Source: Bacteroidota bacterium (lineage in GTDB: Bacteria > Bacteroidota > Ignavibacteria > Kapaibacteriales > NICIL-2). Taken from it: a stretch of 64,000 bases of DNA. The stretch is taken from NCBI GenBank assembly GCA_019695345.1, contig JAIBAE010000005.1, positions 9,186 through 73,185 on the forward strand, written 5' to 3'. Positions within the stretch are counted from its first letter, which is position 1; each line of letters opens with the position of its first letter. Below are positions 1 through 64,000 of this stretch, piece after piece. Made by a program: the position numbers and the translations under genes. Under the pieces are notes generated by a model that did not search any database, was not told where the DNA came from, and saw only the letters and a program-made list of their open reading frames with translations.

Positions 1-181
1 TTTGTATTTATTCCTACATACCCACCGGCAAAACAATCCAACGAATCATACACTTCTGCGGGTTCGGTGTATGGGTCAAGCATGTTATTCCACTGCGGAA
101 CTTCCTGGGCAGAAACAGAGGCAAGCATCACAACAGATGCAAGTAGTAGGTTTAGTATCGTGGCGAATGTATTCATAGTAC
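1..181 (-). CDS. Partial CDS running off the left edge. N-terminus MNTFATILNLLLASVVMLASVSAQEVPQW... is a secreted protein (signal peptide); function unknown.
   Basis: Reverse-strand translation from the ATG at 181-179 gives a hydrophobic signal peptide followed by an AQ cleavage-like site. The +strand ORF 67-402 over the same DNA has no recognisable features. Confidence 0.4.
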
Positions 182-435
182 AAGGGCAAGGTACAACTTT
201 CGTTCGGATTTGTTACAACGTTGTTTTAAAACTGTTTCATTTTGTATCCCTCTATTGCCGTAGCAACCGAACTACGCCGTCACACGGGCGGGAGATACCC
301 TTGCAGCGTCACAGGTTCACGCAATATCTCGCAAAGGAGCAAAGTAGAGAAAGGCGCAAAGTGAAGACACTAAGAACCACATCGTGTTTAGAGACTGTTT
401 AAGTTTTAACTCGAATGATGTATTGCAATGATTGT

Positions 436-474
436 CATTCCCGAAAACGCTGAATAAGCGTTTATCGGGAATCC
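436..474. other. ~14-bp stem hairpin (ATTCCCGAAAACGC-tgaataa-GCGTTTATCGGGAAT) inside a 580-bp divergent intergenic region; no U-tract.
   Basis: Read directly. Confidence 0.4.
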
Positions 475-763
475 ATAGGTCTCTATTTAAGTAAAATAGG
501 AACCTGACTTCTCGGGTATGACAGTCTCTGAATAAATCTTTAACAATTTAACCCAAAGTAACCACCTCTCACGAACACCATACTTTTGAAACTGAACATT
601 CTGTCGCGCAGTATAAGGGCACAATACCCGGTGTTAATGGGTGCGCATTGCGTCAGCAAAAAAGTTGTAAACCCGCTAAACTTCCGTACTTCTACGGATT
701 TCCCATATAATTGCCGATGTTTAACTTGAATATGATATAATTCATACTCCGTAAAGGTCTGTT

Positions 764-2662
764 TTGAAGCGTTTTCTCGTTTTTTTAATGATTTTGTGGG
801 GTGTTACTGCGCACGCACAGATACAGCAAGGGCGTATCTCTATGGGTGTTCGTGGTAGCACGTATAAATATTGGGGTGAATTCACCGACGACCAATATGG
901 TTGGGGCGGCGAGGGTGCGCTTCGTTATGACTTTTTACCGTGGCTTGGTTTAGAACTAAATGGCGGTGTAGGTAGCACGTGTTTCCGTGTTACGCCGTAT
1001 TCGTTACAGGCATTCCCGGATTACTACAACGGCAAAACCTTTGGCGACCGTTACACAGGAACGTTAACACGTATTGATAAGATGAATGAAATCCGTATTG
1101 CCCATTACGAGGCAAATAGTGTGTTTCATTTAGCACCAAGTAAAGGATTTGTGCCACAGTTGTTTTTGGGTTTTGGTGTTATCAATATCTACCCAACAAA
1201 TCACAGCGACCACGACCCACTACCTAATGTAATCAACAACAAATATCCTCGTTACAATTTAGTTGTACCTGTTGGATTCGGCTTTGAGTATTTCTTGAGC
1301 GATGACGCAAGCATCAATGCACGCGCAATGTTCCGCTTAACCTCAACCGATAACTTAGATGACATCAGTGTAGAAAATTCCAGCAACGATTACTTTGCAA
1401 CTATTGGCGGCGGATTCAATTTCTACTTAACAGGCGATTTAGATTCCGATGGCGATGGTATTCCAAACGCCGAAGAGCGACGTCTGGGCTTAGACCCCAA
1501 GGTATCTGATACCGACGGCGATGGCTTAACCGACTTTGAAGAAATAAATGTAACACACACCGACCCTAAAAAAGCAGACAGCGATAGCGACGGATTAACC
1601 GATAAAGAAGAAGTTGTGTTCAAATCAAGTCCTATTAAAATTGATACTGATGGCGATGGACTTAGCGACCAAGAAGAAATGATACGCGCTACAAATCCTA
1701 ACGCACCCGATACCGATGGCGATGGCTTGCTTGATGGCGATGAAATTAAACGCTATGGAAGTGACCCAACTAAAGCCGATGGTGATGGCGATGGCTTAAA
1801 CGATGCCGATGAATTACGTTACGATACAAACCCACGTAACCCCGATACCGATGGTGATGGCTTGTTTGATGGCACTGAAATTAAAGACTCTAAAACTAAT
1901 CCGAACAAGATTGACACCGACGGCGACGGGCTAAGTGATTCGGAAGAATACTTAATTCAAAAAACAGACCCGAACAATCCAGATACCGATGGCGATGCCT
2001 TAATGGATGGCGAAGAAATCATCCGTTATAAAACTAATCCAAAAGTACAGGATACCGATTACGATGGTTGGAACGATGGCGAAGAAGTTCTGCGCCGTTG
2101 TACAAGTCCGGTAAATCCTGATACCGATGGCGATGGAATTATTGACCCTAAAGACCCAGAGCCATGTGCTTTATCGTGCTGTTGTTGTGGTGGTAAAAAA
2201 CAAGAGCCACCCGCAACACCAAAACTCGATGAACCGAAAAAGGAAAATCCCGTTAAGCAGCCAAAGCCAAAACGGAATTTCTCCATCAGGTTCTTAAAGA
2301 ACAGCGACCAGATTGACAACACCGACCCCGAAACTCAACGCTCGATAAAAGAACTTAAAGATTACCTTGCAAGCGAATGCGAAAAACTTCGCGTTACGTT
2401 TGAAGGTCACACAAGTGGTGAGGGCAGCCCGGGCAGAAACAAAGTACTATCGGACATGCGTGCCCGTGCGGTAAAACAACTGATGATACAACAAGGTATA
2501 TCGCCCGAAAAAATACAAGGCACCATTGGGTTTGGCGCAACAATGCCAATCTTCCCCGAGCCTGATAAAGCAACAGCCAAACGCATGCGCAAAGATGAAC
2601 TGGAAGGAATACGCAAACAAAACCGTCGCATCTCTGTCCGCGAAGACATCTCCTGCGATTAA
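764..2662 (+). CDS. OmpA-family outer membrane protein: N-terminal beta-barrel, ~11 thrombospondin type-3 (DTDGDGLxDxEE) calcium-binding repeats, C-terminal OmpA peptidoglycan-binding domain.
   Basis: Signal peptide [19 protein letters not shown]. Repeated DTDGDGL[ST]DxEE motifs. C-terminal OmpA_C-like block ([27 protein letters not shown]...NRRISV). An unusual CCCCGG cysteine run precedes a Pro/Lys linker. Confidence 0.85.
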
Positions 2663-2731
2663 GATATTTCAATCCATCGTAAAAACTCGATGCTTCGCGT
2701 CTAAAGAGAAAACAACATATTCTAAAAACAA

Positions 2732-2758
2732 AAGTCAGGCACATAACCTGACTTTTTT
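2732..2758 (+). terminator. Intrinsic terminator after the OmpA gene.
   Basis: Hairpin AAGTCAGG-cacataa-CCTGACTT followed by TTTTTT. Confidence 0.6.
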
Positions 2759-2760
2759 AA

Positions 2761-2832
2761 TTCTGCTACCGCAAGACCGCACGGTACCTTGCATTCCAGC
2801 CTGCCATTACTTTGCGGGATGGAACAATCTAC
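2761..2832. repeat. Family A element, degenerate left half (terminal motif plus internal TTGCGGGATGGAACAATC motif).
   Basis: TTCTGCTACCGCAAGACCGCACGGTACC resembles the reverse terminal motif TTTGCTA(T/C)CGC..GACGGCACC. The internal motif matches TTGCGGGATAGAACAATCC of the copy at 60641-60810. Confidence 0.4.
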
Positions 2833-4070
2833 TAATGATACACCAGAACTTTATGACTATGTGGGATGTTGTTTTCAACATACCGAACAACATAAAAGCC
2901 ATTGGGAAATTGCGAGCAATCAATACTTGTTTCATCGTTTGAGCTTGTTTGTTGATGTATTGTTTCTCCCAATTCATTTACGAAGACTATCGGCGTGTTC
3001 TGAGTTGCTTTAATATTCAATATATTGCTTACCGGATTAGGGAAAATAGAGTAAGTGTAAGTATTTATTTTATCAATAACACTCGTGACATATTCATCGT
3101 ACTTCAATACTACAATACGATACTTGTCATGAGAATTGAATCCTAAAGCATAACAATTTCCGTTTTTTGAGCAAATAACTTTCCGAATGATGACTGATGT
3201 AGTTGAATCAAAATCACTTTCCCAATTAATATTCCAGGCGAAGCCTCCATTTAGTGTTTTTAATACTTTGGAATTGCATTCCTTAAACCCTACCATACTA
3301 TTTTTCATTGCCATACTCTCGGATTGGCAACCAGAGTAACCAGTAACTACTTGCCAAGTTTTACCATAGTCTAATGAATTAATATTTCCATCATGAGTAC
3401 AACAAATTATTGTGTCGCCAAATACCTGAACCGTATAACTGATGATAGGTGGAGTAACAATTGTGTTCCACAAATTTCCATTATCAACTGTATGAAGAAA
3501 TCTACCCTTCGATCCTGAGTACCAAGAACCATCTGTATTTAAAAGCAAATAATTAGGGCGTAAACTGTCAATGATTTTTTCATTCCATGTTTTACCGTCA
3601 TCAGTTGAAATTTTTAGAAATCCTGCCCCACGTCCTAGAATAATACCCCCTATTCCAACAGTAGTAGAATCCTTACCGGATAAAACATTAATGTAAAATT
3701 TACCTGATGTGTCGGTAAAAAGCGTATCCCAACTCTGTCCGCCATTTATTGTTTTTAATAATAGCGAGTATTTGATATTGTTAAATGTACTTTGCAGAAC
3801 AACATATCCTTTAGTAGGAGTTACAAAATGAACTTTTAATAGAGCATCTTCGTTGTTAAAATTGTGTAATTGTAACCAAGACTTCCCTTCGTCTACTGAA
3901 CGTAATAATAGACCTGATTCAGTAGTTAAAAAAAGAGTTGTATCGTTCACAGTCTGAAAGTCATAAGGTAATCCATAATAATCAATTTGTGAGGTAGCCT
4001 TCCATGTTTGGGAATTGGAAGTATTACATATTAGTATAAAAAGTAACATTTGTACTATGTAGTGTTTCAT
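2832..4070 (-). CDS. Secreted BNR/Asp-box repeat protein (Ycf48-like beta-propeller) with T9SS C-terminal sorting domain.
   Basis: Six SxDxGxTW-type Asp-box repeats (SVDEGKSW, TINGGQSW, STDDGKTW, TVDNGNLW, SLDYGKTW, TLNGGFAW). Signal peptide. C-terminus ...PNGFYVVRYVENNIPHSHKVLVYH resembles the Por/T9SS type-A CTD. Confidence 0.7.
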   Translation of the reverse strand: MKHYIVQMLLFILICNTSNSQTWKATSQIDYYGLPYDFQTVNDTTLFLTTESGLLLRSVDEGKSWLQLHNFNNEDALLKVHFVTPTKGYVVLQSTFNNIKYSLLLKTINGGQSWDTLFTDTSGKFYINVLSGKDSTTVGIGGIILGRGAGFLKISTDDGKTWNEKIIDSLRPNYLLLNTDGSWYSGSKGRFLHTVDNGNLWNTIVTPPIISYTVQVFGDTIICCTHDGNINSLDYGKTWQVVTGYSGCQSESMAMKNSMVGFKECNSKVLKTLNGGFAWNINWESDFDSTTSVIIRKVICSKNGNCYALGFNSHDKYRIVVLKYDEYVTSVIDKINTYTYSIFPNPVSNILNIKATQNTPIVFVNELGETIHQQTSSNDETSIDCSQFPNGFYVVRYVENNIPHSHKVLVYH

Positions 4071-4149
4071 AGTGACACCTATCAGTTTTTTTAACTCCGT
4101 GAGCTAACATACCACAAAATAGCATTTTATTATTTCATACACGATGTAG

Positions 4150-4238
4150 GCTTGGGCAAAGCTGAGATTCTTTCCTGCAACGTGAGATTGTGCTATGCAC
4201 ATCGTTTGGTGCAGTCCCGCGATAGCAAAAAAAAATGG
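4150..4238. repeat. Family A element, right half (internal CTTTCCTGCAACG motif plus terminal GGTGCAGTCCCGCGATAGCAAAAAAAAA).
   Basis: Terminal motif matches family consensus GGTGCCGTCNGGCGATAGCAAAA. Its A-run is the T-tract of the adjacent minus-strand terminator. Confidence 0.5.
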
Positions 4239-4262
4239 ACTACACTTGTTAGTATAGTCCAT
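4226..4262 (-). terminator. Intrinsic terminator of the minus-strand lipoprotein gene 4305-6626.
   Basis: Hairpin ATGGACTA-cacttgttagta-TAGTCCAT; on the minus strand it is followed by TTTTTTTTT. Confidence 0.6.
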
Positions 4263-4304
4263 TTGTGTGAACACGTGGGGGATCAATCCACTGAACGTTG
4301 TTTA

Positions 4305-6626
4305 TCAGAATTTCCAGATTCTGAATTTGTAATTACCTGATGCATCGGCATATAGTCCGGCTAGTTTGGTTCCATTAGCACTATAGCTGAATGTTTGGAA
4401 GCGCGTGTTCGTAGCCGGCGTTGGTAGTGACTTTGTTAAAACACCCGACCCAACACTAAATATTGCAGGTGAAGGTGCATTTTGTGAACTTGTATAGCTA
4501 ACTAACTGTAATGCTGCATTTTTATTATCGGGTGTAATAGCAGCCGGATAATTGTAGAAATATTCACGCTGACCAGCCGAGTACATTACAGCTGCAATTT
4601 CTTTACCATCGGTCATACTAAAGAAAGAACCCGGTGTGCCTTCGGTATTACCTGTTGCCAACACTACTGTACCATCGTTAGAATATGCAATAATGTTACG
4701 GATTGATGTGGCAAAGCTTCGTGTAACATTTCCTGTGTTTGCATCTATTACATACATTGTTAATGGTGTTGTTTCGGTTTCAATTGCAAATTCATTATTA
4801 TTTAGGAAGTCTGATAACAACATAACATACTTAATCGTATTTCCGTTTACAGTTGTGATATCACGTATCAATGCTCCATCTGCTGCATTAAACACTTGTA
4901 ACAGATATTCCTGTTTGTTTGAATAATTACCAGCTACAACTCTAAGTCCGTCCGGCGATAGATGAGCATTATAGGCATCGAACGAAGCAAGTTTGTTTTT
5001 TGTATTGATATTATAAGTCTCGAATTTGCTATAAGCAGTTTGGACTAAGGCGACACTTCCATTTGTTGAGACCTCTAATGGTTGGTTGGTAAAGGTGATT
5101 GAATCTTTACCGCTGCCACTATTGCTGACGCTGAATTCATCAATTAATAAACCATCTGCAGTATTATAAATTTTCAGTTTGTTATCTACCTTAACATAAT
5201 ATTTAGTACCATCCTGAGAAATAACACCATTTGCTTGGCTATTTTTACTATTAACACCTAAATCAAAATCATTCGATTCAATGATGTTACCGGAACATGC
5301 GGTTATAGTACCTATATTTTTTTCCTGACTTGAAGCTAATGCTGGAACTCCGATAATATCGGATTCACGACCGTCGTTTGCCATTGCTTTAACAGTCATA
5401 GTAACTCCGTCACGTACTCTGATTTTGAATTGTCCGTTTCTTGCAAATCCGTAAAAGTAACCTGAGCCATTTGCATACTCACCAACTATGGTTCCGTCAA
5501 TTGGTTGATTCTCGCAGTTATTTAATACACCTGTAATAAATGCAGGACATGTTGTTAATTGCAAGTCAACATCTTTTACTTCTCCATTAGTTAACGTTAC
5601 TTCTATCTCGTTAGACTCTAATCCATTATTATCAGATGCATATACCTTAATTTTAATTGGCACCCCGGCTTGCACTCTGCGAATACCTGTTATATTTTCA
5701 TCTGTCGTTACTTTACGCTCTCCAACGCGCACTACTACACCGGCAATATTTTCATTATCGCAGTGTACTCGTATCTGTAAACGCGCTGTATCACCTTTGC
5801 TATCAAAATTCCATTCCGAAAAGTGAGATACATCACCTACATATTTATTACCGGTTTTTGTTGCAACGGATTCTTCCTTCCACATACCCAATGTTTCATC
5901 AAAGCTCCACAAAGGCATTGTATTTGGTGCATAGCTTTGCATGCCCGCAGGTACAGGTACACTAAGGGTTGCTTTACTTCCCGGAGCAATATTTAATTTC
6001 TCTCCACTTGCACCAGTTAATTCTACTCTCAGCACGCCATACGATAAAAGATTTGCATTAGTTCCATCTGTACTTCTTCCTTGGAAATCACCTGCAAAGA
6101 AATCATAAAAATTACTTGATGTTGGGTCAAGATGACGAACTACATAACTAACCTGACCACTATATGCAGCACCATTTGATGTTACATAACCATTTGCTGG
6201 AAATACAACTGAAGAAGTATTTGGTAAAGTTACAGTTTTGCCTGTAGTAGCACTAAAGCTACCTTGTGGTGCACTACTCATCATACCTAATATCACCCTT
6301 GTCACACTTCCTGCTCTGGGTTCTTCTGCACGAAATGCAGTAAAGTATCCCGATTTACTTGCTTTAATAACACAACGATTATTGGGTACATCTATATTGC
6401 TAATCATAAAAGTACCATATGAAGTAGTTGTAGCTTTAGAGGTTCCTATACTTACTTCAACACCGGCCATTGGTTTACCTGACTCATCTACAACTTGTCC
6501 GGCTATTGAAGTTTTTACCGTTGCTACAGTTGTTGTTGGATTATTGCTGGAATCGAAGGAACAACCGGCTATAATCAACGTGGTTACAAGGATTACTGCC
6601 GATAGCAACCATGTTATCTGTTTCAT
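4305..6626 (-). CDS. Large lipoprotein (773 aa) with an N-terminal carboxypeptidase-regulatory-like (CarboxypepD_reg) domain; function unknown.
   Basis: Lipobox ...LIIAGCSF. Motif GQVVDESGKPMAGVEVSIGT...ASKSGYF is typical of CarboxypepD_reg-like domains. The rest is beta-rich with no recognised catalytic motif. Confidence 0.55.
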   Translation of the reverse strand: MKQITWLLSAVILVTTLIIAGCSFDSSNNPTTTVATVKTSIAGQVVDESGKPMAGVEVSIGTSKATTTSYGTFMISNIDVPNNRCVIKASKSGYFTAFRAEEPRAGSVTRVILGMMSSAPQGSFSATTGKTVTLPNTSSVVFPANGYVTSNGAAYSGQVSYVVRHLDPTSSNFYDFFAGDFQGRSTDGTNANLLSYGVLRVELTGASGEKLNIAPGSKATLSVPVPAGMQSYAPNTMPLWSFDETLGMWKEESVATKTGNKYVGDVSHFSEWNFDSKGDTARLQIRVHCDNENIAGVVVRVGERKVTTDENITGIRRVQAGVPIKIKVYASDNNGLESNEIEVTLTNGEVKDVDLQLTTCPAFITGVLNNCENQPIDGTIVGEYANGSGYFYGFARNGQFKIRVRDGVTMTVKAMANDGRESDIIGVPALASSQEKNIGTITACSGNIIESNDFDLGVNSKNSQANGVISQDGTKYYVKVDNKLKIYNTADGLLIDEFSVSNSGSGKDSITFTNQPLEVSTNGSVALVQTAYSKFETYNINTKNKLASFDAYNAHLSPDGLRVVAGNYSNKQEYLLQVFNAADGALIRDITTVNGNTIKYVMLLSDFLNNNEFAIETETTPLTMYVIDANTGNVTRSFATSIRNIIAYSNDGTVVLATGNTEGTPGSFFSMTDGKEIAAVMYSAGQREYFYNYPAAITPDNKNAALQLVSYTSSQNAPSPAIFSVGSGVLTKSLPTPATNTRFQTFSYSANGTKLAGLYADASGNYKFRIWKF

Positions 6627-6731
6627 ACATTCTCCTGTTTGTATATAAATAAGTTATTGCGCAATTGACGTCATAGACACAGTGCTTTTGTTACCGTCTC
6701 AAAAATTTTTGCTGTAGTAAAGTTTACAACA

Positions 6732-7760
6732 TCAATAAACATACTTGAGTAAAAATTCTGCATTTTCTGTTACCGATGTACCAGTTAGATTTATAACCTT
6801 AATCTTCTCCCTCTCTCTTTGTTCCATGCTTCTTGTATAATATTTATCATAATACACTAAGGTCAGTTCAATAACACGAGTTAGGTTTCTTTGTTGCAAT
6901 GCCTCTTCTGCCTCTTTACTAACTGCACCACCTAATCGTTGCCGAAGCCGAACTAACGAGTCCATTAACTCATCGGTAGTAAAATGAGAATAATCTTGTA
7001 ATAAATTCTGAATGCGTTGTTCAACCGGAACATTAGCTACTATTAAGGTGACTTCCCTCATCTGATTCCAGAGCCCAAGCGGGATATTCACATTACCTAT
7101 GCGTCTGGATTCATCTTCCAACCAAATTCTTGAAACGTTGTTATGGTACAACAATTCTACCGCCAGCATATTTTCAAAATGTTCTTGCGTTGGTTGGTAT
7201 GGTTCGCCAAGCCAACCAAAGGCCGAACCTTTATGCCCTGCCAACAACTCTAAATCAATAACTGGTTCGCCCAATATGCGTAGTTGTTTCAGGATATGAG
7301 TTTTACCTGTTCCGGTAAAACCACCAAGTATTATAAATGGATATTGTTTCTCTAAGGTATCTAAAACATGTCGTCTAAAATATTTGTAACCACCTTTCAG
7401 TACACTCACCTGCAAACCATACAACTCAAACAACCAAGCCATAGATGCACTACGCATACCACCACGCCAACAATGAACAAGAAGGTTTTTGTTATGTGTT
7501 TTACTTATAACGTCTTCAACAGAATCTATAAACCATTTCATCTTAGGTCCAACTAACTCCAGACCTTTCTTGATTGCTACAGATTTACCTTGTTGTACGT
7601 ATAGTGTACCTACAATTGCGCGCTCTTCGTTAGTAAAGATGGGAATGTTTACCGCCGATGGGATATGCCCTTTTTCAAACTCGGCAGGAGTACGTACATC
7701 AACAATACAGTACTCTTGTTGGTGGGATAACAAATGTTGAATTGTAATGATGTTTGGCAC
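6732..7760 (-). CDS. selU: tRNA 2-selenouridine synthase (SelU/MnmH; rhodanese domain plus P-loop domain).
   Basis: N-terminal rhodanese (CIVDVRTPAEFEKGHIPSAVNIP ... HCWRGGMRS). P-loop GGFTGTGKTH. Conserved ...RIWLEDESRRIGN block as in E. coli YbbB. Confidence 0.8.
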   Translation of the reverse strand: MPNIITIQHLLSHQQEYCIVDVRTPAEFEKGHIPSAVNIPIFTNEERAIVGTLYVQQGKSVAIKKGLELVGPKMKWFIDSVEDVISKTHNKNLLVHCWRGGMRSASMAWLFELYGLQVSVLKGGYKYFRRHVLDTLEKQYPFIILGGFTGTGKTHILKQLRILGEPVIDLELLAGHKGSAFGWLGEPYQPTQEHFENMLAVELLYHNNVSRIWLEDESRRIGNVNIPLGLWNQMREVTLIVANVPVEQRIQNLLQDYSHFTTDELMDSLVRLRQRLGGAVSKEAEEALQQRNLTRVIELTLVYYDKYYTRSMEQREREKIKVINLTGTSVTENAEFLLKYVY

Positions 7761-7798
7761 AATTGTGATTTTATGGTTGGAGTTGTGCCAAATATACG

Positions 7799-8476
7799 TT
7801 ACTTAAACACAGAGTCGTCAAGTCCTTTATTAATCTTGTAATCTTTACATTCAATTATAACACTTCCGGTTGTGCGTTTTGGTTTATTTTCTTTGCTGAA
7901 GCCAGATATATCTCCACTCATACTTTTGGGTAATTTGAATTCAGGAACATCAAACGTAACAGTCATCTTACTTGGCAGACCATACTGTTTTGCCGAACCA
8001 TACTCTAACATAATTGTAAGCGTACCATTCTTCTTTGTAGTATTCTCGCTTTTCAGGATTAAACTCGTTGTAGGGTCAATGTACATTTTCGAGGCAACAA
8101 CGTCCGATGAATCTGAACGAGGAATAACTTTTACAACTGTACATTGCACACCATTATACTGTGCGGTTCCGGCTGGCAAGGCATCGTAGTCACCATTTTG
8201 CAGAAAGCTGAGCGGCATAACTTTAAGCCCTTGCTTTGGTAACATCGCAATATCATCCGATTTTAACCTAAACTTATTTGGTTGCTTAAAATACATCATA
8301 CCTTTTGCGTTTGGCGCTTTTATAAAATCAACATCCAGAATTATATCCACAGATGCCTGATAATCCTTCACCGATTTAATTTTGGCTACAGCTTTTTGCA
8401 ATACTGCATTTGCATCCTGCGAATAACTACCAACCACACTTAAACACAAAACAGATAAAAGTAGAAAAATCTTCAT
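7799..8476 (-). CDS. LolA-like outer-membrane lipoprotein carrier/sorting family protein (DUF4292-like).
   Basis: Signal peptide MKIFLLLSVLCLSVVGSYSQ, then LQKAVAKIKSVKDYQASVDI...MYFKQPNKFRLK, typical of Bacteroidota LolA-like proteins. Start moved to the internal Met. Confidence 0.5.
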   Translation of the reverse strand: MKIFLLLSVLCLSVVGSYSQDANAVLQKAVAKIKSVKDYQASVDIILDVDFIKAPNAKGMMYFKQPNKFRLKSDDIAMLPKQGLKVMPLSFLQNGDYDALPAGTAQYNGVQCTVVKVIPRSDSSDVVASKMYIDPTTSLILKSENTTKKNGTLTIMLEYGSAKQYGLPSKMTVTFDVPEFKLPKSMSGDISGFSKENKPKRTTGSVIIECKDYKINKGLDDSVFK

Positions 8477-8548
8477 ATACAAAATGTTAAATAAATACAA
8501 TGCCCCTTTGACGTGTACCAAAATTCAATTATTGTTCGTTGGAAAATG

Positions 8549-8739
8549 ATTTTGCTAACGCAAACCGCTCCAAATCACACATTCCAACCTAACCATTATC
8601 CTGCGGGAAGAAATCTTCAGCGTATATACTCCATAAACCGTAAACGCGATAAACAGAATACATAGCATAACATTCTCATCCTCAAAAAAAACGCCCTGCT
8701 TTAACAAGCAAGGCGCGGTGCGGTCTGGCGATAGCAAAA
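8549..8739. repeat. Family A element, complete copy (~191 bp). It sits between the LolA-like gene start and the stop codon of the giant adhesin gene.
   Basis: Left end TTTTGCTAACGCAAACCGCTCC (8550-8571) and right end GGTGCGGTCTGGCGATAGCAAAA (8717-8739) are imperfect inverted repeats. The interior carries CCTGCGGGAAGAAATCTTCAGCG, related to the family B 5' part. The right end stops 3 nt before the adhesin stop codon. Confidence 0.65.
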
Positions 8740-8742
8740 TAA

Positions 8743-11700
8743 TTATTTTACTACTACTACTTGTTTGCTGAAATGCAACCCGGCGGCGCTCATGGTACAA
8801 TAATATGTGCCTGAGGCAATGTTCGTAGCATCAAATGTAGCTACATACAAACCTTCTGCATGCTTTCCATGCACAACCTGAGATACCTCTTTTCCGCTTT
8901 GGTCATACAATCTAATTTCTGCATCACATGGAGTGCCTAAACTATAGGTAATGGCTAATTCCTGTGCATGATTTACAGGATTTGGTGTAACAGATACCAG
9001 GGCAAACTGATTACTTGTCATCCTTACTCTTCGTATTGTAGCAGCGCAGGTTACAATTTGCACAGAACCTTCTTCATCGTGTTCTTCTGTACAGTCTAAT
9101 CTGAACTGAGGGAAACTAAACTCAATTTTAGCTAATGAGCTAAAATCGTTTGCTAAAAGTGATGTAAAATATGGAGTGAACAGGATACCATCTTTTGTAA
9201 TAGGTGTAATACCTGTTGCATGGAATTCGGCATAACCATCTGAACTGGTTGACTTATCAAACACTACATTCCACGTTGCATCCAATATTTCGCCTGACAA
9301 TATTTTCCTTGATGTATCTAAAATCATAGTATTGGGTGTATATCGGATACCTGCAATAACTTCTCTGATACGTAACTCACTCCAATAATTTGACTTCGCG
9401 GTTACTGGGTACGCAAATGTTGAATCCACGCCAACACTTGTAGACGATAATGACATAGTTACAGGACGTTGAACACCTGTACCACTTACAGTTACTATAG
9501 TTATTGTATCATTATAGTGTATTGCATATTTAACAAAGAACTGACCTAAAGCTGTTGGAATTATCCTTACCGGGAAATTAATTGATGCTGCGCCAACCTG
9601 CATTGTTGTAGGCAGTAACAGTGTATTCTGTTGTTGGAAATATGCCTTATCTGCAATCGCATTACTTTCTTGATACACTGTAACGCTATCAATCTTAACT
9701 GCAACTTCTCCGGTATTTGAGATAACAAACTGCGTTGTGGCCGTATCGCAGGCAAGCATTGCACTGAGTAAATTGACATCGGAACTCTGTACTTTTACCC
9801 CACATGGTGCAACATCTACAGTTACACTTGTATCGCGCCAACATCCGACAGCATTTGTGATACGGACAATATATGTTTGTTTTTGGGTTGGAGAAGCAAT
9901 AGGGTTTGCAATATCATATCTATCTAAACCGCTACCAGGAGGTGTCCAACGGTATGTTGTTCCACCGCTTGCCAATAATTGTATGTTTTTACCCTTACAT
10001 ATCGATGTGTCTTTTGTAATATTTACAACCGGCATCGGGTTTACTGTAATTGTAACACTGTCTAAACGTTCGCATAATGATATTGGATCACGTCCTCGAA
10101 CGTAGTATTTTGTTGTAGTATTTGGTTTAGCAATTGGGTTAGGACAAGTATCACAAGAAAGCCCAGTGTTCTTAGGTGACCATGAGTATGCAATTGTTGT
10201 TGAATCGGAAACATGTATAGCAAACGTCCCTCCGGCACACATTGCTGTATCGCGCTTTAGCACATTAAACGTTGGTCGTGTTCCTACTCCTAAACGTGCA
10301 GAAATAGTTGTGTCGCAACCATTTGGTGCTGTAATATGAATCTGATACGTAATGTTTCCTTTACCACTTGGAGTAGCTTTGGGATTAGGGCAATTATCGC
10401 ATGATAGCCATGTACTCGGGTTCCAAAAAATTGAGCTACCCGTTGGTTGACCCGAAACAACATACTGTATTACCCCACCTTCACATAAAGCTGTATCCAC
10501 CGGATTAACGGTAGCTGTGGGAGAATCCTTTACCGTTACTAAAACTGAATCAACCTGCCTGATACTACACTTTGAACTTAACAACTCTATAGTATACATA
10601 GTTGTTTTCAAAGGCGATGCTTTTGGCTTTAAGCAGTAAGGACAGTCTAATCCTGCTTCCGGTGTCCAGTGTACACTATCTGTTGAAACTGTTGTTGCAT
10701 CAAGTATAACTGATTCACCTCGGCAAATAGATGTATCGGGAGGTGCTATAATAGGCGCAGGAGCAGAGACTTTAATCTCAAATGTAACTGTTGATGTACA
10801 TCCTGCTGAATCACCCGTTACTGTGTATTTGATGTTAGCAGTAGGTTTTATTACATAGTTCTTGCATGTATCACATGCACCTAAATATGTTTTTGGTGAC
10901 CATTTAACTTTGCCACCAAAAACTAAATTCAAATCAACACTATCGCCTTTGCAAATTGTTTTTGAAGATAACTGTCCTTCTATGCCAGGGGCGTACTTAA
11001 TCTTGATAGAATCAACTGCATCACAATCAGCACTATTTCCATTCCGTACTCGTGCATAGTACACAATATCTTTTTTAGGCGGAGTTGCCAATGTTTGTTT
11101 ACACGTGTTGCAAGCAAGCCCCGTAGAAGGTGTCCATTGTATTGTTTGAAAATCACCTGTTGCAGTAATAAGCACCCCTGTTGAAGTACATAAATCAATA
11201 TCCGGGTCAATATTAACAACAGCTTTTGGTAATACGTAAATGCGAACAGAGTCTTCAATATCACAACCACCTGCATCTATAGCTTTATATTTATAGGTTG
11301 TAGTTACTGTTGGTTTTGCAGTAGTCATAACACAAGTATCACATTTTAATCCAGTACTAGGTGTCCATACAATTGACTTAACAATGCCTTGAACATAAAT
11401 CAATGCGGAATCATTTTTAAAGCAGATACTCTGATCAGGGGATTTAGAAAGTGAATTGGTCCCTGATTTTGGTTTAATCGTAACCGAGTCCATACCTTCA
11501 CAACCGGCAGAGTCACGAACGGTAACATAATAGGTAATTATTCCCGTAGGTCTAACACGAGTGGTTGCGCAAGTATCACACTTCAGTCCTGTTTTAGGAG
11601 TCCACCACACATACTTCAATCCTTTTGCAGTAACACGTAATGTAAGTGAGTCTTTAGAGGAACAATATTCTAAATCCGGACCTGCCTCAACAGTTATTGG

Positions 11701-13602
11701 TGGAGCCATTTTTACCTCTATGGTATCACGCCCGACACAACCTAATGAGTCTACTGCAGTAACTATATACTTGGTATTTTCATGCGGATTTGTTTTTGTT
11801 GATATGCATGTATCGCACGAAACCATATTCTTCGGAGTCCAACGTACACTTACCGGTGTTCCGTTTACGCCTTTTACTTTTAATGTTACCGAATCGGCAT
11901 AGGCACAAATGGTTGTATCCTTACCTGCATCAACTATATAATTGCGCACAGTAACAATAACTGTGTCTTTACCTTCACATCCTAACGAATCGAGTGCAGA
12001 TACTATATATGCAGTAGTAACAGTTGGTCTGGCAATTACTGTTCTGCACGTATCACAGTTTAATCCAGTCTTTGGAATCCACTTAACATTGGAAGCGGCA
12101 CCTGTAACAGTTATATGAACACTATCGCCATTACATATCTTTCTGTCCGGCCCGGCATCAATATCTACATCGGCTACATCAGGTACCAATGCCATCCCGC
12201 CAACATATCCATACGAATCTGCATTTCCATAACCATACACATACAACCCTACAGGTTGCGGACTTGTAATATTATGGGCTGCAGATGTCACATTAATATT
12301 TGCATACGAAAAACACGTATTAGGTATATCTAAAAATGTTGCTGTTAGCGGATTACCATCGTACCGGATATTCGCAATATTATTCCGAGTGGTTACAACA
12401 GTAATATATTGTTGTAAAAAGGAATTCATTGCTTGGATATTAGTATAACGATAGTTATTAAGGTATTGGCGGCGTGGAGGTATAATCATCATAAATGGGT
12501 CACCCACATTCGTTTGATTACCATTATCCGAGTGTGTTTTTTTGTAGAAAGCCACCATTACTTTTTTAGAAGCAACTAACAATCCTGCGGTGTTAAGCGA
12601 TGCCTCGTAAAACTGACCTCTGTTTAATGTTGCTACCTGCACATTATTAAAGTTCAGTACAGTTCCATCCTCGCTTGCAACAGCACGCCATAAATCAGTA
12701 CCAATGGTTGATATACCCTGTGGTTGGGCTAATGGAGTTATCACATAACTTCTTCCCCAAACTGAGGTAGGAAGCATCTGTTCATACAATTGATCTCTGG
12801 AGATTAATGTACCGCGTAAATTTACGGGTATAGTTGCACGCTGATGCCCTGCAAAAATTGCAACCGGTTTATTTGATGTAACGTGTGTTCCTGTTAAATC
12901 ATACCGCAACTGTGTTGTAGAAAATTCAGATTGAAATAAATAAGACTCACCCTTTTGTAAAGTTACAGTTACAGGTGCGCTACCTGTTTCGGTTGTTGGG
13001 ACGGTTTTAGTAACGGTAATCGTAGTATTAGAATCTGTTGCAACAACAGCAAACTCAGAAGGTGTATATGCCTGGTCAAGTTGATTGCCAAATGTTACCC
13101 CATCTGCTCGGTAAGCCATAACATAGTAATCTGTACCAAGTAAAGCAGTTGGTAAAATCATCGAGGCATCGCTTGTCATCACAGCTTTGTTCAAAGCATA
13201 TACTGCAACATTTTTATCGGTTGTGACCCTAAAGGTTTGTGTTGCTGCTTTCTCGTTGTCGTTATTCGTCGAAAAATTACCACTTTGGTTATATCCAACA
13301 AGTTCATATCCATCCCAATGTACCTGATATTTCCATATCACTGTTGGGTTTGTGATATTGATGTTTTGAGTAAAGGTTTGCCCCGATCTGTTTTTAAATG
13401 TCAACGTTCCCGTTGTTGCCGAATCTGCTACAACAAAAATGAACAACGAATCATTATTGCCACCCTGATTGTGATAATTCGGCAAATAGGTAAAATAGAA
13501 GTCTCGTCCGCGGGAAGTTTGCTGAGCATGTGTGGTAGAAGTCAACATACATACAAATACAACCGTAAAAACACCAAGAGCAAAACGCTGATAAAGCGAC
13601 AT
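8743..13602 (-). CDS. Giant T9SS-secreted adhesin-like protein (~1620 aa): N-terminal beta-helix-like region, ~10 tandem ~80-aa Ig-like SprB-type repeats with conserved CxxC...GC cysteines, and a C-terminal Por/T9SS sorting domain.
   Basis: Repeats of the form W[TS]PxTGLxCDTCxxxxAxPxxTTxYxVxxxDxxGCxxxDxVxVxV (SprB-repeat signature V.D..GC..D.V.V). C-terminus ...NIASGTYYCTMSAAGLHFSKQVVVVK is a T9SS type-A CTD. The signal peptide starts at the internal Met (MSLYQRFALGVFTVVFVCMLTSTTHAQQ). Confidence 0.8.
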   Translation of the reverse strand: MSLYQRFALGVFTVVFVCMLTSTTHAQQTSRGRDFYFTYLPNYHNQGGNNDSLFIFVVADSATTGTLTFKNRSGQTFTQNINITNPTVIWKYQVHWDGYELVGYNQSGNFSTNNDNEKAATQTFRVTTDKNVAVYALNKAVMTSDASMILPTALLGTDYYVMAYRADGVTFGNQLDQAYTPSEFAVVATDSNTTITVTKTVPTTETGSAPVTVTLQKGESYLFQSEFSTTQLRYDLTGTHVTSNKPVAIFAGHQRATIPVNLRGTLISRDQLYEQMLPTSVWGRSYVITPLAQPQGISTIGTDLWRAVASEDGTVLNFNNVQVATLNRGQFYEASLNTAGLLVASKKVMVAFYKKTHSDNGNQTNVGDPFMMIIPPRRQYLNNYRYTNIQAMNSFLQQYITVVTTRNNIANIRYDGNPLTATFLDIPNTCFSYANINVTSAAHNITSPQPVGLYVYGYGNADSYGYVGGMALVPDVADVDIDAGPDRKICNGDSVHITVTGAASNVKWIPKTGLNCDTCRTVIARPTVTTAYIVSALDSLGCEGKDTVIVTVRNYIVDAGKDTTICAYADSVTLKVKGVNGTPVSVRWTPKNMVSCDTCISTKTNPHENTKYIVTAVDSLGCVGRDTIEVKMAPPITVEAGPDLEYCSSKDSLTLRVTAKGLKYVWWTPKTGLKCDTCATTRVRPTGIITYYVTVRDSAGCEGMDSVTIKPKSGTNSLSKSPDQSICFKNDSALIYVQGIVKSIVWTPSTGLKCDTCVMTTAKPTVTTTYKYKAIDAGGCDIEDSVRIYVLPKAVVNIDPDIDLCTSTGVLITATGDFQTIQWTPSTGLACNTCKQTLATPPKKDIVYYARVRNGNSADCDAVDSIKIKYAPGIEGQLSSKTICKGDSVDLNLVFGGKVKWSPKTYLGACDTCKNYVIKPTANIKYTVTGDSAGCTSTVTFEIKVSAPAPIIAPPDTSICRGESVILDATTVSTDSVHWTPEAGLDCPYCLKPKASPLKTTMYTIELLSSKCSIRQVDSVLVTVKDSPTATVNPVDTALCEGGVIQYVVSGQPTGSSIFWNPSTWLSCDNCPNPKATPSGKGNITYQIHITAPNGCDTTISARLGVGTRPTFNVLKRDTAMCAGGTFAIHVSDSTTIAYSWSPKNTGLSCDTCPNPIAKPNTTTKYYVRGRDPISLCERLDSVTITVNPMPVVNITKDTSICKGKNIQLLASGGTTYRWTPPGSGLDRYDIANPIASPTQKQTYIVRITNAVGCWRDTSVTVDVAPCGVKVQSSDVNLLSAMLACDTATTQFVISNTGEVAVKIDSVTVYQESNAIADKAYFQQQNTLLLPTTMQVGAASINFPVRIIPTALGQFFVKYAIHYNDTITIVTVSGTGVQRPVTMSLSSTSVGVDSTFAYPVTAKSNYWSELRIREVIAGIRYTPNTMILDTSRKILSGEILDATWNVVFDKSTSSDGYAEFHATGITPITKDGILFTPYFTSLLANDFSSLAKIEFSFPQFRLDCTEEHDEEGSVQIVTCAATIRRVRMTSNQFALVSVTPNPVNHAQELAITYSLGTPCDAEIRLYDQSGKEVSQVVHGKHAEGLYVATFDATNIASGTYYCTMSAAGLHFSKQVVVVK

Positions 13603-13754
13603 AACACACCTTATTAAGAAGTGAATTCTTGCAACCCGATTATTAAGGGAGAGTTGCAACACAAAATACCGTTAATTCGCGTAACAACAATATCAAGTTT
13701 TTTAAATCTTTGTAAACAGCAATGTATCATCTGAGATAATAATTGTTACTATAC

Positions 13755-13949
13755 TTTTTTGTTTCACAAACCGCTCCAAACCTTGCACATAAAACAGCAT
13801 TTATTGTGCGGGAAAGAAGCACCGACTAATAACACCGGTTATCGCAGATGGTCTCAATATTAAATTTCTTTACAGTATTTAGCTAAAGTCCCGCACTATG
13901 AGTTTGTTTGGAAGGTAACGTTCGGAGCAGTCATGCGGTAGCAGAATAT
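13755..13949. repeat. Family A element, complete copy with a degenerate left terminus.
   Basis: Left TTTTTTGTTTCACAAACCGCTCCAAA; internal TGTGCGGGAAAGAAGCACC; right GGAGCAGTCATGCGGTAGCAGAATA (13925-13949). The right end stops 4 nt before the NUDIX stop codon. Confidence 0.55.
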
Positions 13950-13953
13950 ACTT

Positions 13954-14427
13954 CTATAATTTATACACATCATTAAAGCGTGTATCGTCCCATTTGTGTA
14001 ACAAGATTTCATTAAACAGTTTCATGGCTTGTTGTTGTGCGGGTATAGTTAGCAATTCCGTTGCCTGGTGAGATTGAATCCACTGAAATTCATTGTGTTC
14101 ATCGGAAAGTTGCACGGGGAGTGAATGTTCCACTGTTGCGCCAAACACAGGCACGTGAACAATAGAATCTCTGCGGGGCGAATACAAACTTGATACAAAC
14201 GGTAGTACCCATAAGTGATTATGCTGTAATCCTGTTTCTTCCATGAGTTCACGCACAGCAGCTTGTACGGCCGTTTCACCGATTTCTATACGTCCGGTAA
14301 CTACTTGCCATAGTAACGGGAAAACAGGCTCGAGCGGTGCGCGGCGTAGAACTAGATGCTCCCAGGTTGTGGAATCCTGCGTACGCGCTATATGGACTTG
14401 AACCATCGTTGAAACAACTTCTGCCAT
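13954..14427 (-). CDS. NUDIX hydrolase.
   Basis: Nudix box GRIEIGETAVQAAVRELMEETGL (Gx5Ex7REUxEExGU). Overlaps the upstream RluB-like gene by ~20-40 nt, suggesting translational coupling. Confidence 0.8.
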   Translation of the reverse strand: MAEVVSTMVQVHIARTQDSTTWEHLVLRRAPLEPVFPLLWQVVTGRIEIGETAVQAAVRELMEETGLQHNHLWVLPFVSSLYSPRRDSIVHVPVFGATVEHSLPVQLSDEHNEFQWIQSHQATELLTIPAQQQAMKLFNEILLHKWDDTRFNDVYKL

Positions 14428-15767
14428 ACTCCTGTTTGCTCTGTGGTTGATGCTTCTTCTGTTCGTTCTTCTTCTACACGCTCTTCTACTTGCTGTATTT
14501 TTACGGAATCGGTGAAAATTATCTGTAGCTCGTCTTCATCTAATCTGCGCCACGACCCCGATGGTAAATCTGTTACCGATAATGAGCCAATTCTTCTGCG
14601 TTCTGTTGCAAGAATCTCAAATCCATTCTGTTTCAGAATACGGTTCATATCATGAAGCCGGGCATGGCGTACCGTAATACTTATCCACGAATTACGGGTG
14701 TTCTTTTGTGCTAATTCTGCCTTTGCAATTTCGTTGTTTTCCGGATGTAACTCGCGAACTGCTTTCGTAATTACTTCTAAATCTTTTTTCAGTACTTTTT
14801 TGTGTACCTTAAACCAATATTCTTTTTCCATCAGCGCAAACATATTGTGTTCGGCATGGCGCTGTTCGGGGTCGTTGGTGAGCACTACAATCCCGCTAAC
14901 ACTTTTAGCCAGCGGTCCGCACGGAATATGCCACCCGCGTTTTTTAACCATCAGGTTCATAATATTCCGCGATTGATACTCTCGCGAGCCGGCAATCTTT
15001 TTGGGCTTGTTCAGAACAATATAGATATTACGCGGGTTGTGCATTAAAAACACACCATTCACTTTAATAATATCCTGTAATATCCTTACCGATTTATTGG
15101 GAGATGTTGTAAGAATATCATTCACTGTAACCAAGCTATCATGCAGCGCATTCATCGAAACCCCACGCGAGCCATACACCAAACGCACTAATGCTTTAAT
15201 TAATGTTGTAGGCCGCTGCGGTGGTGGTTGGCGCGTATGCTGGTCATAACCATCGCGGGCACGCATTTCGTTCTTTGCCCTGCGCGACATCGGACGGCGG
15301 CGGTCATAATTATTATATTCTCTAAACTCACTTCGCTCACCTCTTGGTCTGTCGCCTCTGTTCTCGTACGGACGCCGTTGATACCCGCCACTTCTGTTAT
15401 CATCGCGGCGGAAACCTTCACGGCGTTCGGGATTAAATCTATCTCCTTCTCTACGTTGGTAACCGGAATCTCTGTTACTTCGGTAATCTCCTCCGCGAGG
15501 TGTAAATCCTTCTCGTTGTTGATTTCTACTTCTGTCGTAGCGGTTCTGTGGGGCACCTTCCCGGCTGTCGTATCTACGGTCGAATCTACGCTCGTAATTG
15601 CCTTCGCGTTGGTTTGCACCATCGCGGAACGGACGTTGTTGATACGGTCTGTTACGGTCAGGACGTTCGCCTCTATCGCCATCGTTGTTGCGGCGCGGCG
15701 GTTGTTCATTATCCCTATCGGGATTACGTGGTTGTTGTTCGTCAAATTCTTCAGGTTCTGTTGTCAT
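14388..15767 (-). CDS. RsuA/RluB-family pseudouridine synthase-like protein. It has a ~180-aa N-terminal Arg/Asp/Tyr-rich low-complexity extension, and the catalytic Asp of motif II is replaced (GPLAKSVSG instead of GRLDKDSEG).
   Basis: S4-like segment LIKALVRLVYGSRGVS... and RluB-like core ...IYIVLNKPKK...HIPCGPLAKSVSGIVVLTNDPE...EKEYWFKV align to E. coli RluB (YYKPEGE...IAVGRLDVNTCGLLLFTTDGE...EREYAV). I translated the DNA by hand: ctg gct aaa agt = L A K S. Confidence 0.7.
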   Translation of the reverse strand: MTTEPEEFDEQQPRNPDRDNEQPPRRNNDGDRGERPDRNRPYQQRPFRDGANQREGNYERRFDRRYDSREGAPQNRYDRSRNQQREGFTPRGGDYRSNRDSGYQRREGDRFNPERREGFRRDDNRSGGYQRRPYENRGDRPRGERSEFREYNNYDRRRPMSRRAKNEMRARDGYDQHTRQPPPQRPTTLIKALVRLVYGSRGVSMNALHDSLVTVNDILTTSPNKSVRILQDIIKVNGVFLMHNPRNIYIVLNKPKKIAGSREYQSRNIMNLMVKKRGWHIPCGPLAKSVSGIVVLTNDPEQRHAEHNMFALMEKEYWFKVHKKVLKKDLEVITKAVRELHPENNEIAKAELAQKNTRNSWISITVRHARLHDMNRILKQNGFEILATERRRIGSLSVTDLPSGSWRRLDEDELQIIFTDSVKIQQVEERVEEERTEEASTTEQTGVWQKLFQRWFKSI

Positions 15768-16047
15768 CTTGCCTCCCTAATGGCAAAGTAAACTGTACGT
15801 GGTGCATACAGTACAAACATCGGCCCCTATGCCGTGTTCAGATATTAAACAAGTGAAATAATCCTATCAAAGTAGTGCGAATATTCAGCGGATTACGTAA
15901 AATTTCGGTGTTCCCCTGTCAATCATTCCGCATCAATCATCAGATACGCGTACCGATACGTTGTTAGCTCCCCTTTGTTTCAGTACAAATATGTGCAAAC
16001 TTGAACGTTTACCAATACTCTTTCACAACTTTTTTTGGGTACCGCAT

Positions 16048-16111
16048 GTGCGCCGCAGCTACCCACCAGCGCGCCGACCCTGCGCGAACCGCCCGATATA
16101 TTGGCGCAGGG
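16048..16111. repeat. Family B-related GC-rich fragment in the 480-bp divergent intergenic region upstream of the AT-rich island.
   Basis: GTGCGCCGCAGCTACCCACCAGCGCGCCGACCC (its reverse complement resembles the B5 stretch GCGCGCTGGCGG) followed by the inverted repeat CCCTGCGC...GCGCAGGG. Confidence 0.35.
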
Positions 16112-16247
16112 TGAAACAAACTGTAAAACTATTTAACCATTCTAAATCAGTGATTGACTATTTTGTACATAACAGAATTACAAAAAATAATGTCCGTTGC
16201 CTCCTTTTATATATCTCGTTATTTTTTCATTAAACCTTGGAGTCCCT

Positions 16248-17531
16248 ATGAACTCTACCAAATCAAGAAACGAAAACATTCGTTGTCTTGCTGTTGCCAT
16301 TCCCCACCAACACAATAAACTCGGTGGGGGGCTGAAACTAACACAATTTTTTTTCCTCCTATTCTTGCTCCTTGTGCTTAAGCATTCTCTAATAGCACAA
16401 ATACCCGGTTCTAACCGATTACTTCCCGATGGCAAAGCAGGTATTGGATATAATGATCCCGAACCGGCTTTAGAAATTTCGTCGCATGTACTTAACGAAA
16501 ACAATCCTTCAATTTTATTTTCAACAGGCGAAATACCTATTGGTGGAAGCGGTACAAATAGAACGGTGAAGGCTTATATTGCTTTATTAGATAATCTCAA
16601 TACATGGAGATATATGTGGCGCAATGCTGAAAATCATGATTTCCTGATAAAAGCAACAGCAACAGCAAACAACATCATATTCTCAACAGAAAGCGTTGCG
16701 GGGTATAAGTTTTTTACTCACGGAACGATTGAACGAATGAGAATGAATCATGCTGGTTTTCTTGGATTGGGTTCTAAAGATCCACGTGATATTTTGCATT
16801 TGCATTTTCAGCAAGGCGAAGATGATGTAAATCCACCCGACCCAAATCTAAATCCGAACTATAATTTGATGTTGGGCGCTGGAAGTATTTACTTTAACTG
16901 CCTTTACGATGACAGGGCGATTCCGATGGGGTATAAAAACTTTGATGGACGATTTGCATCTATGCAATTAGGGTATGATGAATTTGGTGTATCATTTAAA
17001 ATGGATAGATCTATCACATCAAACACATATATATTTAGCAGTAGAGAAAATTATGATTTTAAAGGGTTACGAATTACATCCGATGGAAGTATTGGTATTT
17101 GTAATCAAGCTCCTGTTGCAAGATTGGATATCAAAAGTCAACCACGTGGGCCGGCAAATATCAGAGTACCGGCAATACGACTTACTAATAGTAGTGGCAC
17201 AGAAAAGTTTAAGGTATTTGATGACGGCTTTGTGGCATGCAGTGAGTTAAAGGTTGCTATACCTGGTGGTAGCGATTGGCCTGATTATGTTTTTACTACT
17301 TCATATAAACTAACTCCATTATCAGAAGTTGAAACCTTTATCAACAACAACGGCCACTTACCCGGTATACCCAGTACAAAGGATATTGAAGAAAACAAAG
17401 GGATTGAGGTTGGTGCATTACAAGTAAAGTTACTTGAAAAAATTGAGGAACTTACCTTACATGTTATACAGTTAAAAAAGGAATTGGAAGAAACCAAAAA
17501 CAAACTTCTAACAATAAAAGGAAGTGACTAA
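16248..17531 (+). CDS. Secreted tail-fibre-like surface protein: Bacteroidota 'tail fiber domain-containing protein' family with a C-terminal coiled-coil/chaperone-like segment.
   Basis: N-terminal AGIGYNDPEPALEISS (matches the G.GIGT..P...L.V motif of this family). C-terminal ...NNNGHLPGIPSTKDIEENKGIEVGALQVKLLEKIEELTLHVIQLKKELEETKNKL. Signal-peptide-like hydrophobic stretch. First gene of an AT-rich block. Confidence 0.45.
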   Translation: MNSTKSRNENIRCLAVAIPHQHNKLGGGLKLTQFFFLLFLLLVLKHSLIAQIPGSNRLLPDGKAGIGYNDPEPALEISSHVLNENNPSILFSTGEIPIGGSGTNRTVKAYIALLDNLNTWRYMWRNAENHDFLIKATATANNIIFSTESVAGYKFFTHGTIERMRMNHAGFLGLGSKDPRDILHLHFQQGEDDVNPPDPNLNPNYNLMLGAGSIYFNCLYDDRAIPMGYKNFDGRFASMQLGYDEFGVSFKMDRSITSNTYIFSSRENYDFKGLRITSDGSIGICNQAPVARLDIKSQPRGPANIRVPAIRLTNSSGTEKFKVFDDGFVACSELKVAIPGGSDWPDYVFTTSYKLTPLSEVETFINNNGHLPGIPSTKDIEENKGIEVGALQVKLLEKIEELTLHVIQLKKELEETKNKLLTIKGSD

Positions 17532-18076
17532 TGAAATTTATTTACTATCTATTTTTATTATTCTTTTGTCTACTGTTTACTTCTAGTATAAGTCAGGCAT
17601 TAATCAATGACACAACAAATTTAAAAGTTATTGCACATACTGGGGCTGATAAAATCAGGTTATATTTATTTACAGGTATTGGTTCCAATCAAGGTAATAG
17701 AATTGGATTAAATGCTGAGTATAATAACTATAGAGTAGGTTGTGCTGTAGGAGGAGGTTTTAAAACATTGGCTTATCTTTTTGGTTCTGGCGATGCTGAA
17801 TACGTATATTCTGGTTTTGTTGAAGCACCATTTATACTATATCCGAAATTTAACATTGGCTGTTCCTACTCGTATAGAGTTTTAGGTAATAATAATAAAG
17901 ACTTAAGAGGAAATTTAGGAATGTACTTTATCGTAAACATATTACTATCAAGGTACTTTATATTTTCTTTCGGTGCTGGTTACGATAGGTTAGTTTTCTC
18001 ACAACCTGAATATATGGGTAGTAAATATTTAAACAACCTACACTTAGATATCAAACTAAATTTTAAATTATATTAA
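17531..18076 (+). CDS. Small (181 aa) putative outer-membrane beta-barrel protein.
   Basis: Signal peptide, alternating hydrophobic beta-strand pattern, C-terminal ...LNFKLY aromatic end. Its start codon overlaps the upstream stop. Very AT-rich. Confidence 0.4.
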   Translation: MKFIYYLFLLFFCLLFTSSISQALINDTTNLKVIAHTGADKIRLYLFTGIGSNQGNRIGLNAEYNNYRVGCAVGGGFKTLAYLFGSGDAEYVYSGFVEAPFILYPKFNIGCSYSYRVLGNNNKDLRGNLGMYFIVNILLSRYFIFSFGAGYDRLVFSQPEYMGSKYLNNLHLDIKLNFKLY

Positions 18077-18084
18077 GGTCTGAT

Positions 18085-20193
18085 ATGAAAATTACTTTAT
18101 ATGTTTTTTGGGTGTTTTTACTATACAGTTGTAATATGTATAGTAAAGGGCAATATCATAAGTTTATACATAAAGAACATGTTCATCAATACATCGTAAA
18201 AGAGGCTTATAAGCTACTTGAAGAAGAGGTCGGAGAAATTCCAATTTTAAAAAGTTACTTAGGACTAAACTATAATGGGAAAGGACCAACTCATAATCCC
18301 TGGAATGTAGATGATGCTGTTGTGATTGGTGCTTGGGAGGAAGATGAAATTGATGCTTTAAATTTTGGTGGCGGAGCATGGACTACAGTAACACATTTTT
18401 GGTCACCACATTGGGGTGATACTTGGAAGCCATATCTAATCGCAAGTGGACACAAGCCAAATGCATATATGAAAGCATTACGATATTTCGGTGGGAGTGA
18501 TTGGCAAACATATTATTTTGATGAATGGCAGGATTACTTCTTCTTTAACCGTAATGCATACCTTGGTGTTCCTGTTAATGGGACAGAAATCAGAGTAATT
18601 AGTACAAAATATCAGTACAACAATCTCTGTAATTTTCTAAGTGAAGGAAATGCAATACTTGTTGGAGTAACTGATATAGCAGGATATACGAGTTACCACT
18701 ATCAACAAGTTCAGTTCTCAGATATCGTACGTAAACAATATGGTTTTAATATTCTTGGCAGGATGCTACATTTATTAGGTGATATGAGCGTTCCAGCACA
18801 TACTCGTAATGACGATCATAAATGTAGCCCCCCACTTCCAGATCCGGAACTGTATGAGGTTTTTATGGGTTCGCCCTTGATTGACGGTACTTGGTATCCA
18901 TATATAATAGATTGCAATGATCACCCTAATGTATTTTTTGCTCAAAAATGGAACCATACAGATGTTAGAAAGAAGGGAGGATTACTATATGAAATATTTG
19001 ACATGAATGATGTTGATGCATTGCGATACCTTTACTATAGCGTGAGCATGCTAACAAACCATTTTCCTTCAACTGATGAAGATGGTATACATAATCTCAA
19101 TTATGGCACCACATTGACGATTAATCGTAAATATTCAGATTTAGGAACACCCCATACAAAAGGATGGATGGATGAAGATTTTGAATTTAATCATTTAGAC
19201 GATATTGCTAATGAGACTTTCACATATGTCATAAGGGCTAGCGCGACACTAATGTATTGGATGTGTGCTAAAACTGGATTAGTAAGTTGCCCAAATACAC
19301 GCTATTTACAAAGTGAACTTTATTACGGAGCCAGAGATGAGAATGAGGAATCAACAATATCCGCAAATACATCAGTGATAACAGGGAATAATGTGAAAGG
19401 TAATATACCAACAGGAGATTATATTGTTGAAAGTCCCGCTCGGCTATCTTTACGGGCAGGTAATTCTGTTCAACTAAAAAGTGGTACACATATCAAAAGT
19501 GGATCTAATTTCAGAGCATATTTAGGATCTTGCCAATTTGCATCAAATACATGTAGTTTGAATGGGAACACAACAACCGTTCAAGATGATAATAAAAAAG
19601 TAAATTTACTTACTCCGATAAATGACACAAAAAACACCATCTCTACTCAAGAGACATTAGATACTGTGCAAAGAATAGATATTAAGTTATATACAGGGTG
19701 GCAGAAAGATTCGATAGATATTGACACTGTTGCCTTTACTAATTGGTACAGCAGTAAACGTACAAAGGGTAATTACATCAGTACAACGGATTCTGCATTT
19801 GAGTTTTTATTACCATATTCTTGGTTAGCAGATACAGTTGTAATGAGAACTATGAATGACAGCATTATTAAAATTTATCCGAAACGAACTTTGGTTACGC
19901 TTAATCCATATGATGTGGTATTAACAGCTGATAGTATAGCTGTAGCTTTAATAAAACGAAACGATAATATCCCAATTCTTGCATACCCTGTTCCAGCCAA
20001 TGGTAGTAAACTACGTTTTGCTGAGTTTGATGTACAAGAGGTTACCGTATTTAACTCGTCGGGTGTGCCATATGGTACAGTCAAAGTAACTAATAATGAA
20101 ATTGATATTTCAGCTTTACCAAATGGTACTTACTACGCACGTATCCCAACATCAACTGGGTTTCTAGTTAAGCCATTTATAATTGTTCGGTAA
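18085..20193 (+). CDS. T9SS-secreted zinc-dependent phospholipase C / P1-nuclease-superfamily protein.
   Basis: HLLGDMSVPAHTRNDDH matches the H-x-x-G-D-x-x-x-P-x-H zinc-binding motif of Zn_dep_PLPC (compare C. perfringens alpha-toxin HYFGDIDTPYHP). N-terminal H..I..EAYKLL is also present. C-terminus ...ISALPNGTYYARIPTSTGFLVKPFIIVR is a T9SS type-A CTD. Confidence 0.6.
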   Translation: MKITLYVFWVFLLYSCNMYSKGQYHKFIHKEHVHQYIVKEAYKLLEEEVGEIPILKSYLGLNYNGKGPTHNPWNVDDAVVIGAWEEDEIDALNFGGGAWTTVTHFWSPHWGDTWKPYLIASGHKPNAYMKALRYFGGSDWQTYYFDEWQDYFFFNRNAYLGVPVNGTEIRVISTKYQYNNLCNFLSEGNAILVGVTDIAGYTSYHYQQVQFSDIVRKQYGFNILGRMLHLLGDMSVPAHTRNDDHKCSPPLPDPELYEVFMGSPLIDGTWYPYIIDCNDHPNVFFAQKWNHTDVRKKGGLLYEIFDMNDVDALRYLYYSVSMLTNHFPSTDEDGIHNLNYGTTLTINRKYSDLGTPHTKGWMDEDFEFNHLDDIANETFTYVIRASATLMYWMCAKTGLVSCPNTRYLQSELYYGARDENEESTISANTSVITGNNVKGNIPTGDYIVESPARLSLRAGNSVQLKSGTHIKSGSNFRAYLGSCQFASNTCSLNGNTTTVQDDNKKVNLLTPINDTKNTISTQETLDTVQRIDIKLYTGWQKDSIDIDTVAFTNWYSSKRTKGNYISTTDSAFEFLLPYSWLADTVVMRTMNDSIIKIYPKRTLVTLNPYDVVLTADSIAVALIKRNDNIPILAYPVPANGSKLRFAEFDVQEVTVFNSSGVPYGTVKVTNNEIDISALPNGTYYARIPTSTGFLVKPFIIVR

Positions 20194-20283
20194 TACATTA
20201 TGTTGTCGTATAAGCCACTGCATTTTTGTAGTGGCTTTTTATTTATGTTTTACTATTGGTTATATCAACCTACCTTAACGTTT

Positions 20284-30600: not shown

Positions 30601-31138
30601 TATGTTAACAACATTAGATACAATTTCTTCTGAGTTGATTTTAGAAAACCCTTATTGGCAATATAAGCACGACCGTTACGTAATGCCCAATGGTAAGGAA
30701 GGTTCTTACTTCTACGTAAACACTCATGGATCTGTGTTTATTATTCCGGTTACAGATGATGGAACGTTTGTTCTTACAAAGCAGTACAGGTATCTTAACC
30801 AGAGAGTTAGCATAGAATTTCCGGGTGGAGGAATAAAGGATGGTATTACACCGGAAGAACAAGCACGATTAGAATTACAGGAAGAAACCGGATACACTTG
30901 CAGTTCATTGCGCCATATTGGGGTAATGAACCCTATGAATGGCGTTACAAATGAATTGTGTTACGTGTATATCGCAACGGGGTTAACATACGTCGGAGCC
31001 AAGCCGGAAGAATCGGAAGAGTTTTTACAGGTTGAGTATAGTAGGAAGGAAATCACTTCTGCAATACAATCAAATGAAATTTGGGATGGTATGACGTTAG
31101 CTGCCTGGGCTATGGCTTTACATCACCTTGAGAAGTAG
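30601..31138 (+). CDS. NUDIX hydrolase (ADP-ribose pyrophosphatase-like).
   Basis: Nudix box GGGIKDGITPEEQARLELQEETGY. Confidence 0.8.
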
Positions 31139-31141
31139 TAT

Positions 31142-31224
31142 AGTTGCTTGCAGAGGTTTATTCCGGCAAGCAAACTGCTAATAATTGTTAAATGTGTTCC
31201 GGTGCCGTCGCGCGATAGCAACGA
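31142..31224. repeat. Family A element, right half.
   Basis: Hairpin TTGCTTGC...GCAAGCAA containing TTCCGGCAAG (reverse complement of the internal CTTGCCGGAG motif), then terminal GGTGCCGTCGCGCGATAGCAAC (31201-31222). Confidence 0.45.
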
Positions 31225-31254
31225 CACTGAAACAAGCTAATGAAGTTCTGATTA

Positions 31255-32304
31255 TTGTTAGATAAACAAATGTTTAGTGGAGTAATGATGATTAAAATTG
31301 TACTATTGAGTTTCTGTATTATACTGCTTGGGTTATTTGCTGTGAATATTACAGCACAAGAGCAAACAAAGCAACCCGAAAAAAAGAATAAGGTAGAACA
31401 GAATGAGAAAGGTGAGAAGATATCTCCTCCTGTTTTAAACTCGGTAAAACTAATTTACCAACCAGGACACGTGTACCACTATACGTATGTTGATTCTACT
31501 AAAGTACTCCGAACGTACAGCGATAGCTCTAGATTAGAATACACACGGTATATTAAATATTATTTAAAACAGCGTGCATATAAGGAAGCTAAAAGCGGAG
31601 ACCTTGAAGTTGAAACTAATATTGATTCTACCGATTATAAGTTTACTTCGGGCGAGTACACATTAGAGTATAACTCTAAGAATAGAAAAATGCAGTTACA
31701 ATTTCCTGATTTACTTGCATCTATTCACCCGGAAAACAGAACATTTGTAACACGATATTCCTCTAATTGGGAGGTGTCGGATATATTCAGCCCAGACTTA
31801 GAGTATTGGCGTGATTATGTTGTTAAATATGGCGAAGGACAGGATACTATGGTGAAGTTTATTTTCTTAAACGCACTATCACTTACAAATTTAGCTCAGA
31901 TTGCAGATTTTCAGAAAGGTGCTTTGCCAAATGGTCGTGTTGCTAAAGATTCAGTATGGATTAAACCATATACTATGAAAATTGATGGAATAGATTGTAA
32001 AGATAATGAGGCAAAATCGCACATAGTTTCGGTTGACAGCAAAGAAACGGTTGTTGAAACAACCCTTTCAACCATCTCGGCTACACCACAAACTATGAGA
32101 CTTTATAACATTAATCTGTTTGCAAATATTTTAGGTGCTATGGGTTCTGGAAAACAGACCTTACATATTACCAGAAGAGGGGTTTGCACAGAATCTAAAT
32201 CTACTTTTGATGTAGTACTAAAGGCTCAGGTTAATAAAGAAGTTTTCACTGAAAAAGTTAAGTCTGGCTATACATGGACATTTATTTCCGAATACGAATA
32301 CTAA
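31255..32304 (+). CDS. Hypothetical secreted protein (349 aa), AT-rich.
   Basis: Signal peptide MMIKIVLLSFCIILLGLFAVNITAQE. No recognised domain. Possibly distantly paralogous to the next gene (shared F.PG..Y start of the mature region). Confidence 0.5.
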   Translation: MLDKQMFSGVMMIKIVLLSFCIILLGLFAVNITAQEQTKQPEKKNKVEQNEKGEKISPPVLNSVKLIYQPGHVYHYTYVDSTKVLRTYSDSSRLEYTRYIKYYLKQRAYKEAKSGDLEVETNIDSTDYKFTSGEYTLEYNSKNRKMQLQFPDLLASIHPENRTFVTRYSSNWEVSDIFSPDLEYWRDYVVKYGEGQDTMVKFIFLNALSLTNLAQIADFQKGALPNGRVAKDSVWIKPYTMKIDGIDCKDNEAKSHIVSVDSKETVVETTLSTISATPQTMRLYNINLFANILGAMGSGKQTLHITRRGVCTESKSTFDVVLKAQVNKEVFTEKVKSGYTWTFISEYEY

Positions 32305-32326
32305 ACCATATCACACGTTTTATTTC

Positions 32327-32365
32327 AAAGGGACAGGTGCCGAAGCACTTGTCCTTTGTATTTTT
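32327..32365 (+). terminator. Intrinsic terminator whose loop carries GCCGAAGC, the reverse complement of the family B GCTTCGGC motif.
   Basis: AAAGGGACA-ggtgccgaagcact-TGTCCTTT then GTATTTTT. Confidence 0.5.
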
Positions 32366-32392
32366 GCCCATTATCAATCAATTTTAAATACA

Positions 32393-33430
32393 ATGTTATT
32401 ACGATTAACTTCTGTAGCTTTTGCTACAGTATTCATATTTACAGCCTGTAACACTAATAAGAACACCCCGGAATCGGGCAAGAACGCTGAACAAGGATTA
32501 GCCATAGATACTAACGCTAAAGTTGCAGTATCACCACAGGAGCAACGGATTCAAAAATTAGAATTTAATTTTACACCGGGTGAAACAATTCGATACAAGA
32601 TGGAACAAAAAGATGAGATTGTTCAGGATGATTCTATAAGAGTTGTGAACAATACTACCCTTTTTTATACAAAACATATTGTTTCGAATAAAGATGGCGT
32701 AGTAAACTTCACCATAACCTACGATTCAATAAAGGTCCATCAAAAAGCACCTTCAATGGGTACCATGCCCGCTAACGAAATCAAATTCAATTCTACCGAT
32801 AGTTCTTCAAAAGGAAACAAAGATTATGCAGTGTTTAACTCTATAATTGGCAATCCAGTTACAATCACCATGAATTCAAAAGGCAGGATAGAAGAAATCT
32901 CGGGCATGACTCCAATTATAAATGCTATGTTAAAGTATAGTCCTACACCAAATAATGTGTCCGAACAACAACGTACCCAAATTGCAGAACAAATAAAAGT
33001 AGGAATGTACGCCCAAATTATTCAACAAGAACAAATAACATTACCGGATAGTACACTCGATTCAACAATGTCATGGTCCCGTACTTCGCCCCAAGAGATA
33101 CCTCCGTTCTTTATATCAAACAGTACTATACGCTACAACATTGGCAATGTGTCTAAAATTGAAAACCACAAAGTTGCCGATGTAACAGCAACGCTTAGTG
33201 GTAATATCGAATTAGTAAAAACAAAACAGCCAATACCAGTTACATTAAAAAGTAGTTCAATGAGCGGTTCAGGTAAAACCTTTATTGATGTCGACAGAGG
33301 ATACACACTACTAAAGGATACTAAGATTATGTTATCAATTGTTGCCGAGAGTGTAAATCCTAAAACAAAGAAAACAGAGCAAATGAAACAAACAAAGACA
33401 ACTATAATGCATGTAGAAAAACTCAAATAA
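32393..33430 (+). CDS. Hypothetical lipoprotein (345 aa).
   Basis: Lipobox ...FIFTACNTN. No recognised domain. Confidence 0.5.
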   Translation: MLLRLTSVAFATVFIFTACNTNKNTPESGKNAEQGLAIDTNAKVAVSPQEQRIQKLEFNFTPGETIRYKMEQKDEIVQDDSIRVVNNTTLFYTKHIVSNKDGVVNFTITYDSIKVHQKAPSMGTMPANEIKFNSTDSSSKGNKDYAVFNSIIGNPVTITMNSKGRIEEISGMTPIINAMLKYSPTPNNVSEQQRTQIAEQIKVGMYAQIIQQEQITLPDSTLDSTMSWSRTSPQEIPPFFISNSTIRYNIGNVSKIENHKVADVTATLSGNIELVKTKQPIPVTLKSSSMSGSGKTFIDVDRGYTLLKDTKIMLSIVAESVNPKTKKTEQMKQTKTTIMHVEKLK

Positions 33431-33445
33431 CGTATAAGGTGACAT

Positions 33446-34894
33446 ATGATAAGGATATCAATCTTTTTCCTTTTGCTTTTATTCTTATTAAATTTTAATA
33501 ACTCTATTTCTCAAGAAAATACAGTATTACGATTTGCGATTCTTGGCGAAAAACTCTTTACATTAACTGATTCAAATTCTATCAAATTCGCATCTTCCGA
33601 TAGAATTCGAATAACAAACCTTGGAAGCAATATTAACTCAGGAAATATTGATTATGCACCAAGTATCACAAGAGATGGGAAAATACTATACTTTGTAAGT
33701 AATAGAAAAGGAAGTACACTTACAAATAAAGATGAAAAATCAAGTCATGACATTTGGGCTGTAAGTATCAACCCTTTCCAGCCGCTAAACAAATGTAAAC
33801 CTTTTAAGTTAGAAACTAATAGTAATGTTGCACCTATCACTCGGTTAAATACACCATTAAACGAGGGTGTGGTATGTGTTAGTTCCGATAATAAGAATTT
33901 GTTTTTTACAGGTTGTGGACGAGAAACTTGTTTTGGCGACTGTGATATCTTTGTATCAACCTTACAACCTGATAACACATGGGGAAATGTTCTCAATTTA
34001 GGCCCAGTTGTCAATACAGAATTTTGGGAAAGCCAACCATGTATCACACCTGATGGTAAGCGACTCTATTTTGTAACTAATAGACCTGAAGATGGAAAAA
34101 GTAGAAGATCAAATACAATAGACGATATAAGTCACTATGGGTGGAATAAGTACAGTCCTACAAGCCAAGCGTTCGAAAATACAGCTGTGCATTATTCACG
34201 AGAAGACTTTAATATCGACATTTGGTTTTCCGATTTCAATTTTACTACAAACACTTGGTCTGCTCCTAAAAAGTTATCATCTCTCAATACCACCGACCGC
34301 GAATTTTCTCCTTTTATCACTCACGATGCCAAGGTAATTTTTTATGCATCCGATAGACAGAAAGACTCTTATGGTGGATTTGATTTTTATGCCTCAAGGA
34401 TTATAAACGATAGTACCTTCTCAACACCTGTCAGTGTTGGCCAACCTATCAACACCCAGGGAAATGATATTTTTTTGAGCATCCCAAAAAGCAATAATGT
34501 ATTATACTTCTCATCAAGAAGAACCGACGTCCCAGGTGCACAAGGTGACTTCGATTTATTTGCCGCTTATGCTGCTAAAAGTATTATTTCCAATAGTAAT
34601 CTAACAGAAAAAGCCATTGGAGTACGAGACCGCACGGGAAAAGAAATAGTAAGCTATATGTTTAAGGATAAGAAAAAGATTGAACTGAAACTTGTACTCG
34701 AAAATCCATCAGTAGTAACAATTAACGTCCAGGATATTAATGGCAACGAGTTAAAATCTATTGCATCACAAAAGGAAATGCCTGCTGGTGAATCTTTATT
34801 TACAATCGACTGTAATTTTACTATTAATGTTGGCTTTATTTCATTTACAATCGATAACGATTCATTCTATCAGATTGTATCTTTAACAAACTAG
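33446..34894 (+). CDS. Secreted protein with TolB-type WD40-like (PD40) beta-propeller repeats.
   Basis: Repeated ...DGK.LYFVSNR / ITPDGKRLYFVTNR / ITHDAKVIFYASDR / NNVLYFSSRR motifs typical of PD40 repeats. Signal peptide. Confidence 0.6.
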   Translation: MIRISIFFLLLLFLLNFNNSISQENTVLRFAILGEKLFTLTDSNSIKFASSDRIRITNLGSNINSGNIDYAPSITRDGKILYFVSNRKGSTLTNKDEKSSHDIWAVSINPFQPLNKCKPFKLETNSNVAPITRLNTPLNEGVVCVSSDNKNLFFTGCGRETCFGDCDIFVSTLQPDNTWGNVLNLGPVVNTEFWESQPCITPDGKRLYFVTNRPEDGKSRRSNTIDDISHYGWNKYSPTSQAFENTAVHYSREDFNIDIWFSDFNFTTNTWSAPKKLSSLNTTDREFSPFITHDAKVIFYASDRQKDSYGGFDFYASRIINDSTFSTPVSVGQPINTQGNDIFLSIPKSNNVLYFSSRRTDVPGAQGDFDLFAAYAAKSIISNSNLTEKAIGVRDRTGKEIVSYMFKDKKKIELKLVLENPSVVTINVQDINGNELKSIASQKEMPAGESLFTIDCNFTINVGFISFTIDNDSFYQIVSLTN

Positions 34895-34899
34895 TTTTT

Positions 34900-34972
34900 C
34901 TGGGCTGCCGCCCATTACCGCACCAAACATTATAATTACAAAGTTTCGTCTGCTTGCGGGAGAGAACAGCAC
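34900..34972. repeat. Family A element, degenerate left half.
   Basis: CTGCCGCCCATTACCGCACC (terminal-motif-like) ... CTGCTTGCGGGAGAGAACAGC (internal motif). Confidence 0.4.
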
Positions 34973-34974
34973 TC

Positions 34975-35018
34975 AACAAAAAAACCTCTACGGAAATAAT
35001 CCATAGAGGTTTTTTATT
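34975..35018. terminator. Bidirectional intrinsic terminator between convergent genes.
   Basis: AAAAAAA AACCTCTA-cggaaataatcca-TAGAGGTT TTTTATT. Confidence 0.65.
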
Positions 35019-35046
35019 AACAATTCTGTACGATGTAAATCTGCAT

Positions 35047-35952
35047 TTATTTGGTAGTAAGTACTTCGCCAGCCCCATTACTTAACTGAGCAACATCGGA
35101 TTTAGTTAATCTGCGTGCGCCAATTAAACGTGCATTATAGTATGAACTTTCTAGCGATGAAATTGTTACACCATAACGTGAACTTGAATGAGCAAACAAA
35201 TTATTACCCAAATAAATACCTACGTGAGAAACATACGCATGACTCATAGTATGAAAGAAAATCAAATCACCAAACTGTAAATCTGAAACTCTTTCCACTG
35301 GCATTCCAACTTGAATTTGCGATTGTGCTGTTCTTGGAAGAACAACATTACCACTTTGTGCAAATACTGCTCTTGTAAAAGCGGAACAATCAATACCACT
35401 ACGGCTTGTGCCGCCAAAGTGATAACGTGTACCAACCCAATCCATTACAGCATTCATCATTTGTTGCTTAGAAATACCACTCAATAAACTACCCGGTTCC
35501 GATTTACCATCTCCCTTATTAGGTGTAGCATCGTTCTCAGGGTCTAAATACGAAAGCCACAACATTTTGAAGCTTTCAATATCAACCTGAACATCATCCT
35601 CTTTTTCAAGCTCCGAGAGATTCTCACCCTCTTGCTGAAGTTGTTTTTGGATAATATCCGGTGCAGACTCGATATTTATATTGTCACCATTACCAATTCC
35701 TAATCCGGCAAGTTGTTGCAGTTCATTCGTTCCGTCGGTTCTAAGCATTTCTAATGCTTGAACTTTCCCTAACGTTGGCTGACACGCAACATGCGAACGG
35801 AAGCGCTTACTTTTCTTTTTACCTCTGATTTTTTTAGAATAAGACGATTTCTTCTTAGCGGCAATCCCCTCTGCCGAAGGCAGAATTACTAAACTTGCCA
35901 GAAGAACCAAAAACATTCCGAAAAAGGAAATGTTGTAGATTCTTGATAGCAT
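35047..35952 (-). CDS. NlpC/P60 (C40) family peptidoglycan endopeptidase.
   Basis: C-terminal ...GIDCSAFTRAVF...SHVGIYLGNNLFAHSSS... with the Cys-His catalytic pair. N-terminal signal/TM. Confidence 0.85.
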   Translation of the reverse strand: MLSRIYNISFFGMFLVLLASLVILPSAEGIAAKKKSSYSKKIRGKKKSKRFRSHVACQPTLGKVQALEMLRTDGTNELQQLAGLGIGNGDNINIESAPDIIQKQLQQEGENLSELEKEDDVQVDIESFKMLWLSYLDPENDATPNKGDGKSEPGSLLSGISKQQMMNAVMDWVGTRYHFGGTSRSGIDCSAFTRAVFAQSGNVVLPRTAQSQIQVGMPVERVSDLQFGDLIFFHTMSHAYVSHVGIYLGNNLFAHSSSRYGVTISSLESSYYNARLIGARRLTKSDVAQLSNGAGEVLTTK

Positions 35953-36185
35953 TACCTATCCTCCTGATTGTAATAATTAAATGCCCTGTTCTTAGTCGCG
36001 ATGATCTGTATTATAAACCTTGGGTGCAGAAAAGAACTGCAATACATGAATTAACACAGTACATCACGTGTTACCGATATATCACGCCATTGTTCTCCCC
36101 CCGGATAAGCAACGCTATGAATACCATAACAACAAGGTGGTTAGTTATGCTAAAATTGGGCAACGGAGTATAATATTGCCCGCAT

Positions 36186-37946
36186 TCAACGGTAGTGCTT
36201 GCGAACCCTTTCTAATACTAACCTGTCCGTACCATCGGCATATAAGCCCTCGATAGTGGGTTGTGCAAGACGTTGTATAATATTATAGTAAAGAAAAATC
36301 CATGGAGATTCTTCTACTATAATCTGCTCCATATTCCGGTACATTGTGTACCTCTGCGTTGAAGTAAGGAGTGGCGAAAGCGCTGATTCATATAAAGAGT
36401 CAAGTTCTTTGCGCGCAATGTGTGTTGTATTTGGACCGTTCGGAGAACGATTTGCGGAAGTGAACAATGCGAGGAAGTTTTCCGGGTCGGGATAATCCCC
36501 TACCCAGGAAGTTCGCCACAAATGAAGTTTACCGGAACGTACCATGTCAAGATGCTGAGGAAATTCCACCTGTTTTAATTTCACATGGATTCCTATCTCT
36601 TTCCACATTTGCTGAACTGCTTCGCCAACAGATGCGGTGCGCTGGTTATTCCCCATTTGTAACAATAGGATTGGTATATTTTCTCCGTTTGTATATCCTG
36701 CCTCGGCAAGAAGCCGACGCGCTTTATCAGGATTGTATGTATATCCCTCTATATCGTTCGAGAAGCCGGGCATACTTGGGGGCAGAACCCCATAATACGC
36801 CGGAATCCCCTTTCCGTTTAACACATAACGGATAATTCTCTCACGATCAATCGCGTAATTAAGTGCTTTCCGCAAAGCACGCGATGTTGCCAATGGCGTT
36901 GCCCGAGCAGCATCCAGTGTTGTGTCTAACAAGATGCCGTAGTATTCAATAGCATGAGCAGCAGTTTGGTAAAGCCTATACTGCTTAAACTCATCTTTTA
37001 ATATACCATCGGGCGTTATTACCGCTGACGAAAATGAAGGATCAATCTGACTGACAAAGTCCAAGTTCCCTCGCCGGAACTCAAGGAATTCAATCTTTGT
37101 ATCTTTTATAAACGTAACAGAAACATTCTCCAAATAAGGCAAGCGTTTTCCTTGCTCATCGAACTTAAAGTATAACGGATTTTTCCGTAATACTAAACTG
37201 ATATCAGGTTGCCATTCCGAAAATTGAAATGGGCCTGTACCAACGGGATGAAACCCGAAGTTCTCTCCATAAAACCGAACAGCTTCTTTGGGTACTATCC
37301 AGCAATATGGCATAGTGAGTAGTGATAAAAATGGTGCAAAAGGTTTCTTTAATGTAAAGATGATTGTTGAATCGTCTCGTACAGAAATTCCTTTGCAACC
37401 GATAGACAAGACATGGTTACGAGTGCTGTCGTTTTTTGTCTGTTGATAAAATTCTTCAGCTCCTATTAACCGTTTTCGTAACACCCACAAGCCGGTTGAT
37501 TTCGTTTTTGCATCTAAGATGCGTTCAAACGAATATCGTACGTCGTGCGCTGTTACGTGGCGTGTTTTCATGGCTCCAAAGCAACTGTCTGTGTGAAAGA
37601 ACACTGATGCCCGGATATGAAAAGTCCATACTGTACCTGATGTATCTACCGACCACGATGTTGCAAGCGATGGCTGTATGGTTAGGGTACTGTCGTACTC
37701 TACAAGTGAATTGTAGATTTGAGTACCTGCCCACGAGGCCGATTGATAACTTGCTATTGCGGGGTCGAGAGACTGGAGTCCGTTTGGTTCGTTATAAAAG
37801 AACGTTACATTCGGATTAAATACCGGCTCATGTGTACATGAACCGAAAAAGAAAAGTACTGATATTACCACCGTACAGATTGTCAAAGAACGAATAACAG
37901 CTGTGGTTTTGTGTTTAGGTATGTGAGTGTAATCAAAATCTGACAC
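36186..37946 (-). CDS. ABC transporter substrate-binding protein, family 5 (peptide/nickel type).
   Basis: ...NFFYNEPNGLQSLDPAIASYQSASWAGTQIYNSLVEYD...; SBP_bac_5-like; N-terminal signal/lipobox. Confidence 0.8.
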   Translation of the reverse strand: MSDFDYTHIPKHKTTAVIRSLTICTVVISVLFFFGSCTHEPVFNPNVTFFYNEPNGLQSLDPAIASYQSASWAGTQIYNSLVEYDSTLTIQPSLATSWSVDTSGTVWTFHIRASVFFHTDSCFGAMKTRHVTAHDVRYSFERILDAKTKSTGLWVLRKRLIGAEEFYQQTKNDSTRNHVLSIGCKGISVRDDSTIIFTLKKPFAPFLSLLTMPYCWIVPKEAVRFYGENFGFHPVGTGPFQFSEWQPDISLVLRKNPLYFKFDEQGKRLPYLENVSVTFIKDTKIEFLEFRRGNLDFVSQIDPSFSSAVITPDGILKDEFKQYRLYQTAAHAIEYYGILLDTTLDAARATPLATSRALRKALNYAIDRERIIRYVLNGKGIPAYYGVLPPSMPGFSNDIEGYTYNPDKARRLLAEAGYTNGENIPILLLQMGNNQRTASVGEAVQQMWKEIGIHVKLKQVEFPQHLDMVRSGKLHLWRTSWVGDYPDPENFLALFTSANRSPNGPNTTHIARKELDSLYESALSPLLTSTQRYTMYRNMEQIIVEESPWIFLYYNIIQRLAQPTIEGLYADGTDRLVLERVRKHYR

Positions 37947-38059
37947 AAATCCCCTCCGTTAAGAGTGCAAAAATGCCAAATTTTTACCGCGTAGCCAAGC
38001 ACTTTTTGATGTTTAAATGTTCATTTAGTAATAACTTACACAACTTAAACGGTTAAGGA

Positions 38060-38140
38060 TATTTTGCGTAAGTGGTTCTTTCCCGCAATGTTAGGGTGTT
38101 ATATAGTATGAGGAAGGGTGCGGTTTGGGCGGAAGCCCGG
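38060..38140. repeat. Family A element, degenerate right half abutting the stop codon of the lipoprotein gene.
   Basis: TTCTTTCCCGCAATG (internal motif) ... GGGTGCGGTTTGGGCGGAAGCCC (terminal-motif-like). Confidence 0.35.
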
Positions 38141-38141
38141 A

Positions 38142-38906
38142 TTACCTTGTTACCGGAACATTACAGTGAATATCTGCTCCGTTTGTTGTTTTAAGCACTA
38201 CAGGTAGGGAATCGGGTACGCCGGGAATATAGCGGTGTAACACTTTGATGGTATCAACGGCAATGGAATCACTTTCTAACTCGTGTTTGGTAAAAACTAC
38301 GGTATAACCATTAAATCCGGGTGGAATTACCAGGGTTGGCTTGGTTACTTCGCGGAGTTTATCTGTTACTTTACTATTTTCTTTGGCGTTGGTAGACTCC
38401 ATTCCAATTCCAATTATTAACCCCAAAGCTCCGGTTATCAGAAATGTTTCCGGCTTGATTGGTAAAATTGGTTCGGATGTAGTATTACCGGCGTCGTCTG
38501 TTTTTTCGGTAGTTAACACAAATGGTAATGTTAACCCACCTAAAAAGCCGGCAGCTATTGCACTCCCCGATTGATTTGGAACCTTATACTTTGTTTGTTC
38601 TATGGGAATATAACGAGGAATACTATCGGAGTAAAAACAAACAGGAAACGTTGACGTATTTGTAAAACTGAACAGATAGGGGTACATATTCTGCATACAA
38701 AACTCTGAGCCAAATACAGCTCTGGTTTCGGAATCCGGTAAATACCAACAGGCAATGTAAATACTATCCTGAAGAATCGACACTTCCGATTTATCCGCTT
38801 CTTCTACATTTAGTGTAGATAATGAGAATGAATTTGTTTGTGGTGCAATACAACCGGAACACATGCTAATAACGCAAATAGCAAGGATGTGTAAATGATG
38901 TTTCAT
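38142..38906 (-). CDS. Hypothetical lipoprotein.
   Basis: MKHHLHILAICVISMCSGC lipobox; no recognised domain. Confidence 0.45.
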   Translation of the reverse strand: MKHHLHILAICVISMCSGCIAPQTNSFSLSTLNVEEADKSEVSILQDSIYIACWYLPDSETRAVFGSEFCMQNMYPYLFSFTNTSTFPVCFYSDSIPRYIPIEQTKYKVPNQSGSAIAAGFLGGLTLPFVLTTEKTDDAGNTTSEPILPIKPETFLITGALGLIIGIGMESTNAKENSKVTDKLREVTKPTLVIPPGFNGYTVVFTKHELESDSIAVDTIKVLHRYIPGVPDSLPVVLKTTNGADIHCNVPVTR

Positions 38907-38964
38907 AACAACTATAGTACTGTGGCAAGTTTAACTATAGTGACAATGGTAAAGAAGTATTGTT

Positions 38965-39606
38965 TCAGGGTAATGCACTTATAGGCAACAAGCCATTTTT
39001 AATAACGTACGATGTAATAGCAGCGTTATCTTCAAAACCCGTTTTTTCTAAAATACGTGTTCGGTAGGTGCTAACAGTTTTAATGCTGAGCTTCAACTCT
39101 TCACCAATCTGCGTTAAAGTTTTACCGGTTGCAATCATACGCATTACTTCAAACTCTCTATCGGATAGTGAGTGATGTACCTGCTGTGTACCTGTTGAAA
39201 CAGCATCCACCAGTTTATCGGCAACCGACGGACTTAAGTATTTACCGCCCTCAAGAATCTTTTGCACGGCATCTACTAATTCATCGGTGGCAGAGGTTTT
39301 CATAAGGTACCCATTTGCACCGGCTTTCAACACACGCATTGCATACTGGTCTTCGGAATACGCACTTAACATTAACACAGGCAAGTCGGGTTTAATATCA
39401 CGAACCTCTTTTAATGTATCAAGTCCATCTAACCCGGGCATAGATATATCCAGAATAAGAATATCTATCTCGTTATTCTTAACATAGTCAATGGCCTGAA
39501 AACCATCTTCAACTTCGTCCACATGAATATCAAGATTACACACCAGAAACAACTTCAGTCCCTCGCGCATAATTGGGTGGTCGTCGGCTATTAACGCTCT
39601 AATCAT
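38965..39606 (-). CDS. Two-component response regulator, NarL/LuxR family (REC plus HTH_LuxR).
   Basis: MIRALIADDHPIMREGL...DILILDISMPGLDGL...; C-terminal LSDREFEVMRMIATGKTLTQIGEELKLSIKTVSTYRTRILEKTG. Confidence 0.85.
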   Translation of the reverse strand: MIRALIADDHPIMREGLKLFLVCNLDIHVDEVEDGFQAIDYVKNNEIDILILDISMPGLDGLDTLKEVRDIKPDLPVLMLSAYSEDQYAMRVLKAGANGYLMKTSATDELVDAVQKILEGGKYLSPSVADKLVDAVSTGTQQVHHSLSDREFEVMRMIATGKTLTQIGEELKLSIKTVSTYRTRILEKTGFEDNAAITSYVIKNGLLPISALP

Positions 39607-39880
39607 ACCGGTATCCTTACCAAATAATCCTAAACTGCCATCAATCAAACAGATGGCTACTGTGCAAAACTACGGAAAATGTGCAACCAAATTGAATTCA
39701 AGTACGAGTTTGTTGGTTCCCCTCACAGTACATCACACCGAATAGCGCGCAAACCCGGTGCGAACAAACCCTCTACTTCGGAATTTATTGATACATACAA
39801 ACGTGGCATAATACTTGCCAAAATCAGGTTGTTCTTTATAATGGATGTACATCAGGATGAATTCAAACGGAAGGAACCGC

Positions 39881-40618
39881 ATGAATAAGCCGCAATTACG
39901 TAATACAGCCAAGCGTTTTTTACGCAAGGTTGGGTATGATGTAAACAAATACGTGGCAGGAGACTACTCTCAACGTCCTGCTGCAAACAAGTTTCAATTA
40001 CTAAAGTACTACAACATTGATGTAGTGTTTGATGTTGGCGCAAATACCGGACGCTACGGAACAGAACTCCGGCATGCGGGATATACAGGACGTATCATTT
40101 CATTCGAGCCCCTATCATCCTCTTACAAACAACTACGCACGGTTTCAGCAAACGATGAGTTATGGGAAACTACCCAATCGGCACTTGGTGATGTTGATGG
40201 CGCGGCGGAAATTAATATCTCGTCTAACCCACAATTCAGCTCAATACTAAAAGTAATGCCGGAAGCAAGTCAAACAGTATCACAACCAACGTATGTAGGA
40301 AAAGAGGAAGTTGTAATAAGCCGATTAGATACAATCCTTGATGCATTTATTGATGAAGAAGAAAAGTTGTTTCTCAAGATTGATGCACCCGGATTTGTAA
40401 AACAGATTTTAGATGGAGCAGTAGGTGTTATACATAAAATTGCAGGTATTCAGGTTAAAACATCGCTTGTTACTATGTATGAGGGCGAATACTTAATCAA
40501 CGATATGATTTCGTACGTAAAGGATTTAGGATTCAACCTAACATCAATCGAACCGGGTTTCAGTAACCTGGAAACAGGACAATTACTACAAGCAGACTTA
40601 CTTTTTTTCAGACAATAA
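39881..40618 (+). CDS. FkbM-family methyltransferase.
   Basis: VVFDVGANTGRYG motif (Methyltransf_21). Confidence 0.7.
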   Translation: MNKPQLRNTAKRFLRKVGYDVNKYVAGDYSQRPAANKFQLLKYYNIDVVFDVGANTGRYGTELRHAGYTGRIISFEPLSSSYKQLRTVSANDELWETTQSALGDVDGAAEINISSNPQFSSILKVMPEASQTVSQPTYVGKEEVVISRLDTILDAFIDEEEKLFLKIDAPGFVKQILDGAVGVIHKIAGIQVKTSLVTMYEGEYLINDMISYVKDLGFNLTSIEPGFSNLETGQLLQADLLFFRQ

Positions 40619-40630
40619 CGTTGCTTTACT

Positions 40631-42550
40631 ATGTGTGGGATAGCCGGTACATTTCATTACAATAATAACGCTGAAGTGAATTTTGATACACTTCATGCAA
40701 TGACATCCACTTTACATCATCGTGGGCCGGATGATAGCGGATACTACATGAATCCCACCCATTCTGTTGGTTTAGGGCACCGTAGGTTAAGTATCATTGA
40801 TGTTAGTAGTGCAGGTAAGCAACCCATTAGTAACGAAGATGGAACTCTACATATAGTTTTTAATGGAGAAATCTACAACTATAAAGAACTCCGCGAATGG
40901 CTTATAAGTGCCGGACACAAATTTAAAACCAAAACAGATACAGAAGTTATACTCCATTTGTTTGAAGAAGAAGGAACAAGAGCATTTGAACATCTAAACG
41001 GAATATTTGCAGTTGCCATATTCAATGAGAAAACTAATCAGCTAACATTAGCCAGAGATAAATTTGGTGTTAAGCCGTTGTATTACTCAGATACAGCTGG
41101 TTCTTTGATGTTTGGTTCGGAGATTAAGGCAATCTTGGCCAACAACACATACAAAAAATCACTTGACTACAATTCACTTGGAACATTTTTAACGTTTAGG
41201 TTTAACCCATCGCCACAAACACTATTCACTAATATCAAAAAACTACCTCCGGGTTCAGTTTTAATTGTTAATCAAAATTCAAAGACAAGGGTACAATCAT
41301 ACATTCGTAACAGGCCTTCAACGTTTTCCAACATTTCCGAGCAAGATGCATCATACGAATACAAGCAGTTACTCCGCAAAGCGATAGAACGCCAAATGAT
41401 GAGCGATGTTCCTGTGGGTTTACTGTTGAGTGGCGGTATTGACTCAGCAATGATTGGTAAAATAATGGTGGAACACACCGATTCTCCGGTGTCATCGTAC
41501 ACCATAGGTTTTGAAGGCAGTGGCGACTTTAATGAATTGGAGGATGCACGTAGAACTTCCCAGATAATTGGTACGAATCACCACGATATGGTAATTGGGA
41601 AGCAAGATTACATGGATGTATTTGCACGCTCATTTTACTACACGGAAGAACCCATTGCTATGACGACTATTCCGGCAATGTACTTAGTTTCACAGCGGGC
41701 GGCACAGGATGTAAAAGTAGTTCTTGCAGGGCAAGGTGCAGATGAGCCTTTAGCCGGCTATCCACGGTATATAGGGGAAAAGCTATTCTCCGATTACGCA
41801 TGGTTATTACAAATGATACCACTATCATTACTTTGCAAAATCCTGCCAAGGAATGAACAGTTAAAACGTGCGTTGTTTGCCAAACAGTTTGTAAATGAAC
41901 AAGAACGATTCTTAGGCATCCACACTATTTTCTCTCCGGATATGAAGGAGAAGTTACTTCATCCGGAAGTTCAGATTGAAATATTGGATAATGATAAACA
42001 GTTTATTGAAACAATCTACGAGAACTCAAAAGAGCTATCAGATTCTTTATCTCGTTTGCTCTATATAGATGCACGTTTCAACTTGCCGGATAACTTGCTG
42101 TTGTTTAACGATAAAATGAGTATGGCTAACTCAATAGAGATGCGTGTACCATTTTTAGATATTGAACTCATGTCATTCCTCGAGTCGCTTCCCTCTTCTC
42201 TTAAGCTAAAAAGAACAACTGGTAAATACATTCACAAAAAGGCATGCGAAGATTTATTGCCACACGAAATTATTAACCGTAAGAAACGTGGTTTTGCAAC
42301 ACCTATGGATGAATGGTTGCAAGGTGATTTTGCAAACACTATTTCCAGATTGTTTAACGAACCCAACTCTGCCGCAAGAAAATACTTTAATGTGAATTAT
42401 ATTAATCAAATGGTTCTCCTCCATCAAACTAAACGAGAGAACTACCAACGCCATCTGTTTGCTTTACTTAGCTTTGAATTATGGCATCGAAACTTCTTTG
42501 ATGCGGTTCAACAACCTGAGTACATAAACTCCGAAGCATTGTTTGCGTAA
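40631..42550 (+). CDS. asnB: Asparagine synthase (glutamine-hydrolysing).
   Basis: MCGIAG... N-terminal nucleophile Cys; SGGIDS PP-loop; typical length. Confidence 0.95.
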   Translation: MCGIAGTFHYNNNAEVNFDTLHAMTSTLHHRGPDDSGYYMNPTHSVGLGHRRLSIIDVSSAGKQPISNEDGTLHIVFNGEIYNYKELREWLISAGHKFKTKTDTEVILHLFEEEGTRAFEHLNGIFAVAIFNEKTNQLTLARDKFGVKPLYYSDTAGSLMFGSEIKAILANNTYKKSLDYNSLGTFLTFRFNPSPQTLFTNIKKLPPGSVLIVNQNSKTRVQSYIRNRPSTFSNISEQDASYEYKQLLRKAIERQMMSDVPVGLLLSGGIDSAMIGKIMVEHTDSPVSSYTIGFEGSGDFNELEDARRTSQIIGTNHHDMVIGKQDYMDVFARSFYYTEEPIAMTTIPAMYLVSQRAAQDVKVVLAGQGADEPLAGYPRYIGEKLFSDYAWLLQMIPLSLLCKILPRNEQLKRALFAKQFVNEQERFLGIHTIFSPDMKEKLLHPEVQIEILDNDKQFIETIYENSKELSDSLSRLLYIDARFNLPDNLLLFNDKMSMANSIEMRVPFLDIELMSFLESLPSSLKLKRTTGKYIHKKACEDLLPHEIINRKKRGFATPMDEWLQGDFANTISRLFNEPNSAARKYFNVNYINQMVLLHQTKRENYQRHLFALLSFELWHRNFFDAVQQPEYINSEALFA

Positions 42551-42564
42551 TACAATTCCTAACA

Positions 42565-42625
42565 AAGGGTCGGACCCGACCGGGTTGCGGCGTTGAAGGA
42601 TATTGTATTGCGTGACTGAACCATA
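42565..42625. repeat. Family B element copy B2 (core only) immediately after the asnB stop.
   Basis: GGGTCGGACCCGACCGGGTTGCGGCGTTGAAGGAT; exact core GACCGGGTTGCGGCG at 42578-42592. Confidence 0.5.
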
Positions 42626-42680
42626 TTTTCTTCTTCAGTTAAACCTTTTCATTCGTGATGGTATCATAGGCACCAAAGCG

Positions 42681-42733
42681 TTGAATGAATAACATGTAAC
42701 CAAATTGTACAAGTTTTATAATTATTCATTCAA
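42681..42733. promoter_or_regulatory. Perfect 12-bp inverted repeat (TTGAATGAATAA ... TTATTCATTCAA) with a 29-bp spacer, ~43 bp upstream of the small KA-repeat protein gene. Candidate operator or attenuator.
   Basis: Read directly; arms at 42681-42692 and 42722-42733. Confidence 0.4.
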
Positions 42734-42775
42734 TACTTTTGAAAAGAATTTTTTCACAAACTTTTTGGAGACGCT

Positions 42776-43117
42776 ATGCGTTCAATGTTTGCAATAATTG
42801 CAGCCGTTGCTGTAATGTCGGTTGCCGGTTTTGCCGGAGATGGTAACAAAGAAGCTGCTAAGCAAGCAGTTAAAGATGCTAAAGTTGCTGTTGGTGCAGC
42901 AAAAGAAGCTAAACAAGATGCTAAAGCTAAAGTAACAGAAGCTAAAGCGGCTGTTAAAGATGCTAAAGCTTCCGGTGATGCAACTGCAAAAGAAACAGCT
43001 AAAGCAGCTGTTAAAGATGCCAAAGCAGCAGTTAAAGATGCTAAAGAAGCTAAACAAGATGCAAAAGCAAAAGTAAAAGAAGCTAAAGAAGCAGTTAAAG
43101 AAGCAAGAAAAAAATAA
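42776..43117 (+). CDS. Small secreted Lys/Ala-rich repeat protein (113 aa; ~11-residue AKxAVKDAKxA repeats, predicted helical).
   Basis: Signal peptide MRSMFAIIAAVAVMSVAGFA; repeats AKEAKQDAKAKVTEAKAAVKDAKA...; RBS-like GGAG upstream; terminator downstream. Opposite-strand ORFs over the same DNA are repeat artefacts. Confidence 0.5.
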   Translation: MRSMFAIIAAVAVMSVAGFAGDGNKEAAKQAVKDAKVAVGAAKEAKQDAKAKVTEAKAAVKDAKASGDATAKETAKAAVKDAKAAVKDAKEAKQDAKAKVKEAKEAVKEARKK

Positions 43118-43152
43118 ATAAGAATTCAAAGTTCTTTTGCTTCCTATAGATA

Positions 43153-43189
43153 AAAAGCGTCCGCCCAACAAGCGGACGCTTTGTATTTT
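43153..43189 (+). terminator. Intrinsic terminator of the KA-repeat protein gene.
   Basis: AAAGCGTCCGC-ccaacaa-GCGGACGCTTT then GTATTTTTG. Confidence 0.7.
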
Positions 43190-43213
43190 TGGGGATACTT
43201 GAACTTTAACTTT

Positions 43214-43879
43214 ATGCTTAAACCTGTAGTTGCTGTTTTCCAAAAAGATATTCGCAGTGAGTTGCGAACGCGGTATTCTATATCTGCCGTGTTATTGTTT
43301 GTAGTTACGTCTATTGTTATTCTACTATTTGCAACCTCAGGCGAAAAACTCACCACCGAAACATTAGCAGGCATACTTTGGGTTGTAATGTTTTTTAGCA
43401 GCATGACCGGATTAGCAAAAGGATTTGTTAGCGAAGAAGAACGCGGCACATCACTCTTGTTACAATTAACAAGCTCACCTACATCGGTATATTTCGGGAA
43501 GTTTATTTTTAACACAATACTATCGTTGGGGCTTAATGCGCTAACCGTTCTATTATTTTTTATATTCTTCGATACATTTGCCGTTAAAAACCCACTCGGA
43601 TTTATTACAACAATGTTCTTTGGAAGTATTGGTATAGCTTCGTCGTCTACTATTATCTCGGCTATCATTGCAAAAGCAAATACCAAAGGCGCATTGTTTC
43701 CTGTTCTCTCCCTTCCGATGTTGTTACCGCTTGTGTTTGTTGGCGTAGAAGCGCTAAGCATGAGTATGAACGGCACTCCATTTATGTATATGCAAAGCGA
43801 TATATTAATTATTATTTCGTACAGTGTTATAGTAACGGTTCTCTCGTGGTGGTTGTTCGATTTTGTTTGGAAAGAATAA
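43214..43879 (+). CDS. CcmB-like ABC-2 family permease (six predicted TM helices).
   Basis: MLKPVVAVFQKDIRSELRTRYSI... then hydrophobic helices; resembles heme exporter protein B. No ccmA/ccmC nearby, so the assignment is tentative. The overlapping minus-strand 248-aa ORF was rejected. Confidence 0.5.
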   Translation: MLKPVVAVFQKDIRSELRTRYSISAVLLFVVTSIVILLFATSGEKLTTETLAGILWVVMFFSSMTGLAKGFVSEEERGTSLLLQLTSSPTSVYFGKFIFNTILSLGLNALTVLLFFIFFDTFAVKNPLGFITTMFFGSIGIASSSTIISAIIAKANTKGALFPVLSLPMLLPLVFVGVEALSMSMNGTPFMYMQSDILIIISYSVIVTVLSWWLFDFVWKE

Positions 43880-43892
43880 CAACCATACACAA

Positions 43893-43960
43893 CTGCGCGA
43901 CGCTGAAGATTGTTTCCTGACCGGGTTGCGGCGCAGAAGAGTTGCTACGGCATGTGAGGG
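43893..43960. repeat. Family B element copy B3, immediately after the ccmB-like stop.
   Basis: AACTGCGCGACGCTGAAGATTGTTTCCTGACCGGGTTGCGGCGCAGAAGAGTTGCTACGGCATGTGAGGG. Core at 43919-43933. Here the tetraloop hairpin is UGC-UACG-GCA, a UNCG variant. Confidence 0.6.
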
Positions 43961-43967
43961 ATTCAAT

Positions 43968-44040
43968 AATATTTTGCTAACGCAAACTGCTCCGGGCGTA
44001 GTAGCAACAAACTCCCTTTTCATGCAGGAAAGAACGGCAA
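43968..44040. repeat. Family A element, left half, adjacent to B3 and ~30 bp upstream of the permease start.
   Basis: AATATTTTGCTAACGCAAACTGCTCCGGGCG (terminal motif) ... CATGCAGGAAAGAACGGC (internal motif). Confidence 0.5.
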
Positions 44041-44066
44041 TTTTCAAAAATCATTTATCGTGAAAT

Positions 44067-45398
44067 ATGGCTCTTGAACGGAAAATATCACTGCCACAGG
44101 CAACTGCGCTTAACATGATTGATATGGTTGGCATAGGACCTTTTATTGTTATGAGTTCGGTAATTGTTTCTATGGGCGGCCCGCAGTGTATACTTGCATG
44201 GGCAGCAGGCGCATTGCTTGCCTTTACCGATGCTTTTGTGTGGAGTGAACTTGGCGCGGCCATGCCCGAGGCAGGCGGCAGTTATGCATTCCTACGCGAA
44301 ACATACGGCAGAGAGAAATGGGGAAAGCTGATGTCGTTTTTGTTTATCTGGCAAACGATTTTTCAAGCATCGTTTGTAGTTGCTTCGGGTGCTATCGGGT
44401 TTTCTAAGAACTTCGAATATCTGTATCACTTTGATGCCCTTTGGCAAAAGAAACTTGTAGCGGGCGGCATTGTGTTACTTGTTGTACTGGCATTATACCG
44501 AAAGATTGAAACGCTTGGAAAGTTATCGGTTGCAATGTGGGTAGTTGTAATTGGTACAATGGGATGGATAATAATAACCGGTGCTACACATTTTAATAGC
44601 AGTTTAGCTTTTACCTACCCAACAAATGCGTTTACCATTGATTGGAATTGGTTTAAGGGTTTGGGCGATTCGATGCAATACACCGTCTATGCGTTTTTAG
44701 GATACTACAACGTTTGCCATTTAGGAAGCGAAATTCAAAATCCGCAAAAGAATATTCCTCGAAGCATGTTTATTTCGGTTGCGTTGATAACAGTTTTGTA
44801 CTGTGCAATGCAACTAAGCGTTTTAGGAATTATCCCTTGGCAAGAAACACAAAAAGACCAATTCATCTTTAGCATTTTAATGGAACGTGTGTACGGACAT
44901 ACTGCTGCCGTTGTTGTTACCGTACTAATTCTGTTTATTGCTTTTACGTCATTGTTTGCTGTAGTACTTGGTTACTCACGCATTCCGTATGCTGCAGCGT
45001 TAGATGGCAATTTCTTTAAGGTGTTTGCTAAAGAACATCCCGAGAAAAAATTTCCTCATATCTCGTTACTAGTTTTTGGCGGACTCTCGGTAGTGTTATC
45101 GGTAGTGTTTAACGATTTAAAACCGGTGGTTGCAATCATTCTAACTATGCGTATCATTGTACAGTTTATTGGTCAGAGCATAGGTTTAATCCTTTACCGA
45201 AAGCGTGTTGGTGCTAAGAATATGCCGTACAAAATGTGGTTGTATCCGTTACCTATCATAATTGCTGTAGGTGTTTGGTTTTGGTTGTTTACAACCCGTA
45301 GTTACGAAGCACAGGCATTTGGCGCAGGTATGATTTTACTTGGATTATGTGTATATTTTTTCCGTTCAACAATCAATTCTAAAACAATATCAGAATAA
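44067..45398 (+). CDS. Amino-acid permease (APC superfamily).
   Basis: 12-TM pattern; N-terminal ...MIDMVGIGPFIV... typical of APC transporters. Confidence 0.85.
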   Translation: MALERKISLPQATALNMIDMVGIGPFIVMSSVIVSMGGPQCILAWAAGALLAFTDAFVWSELGAAMPEAGGSYAFLRETYGREKWGKLMSFLFIWQTIFQASFVVASGAIGFSKNFEYLYHFDALWQKKLVAGGIVLLVVLALYRKIETLGKLSVAMWVVVIGTMGWIIITGATHFNSSLAFTYPTNAFTIDWNWFKGLGDSMQYTVYAFLGYYNVCHLGSEIQNPQKNIPRSMFISVALITVLYCAMQLSVLGIIPWQETQKDQFIFSILMERVYGHTAAVVVTVLILFIAFTSLFAVVLGYSRIPYAAALDGNFFKVFAKEHPEKKFPHISLLVFGGLSVVLSVVFNDLKPVVAIILTMRIIVQFIGQSIGLILYRKRVGAKNMPYKMWLYPLPIIIAVGVWFWLFTTRSYEAQAFGAGMILLGLCVYFFRSTINSKTISE

Positions 45399-45403
45399 CA
45401 ACA

Positions 45404-46735
45404 ATGCAGGTTATCAAATTTGGTGGTTCAATTTTAACAGAGCAGCAAGACTTTGCAGCATTACTTTCTATTGTACAACAACAACTCGAACCAACATTAG
45501 TGGTTGTGTCGGCATTATCGCATACAACCCGTTTGTTAGAAAAAGCTATGCACTTAGCTCTTAACAACAACGAAGAAGGAGCAACAGACGTAATCAAAAC
45601 AATGTTGCAAGAACACAGAACTATTGCTTCTACTATTATCAATAAACAGGAAACAATCCAAAACATTGATACCTTATTGAGCCAAGTTGAAACGGATGTA
45701 CAAAAGTACCTACGTGGTATCTCAATTACCGGCGAGCTAACACCACGTACCCGCGATATTATTTTAAGTTACGGAGAGTACATCGCTCTTCACATTATTA
45801 CACAATATGTAACCGAACATGGTATACAGGCAGGATGCGTAGAGTCTAACCAATATTTAATAACAAATTCCACACACGGACATGCCACACCGTTGCGAGA
45901 TAAAACAATTCCACGGGTTGAACGAATATTACGTCCGGCATTTGAACAAACTCCTATTATTCTAACACAAGGATTTGTTGCCCGAAGTGAGGACGGCTTG
46001 GTTACAACAATGGGTAAAGAAAGCTCCAACTTAACAGCCACCTTACTTGCCGAGCTACTACAGGCGAAACAAGTTACCATCTACACTAATGTTGAAGGTA
46101 TTCGTAGTGCCGACCCACAACTACAATCAACAACAAAGGCAGTTCCTTCGCTTACCTATTCCCTTGCATACAAAGCTGCTGTAAATGGCGTAAAACTCTT
46201 ATACCCAACTATGATAGAACCACTGCGCCGTTCAGGGATTCCTATGGTTATCAAATCATTACACAACCCCAACGGGAATAGTACAACAATTAGTAAGCGC
46301 TCTGCTTCCGAGCCAATACCAATTATTACTGTAGTTGACGATGTAAGTGTGTTACGCTTATCTTTCCAAACAGCGGAAGCGCGAGCTCAGGCACCGGAAA
46401 TTATTTCTACTATTTTCCCTGATACAACTCAAATCATTACTACAACAGAATATCCCGATGCCCTAACTGTTGTAGCATACGAAACCGGAATTTCTCATAT
46501 CTCATCTGTCATTCCCGATGAATGCACTGCATTTACACTACGTGGTTACTCGCTGATACGATTGTTTAATTCATCAATGCCATCAATCAAACATCTCAAC
46601 AACGAACTTGTACATCTTATACAATCAACCGAGAGTATTATTGTGGATGCCGGATACAACGAAGGTACATTTAGTATTATCACACCTAATAATCAGGTGC
46701 AAAATGTCGTGACAGCATTACATGATAATATATAG
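45404..46735 (+). CDS. Aspartate kinase (monofunctional).
   Basis: MQVIKFGGSIL... amino-acid kinase fold; ...VVVSALSHTTRLLEK...; C-terminal ACT-like region. Confidence 0.85.
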   Translation: MQVIKFGGSILTEQQDFAALLSIVQQQLEPTLVVVSALSHTTRLLEKAMHLALNNNEEGATDVIKTMLQEHRTIASTIINKQETIQNIDTLLSQVETDVQKYLRGISITGELTPRTRDIILSYGEYIALHIITQYVTEHGIQAGCVESNQYLITNSTHGHATPLRDKTIPRVERILRPAFEQTPIILTQGFVARSEDGLVTTMGKESSNLTATLLAELLQAKQVTIYTNVEGIRSADPQLQSTTKAVPSLTYSLAYKAAVNGVKLLYPTMIEPLRRSGIPMVIKSLHNPNGNSTTISKRSASEPIPIITVVDDVSVLRLSFQTAEARAQAPEIISTIFPDTTQIITTTEYPDALTVVAYETGISHISSVIPDECTAFTLRGYSLIRLFNSSMPSIKHLNNELVHLIQSTESIIVDAGYNEGTFSIITPNNQVQNVVTALHDNI

Positions 46736-46740
46736 TGCGT

Positions 46741-46920
46741 TATATGCTATCGCAGGACGGCACCATACACTCACACATACACAATCTCTACTTGCCGGAG
46801 AGAACCTTGTTCAATTTACCAGTGTATCACGATAGTTAGTTATTTATTACGAACGAAACTCTCCCGCACGACACTTGACCTTTTGAAGCTTAGGTTTGGA
46901 GCGGTTTGCGTTAGCATAAA
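46741..46920. repeat. Family A element, complete copy (~180 bp) starting 6 nt after the aspartate kinase stop.
   Basis: Left TATATGCTATCGCAGGACGGCACC; internal CTTGCCGGAGAGAACC and CTCTCCCGCACG (mutually inverted); right GGAGCGGTTTGCGTTAGCATAAAA (46898-46920). Confidence 0.65.
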
Positions 46921-46923
46921 ATA

Positions 46924-46960
46924 AATGGTGTCCTGAATAATCAGAACACCATTTATTTTT
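46924..46960. terminator. Bidirectional intrinsic terminator between convergent genes; the minus-strand T-tract is supplied by the family A terminus.
   Basis: AAATGGTGT(c)CTG-aataat-CAG(a)ACACCATTT then TATTTTT. Confidence 0.6.
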
Positions 46961-46975
46961 CGGCTGCAGAAAAGA

Positions 46976-47848
46976 TTATCCGCGTGGACCTTTTCCAGCA
47001 CAAGGATCTTTACCTGCTAACCATGCGTCCCATAATGCTTTTTGAGCGTCGGTCAATAAGTTATAGATACCATCATACAACAATTTTTGATTTGCTTTTA
47101 ATTGTTCTTGCAGTCTTAATGTAGCATCTTTTTTAGCTTGAGCTGTGGCTTGTAAAGCTGCTTTTAAGTCAGCTTGAGCAGCAGCTAATTGGTCGCGTAA
47201 AGCTTGTGTTTCAGCGTTGAATTTATCGCGTAAGTCTTTTAACTGTGCATTGATTTCATCACGAGTAGCACCACTTGCTTTAGCATTTTTGATAATATCT
47301 TGAGCTTGTGTGCGATAGTTCTTTGAGATTTCAGCTAATTGTTTGCGAACATCTGCTGTAGCTGCTTTGTAAGCATCCATTGCTGCCTTATCTTGTGCAC
47401 GTAAAGGCTCCATTGCTAATTTAAATGCTTCGTTAGCTGCTTTGTTAGCTTGATTATATTGCTCCATCAAAGCACGAATTGCTTGCATTTGGTTTGAATC
47501 TAAACCAAGACATGGAATAGGAAGCATACGAAATCTGCCACTGTTTCCTGGACCACCTTTAACTGTTGTATCGCGTCCGCCACCTTTTACGGTTGTATCC
47601 CTGCCACCATCGCCAGAACTTCCTTTACCCGGATCGCCTGTTGCTCCACCCATTTCATCGGTAATAGCAAAATCACTGAGTGTTACATCGTAATTTGTAA
47701 ATTCTGTATTGGTTGTTGTTTGAACCATTCCAACACTCTCGCCGGTTGAAACCGGACTTTCGCTCATACTACAGCTGTTTAGAAACATTCCGAATCCCAC
47801 GATTGCGGCTGCCATCACACCAGCTGTAAGTTTTGCAATACTTTTCAT
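46976..47848 (-). CDS. Periplasmic CpxP/Spy-family-like protein (LTXXQ motif) with an N-terminal Gly-rich region; possible lipoprotein.
   Basis: Signal peptide/lipobox MKSIAKLTAGVMAAAIVGFGMFLNSC; coiled-coil Ala/Gln/Lys-rich region; LTDAQKALWDAWL (LTXXQ). Confidence 0.5.
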   Translation of the reverse strand: MKSIAKLTAGVMAAAIVGFGMFLNSCSMSESPVSTGESVGMVQTTTNTEFTNYDVTLSDFAITDEMGGATGDPGKGSSGDGGRDTTVKGGGRDTTVKGGPGNSGRFRMLPIPCLGLDSNQMQAIRALMEQYNQANKAANEAFKLAMEPLRAQDKAAMDAYKAATADVRKQLAEISKNYRTQAQDIIKNAKASGATRDEINAQLKDLRDKFNAETQALRDQLAAAQADLKAALQATAQAKKDATLRLQEQLKANQKLLYDGIYNLLTDAQKALWDAWLAGKDPCAGKGPRG

Positions 47849-48003
47849 AATAACTCCTGTTTGAGTAAATGAATAAATTATTCCTGACATCTTGTTCTAA
47901 GTTTGGGTACTGACTTTATTATTTCAGTACAAGTTTAATGTAGGGCAACATCTATTGGTACTTTACAATAACCGCCTTAATTTTATTCGGTTACAAAGAT
48001 AAG

Positions 48004-48059
48004 GCTTTCAAAAGTAAAGAACCGTTTTTTCAAGATTTCAACCGCTTTCAAAGGTAATG
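48004..48059. promoter_or_regulatory. Two direct repeats GCTTTCAAA(A/G)GTAA 40 bp apart in the divergent promoter region between the CpxP-like and carboxylate-amine ligase genes.
   Basis: Read directly (48004-48019 and 48044-48059). Confidence 0.3.
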
Positions 48060-48195
48060 TATTTGCAGAGTTACCTTTTGTTACAGCACTTTTTAAAGTT
48101 TTTTAAAAATTATTCTAAAAACCTTAAAAAACCATTTATATTGCTAATAATCAGCATAAAGAAACTCTCACCAACTCCAAGTATCGGAGGATTTT

Positions 48196-49452
48196 ATGAA
48201 AATTGCAGACCAATTCTCGAATTCCATAAAGGCATCGAATCCATACGAGCGCCCTGCATTTACCATTGGGATAGAAGAAGAATATATGGTTTTAGACCCA
48301 CAAACCTTTGATTTACGCTCTCATATCAATTTAGAGCTACTAAGCAAAGGAAGAATGATTCTTCATGAACATGTTAAGCCCGAAATGCACGGCTCGATGC
48401 TAGAAATTGGAACTGGCGTTTGCCGTAACGTAAAAGAAGCACATTTCGAGGTAACTAAAATCCGTTCCATTGTTGCACATCTTGCTAAACAAAATGGTTT
48501 ACTAATTGGTGCGGCATCAACACACCCGTTTGCCAAATGGCAAGACCAAGAAATTCATCCCGATGAACATTATCAAAATGTTGTGCGTGATATGCAAATG
48601 CTTGCACGCTCGTTGTTGATTTTTGGAATGCACATTCATATTGGTATCGAAAACCGCGAAACACAAATTCAAATCATGAATGTTATTCGCTACTTCTTAC
48701 CACATATTCTTGCAATAAGTACAAACTCACCGTTTTGGATGGGAATGGACACCGGGTTAAAATCATATCGCTCTAAGATATTCGAACGATTCCCTCGTAC
48801 TAACCTGCCCGATTACTTTGCAAGCTGGGGCGAATACGAAAGCTATGTGGATTTACTCATCCGTACAGGTTGTATAGATAACCCAAAAAAAATATGGTGG
48901 GATATTCGTCCGCATCCAAAATTCCCAACACTCGAAATCCGCATTTGCGATTTACCAATGCGTGTGGATGAAACCATAGCAATTGTTGCATTGTGCCAGG
49001 CACTTGCAGTAAAACTGTTCTCACTCTACGAGAAAAATCTTACGTTCCGCACATATCCACGCATGTTGCTTATGGAGAACAAATGGCGTGCTGTTCGGTA
49101 CGGACTTGAAGGAAAACTTATTGACTTCGGACGCCAACAAGAATACCCCGCAAAAGATTTAGTGCGCGAGCTTTTAGAGTTTGTTGATGATGTAGTTGAT
49201 GACCTCGGCTCACGCCGCTATATAGAATACATCTATCAAATACTCGAAATGGGTAGTGGTGCAGATAGACAACTCCGTGTGTTTAAAGAAACCGGAAGTA
49301 TCGAGCGTGTTGTTGAATACATCAATCAGGAAAGTATGACGGGACTCATCACCGACGTCTCTCCTTATCTTGCAACAACATTCCGCGAGCCAAGCGCCGA
49401 TGCAATCCAAGAGAAAATGTCATCACTAACACCGCCAAACGATATCATATAA
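48196..49452 (+). CDS. Carboxylate-amine ligase (glutamate-cysteine ligase family 2, YbdK-like).
   Basis: ...FTIGIEEEYMVLD... GCS2 signature. Confidence 0.85.
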   Translation: MKIADQFSNSIKASNPYERPAFTIGIEEEYMVLDPQTFDLRSHINLELLSKGRMILHEHVKPEMHGSMLEIGTGVCRNVKEAHFEVTKIRSIVAHLAKQNGLLIGAASTHPFAKWQDQEIHPDEHYQNVVRDMQMLARSLLIFGMHIHIGIENRETQIQIMNVIRYFLPHILAISTNSPFWMGMDTGLKSYRSKIFERFPRTNLPDYFASWGEYESYVDLLIRTGCIDNPKKIWWDIRPHPKFPTLEIRICDLPMRVDETIAIVALCQALAVKLFSLYEKNLTFRTYPRMLLMENKWRAVRYGLEGKLIDFGRQQEYPAKDLVRELLEFVDDVVDDLGSRRYIEYIYQILEMGSGADRQLRVFKETGSIERVVEYINQESMTGLITDVSPYLATTFREPSADAIQEKMSSLTPPNDII

Positions 49453-49456
49453 CATT

Positions 49457-49620
49457 TGGGTTACCCGCCACTGCCGAAGCAACCCAACCTGCGCCGGCAC
49501 ACAGGCGGGAACGTACCACAACTATCGCATTTGTACTTTGAACCTTTGTTCATCATGCGCCGCACAACCTGTGGCTCGCACCGGGTTTGCGCGCTGGCGG
49601 CTCGCTTCGGCAACAGAGAG
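49457..49620. repeat. Family B element, inverted pair (copy B5): reverse-oriented unit at 49457-49500, forward unit at 49577-49620.
   Basis: GGGTTACCCGCCACTGCCGAAGCAACCCAACCTGCGCCG is the reverse complement of the B1 3' part. The forward unit reads CGCACCGGGTTTGCGCGCTGGCGGCTCGCTTCGGCAACAGAGAG. Confidence 0.5.
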
Positions 49621-49637
49621 AAATCATAACATAAAAA

Positions 49638-49676
49638 AAAGGCAGTCCGTGTAAAAACGAACTGCCTTTATTGTTT
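49638..49676. terminator. Bidirectional intrinsic terminator between the ligase gene and pckA.
   Basis: AAAAAAAA GGCAGT-ccgtgtaaaaacga-ACTGCC TTTATTGTTT. Confidence 0.65.
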
Positions 49677-49690
49677 ACAATAGTAACTAA

Positions 49691-51283
49691 TTAAGCGCGC
49701 ATTGCATTCTTAACGTTGTCGGCTACGGCATCTGCAAACTGTTTGAAGTTGTCTTCAAAAAGTTGAACAAGATGGTTTGCTTTTTCATCGTATGCGGCTT
49801 TATCTGCCCATGTGTTTTTCGGATTCAATATCTCCGCAGGAACACCCTCACACGCAACGGGGATGCTTAGGTTAAAGAATTCATCTTTAACAAATTCTAC
49901 ATTGTGTAACGCGCCGGTTAAAGCAGCGCGTAATAATGCACGAGTGTAAGCAATTTTCATACGGCTTCCAACGCCATACGCACCGCCGCTCCAGCCCGTG
50001 TTTACAAGCCATACGTGTGCGCCATGCTCGTTGATTTTATCGCGTAATAAGTTTGCATATACCGATGGATGATGTACCATAAACGGTGCACCAAAACATG
50101 TACTGAATGTTGCGCTTGGCTCCTTAACACCAGCTTCCGTTCCGGCAACTTTTGCAGTGTATCCGGAAAGGAAGTGGAACATTGCTTGTTCGGGTGTGAG
50201 TTTTGCAATAGGAGGCATTACACCAAAGGCATCGCATGTTAAGAAGATAACATTCTTGGGATGACCGCCTTTGTTATCGGGAACGATGTTTGGTATTACA
50301 TCACGTGAATACGATGCACGTGTGTTCTCGGTGTACTTTTGGCTGTTAAGGTCAATTACACGTGATGTTTCATCGTAATCAACATTCTCTAAAACTGTTC
50401 CAAATGTACGTGTAGTAGCATAAATAATTGGTTCAGCTTCTTGGCTTAGATTAATAACTTTAGCATAACAGCCACCTTCAAAATTAAAGGTACCGTCGTT
50501 GCTCCAGCCGTGTTCATCATCACCAATCAAAGCACGTTCAGGGTCGGTTGAAAGTGTTGTTTTACCTGTGCCCGATAACCCAAAGAACAACGCTGTATCG
50601 CCATCTTTACCAATATTTGCCGAACAGTGCATTGGCATTACTTTTTGTAATGGCAACATGTAGTTCAACACGGTAAAGATAGATTTCTTCATTTCGCCGG
50701 CGTAGTGTGTACCGCCAATAAGAACTAACTTTTGGTCGAAACTAAGGATGATAAATTTGTTGGAGTTAGTTCCATCAATTGCGGGGTCGGCATTAAAGTT
50801 TGGAGCATGGATAATAGTAAAGCCCGGAGCAAAGTTTGCAAGTTCTTCTGCTGTTGCACCAATAAACATATTTTTTACAAACATGTTGTGCCATGCGTGC
50901 TCATTAACAATACGAACAGGTAATTTGTAGTTTGCATCTGCACCCGCCATACAATCCAACACATACACGTCGCGACCTTGCATGTATGCAAGAACACGGT
51001 TTTTAAGTGCATTGAATTTTTCGGTGGTAAATGGCTTGTTAACTTTACCCCACCAAACATTTCCTTTGCTGCTGTCTTCTTCAACTACAAACTTATCGTT
51101 CGCGCTTCGGCCTGTGTTAGGCGCGGTGTTACATAACAACGCCCCATGTTCTGAAATTTCTGCTTCGCCCATAATCACTGCATGTTCATAGAGTTCGGCT
51201 GTGGTGAGATTGTAAAAAATATCGCCTAAACCGGTAATCCCCTGCCCTTGCAACGATGAGCGAATTCCATCAAGTGAATTCAT
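49691..51283 (-). CDS. pckA: Phosphoenolpyruvate carboxykinase (ATP).
   Basis: GLSGTGKTTLS kinase-1a motif, length and conserved blocks. Start moved to the internal Met MNSLDGIRS... Confidence 0.95.
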   Translation of the reverse strand: MNSLDGIRSSLQGQGITGLGDIFYNLTTAELYEHAVIMGEAEISEHGALLCNTAPNTGRSANDKFVVEEDSSKGNVWWGKVNKPFTTEKFNALKNRVLAYMQGRDVYVLDCMAGADANYKLPVRIVNEHAWHNMFVKNMFIGATAEELANFAPGFTIIHAPNFNADPAIDGTNSNKFIILSFDQKLVLIGGTHYAGEMKKSIFTVLNYMLPLQKVMPMHCSANIGKDGDTALFFGLSGTGKTTLSTDPERALIGDDEHGWSNDGTFNFEGGCYAKVINLSQEAEPIIYATTRTFGTVLENVDYDETSRVIDLNSQKYTENTRASYSRDVIPNIVPDNKGGHPKNVIFLTCDAFGVMPPIAKLTPEQAMFHFLSGYTAKVAGTEAGVKEPSATFSTCFGAPFMVHHPSVYANLLRDKINEHGAHVWLVNTGWSGGAYGVGSRMKIAYTRALLRAALTGALHNVEFVKDEFFNLSIPVACEGVPAEILNPKNTWADKAAYDEKANHLVQLFEDNFKQFADAVADNVKNAMRA

Positions 51284-51410
51284 AATGGTACCAAATATGT
51301 ATGAAACAATTGTGAGAGAGCTTATTACGGACACAAATATCGTGTTTTTTCCCCTACTATTATCCGCCTAATTTTCAAATGATTTTTTCGTAACAATAAA
51401 TTTAGCGAAC

Positions 51411-51645
51411 TGTTATGCTATCGCCAGCCGCACCACGCAGTAAACCTTCTAAAATCCTTGGTTTTGCGGGAGAGATCCTTCTGCAAAACAAGGCGTTTTT
51501 CGTGATGGAACAATACTTAGTAACCATATGAATTTACGCAGGCTATCAAAGATGTAGGGCTATTACTTAGTACAAGGTACTTTCCGGCTTTGTGTGGCTA
51601 TGTTGTGTAGCAAGGCATTGTGCCGTCCGGCGATAGCAACAGAAT
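51411..51645. repeat. Family A element, complete copy (~235 bp) in the pckA / idi divergent region.
   Basis: Left TGTTATGCTATCGCCAGCCGCACCACG (51411-51437); internal hairpin CCTTGGTTTTGC-gggagagatccttc-TGCAAAACAAGG; right ATTGTGCCGTCCGGCGATAGCAACAGAAT (51617-51645). Confidence 0.65.
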
Positions 51646-51719
51646 TACATACAATTAAAATGAAGAAATGTTTTTCACGTTTTAGCCACGCACGTTGAAT
51701 TGTCTTGGTAAATTGCAGT

Positions 51720-52805
51720 ATGAATCCCGAACAAAGTAATAGCACCGTTTCCAGAAAGCAGCAGCATGTTGAATTATGCTTGGAGCGCGATGTAACGTTC
51801 CGCACTAAAACTGCCGGGTTTGAGAACTTTGATTTTGCGTATAACGCATTGCCCGAAATGAATTTGGAAGATGCTAATGCCTCTACAATGTTTCTTGGCA
51901 AACATCTTCGCATACCGCTAATGGTTTCCTCTATGACGGGCGGTTACCCCGATGCCGAGCGAATTAATGCGCAACTTGCCGAGCTTTGCCAAACATACCG
52001 CCTTGCTATGGGAGTTGGCTCGATGCGGCAAGCATTAGAAAGCACTACGCACCATTCTACTTTTTCTGTTACCCGAACTTACGCGCCGGATATTCCAATT
52101 TGTGCCAACATTGGCGCAGCAGAAATTGCTGTCATGAACGATTACAAACAACTATACACACTCATTGATTTGATTCGTGCCGATGCGTTGATAATCCACC
52201 TAAACCCGTTGCAAGAGTTACTACAACCGGAAGGTACACCAAAGTATCGTGGCGTTTTACAAGGTATAGAGCGAACTGTTAAAGAACTGGATATTCCTGT
52301 AATTGTAAAAGAAGTTGGCGCGGGCATCTCTGCGTCGGTTGCACAGCGTTTACTTGATGTTGGAGTTAGAATAATTGATGTAGCAGGAGCTGGTGGCACA
52401 AGCTGGGCAGGTGTAGAAATATTACGCAATACTAAACGCGAAGCGTTTGCAGAGTTTTGGGATATTGGAATCCCAACTGCCCAATGTTTATTACAAGTTA
52501 GAGAGCTAAAGAAAAAAACACCTTTTACACTTATTGCCTCGGGCGGGATTACCAATGGTGTTGAAATGGCAAAAGCTCTTGGCTTAGGTGCTGACTTGTG
52601 CGGCATTGCACGCCCTTTATTACAAGTGCTTCTGAACGAAGGACAACATGCCGCAGAAAAAAAGATTCTGGATTGGGAACTTCAATTACGGTCGGTGATG
52701 TTTGTTACAGGAGTTCCAACTATACAAGAATTACATGTTGCTCTTACTCCTGCAAACACTGCAAAAAATAAAACCACAACAACGGACATCTATGGCGTTT
52801 ACTAA
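51720..52805 (+). CDS. fni: Isopentenyl-diphosphate delta-isomerase, type 2 (FMN-dependent).
   Basis: ...QQHVELCLERDV...LMVSSMTGG... IDI-2 signature. Overlaps the next gene by 14 nt. Confidence 0.9.
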   Translation: MNPEQSNSTVSRKQQHVELCLERDVTFRTKTAGFENFDFAYNALPEMNLEDANASTMFLGKHLRIPLMVSSMTGGYPDAERINAQLAELCQTYRLAMGVGSMRQALESTTHHSTFSVTRTYAPDIPICANIGAAEIAVMNDYKQLYTLIDLIRADALIIHLNPLQELLQPEGTPKYRGVLQGIERTVKELDIPVIVKEVGAGISASVAQRLLDVGVRIIDVAGAGGTSWAGVEILRNTKREAFAEFWDIGIPTAQCLLQVRELKKKTPFTLIASGGITNGVEMAKALGLGADLCGIARPLLQVLLNEGQHAAEKKILDWELQLRSVMFVTGVPTIQELHVALTPANTAKNKTTTTDIYGVY

Positions 52806-53766
52806 ATATGTTGAGTTAATTGAATCGTATCTGCAATACTCTTTGCAACATACCAATATGCCTGTATCGCTTATTGAACCGTTTACGTATATAATGGCGC
52901 CGGGCGGGAAACGGATTAGACCTGTATTGTGTTTGTTGGCAGCAGAAGCAGTTGGCGGTAAACCGGAACAAGCCGTAACTGCCGGTGCCGCTGTTGAGAT
53001 TCTCCATAACTTTACATTAGTACACGATGATATTATGGACCGCTCGCCAATACGGCGCGGCAATCCTACTGTCCACACAAAATGGGATGACTCTACAGCT
53101 ATACTAACCGGCGATGTAATGATGGCATTTGCATACCGGATGTTGATTTCATCTATACCAGCTCAGCATTTACACTCTGTATTACAATCATTTACAAAGG
53201 GCTTTGTTGAAGTTTGCGAAGGACAAGCATTAGATATTGAATTCCATAAACGCGACACAGTATCGGTTGCGGAATATTTAGAAATGATTGAAAAGAAAAC
53301 AGCACGTTTACTTGAGTTGAGCGTTGTAATTGGAGCAACACTTGGTGGTGGTACCGATGCACACATAGAATTACTCCGTGCGTTTGCGCTAAACATTGGC
53401 ATTGCATTCCAGATACAAGATGATGTATTGGATTTAACAGCAAACACACATGAATTGGGCAAAACAATTGGACAAGATATTGTAGAAGGTAAAAAGACAA
53501 TTCTAATCATCCGTGCAACTGAACGTGCTACCAAACCCGAGCATAAAGAACTGTTACAACAATTTTGGCAGAACAATGGTTTGCCCGTGGATAAAGTACC
53601 AACAGTACGTACAATGATGGAAGAGCTTGGCGTATTAACAGAAGCACGAGCAATGGCGCAACACTACTTTACTAATGCCGCACAGGATATTCAGCAACTA
53701 CCGCCATCTAATGCACGCGACTTATTGTTTCAAGTAATCGAGATGTTGAATGTAAGGAAGAAGTAG
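52792..53766 (+). CDS. Polyprenyl diphosphate synthase (GGPP/FPP synthase family).
   Basis: First and second Asp-rich motifs LVHDDIMDRS and FQIQDDVLD. Confidence 0.9.
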   Translation: MAFTKYVELIESYLQYSLQHTNMPVSLIEPFTYIMAPGGKRIRPVLCLLAAEAVGGKPEQAVTAGAAVEILHNFTLVHDDIMDRSPIRRGNPTVHTKWDDSTAILTGDVMMAFAYRMLISSIPAQHLHSVLQSFTKGFVEVCEGQALDIEFHKRDTVSVAEYLEMIEKKTARLLELSVVIGATLGGGTDAHIELLRAFALNIGIAFQIQDDVLDLTANTHELGKTIGQDIVEGKKTILIIRATERATKPEHKELLQQFWQNNGLPVDKVPTVRTMMEELGVLTEARAMAQHYFTNAAQDIQQLPPSNARDLLFQVIEMLNVRKK

Positions 53767-53769
53767 CTT

Positions 53770-53836
53770 CTCTCCCGCAGCTGTACGGTGTGTAGATGTG
53801 TGTGGCTTGGTGCGGTCAGGCGATAGCAAATAAAAA
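53770..53836. repeat. Family A element, right half, abutting the polyprenyl synthase stop.
   Basis: CTCTCCCGCAG (internal motif) ... CTTGGTGCGGTCAGGCGATAGCAAATAAAAAA (terminal motif). Confidence 0.5.
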
Positions 53837-53878
53837 AGCGATACCGAGAAATTCAGTATCGCTTAATTTTTAAAGTAA
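53837..53878. terminator. Bidirectional intrinsic terminator.
   Basis: AGCGATAC-cgagaaattc-AGTATCGCT then TAATTTTT. On the minus strand the T-tract is the A-run of the family A terminus. Confidence 0.65.
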
Positions 53879-53896
53879 GAGTTGTTGGTTGTGTTA

Positions 53897-54391
53897 CTAT
53901 TGCACTAATGTTTTACCAAATGCAACCCAACCTTCTAATCCTTTTTTAAGATACCACACCCACTCAAATTTGTTTGCTACCATAATTCCACAAGCAGTCA
54001 TGGAACGTTTGCCATCTTTACAAACAATAACAATGTTCCGTTCCTTTTCTTTGCGTAATGATTGAACTCGTTTCTCGAATTCATCGAACGGAATATTAAT
54101 TGCGCCTTCCATATGACCTTTTGCAAAATCTTCCGGCGGATTAACATCAATTATCAGTAATTCTTTACCACCTTTGTAATGTTCGATTACTTGTTGCATT
54201 TCCAGAGGTGTAAAAGAATTTACTTTAATGGTATCCAACTTGGAATTTGGGCGAACACGCATTAAATCCGTTGTTGGTTGTTGCGCGGCTTCTGTTGCGG
54301 GTGCAGGTGTTACTTTATTTTTCTTACCTTGCCCGGCAAACGAAACAACAATGCTACCTATGCAAAACAAAAAGAGTGTGGTGAATCTCAT
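53897..54391 (-). CDS. Rhodanese-domain protein (secreted/periplasmic).
   Basis: ...LLIIDVNPPEDFAKGHMEGAINIP...VIVCKDGKRS... active-site Cys loop; signal peptide. Confidence 0.8.
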   Translation of the reverse strand: MRFTTLFLFCIGSIVVSFAGQGKKNKVTPAPATEAAQQPTTDLMRVRPNSKLDTIKVNSFTPLEMQQVIEHYKGGKELLIIDVNPPEDFAKGHMEGAINIPFDEFEKRVQSLRKEKERNIVIVCKDGKRSMTACGIMVANKFEWVWYLKKGLEGWVAFGKTLVQ

Positions 54392-54409
54392 AAACTACAA
54401 TCCTTACAA

Positions 54410-55180
54410 TTATTTTTTGTCTGTTGCAGGTGCACCTTTTTTAACACCAAGCAACTCTACTTCGAATACTAATGTTGATGCCGGAGGAATACCTTGGCGC
54501 CCTTGCTCGCCATAGGCTAAGTTGTATGGAATGTAGAGTTCGTATTTGGAACCAACATTCATTAAGCCAACTCCTTCGGTCCAACCTTTAATAACACGGT
54601 TTAACGGGAACTCAATTGGCTCGCCACGGTCTATTGATGAATCGAATACTTTACCATCAATAAATGTTCCTTTGTAATGAACTTTCACGGTATCGGTTGA
54701 GCTTGGTTTTTCGCCATCGCCTTGTTTAACAACTTTATATTGTAATCCGCTTGGGGTGGTAACTACACCGGGTTTCTTAGCATTTTCGGCTAAAAATTTT
54801 GCACCTGTGTTTTTGTTCGAGGCACCCATTTCAGCCATTTCTTTTTCTTGTTCAGCTTGTTTTTGTTGTTGATATCTTCCAAAGATGCCGCGCATTTGTT
54901 CTTCGGTCATTTGTAGTTTATTTGCAAAGCCATCGTTAATTGCCTGAATAATAAGCTGCGGATTAACTTCCAGACCTTCTTGTTTAATAGTACCAATTAG
55001 GTTCATACCAAGTAGGTAACTCATACTGTCGGCAAATGTTTTCATCTGTACTGTTGCCGCTGGAGCCGGTGTTGCAGCCGGAGCCGGTTTCTTATCCTTT
55101 TTGGCGGGTTTAGAAGCTTGCGCAAATCCAACTGCGCTACATACTAACAGTGCAAAACAAAGTACTGATAGTTTTTTCAT
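54410..55180 (-). CDS. FKBP-type peptidyl-prolyl cis-trans isomerase (FkpA-like, periplasmic).
   Basis: ...[15 protein letters not shown]...[18 protein letters not shown]...LVFEVELL... Confidence 0.9.
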
Positions 55181-55295
55181 GATTTTCCTATAATATTATT
55201 AAATATAACCTGCAAAGATAGTGTTTGCGCGGGTCATAGACACGCCTAAAAGCAATTGGTAAACAACAAAAAAGTGTTAAGAAAAATATAATAGT

Positions 55296-55375
55296 TATAG
55301 GTTTTCTGCGCTTCCGCGCCAACGGCACCTAACCTCAACAATACTAACACCTTGTTTTGCCGGAAAGAGCCGTAC
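55296..55375. repeat. Family A element, degenerate left half.
   Basis: TCTGCGCTTCCGCGCCAACGGCACC (terminal-motif-like) ... TTGTTTTGCCGGAAAGAGCCG (internal motif). Confidence 0.35.
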
Positions 55376-55394
55376 TTTTAATCATGTTGCCCTA

Positions 55395-55610
55395 TCACGA
55401 TTTCTGCTGTTTTACTTTGCAGGTTGAAACACCAAACAGCACATACAATGGGCAAAACCCAGTAATACCGGAAAATAAAAATCCAATAGATAACGCTCCT
55501 AACACAAGCGCCGTTACACCTTGAATTATATCCAAGTACCATAGCACTCCAACAAGAACTACCAATACAAAACGAATGCTTCTATCAATCATTCCCATGT
55601 TTTTTATCAT
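55395..55610 (-). CDS. DUF2892/YgaP-like small membrane protein.
   Basis: 71 aa, two TM helices, ...GFCPLY... motif typical of DUF2892. Confidence 0.6.
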   Translation of the reverse strand: MIKNMGMIDRSIRFVLVVLVGVLWYLDIIQGVTALVLGALSIGFLFSGITGFCPLYVLFGVSTCKVKQQKS

Positions 55611-55641
55611 AGCATACGCTCCTTTACATACAATAATAGAA

Positions 55642-56322
55642 CTACATCAATATTGTTTCACCAATAACCGGTAGGCGTAGTGTTTTTCCTTTATGTTCAA
55701 ACGCACTTGTAGCTTGTGCGTGGTCAATCACTATATACCCAAATGTATCAAAGTGAACACCAATAATATTGTTACAGTTTACAAAGTCGCTAGCAATTAA
55801 AGCATCTTCATACCCCATAGTAAAGTTATCGCCAACCGGCATTATAGCACAATCAATCTTGTGATGTTCGCCAATCAGCTTCATATCTAATGTTAGTGCG
55901 GTATCACCACTGTAATAAAAACTTCCATCTTTGGTTTCAATGATAAATCCCATTGGGTTGCCACCGTAAGTGCCATCCGGCAAACCGCTGGAGTGTTGTG
56001 CAACCGTGCATTTAATACTTCCCCATTCTTGTTGCCACCTGCCTCCGGTATTCATGGGACGCATATTTGTTAAACCTTGTTTTGTTAACCACTCATACAC
56101 TTCCCACGAGCATACAACACAAGCTCCCGTATGCAGTGCCAATTGAACTGCGTCTGCAATGTGGTCTGCATGACCATGAGAAATCAAAATGTAGTCTGCT
56201 TGGATATCATTAATGTTGATATTTTTAGCTAATTCGTTTGGGGTAATAAAAGGATCGAACAACAGTTTTTTTTCAGCTACTTCCACGCTAAAACATGCGT
56301 GACCATAAAATGTAAAATTCAT
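55642..56322 (-). CDS. Metal-dependent hydrolase, metallo-beta-lactamase fold (UPF0173-like).
   Basis: MNFTFYGHACFSV...ILISHGHADH... Confidence 0.8.
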   Translation of the reverse strand: MNFTFYGHACFSVEVAEKKLLFDPFITPNELAKNININDIQADYILISHGHADHIADAVQLALHTGACVVCSWEVYEWLTKQGLTNMRPMNTGGRWQQEWGSIKCTVAQHSSGLPDGTYGGNPMGFIIETKDGSFYYSGDTALTLDMKLIGEHHKIDCAIMPVGDNFTMGYEDALIASDFVNCNNIIGVHFDTFGYIVIDHAQATSAFEHKGKTLRLPVIGETILM

Positions 56323-56430
56323 AACAAGTTAAGATAGTTGTAAATACTATAAAGCAAAATTACAGCATTTTGAGTGCTGCCATAATAATAAAAATGGAAA
56401 GAGGAGGAGTCTGATAATTGGAAGTAACAA

Positions 56431-56934
56431 TTATTCCCATGTAAGAATTTTTTGAGCAGATTTTGCTGATTTCTTAAAGGCGGATGATGGCGATAACGTT
56501 ATTGCTTGCTTATTGGCATGTAAGTTTATAGAAAACTTACAATCATCGTTAGCAAAACATTCAAGCATGTTTTTAAATTCGGTAGGTGTTATAGAACTTG
56601 TATACCTTGTAAACTCTTCTTCTCTAAACAATTGTTTTACTTCTGTAGTAGTAATGGTATCTTTTGAACTATTGATAATAAAAACTAAACTTGAGACTGT
56701 ATTCGTATTGATTTCTGATGATTCAACAGTAAAGTTACATAGTACATTTTTATTAGGAGTTGTATTGTGAGTAAAGTCGATAATTACATCAACATCTTTA
56801 CCGGTCAGTTGAGTTGGACGTACAAAGTATAAAGTTCGCCCCTCCGTCATTAGAAATGACTCAACCGGCTTCCCAGACGAGCATCCTATTAGTAATGTAA
56901 GTAACATCACTGTATAAGTATGGATTAATTTCAT
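56431..56934 (-). CDS. Hypothetical lipoprotein (167 aa), AT-rich.
   Basis: Lipobox LLIGCSSG; no recognised domain. Confidence 0.45.
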   Translation of the reverse strand: MKLIHTYTVMLLTLLIGCSSGKPVESFLMTEGRTLYFVRPTQLTGKDVDVIIDFTHNTTPNKNVLCNFTVESSEINTNTVSSLVFIINSSKDTITTTEVKQLFREEEFTRYTSSITPTEFKNMLECFANDDCKFSINLHANKQAITLSPSSAFKKSAKSAQKILTWE

Positions 56935-57450
56935 TTACTTTTCTAATCTGGACTGCAAAAATTCGCTACTATCAAAAACACTTTTAGCTAATGCAGAATC
57001 TTTAGTTATTAATGAGAAAACTTCATTCATTCCTGGAACTTTTGAACTTTTCCAATATTGTGTCACATAGATATCATTAACCCTCATCAGCAGCGATGTT
57101 GCTGATGTATTAGCAATAGTAGCTTGATGTTTACTAACTAAAACTCTGGTGGAATCGGAGGTAAGTAAATGTATATACTGGGTGGTAGTTAATGATGTAT
57201 CTGCAAAAGATATATATATACCGTAATTATTAGCTTCTATTACTTTATTAATAGGTAACGAAATATCACCAGGGGCACATAGAAACTCATATACCCTAAC
57301 CCTCTCCTTTGTTGCAGTCACTTCTTGTTCTCCGTCCATTAATTGAAAAGTCTGATTCATTCCGTAAACCAAATGTTTACCATTAGATTTATTACATGAT
57401 ACAATGGAAAATGAAAGAAGTACTAGAAAAAAAATCGTAATATTTTTCAT
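56935..57450 (-). CDS. Hypothetical lipoprotein, AT-rich.
   Basis: MKNITIFFLVLLSFSIVSCNK lipobox; no recognised domain. Confidence 0.45.
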   Translation of the reverse strand: MKNITIFFLVLLSFSIVSCNKSNGKHLVYGMNQTFQLMDGEQEVTATKERVRVYEFLCAPGDISLPINKVIEANNYGIYISFADTSLTTTQYIHLLTSDSTRVLVSKHQATIANTSATSLLMRVNDIYVTQYWKSSKVPGMNEVFSLITKDSALAKSVFDSSEFLQSRLEK

Positions 57451-57517
57451 AAACATTCTACAAAAAAAGAAAGACTGGAACAACAATGTATTCCAGTCTT
57501 TAGAAAGTTCGATTCAA

Positions 57518-57802
57518 TTATTCACCGGAAACAATACATGTATATGTTTGAATTAAACCAAGCATATCAGTCATTTTAAAATCAACGGTTGAGATTTTAC
57601 TGATGCCACCATTTTTAGCAGCAGTGCGTATACTAGCATCAACACCTAAGTTAATACCATGCAAGTATCCCGTTCCGGAAGCTTCGCCTACTTTTGAGCC
57701 AACTGGATTACTTGTAGCACACACAGGAACTGTCATTGAACAAGCACTTAAAGAAATTGCTACTACTGCAACAGCAGCAAACATTTGAATGTAACGTTTC
57801 AT
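57518..57802 (-). CDS. TRL-family small lipoprotein.
   Basis: 94 aa; ...LSACS...GEASGTGYLHGINLGVDASIRTAAKNGGISKISTVDFK... resembles Bacteroidota TRL-domain proteins. Confidence 0.5.
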   Translation of the reverse strand: MKRYIQMFAAVAVVAISLSACSMTVPVCATSNPVGSKVGEASGTGYLHGINLGVDASIRTAAKNGGISKISTVDFKMTDMLGLIQTYTCIVSGE

Positions 57803-58019
57803 CAGAAAACCTCCAAGATATGGATTAAAAAATATAAACTATGGGATAGTCCCCAAAATTCCCCTGAATTATAATTGTGAGCATGGTGCAATATAATTTT
57901 TTTTTCAATGCACAGCCAACTGTTTTTTAATGGTAGGTGTTTATATTCAAGCGTATACCTACTTAACATCGCGGTAGGAGAGATATTGTAACTTCATTTA
58001 CTGACCTATCCTCAATGTC

Positions 58020-58090
58020 TATCAGCGATGCTGTATCGGTTGGTACCGACCGGGTTGCGGCGCTTAAGGATTGCTTCGGCAAATGAGGGG
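58020..58090. repeat. Family B element copy B4, in the divergent region between the TRL and sppA genes.
   Basis: ...GGTACCGACCGGGTTGCGGCGCTTAAGGATTGCTTCGGCAAATGAGGGG. Exact core at 58048-58062; UUCG hairpin TTGC-TTCG-GCAA. Confidence 0.6.
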
Positions 58091-58180
58091 AATAACTGTA
58101 CTTTGAAACCTTTGCCTTGTGGTTTCGTACGCTTTGATTAGTTTATAGTTCAACCCGCATTTATTTATTTCAGGAGCGTT

Positions 58181-64000: not shown

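Follow-up and report, generated by a model that had tools for sequence, protein, structure and literature searches.

It is an old question whether bacteria retain their rRNA modification enzymes for the modification itself or for a second, chaperone-like role in ribosome assembly. In E. coli the knock-outs have mostly weak phenotypes, and assembly defects are rescued by only some of the catalytically dead mutants; catalytically inactive RlmB and RlmKL stimulate 50S assembly (PMC11194073). The locus analysed here, from a 64-kb stretch of Bacteroidota DNA (the window), raises the same question in a natural setting. A first-pass annotation had described its gene product as an RluB-like pseudouridine synthase whose catalytic aspartate is replaced by alanine; if that is so, what is the protein retained for? 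Naturally Asp-less pseudouridine synthase homologues are documented for mitochondria (RPUSD3; PMC12710931), and no description of a bacterial family of this kind was found in the searchable literature.

Results

Family assignment and predicted fold

The features of the gene and its neighbours are collected in Table 1; the open reading frame has exactly the bounds given there. The Shine-Dalgarno-like sequence upstream of the ATG supports translation of the entire N-terminal tail. Scans around the gene for Rfam families, promoters or terminators and tandem repeats returned nothing above chance.

Table 1. Coordinates in the window of the synthase homologue gene, its parts and its neighbours
Feature	Coordinates	Strand	Basis or detail
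Whole gene, RsuA-family pseudouridine synthase homologue without catalytic residues	14388..15767	-	459-aa ORF
Shine-Dalgarno-like GGGAGG	15772..15777	-	4-5 nt 5' of the ATG at 15767 (direct sequence reading)
N-terminal low-complexity tail, residues 1-185	15213..15767	-	Composition
S4 RNA-binding domain, residues ~186-245	15033..15212	-	AF2, Foldseek, conserved Ser200-Arg201
Pseudouridine synthase catalytic fold, residues ~246-420	14508..15032	-	PF00849, Foldseek
Degenerate motif II, residues 284-299, G-P-L-A-K-S-V-S-G-I-V-V-L-T-N-D	14871..14918	-	
Motif III, residues 369-376, A-R-L-H-D-M-N-R	14640..14663	-	Column counts
C-terminal family-specific motif W-Q-K-L-F-Q-R-W-F-K-S-I, residues 448-459	14391..14426	-	Alignments
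NUDIX hydrolase, downstream, 157 aa	13954..14427	-	PF00293
accA, conserved upstream neighbour of the gene family	21382..22368	-	Pfam ACCA, 485 bits

The pseudouridine synthase alpha/beta fold of the window protein is detectable in both sequence and structure. The Pfam model PF00849 matches residues 249-370 at 28.9 bits, above its cutoff of 26.8, and NCBIfam TIGR00093 scores 66.8 bits, under its curated subfamily cutoff of 109.3. The equivalog models score far under their cutoffs (RluF 57.9 against 318 bits, RsuA 43.4 against 275), and the NCBIfam RluB equivalog has no match to the window protein. In phmmer searches of the PDB the E-value is 4e-10 for RluF against 1e-3 for RluB, and blastp against E. 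coli proteins ranks RluF (57.8 bits) above RsuA (55.5) and RluB (41.6). The earlier label of RluB-like is therefore imprecise, since E. coli RsuA and RluF outscore RluB.

The AF2 model of the core, built from a 62-sequence alignment and superseding a 12-sequence run of pLDDT 73, has a pLDDT of 94.2 (94-98 over the S4 stretch) and a pTM of 0.89. Its top structural matches in the PDB by Foldseek are RluF, RsuA, RluB and RluE (E 1e-10 to 7e-17), with TMt values of 0.71-0.77 and rmsd of 3.4-4.2 Å against the catalytic domains of RluF (2gml), RluB (4lab) and RluE (2oml). Alignments to full-length RluF, RsuA and RluB cover 236-256 columns and take in the S4 part; a Pfam S4 hit is not reported for the window protein itself, and precomputed Pfam S4 hits are present in several orthologues. 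On this model, the S4 domain and the pseudouridine synthase fold are intact. Motif III, ARLHDMNR, resembles GRYHQVKR of E. coli RsuA, the canonical form being G-R-N-R-x-V-R-R, and is only partly conserved within the family.

Loss of the catalytic residues

In motif II the canonical GRLD has become GPLA. Ala287 (codon GCT, 14907-14909) stands in place of the catalytic Asp, and Pro285 (codon CCG, 14913-14915) in place of the intercalating Arg that flips the base; the alanine codon had previously been placed about 20 nt away, at 14928-14930. HMMER alignments to RluF (3dh3), RsuA (1ksk) and RluB (4lab) each set G284-P285-L286-A287-K288-S289 on GRLDKD, GRLDID or GRLDVN. A MAFFT alignment of 62 sequences, 47 canonical and 15 close family members, concurs on the catalytic column, which is flanked by the invariant residues G284, L286 and G292. 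In that column Asp is found in 46 of the 47 canonical sequences and in none of the 15 family members, where the residue is Ala in 11 and otherwise Ser, Asn, Glu or Pro. The Arg column is Arg in every canonical sequence (47/47) and Pro in 12 of 15 family members, the others having Arg, Cys or Val. The replacement of Asp by Ala proposed in the first-pass annotation, and the placing of the active-site column on which it depends, are thus upheld by all four alignments.

The change is common to orthologues at a syntenic locus in six Kapaibacteria species (as defined in GTDB), which have A, A, G, G, P and N in place of the Asp. On these alignments the catalytic position is free to drift from one orthologue to another, and the neighbouring positions are fixed. 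In RluB, Asp110 is the catalytic residue and the R108A mutant is left with 0.6% activity (PMC3919597). With the Asp gone, the intercalating Arg also gone and the loss shared by several species, the window protein is predicted to be catalytically dead, as had been suggested.

Residues with RNA-binding or structural roles are nevertheless kept: S200/R201, NKP, TND, K315/Y317 and R390. The S200/R201 pair is found in 15/15 close family members and 46/47 canonical sequences, and Arg201 is the counterpart of RluB Arg17, the RNA anchor (PMC3919597). Arg370 of motif III and several cleft residues differ between family members, and any RNA binding by the cleft may therefore depart from the ancestral mode.

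One orthologous locus and its wider family

The gene occupies one orthologous locus across Kapaibacteria, downstream of accA; the gene after it is usually a NUDIX gene that overlaps it. Synteny with accA is seen in loci L001-L006, L086, L088, L089 and L090, and a glycosyltransferase block is also syntenic; in the window, accA is set apart from the gene by an insert of about 5.6 kb. The neighbours (accA, polysaccharide genes, NUDIX) offer no link to the ribosome, a point against the reading favoured below.

An HMM of family and canonical cores finds only the gene itself in the 64-kb window, and no second RsuA-family ORF is present in any of the related 20-kb loci. In a contig scan each Kapaibacteria species yielded a single family locus, and the remaining hits were canonical genes unrelated to it. 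A search with the canonical protein P0101 recovered a canonical Kapabacteria protein, and none of its best 120 relatives lies on the Kapaibacteria contigs of 2.16 or 2.19 Mb that carry the dead gene.

A profile search collected about 44 clusters (50% identity) at 190 bits or more, with varied motif states that include GCLD, GCLE and GRLD. In a neighbour-joining tree with 100 bootstraps, the rare GRLD-bearing members are nested within clades of 94-100% support, which implies that the catalytic residues were lost independently at least 4-5 times within the family. Judged by motif, P0214, P0083, P0073 and P0087 would be still-active relatives.

Selection on the protein, its tail and its C-terminal motif

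Against the sister genome, dN/dS is 0.074 for the whole gene, 0.086 for the tail and 0.059 for the core; the tail differences comprise 22 synonymous and 8 non-synonymous changes. Purifying selection is strong over the whole protein, the disordered Arg-rich tail included.

Residues 1-185 are 85% R/D/N/E/G/Y/Q/P, with 47 Arg (25%), 20% D+E, 10% Y+F and a net charge of +11, and are rich in N, Q, G and P. Tails are present but variable across 52 family members (median 170 aa). The Arg-rich low-complexity extension ahead of the S4 domain, noticed at the outset, is therefore real. It is not peculiar to dead proteins: a reading of the tail as their hallmark was rejected because similar tails occur in canonical GRLD relatives, from Bacteroidota and including one Kapabacteria protein, in a comparison whose canonical set, gathered by a word-based search, is skewed to tail-bearing proteins.

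The C-terminal motif forms a predicted helix (263-271 of the core model) after an acidic linker, and its codons also encode, in another frame, the first residues of the NUDIX protein. That it might be a mere by-product of dual coding was also considered and rejected, since it persists as WRALYNRWY in L003/L004, where the overlap has a different register.

The NUDIX neighbour

The claim that the gene is coupled to a downstream NUDIX hydrolase is borne out. The NUDIX gene overlaps the 3' end of the synthase homologue gene by 40 nt, its ATG being made up of the A preceding the Trp448 codon and the TG of that codon. Its product scores 63 bits with PF00293 and has a perfect NUDIX box, GRIEIGETAVQAAVRELMEETGL (pattern GX5EX7REUXEEXGU); its closest solved relatives are of the Ap4A hydrolase type and NudB. 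The gene pair is conserved in L001-L005, L092 and L093, and is also found at the canonical P0214. Among canonical relatives a NUDIX neighbour is rare, in 2/74 loci and on the opposite strand, an approximate figure in that the strict NUDIX-box regular expression under-detected the NUDIX neighbours of Kapaibacteria.

Discussion

A probable pseudoenzyme with a proposed RNA-binding role

The reading that we favour, with moderate confidence, is that the window protein is a pseudoenzyme of the RsuA/RluB/RluE/RluF branch which, from its sequence and its model, would no longer isomerise uridine and would be selected as an RNA-binding protein. Non-catalytic RNA binding is the most likely function, possibly in chaperoning rRNA or in assembly. 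The RNA-binding or chaperone role suggested earlier is thus a plausible deduction from homology. The S4 domain, through Arg201, and the basic cleft may still dock structured RNA, the likeliest target being the type of rRNA stem-loop that RsuA, RluB or RluF recognises, and the Arg/Tyr/Gly-rich tail may help to anneal RNA or lend a non-specific affinity for it. The protein would then serve as an RNA folding chaperone, a placeholder or an assembly factor, and not as an enzyme that modifies RNA. A docking role is conceivable for the amphipathic C-terminal helix (W..LYQRWFKS), as is a functional partnership with the co-translated NUDIX hydrolase. Growth of the E. coli delta-10 strain is not significantly affected when RluB, RluE or RluF is expressed again (PMC11194073), so an assembly role is not general to this branch.

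Comparison with known proteins

E. coli RsuA (1ksk), RluF (3dh3), RluB (4lgt) and RluE (2oml) have the same catalytic fold as the window protein and share with it motif I NKP, LTND, KxY and the Ser-Arg anchor of the S4 domain; the N-terminal S4 domain itself is common to RsuA, RluF, RluB and the window protein and is absent from RluE. Unlike these enzymes, the window protein has GPLA, with neither the nucleophile nor the intercalating Arg; its N-terminal tail of 185 aa and the C-terminal helix typical of its family are further differences. The C-terminal tail of RluB is, like the N-terminal tail here, basic and of low complexity.

The closest canonical relatives of the family profile are P0214, P0101 and P0216, each annotated as 'pseudouridine synthase [Candidatus Kapabacteria bacterium]'. 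They have the same architecture of Arg/Gly/Tyr-rich N-terminal tail, S4 domain and catalytic domain, but keep GRLDKNTSG and SEGKNRQVRKM. P0214, whose context is read from a 2.1-kb contig, the only one recovered in a metagenome scan for canonical-type contexts, is followed by a NUDIX gene after a gap of 82 nt, in contrast to the overlap in the window; the NUDIX proteins of the two loci are 43% identical and the synthases only 29%. With the same tail and an orthologous NUDIX neighbour, P0214 is, by its sequence, probably a still-active orthologue.

Two mitochondrial proteins are also comparable. Human RPUSD3 likewise lacks the catalytic Asp (RASG for HRLD) and is considered a pseudoenzyme (PMC12710931), yet rRNA and mitoribosome function still depend on it. 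It differs from the window protein in belonging to the RluA family, in being eukaryotic and organellar, in having known active paralogue partners and in being without an S4 domain plus long N-terminal tail. The Trypanosoma brucei mt-LAF3, an assembly factor of the mitoribosomal large subunit, is a pseudouridine synthase homologue working as an RNA-binding scaffold; it has lost the base-flipping Arg (HNLD) and its catalysis is dispensable, the D211A mutant being fully functional (bioRxiv 10.1101/2023.02.23.529727). In contrast to the window protein, it is a eukaryotic member of the RluA family in which the Asp is still present; structures of assembly intermediates established its role, whereas the window protein is known here from its sequence and a predicted model.

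The gene pair also has a counterpart in E. coli, where the RsuA-family gene rluE is followed on the same strand by the NUDIX gene nudJ. There the genes are 9 nt apart instead of overlapping, and RluE is active and without S4. NudJ matches the window NUDIX protein only in the region of the NUDIX box (47% identity over 45 aligned residues, E=8e-08).

Alternative explanations

Rather than an autonomous chaperone, the protein could be a non-catalytic adaptor or regulatory subunit, either for the overlapping NUDIX hydrolase, which it would bring to the 5' ends of RNA or to nucleotide substrates, or for an intact pseudouridine synthase elsewhere. We regard this as unlikely, though it has several points in its favour: the overlap (17-40 nt), the conservation of the pair in at least 7 genomes and also beside the canonical orthologue, a C-terminal helix that could serve as a docking motif, and a NUDIX protein nearest to the Ap4A hydrolase and NudB types, a group that includes RNA pyrophosphohydrolases. 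RPUSD3, proposed to work with RPUSD4/TRUB2, offers a precedent. However, P0075, P0093 and P0083 of the wider family are equally conserved with no NUDIX neighbour, and such neighbours are rare beside canonical relatives.

It is very improbable that the protein is a still-active synthase, in which the column has been misaligned or another residue has taken over. Tyr317, Lys315, TND and NKP are retained, and Asp or Glu persists in part of the wider family (GCLD, GCLE, GRLD), but the column is fixed by the alignments through G284, L286 and G292 and there is no acidic residue within 280-296. Furthermore, the position varies between A, S, G, P and N among orthologues, the intercalating Arg is lost as well, and no characterised family can do without the Asp (PMC3919597; bioRxiv 10.1101/2023.02.23.529727). 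The chance that the old cleft has acquired a new chemistry or ligand seems equally slight. Lys288 and Ser289, which adjoin the lost Asp, are family-specific, as are Trp279, Arg392 and Trp406; these residues are not, however, conserved in the wider family (the motif may read K[SA], P[AK][ST] or others), nor can a new set of invariant polar residues be made out.

Pseudogene decay, or a sequencing or assembly error at the motif II codons, would require only one base change each (GAT to GCT, CGG to CCG), but is refuted by the comparative data and carries next to no weight, given an ORF intact in every genome examined, a dN/dS of 0.07, 40-60% identity across species with the motifs conserved, and the recurrence of GPLAKS in a 97%-identical protein of another, independent assembly and in other species, which disposes of the error foreseen in the first-pass annotation.

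Repeated loss as a possible natural experiment

For the preferred reading, that of a non-catalytic RNA-binding protein, the repeated losses carry further weight: nature has made the dead mutant more than once and kept it under strong purifying selection, so that any function retained is by definition non-catalytic. More tentatively, and with less confidence than for the single protein, this may hold across the class, such that the synthase orthologue of Kapaibacteria, possibly their sole RsuA-family protein, would have turned at least 4-5 times into a non-catalytic RNA-binding protein. If true, selection would have been for ribosome assembly or the chaperoning of RNA (or for partnership with the NUDIX hydrolase) and not for pseudouridine itself, and the class would be a natural experiment on this point, for which the four relatives named above as still active could serve as matched controls. 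Present annotations of family members read 'pseudouridine synthase', '23S rRNA pseudouridine2605 synthase' or 'hypothetical protein', and the first two of these labels probably overstate their activity.

Loss of the catalytic residues

The window protein, an RsuA-family pseudouridine synthase homologue whose ATG is preceded at 4-5 nt by AGGGAGG, carries GPLA where motif II of the canonical enzymes reads GRLD. In each printed phmmer alignment to a PDB sequence (3dh3, 1ksk and 4lab) its G-P-L-A-K-S sits on GRLDKD, GRLDID or GRLDVN. An alignment of 62 sequences was also made (the window core, 14 close homologues and 47 canonical relatives), in which G284, L286 and G292 never vary. At the Asp column 46 of the 47 canonical sequences have D, and the family has A (11), S, N, E or P; at the preceding Arg column all 47 have R, and the family has P (12), R, C or V. 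The claim of the first-pass annotation that the catalytic Asp has become Ala is upheld by both sets of alignments and the invariant flanks. The ORF limits it gave are exact; its coordinate for the GCT codon was some 20 nt off.

In the RluB-RNA structure the catalytic role falls to Asp110. Arg108 intercalates at the site of the flipped-out uridine, and 0.6% activity remains in R108A; the RNA is anchored by Arg17 of the S4 domain, and Tyr140 forms part of the active-site lining (PMC3919597). The equivalents of Asp110 and Arg108 in the window protein, Ala287 and Pro285, are both replacements, whereas those of Arg17 and Tyr140, Arg201 and Tyr317, are kept. An AlphaFold2 model with the 62-sequence alignment as input is confident (pLDDT 94.2, pTM 0.89); its best structural matches in the PDB are RluF, RsuA, RluB and RluE, with TM 0.71-0.77 and rmsd 3.4-4.2 Å when the catalytic domain is taken by itself. 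The protein retains an intact fold and S4 domain and lacks both the nucleophile and the base-flipping wedge.

Pfam PF00849 matches residues 249-370 at 28.9 bits, just past its cutoff of 26.8, and TIGR00093 (NCBIfam) scores 66.8 bits, far under its cutoff of 109.3. There are weak NCBIfam similarities to RluF (57.9), RsuA (43.4) and RluE (18), and phmmer against PDB sequences gives 4e-10 for RluF (3dh3), 1.5e-9 for RsuA (1ksk) and 1e-3 for RluB (4lab). By every score the E. coli proteins RsuA and RluF come closer than RluB does, so "RsuA-family" is accurate and the initial "RluB-like" label imprecise. Motif III, ARLHDMNR, is likewise nearer to GRYHQVKR of E. coli RsuA than to GRNREVRR of RluB.

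Conservation and repeated loss

The gene is under purifying selection; its family occupies an orthologous locus and has lost the catalytic residues recurrently. GPLAKS or GPLSKS is common to 12 of the 15 close homologues, whose named sources are 'Candidatus Kapabacteria/Kapaibacterium' MAGs. Among GTDB species representatives the family is present once per genome in six Kapaibacteria ('Chlorobiota bacterium') genomes, where the catalytic position is A, A, G, G, P or N and the flanks are fixed; the loss of Asp is shared by the orthologues. Such drift between fixed flanks is the signature of a site freed from constraint within a constrained protein. Compared with its orthologue in GCA_016788765.1 (97% protein identity), the window gene has 44 synonymous and 13 non-synonymous differences (dN/dS 0.074), with values of 0.086 for the disordered tail and 0.059 for the folded core; the low value in the tail shows that it is translated and selected. 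A sequencing error or pseudogene as the cause of GPLA is ruled out by the shared motif and this dN/dS.

An exhaustive profile search over 1.84 billion representatives gave a clear score break, with about 44 clusters (50% identity) at 190-432 bits and ordinary canonical enzymes starting near 150 bits. Four types of motif II occur among the high scorers: GPL[ASGP]KS, which is the window type, G[VG]LP[AK][ST], GCL[DEN]KS and GRL[NHSTPI]KA; three members (P0073, P0083 and P0087) still keep GRLDK. The genes for P0075, P0093, P0083 and P0073 are all downstream of accA, which indicates one orthologous locus. A second Asp-less group has the motif PFGRL[TSAG][KR]S (P0051, P0110, P0115, P0116, P0121, P0133, P0171 and locus L007), and its sole GRLD member, P0128, lies at the clade base. 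Many proteins of this second group are flanked at both ends by very long low-complexity tails.

In a neighbour-joining tree (100 bootstraps) the GPL clade is recovered at 99, the GVLP-type clade at 96, the GRLxKA clade, including GRLD-bearing P0073 and P0083, at 94, and P0087 with two GCLD proteins at 100. The second group with P0128 (100), the accA-type family (94) and the two together (100) are also recovered. On this tree the catalytic dyad would have been lost at least four to five times, provided that GRLD was never regained.

Overlap with a NUDIX gene

In all six species the block upstream of the gene comprises a Wza-like exporter, a sugar transferase, two GT2 glycosyltransferases and accA; a NUDIX gene is downstream in five. 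The proposed coupling to this NUDIX gene is borne out by a 40-nt overlap with the 3' end of the synthase homologue, found in the window, L001, L002, L092 (the sister-genome locus) and L093. The NUDIX gene starts at an ATG made up of the TG of the first Trp codon in the C-terminal motif W-Q-x-L-Y-Q-R-W-F-K-S and the base ahead of that codon. In L003 and L004 the overlap is 17 nt and in another register, yet the motif is still present as WRALYNRWY; it is thus selected in its own right, and dual coding adds constraint.

Thirteen codons at the end of the synthase homologue overlap the first 13 of the NUDIX gene. The dual-coded DNA CAACGATGGTTCAAGTCCA is near-identical between species, and gives QRWFKS for the synthase homologue and, in its other frame, T-M-V-Q-V-H as the conserved N-terminus of NUDIX; both A-preceded Trp codons of the stretch yield in-frame ATGs for NUDIX. 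The nearest types to the window NUDIX are Ap4A-hydrolase-type and NudB proteins. E. coli rluE-nudJ has the same order on the same strand, 9 nt apart, and the alignment of NudJ with the window NUDIX is confined to the surroundings of the NUDIX box (47% over 45 residues, E=8e-08).

A probable active orthologue

P0101 is the canonical sequence that most resembles the family profile. A relative with 91% identity to it, P0214, deposited at NCBI as 'pseudouridine synthase, partial [Candidatus Kapabacteria bacterium]', contains GRLDKNTSG as well as SEGKNRQVRKM, and on its 2.1 kb contig a NUDIX gene lies 82 nt downstream. P0214 is probably the active orthologue. The two NUDIX proteins are 43% identical (E 9e-36), whereas the synthase homologues are only 29% identical; within the dead clade both genes diverge similarly (54% vs 50% for L001, 44% vs 38% for L003). 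The shared neighbour and these identities indicate that the operon predates the loss of catalysis, and that the synthase gene has diverged faster than NUDIX since the split from the active lineage, which suggests a burst of change around the time of that loss.

The same comparisons favour a transformed orthologue over a spare paralogue as the origin of the dead protein. No other intact RsuA-family gene was found within the 64-kb window or within the related loci; none of the 120 best P0101 relatives was on the 2.16 or 2.19 Mb Kapaibacteria contigs, which is weak evidence.

The N-terminal tail

As the first-pass annotation described, the protein has a low-complexity extension: residues 1-185 are 85% R/D/N/E/G/Y/Q/P, with 47 Arg and net charge +11. 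Such tails occur in 42 of 52 complete family members (median 170 aa; R 16%, Y 7%, N 9%, Q 7%; median net charge +11.5). The retrieved canonical Bacteroidota relatives have like tails (median 206 aa, R 19%), in a set from a word-based search favouring tail-bearing proteins, and P0214 has an Arg/Gly/Tyr-rich one. The tail is therefore taken, with that bias, as an ancestral feature of the branch, and its being an adaptation of the dead form is rejected. Several reading frames are open across this region, so that genes are easily miscalled; a called 216-aa 'gene' upstream of canonical P0216 is probably the mis-framed tail of P0216, whose frame is open there.

Possible role

Structured RNA may be bound through the S4 domain and cleft, with the basic, aromatic tail adding non-specific affinity; the dead protein could then act as a chaperone, placeholder or assembly factor, or as a partner that directs the NUDIX enzyme to RNA. 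In E. coli, RlmB and RlmKL stimulate 50S assembly even when catalytically inactive; RluB, RluE and RluF gave no measurable rescue in the same study (PMC11194073), which tempers the assembly-factor idea. The mt-LAF3 D211A mutant is fully functional (bioRxiv 10.1101/2023.02.23.529727), and RPUSD3, with RASG where HRLD is expected, is regarded as a pseudoenzyme (PMC12710931).

Pseudouridine synthase pseudoenzymes are thus already known; what is new is a case that is bacterial, belongs to the RsuA family, extends across a class and evolved repeatedly. Matched active counterparts exist for it, and its overlapping NUDIX partner is conserved. A bacterial RsuA-family pseudoenzyme was not found described in the literature searched, which mostly excludes subscription journals and so is no proof of novelty. 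The finding is real and of moderate interest; naturally dead proteins make the question of modification versus chaperone testable.

Other features of the locus

Between accA and the gene the window has an insert of four ORFs, three without a Pfam match and one with a weak T9SS C-terminal sorting-domain match under the Pfam cutoff. It is at least partly common to the sister genome (divergent genes upstream in L092); in the other Kapaibacteria examined accA is at most about 1.3 kb from the gene, with no conserved ORF between. Directly downstream of NUDIX is a secreted protein with IgGFc-binding, CHU_C-associated Ig-like and FlgD-Ig domains and a sub-threshold T9SS sorting-tail match; a shorter homologue is at the same place in L092.

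Coordinates of features in the window and in compared loci
Feature	Locus	Coordinates	Strand	Remarks
Synthase homologue	window	14388-15767	-	ORF, 459 aa
Ala287 codon GCT	window	14907-14909	-	catalytic Asp position
Pro285 codon CCG	window	14913-14915	-	preceding Arg position
NUDIX hydrolase	window	13954-14427	-	PF00293, 63 bits
Dual-coded stretch	window	14388-14427		
Dual-coded stretch	L001	10780-10819		
Dual-coded stretch	L002	10789-10828		
Dual-coded stretch	L093	1271-1310		
Open frame in tail region	window	15200-15745	-	
Open frame in tail region	window	15228-15791	+	
Insert	window	16197-21171	+	~5.6 kb; ORFs of 444, 181, 702, 323 aa
Secreted protein	window	8743-13662	-	1639 aa
Second-group ORF	L007	9014-12136		stop-to-stop, ~1040 aa
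Called 216-aa 'gene'	L085	5828-6478		synthase frame open from 5749
P0214 and its NUDIX gene	L094	212-1630		compared with window 13954-15767
rluE-nudJ	L081	3828-4952		E. coli K-12 1193827-1194951

Follow-up and report, generated by a model that had tools for sequence, protein, structure and literature searches.

The 64-kb stretch of DNA analyzed here, hereafter the window, comes from the 0.40-GC genome of an uncultured Kapaibacteria bacterium, in which two GC-rich repeat families, termed A and B, account for about half of the non-coding DNA. Family A is even denser than family B. Family B consists of a GC-rich unit of ~80 nt that occurs nine times in the window, five times on the + strand and four times on the - strand, with a GC content per copy of 0.46-0.63 versus 0.40 for the window as a whole. 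All nine copies are intergenic and thus fall within the non-coding portion, which makes up ~14% of the DNA. Four of the nine reside in divergent promoter regions and the others are packed against stop codons or terminators, with five copies starting no more than ~15 nt from a stop codon (Table 1). These gene contexts agree with those given in an earlier note on this DNA, made from the sequence alone, which had placed copies after asnB, after the CcmB-like gene, in divergent promoter regions and in the gap that separates the accA stop from its terminator.

Table 1. Family B copies in the window, with their hairpins H1 and H2 and their genomic sites
Feature	Position	Strand	Evidence	Structure	Site
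Single B unit	236..321	-	Covariance model 70.3 bits; nhmmer	H1 stem CCG..CGG, variant loop CCCGTGTGA; H2 GC[UACG]GC	Divergent promoter region, upstream of OmpA/TSP3 gene
Diverged single B unit	16031..16116	-	Covariance model 60.6 bits; alignment	H1 stem CGC..GCG, loop GCAGGGTCG; H2 GC[UGCG]GC	Divergent region, pseudouridine synthase gene / ORF 16197 (Pfam)
Single B unit	21298..21383	+	Covariance model 75.3 bits		Between accA stop (21382, - strand) and accA terminator (21270-21247, - strand)
Hairpin H1 of 21298-21383	21323..21345	+	15-mer inside at 21329-21343	3+3 bp stem with U.C mismatch between; 9-nt loop ACCGGGTTG	
Hairpin H2 of 21298-21383	21352..21365	+		GC[UUCG]GC plus at most 3 weaker pairs	
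Diverged single B unit	39708..39790	-	Covariance model 57.3 bits	H1 stem CGC..GCG; H2 lost	Divergent region, response-regulator gene / FkbM methyltransferase gene (Pfam)
Degenerate single B unit	42548..42630	+	Covariance model 53.7 bits	Exact 15-mer kept; no 5' TGCG motif, no H2	Directly after asnB stop (42550)
Single B unit	43888..43972	+	Covariance model 75.7 bits		12 nt past CcmB-like gene stop (43879); adjoins partial family A element 43967-44098
Head-to-head doublet	49452..49632	both	Covariance model 60.9 + 72.2 bits; fold	- arm 49452-49537, stem CCG..CGG; AT-rich spacer; + arm 49548-49632, stem CGC..GCG	Left edge starts 2 nt after YbdK-like ligase stop (49452); right edge at T-tail of pckA terminator (49669-49638, - strand)
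Single B unit	58016..58101	+	Covariance model 79.7 bits		Divergent region, TRL-domain gene / sppA

Copies were detected with an nhmmer profile and with a covariance model, both of which recover the inverted pair and the 16031-16116 fragment. With filters switched off the covariance model returns exactly nine copies, all scoring at least 53.7 bits, while the next match scores 11 bits. Every copy listed in the earlier note was recovered in this way, and two that it had missed were added; one of these (236-321) lies outside the range of 16048-58090 that it covered and the other is at 39708-39790. The signature of the family is the 15-mer GACCGGGTTGCGGCG, which occurs in four exact copies, all on the + strand, at 21329, 42578, 43919 and 58048, where 0.01 would be expected by chance and where none of 100 shuffles reached four. 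Five further arms were found on three JGI metagenome contigs whose flanks have no homology to the window, and these together with the nine window copies constitute an alignment of 14 copies in which the motifs are collinear across ~80 nt. The copies are old and diverged, with pairwise identities of 36-83%. This analysis confirms that the family B repeat is a real, non-coding, hairpin-forming, intergenic element.

The B unit is ~75-85 nt in length. It begins with a 5' motif, TGCGNNGC, that is followed by ~15 variable nt and then by H1, a 23-nt imperfect hairpin. The H1 stem pairs C-(C/G)-(G/C) with (C/G)-(G/C)-G, is extended by three weaker pairs, and encloses a conserved 9-nt loop (NCNGKGTNN). 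After ~10 nt there is a second hairpin, H2, of the form GC[UNCG]GC, and then a 3' GAGGG motif. The exact 15-mer corresponds to the 9-nt loop of H1 plus the 3' strand of its stem. In the four copies that carry it the core is 100% identical, versus 47-50% identity in their flanks, just as the earlier note had observed; its suggestion that the core is under constraint also holds, since this segment forms the loop and 3' strand of a hairpin with a covarying stem. Across all nine window copies the core varies in five.

The H1 stem alternates between CCG..CGG and CGC..GCG by compensatory change around an invariant loop (RNAalifold pairs 34-36/46-48), and the extended H1 helix has 86.9% of its cells paired, versus 34-63% when the pairing partner is slid. 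For H2, 12 of the 14 aligned copies retain pairs 65/72 and 66/71. Thus, the previous description of a tetraloop hairpin in each copy applies to most of the family, with H2 being absent from 42548-42630 and 39708-39790. The loop is UUCG in nine of the 14 copies, UACG in two and UGCG in one, so that only the N position varies and the reported UNCG variation is borne out. On the sense strand there are 26 G.U pairs versus 5 A.C pairs, a count that is biased because the pairs were picked on that strand. Single units do not fold better than shuffled sequences (z -1.2 to +1.0). A long outer helix, joining the 5' GCGNCGC with GCGGCGC, was also considered and rejected as only 28% of its cells are paired, which is not above the slid partner in the one register tested.

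Units are present either singly or as head-to-head doublets of ~180 nt. Seven single units were found, of which two are degenerate, and three doublets are available for comparison, namely the window doublet and those on the JGI contigs L013 and L014. The three doublets are built alike, with one CCG-type arm and one CGC-type arm separated by an AT-rich spacer of 26-36 nt and the whole lying between a stop codon and the T-tail of a terminator. Folding is much more favorable than in shuffled sequences for two of the three (z-scores of -0.75, -2.9 and -3.3). The two arms of a doublet are just 48-55% identical and are only partly complementary. An ATAACAT direct repeat flanks the window doublet (49449-49455 and 49626-49632); no target-site duplication was found at the L013 and L014 doublets or at single units, and thus none is consistent. 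The full element is likely to be a head-to-head doublet of a CGC-type and a CCG-type arm that can fold into a ~180-nt hairpin, with single units probably representing half-elements or decayed doublets.

Related strains provide a view of how these copies behave over short times. For example, a same-species contig (L025) has the same copy as 236-321, contigs from other strains (L022-L024) carry 58016-58101 in identical form, and a strain with 99% identical AccA (L007) retains 21298-21383 with three substitutions. A strain contig that is 99.5-99.7% identical to the window (L032) lacks 61 nt of the 43888-43972 copy (window 43897-43957), which is retained in a more distant strain (98.7%). This loss is clean, with CAACTGC joined directly to GGGATTC, and it spares the ends of the element where the conserved motifs TGC and GGG... 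remain. It could have arisen by hairpin-stimulated slippage or, as L032 comes from a MAG, by assembly error. In two other strain contigs (L028 and L029) a conversion-like patch of 10 clustered changes at 49599-49630 covers part of one doublet arm, shifts that arm towards the family consensus and improves its H2 stem. When L028 is compared with the window, differences are 4-5 times more frequent at family A and B sites than in coding sequence or at the remaining intergenic sites. No new B insertion was seen between strains, only the single loss.

At larger distances the element disappears. Relatives with 81-90% AccA or PckA identity yielded no B copies, those with a GC content of 0.47-0.49 lack family B as well as family A, and a relative with 84% AccA identity has a family A element, not B, at its accA stop. 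When a genome collection was scanned with the 15-mer-plus-hairpin pattern, the only matches were three chance ones, all in GC-rich genomes, with the source species absent from the representatives; searches of viral, plasmid and phage sequences gave one chance match inside a phage ORF and otherwise none. The ~15.6 kb of same-species sequence past the window ends holds no extra copies. Family B, which occurs in a low-GC 'Candidatus Kapaibacterium/Kapabacteria' genome, is shown to be restricted to this lineage and to be turning over within the species.

A mosaic relationship between families A and B had also been proposed on the basis of a shared 5' motif, and this is not supported. The motif ATCYTTCWGC is not enriched in the window (17 matches versus 11.3 +/- 3.6 expected), and neither the family A profile run against B nor the reverse yields a match to the other family. 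The two families have a common habitat but no detectable shared ancestry.

We consider that family B is probably an extragenic repeat of the REP/REPIN-MITE kind, one that is structured, non-coding and specific to its lineage. A REP-type explanation is the very one that the earlier note had set against its own proposal, and it is the one favored by the evidence. REPs are GC-rich, single or clustered, prefer convergent gene pairs and influence mRNA stability (PMC3184786), while REPINs are hairpin-forming inverted doublets that leave single-copy remnants (PMC3337134). Like the REP, BIME and REPIN elements of Enterobacteria and Pseudomonas and the SMAG elements of Stenotrophomonas, family B is GC-rich, extragenic, multicopy and able to form hairpins, occurs as single units plus inverted doublets able to form a long hairpin, is often located between convergent genes or just past stop codons, and undergoes turnover within a species. 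There are nonetheless clear differences. The B unit is 75-85 nt with two hairpins and flanking motifs, whereas a REP is typically 21-65 nt. Family B also has no GTAG-type 5' tetranucleotide, as the alignment varies immediately 5' of H1 and the nearest conserved motif, TGCG, is located ~20 nt upstream. The arms of a B doublet are two diverged subtypes of 48-55% identity, unlike REPIN arms which belong to one group at 94-98%. Additionally, neither a transposase nor a RAYT gene was found in ~80 kb of the genome (the window plus ~15 kb of same-species flanks), and the host is from a Bacteroidota/Chlorobi-related Kapaibacteria lineage rather than from the Proteobacteria. The absence among the copies of any near-identical pair hinting at recent spread also counts against a REP/MITE assignment.

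MITEs and palindromic units, such as the Neisseria Correia elements, enterobacterial ERIC, Rickettsia RPE and the BrickBuilt MITE of Porphyromonas gingivalis, resemble family B in being small, non-coding and intergenic, in having, in the doublets, inverted ends that can give a long hairpin, in their proximity to terminators and promoters, and in forming lineage-specific families, several of which may share a genome. Presence/absence polymorphism between strains (L032) is a further resemblance. However, family B has no consistent target-site duplication, its inverted arms of ~80 nt are poorly complementary, single arms outnumber doublets, and no known insertion sequence has the matching ends of a parent element. 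RPE elements insert within genes too, in contrast to family B which is found in intergenic DNA only. A likeness to IS200/IS605 and PATE elements is that a small imperfect hairpin with sequence-specific bases would be recognized on one strand, with footprint-free excision being possible. In contrast to the B doublet, the left and right ends of IS200/IS605 elements are not inverted repeats; family B has no conserved 4-5-nt target beside just one of its ends, element motifs stay behind after the 61-nt loss in L032, and neither a TnpA nor a TnpB gene was observed.

Several other candidates were tried and rejected. An uptake signal (USS/DUS) is not indicated as the 15-mer is confined to the 80-nt unit and occurs only between genes. 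Neither H1 nor H2 is followed by the T-run of an intrinsic terminator, and separate canonical terminators exist beside the elements. ARAGORN detected no tRNA gene in the window that would suggest a tRNA-derived origin, and an attC/integron array is rejected by the housekeeping nature of the flanking genes and by the lack of an integrase and of R'/R'' core sites.

On the REP/REPIN-MITE reading, spread would be driven by a trans-acting enzyme that recognizes H1 in single-stranded DNA, much as RAYT or IS200/IS605-type enzymes act on REPs, and inserted copies would persist because they are tolerated. Where a copy is transcribed as part of a 3' UTR, its stable hairpins may modulate mRNA 3'-end stability, by analogy with REP and SMAG elements. 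Our best reading is a new family within the known REP/MITE type and not a new class of element or a new kind of RNA gene.

The strongest competing explanation is that family B is a cis-acting RNA module selected at each site, with the H1 loop and the UNCG-capped H2 acting in 3' or 5' UTRs where they could block exonucleases, aid termination or recruit an RNA-binding protein. RNA-level selection would also fit the conservation of the H1 loop, the UNCG variation in H2 and the preponderance of G.U over A.C pairs, biased though that count is, as well as the compensatory changes in the H1 stem, the copies that start close to stop codons and the improvement of the H2 stem by the L028/L029 patch. We nevertheless regard this explanation as unlikely. 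The asnB and ccmB mRNAs carry the sense strand, whereas the mRNAs of accA and of the gene on L011 carry the antisense strand; promoter regions are occupied as well as 3' ends; and an inverted doublet places both orientations within one transcript. Single units show no folding advantage over shuffled sequences, H2 is missing from two copies, and one copy is dispensable as it is missing from a 99.7% identical strain. The comparison with Rfam advocated in the earlier note gave no match in the window at gathering thresholds and none on the B copies in a permissive mode (E up to 5). The dedicated RNA function hinted at previously is therefore not borne out.

A more speculative proposal, to which we assign a low probability, is that family B, and perhaps family A too, is the substrate of an undescribed Kapaibacteria repeat-enzyme pair, or else that a host RNA-binding protein reads B as a 3'-UTR regulon, with the two arm types of the doublet being functionally distinct ends and not decayed copies. 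In its repeat-enzyme version, a domesticated single-strand transposase or nuclease would read the invariant H1 loop.

It is more doubtful still that family B serves as a DNA-level platform for a host protein, be it a global regulator, a nucleoid-associated protein or, as with E. coli BIMEs, a gyrase- or IHF-like factor, with the 15-mer as its recognition site. Such a role would account for an exact 15-mer amid diverged flanks, for the near-palindromic CCGGG in the core and for the several copies in divergent promoter regions, and there is precedent in the binding of IHF, DNA polymerase I and gyrase by BIMEs (PMC3184786). However, the compensatory stem changes beside the loop point to a folded single strand rather than to a duplex site, the conserved motifs, a tetraloop hairpin among them, span ~75 nt, many copies are at gene 3' ends, and the core itself is not constant among the window copies. 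Lastly, the idea that the similarity merely reflects chance or the composition of GC-rich intergenic islands has practically no likelihood, for although the strict pattern also matches GC-rich genomes and phage coding sequence by chance, the number of exact 15-mers, the collinear alignment of 14 copies and the covariance-model scores refute it.

Most work on REP/REPIN-type repeats concerns Proteobacteria, and the Kapaibacteria case lies outside these classical hosts, providing a tractable case for how such repeats invade and persist. On a practical level, MAG assemblies will break at the A and B repeats, which motif screens can mistake for structured RNAs. These repeats visibly drive strain-level change, as seen in the clean loss from one copy, in the conversion-like patch in the doublet and in a 2.5-kb strain-level indel that is situated between two family A copies.

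Family B is a real and well-defined repeat family. The 15-mer GACCGGGTTGCGGCG, which an earlier note on this DNA had presented as a repeat, has four exact occurrences on the + strand (21329, 42578, 43919 and 58048), far above the 0.01 expected by chance, with 0/100 shuffles giving four. Reading and aligning these sites revealed a collinear unit of ~80 nt around the 15-mer. Nine copies in the window (table) are recovered by a profile HMM and again by a covariance model with its filters switched off; all six loci of the earlier note are therefore confirmed and two copies are added. The proteins of the window are identical to those of MAGs that carry the labels Bacteroidetes, 'Candidatus Kapabacteria' or 'Candidatus Kapaibacterium sp.'. 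Covariance scores of the nine copies are 53.7-79.7 bits while the next match scores 11 bits, and their GC content is 0.46-0.63 versus ~0.40 for the window.

Family B copies (each found by both profile HMM and covariance model) and family A elements in the window
Feature	Position	Strand
B copy	236-321	-
B copy	16031-16116	-
B copy	21298-21383	+
B copy	39708-39790	-
B copy	42548-42630	+
B copy	43888-43972	+
B copy	49452-49537	-
B copy	49548-49632	+
B copy	58016-58101	+
A element	458-666	
A element	2755-2939	
A element	4042-4236	
A element	8545-8745	
A element	13751-13952	
A element	25094-25283	
A element	28713-28897	
A element	31051-31229	
A element	43967-44098	
A element	46736-46924	
A element	51408-51647	
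A element	53662-53837	
A element	60638-60811	
A element	62945-63125	

Overall identity among 14 aligned B copies is only 36-83%, with fixed motifs common to them: TGCGNNGC on the 5' side, two hairpins (H1 and then H2, the latter having the form GC[UNCG]GC) and GAGGG on the 3' side. The H1 stem is detected by RNAalifold and contains one invariant C-G pair, the neighbouring two pairs of which change jointly (CCG..CGG in 9 copies, CGC..GCG in 5). With its three outer pairs, the H1 helix has 86.9% of cells paired versus 34-63% with a slid 3' partner. The 9-nt loop of H1 holds invariant C, G, G and T, and the exact 15-mer consists of this loop followed by the stem's 3' strand. Of the H2 pairs, the innermost two are retained in 12/14 copies, and the H2 loop is UUCG in nine, UACG in two and UGCG in one; copies 42548 and 39708 contradict the assertion that the tetraloop hairpin is present in every copy. 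A longer outer helix found no support in the one register tried, and single units fold no better than shuffles.

All B copies are intergenic, the non-coding share being ~14% of the measured segment, and are oriented both ways (5 +, 4 -). Copy 21298 separates the accA stop from the accA terminator and runs antisense to the gene, copies 42548 and 43888 lie in sense after the asnB and CcmB-like stops, respectively, and four copies occupy divergent promoter regions. The three B doublets known from the window and metagenome contigs are all head-to-head with an AT-rich spacer of 26-36 nt, and each combines one CGC-type and one CCG-type arm that are only 48-55% identical. Each starts within a few nt of a stop codon and extends to the T-tail of the terminator that belongs to the convergent gene. 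The doublets of metagenome contigs L013 and L014 fold as long hairpins (z = -2.9 and -3.3), and z is -0.75 for the doublet of the window. The genes of the window and its flanks include no transposase, and no tRNA gene is present.

Turnover within the species was followed in ten same-species contigs that span 34067-55400 at 98.7-99.9% identity to the window. Strain L032 (GCA_044228895.1) is missing exactly 43897-43957 of copy 43888, with 1 nt of microhomology at the junction CAACTGC|GGGATTC. Since L031, a more distant strain, retains this copy, the L032 state is a loss. In strains L028/L029, ten differences clustered at 49599-49630 shift the arm towards the family B consensus and lengthen the H2 stem, and this cluster looks like a conversion patch. 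Counted per site, L028 differs from the window by 0.49% in coding and 0.65% in other intergenic DNA, the values for families A and B being 2.27% and 2.84%, respectively. At the accA stop, copy 21298 is also present, with three substitutions, in a strain of 99% AccA identity; in a relative with 84% AccA identity (L018 2915-3085), the stop is directly followed by a family A copy in place of the window's B copy.

Outside the window, a metagenome scan found genuine B elements on three contigs of one JGI sample (L011, L013 and L014; GC 0.38-0.39), which together contribute a single unit plus two doublets and have no flank homology with the window. A scan of the genome collection gave only chance matches in GC-rich genomes. 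A strict-pattern match on a viral contig (L008-L010, L012, L038; IMGVR_UViG_3300025326_000120; GC 0.64) is also due to chance, as it lies within a 254-aa ORF and other B motifs are absent. B copies are absent from L004-L006, L015-L017, L020 and L021, contigs of the next relatives (AccA or PckA identity 81-90%), which have GC 0.47-0.49 and lack family A as well. GC is ~0.39-0.42 in this species and in the relative with 84% AccA identity. The GC-rich repeats therefore reside in the lineage that has grown AT-richer.

The features of B match the REP/BIME/REPIN and MITE class (PMC3184786, PMC3337134), which shares with it a strictly intergenic location, independence of orientation, single units together with inverted doublets, GC-rich hairpins, confinement to one lineage and within-species turnover. 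B departs from REPINs in that the arms of a doublet are unlike each other and the 5' tetranucleotide is absent. RAYT group 4 is reported to be common in Chlorobia (PMC5581495), so a partner enzyme for B is plausible. A literature search found no description of repeats in Kapaibacteria. An RNA-level function for B keeps some weight, as covariation in H1, the variation of the H2 loop within UNCG and a G.U excess of 26 versus 5 (a count biased by the choice of pairs on that strand) would be consistent with it. However, the occurrence of copies in either orientation to transcripts, the copies in promoter regions, the doublets and the dispensability of copy 43888, partly lost in L032, speak against such a function.

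Family A, for which a proposed kinship with B found no support, is a GC-rich palindromic intergenic element of 160-225 nt with ends TTGCTAACGCAAACCGCACC and GGTGCCGTCCGGCGATAGCAA and five conserved blocks, of which 1 and 5 pair with each other, as do 2 and 4. Its density is ~2x that of B, and the two families jointly account for 49% of non-coding DNA within 34067-55400. In the same-species contig L025 (7242-10029), two family A copies flank an extra 2.5 kb that holds a 755-aa gene, whereas only one, hybrid A end is found at the corresponding place in the window (4204-4274); this indel is the result of recombination between family A copies. Additionally, an empty site occurs as a 10-nt spacer at L015 7191-7202 (85% AccA identity), opposite the window A copy 25094-25283.

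The OmpA-family gene at 764-2662 contains tandem thrombospondin type-3-like repeats at 1491-2154, with units of 66-69 nt coding for DxDxDGxxDxxE. A small ORF at 42776-43117, whose sole match is a weak SEC10/PgrA-like one, contains two copies of a tandem repeat at 42848-43104 with a period of 141 nt, 80% identical over 116 aligned nt.
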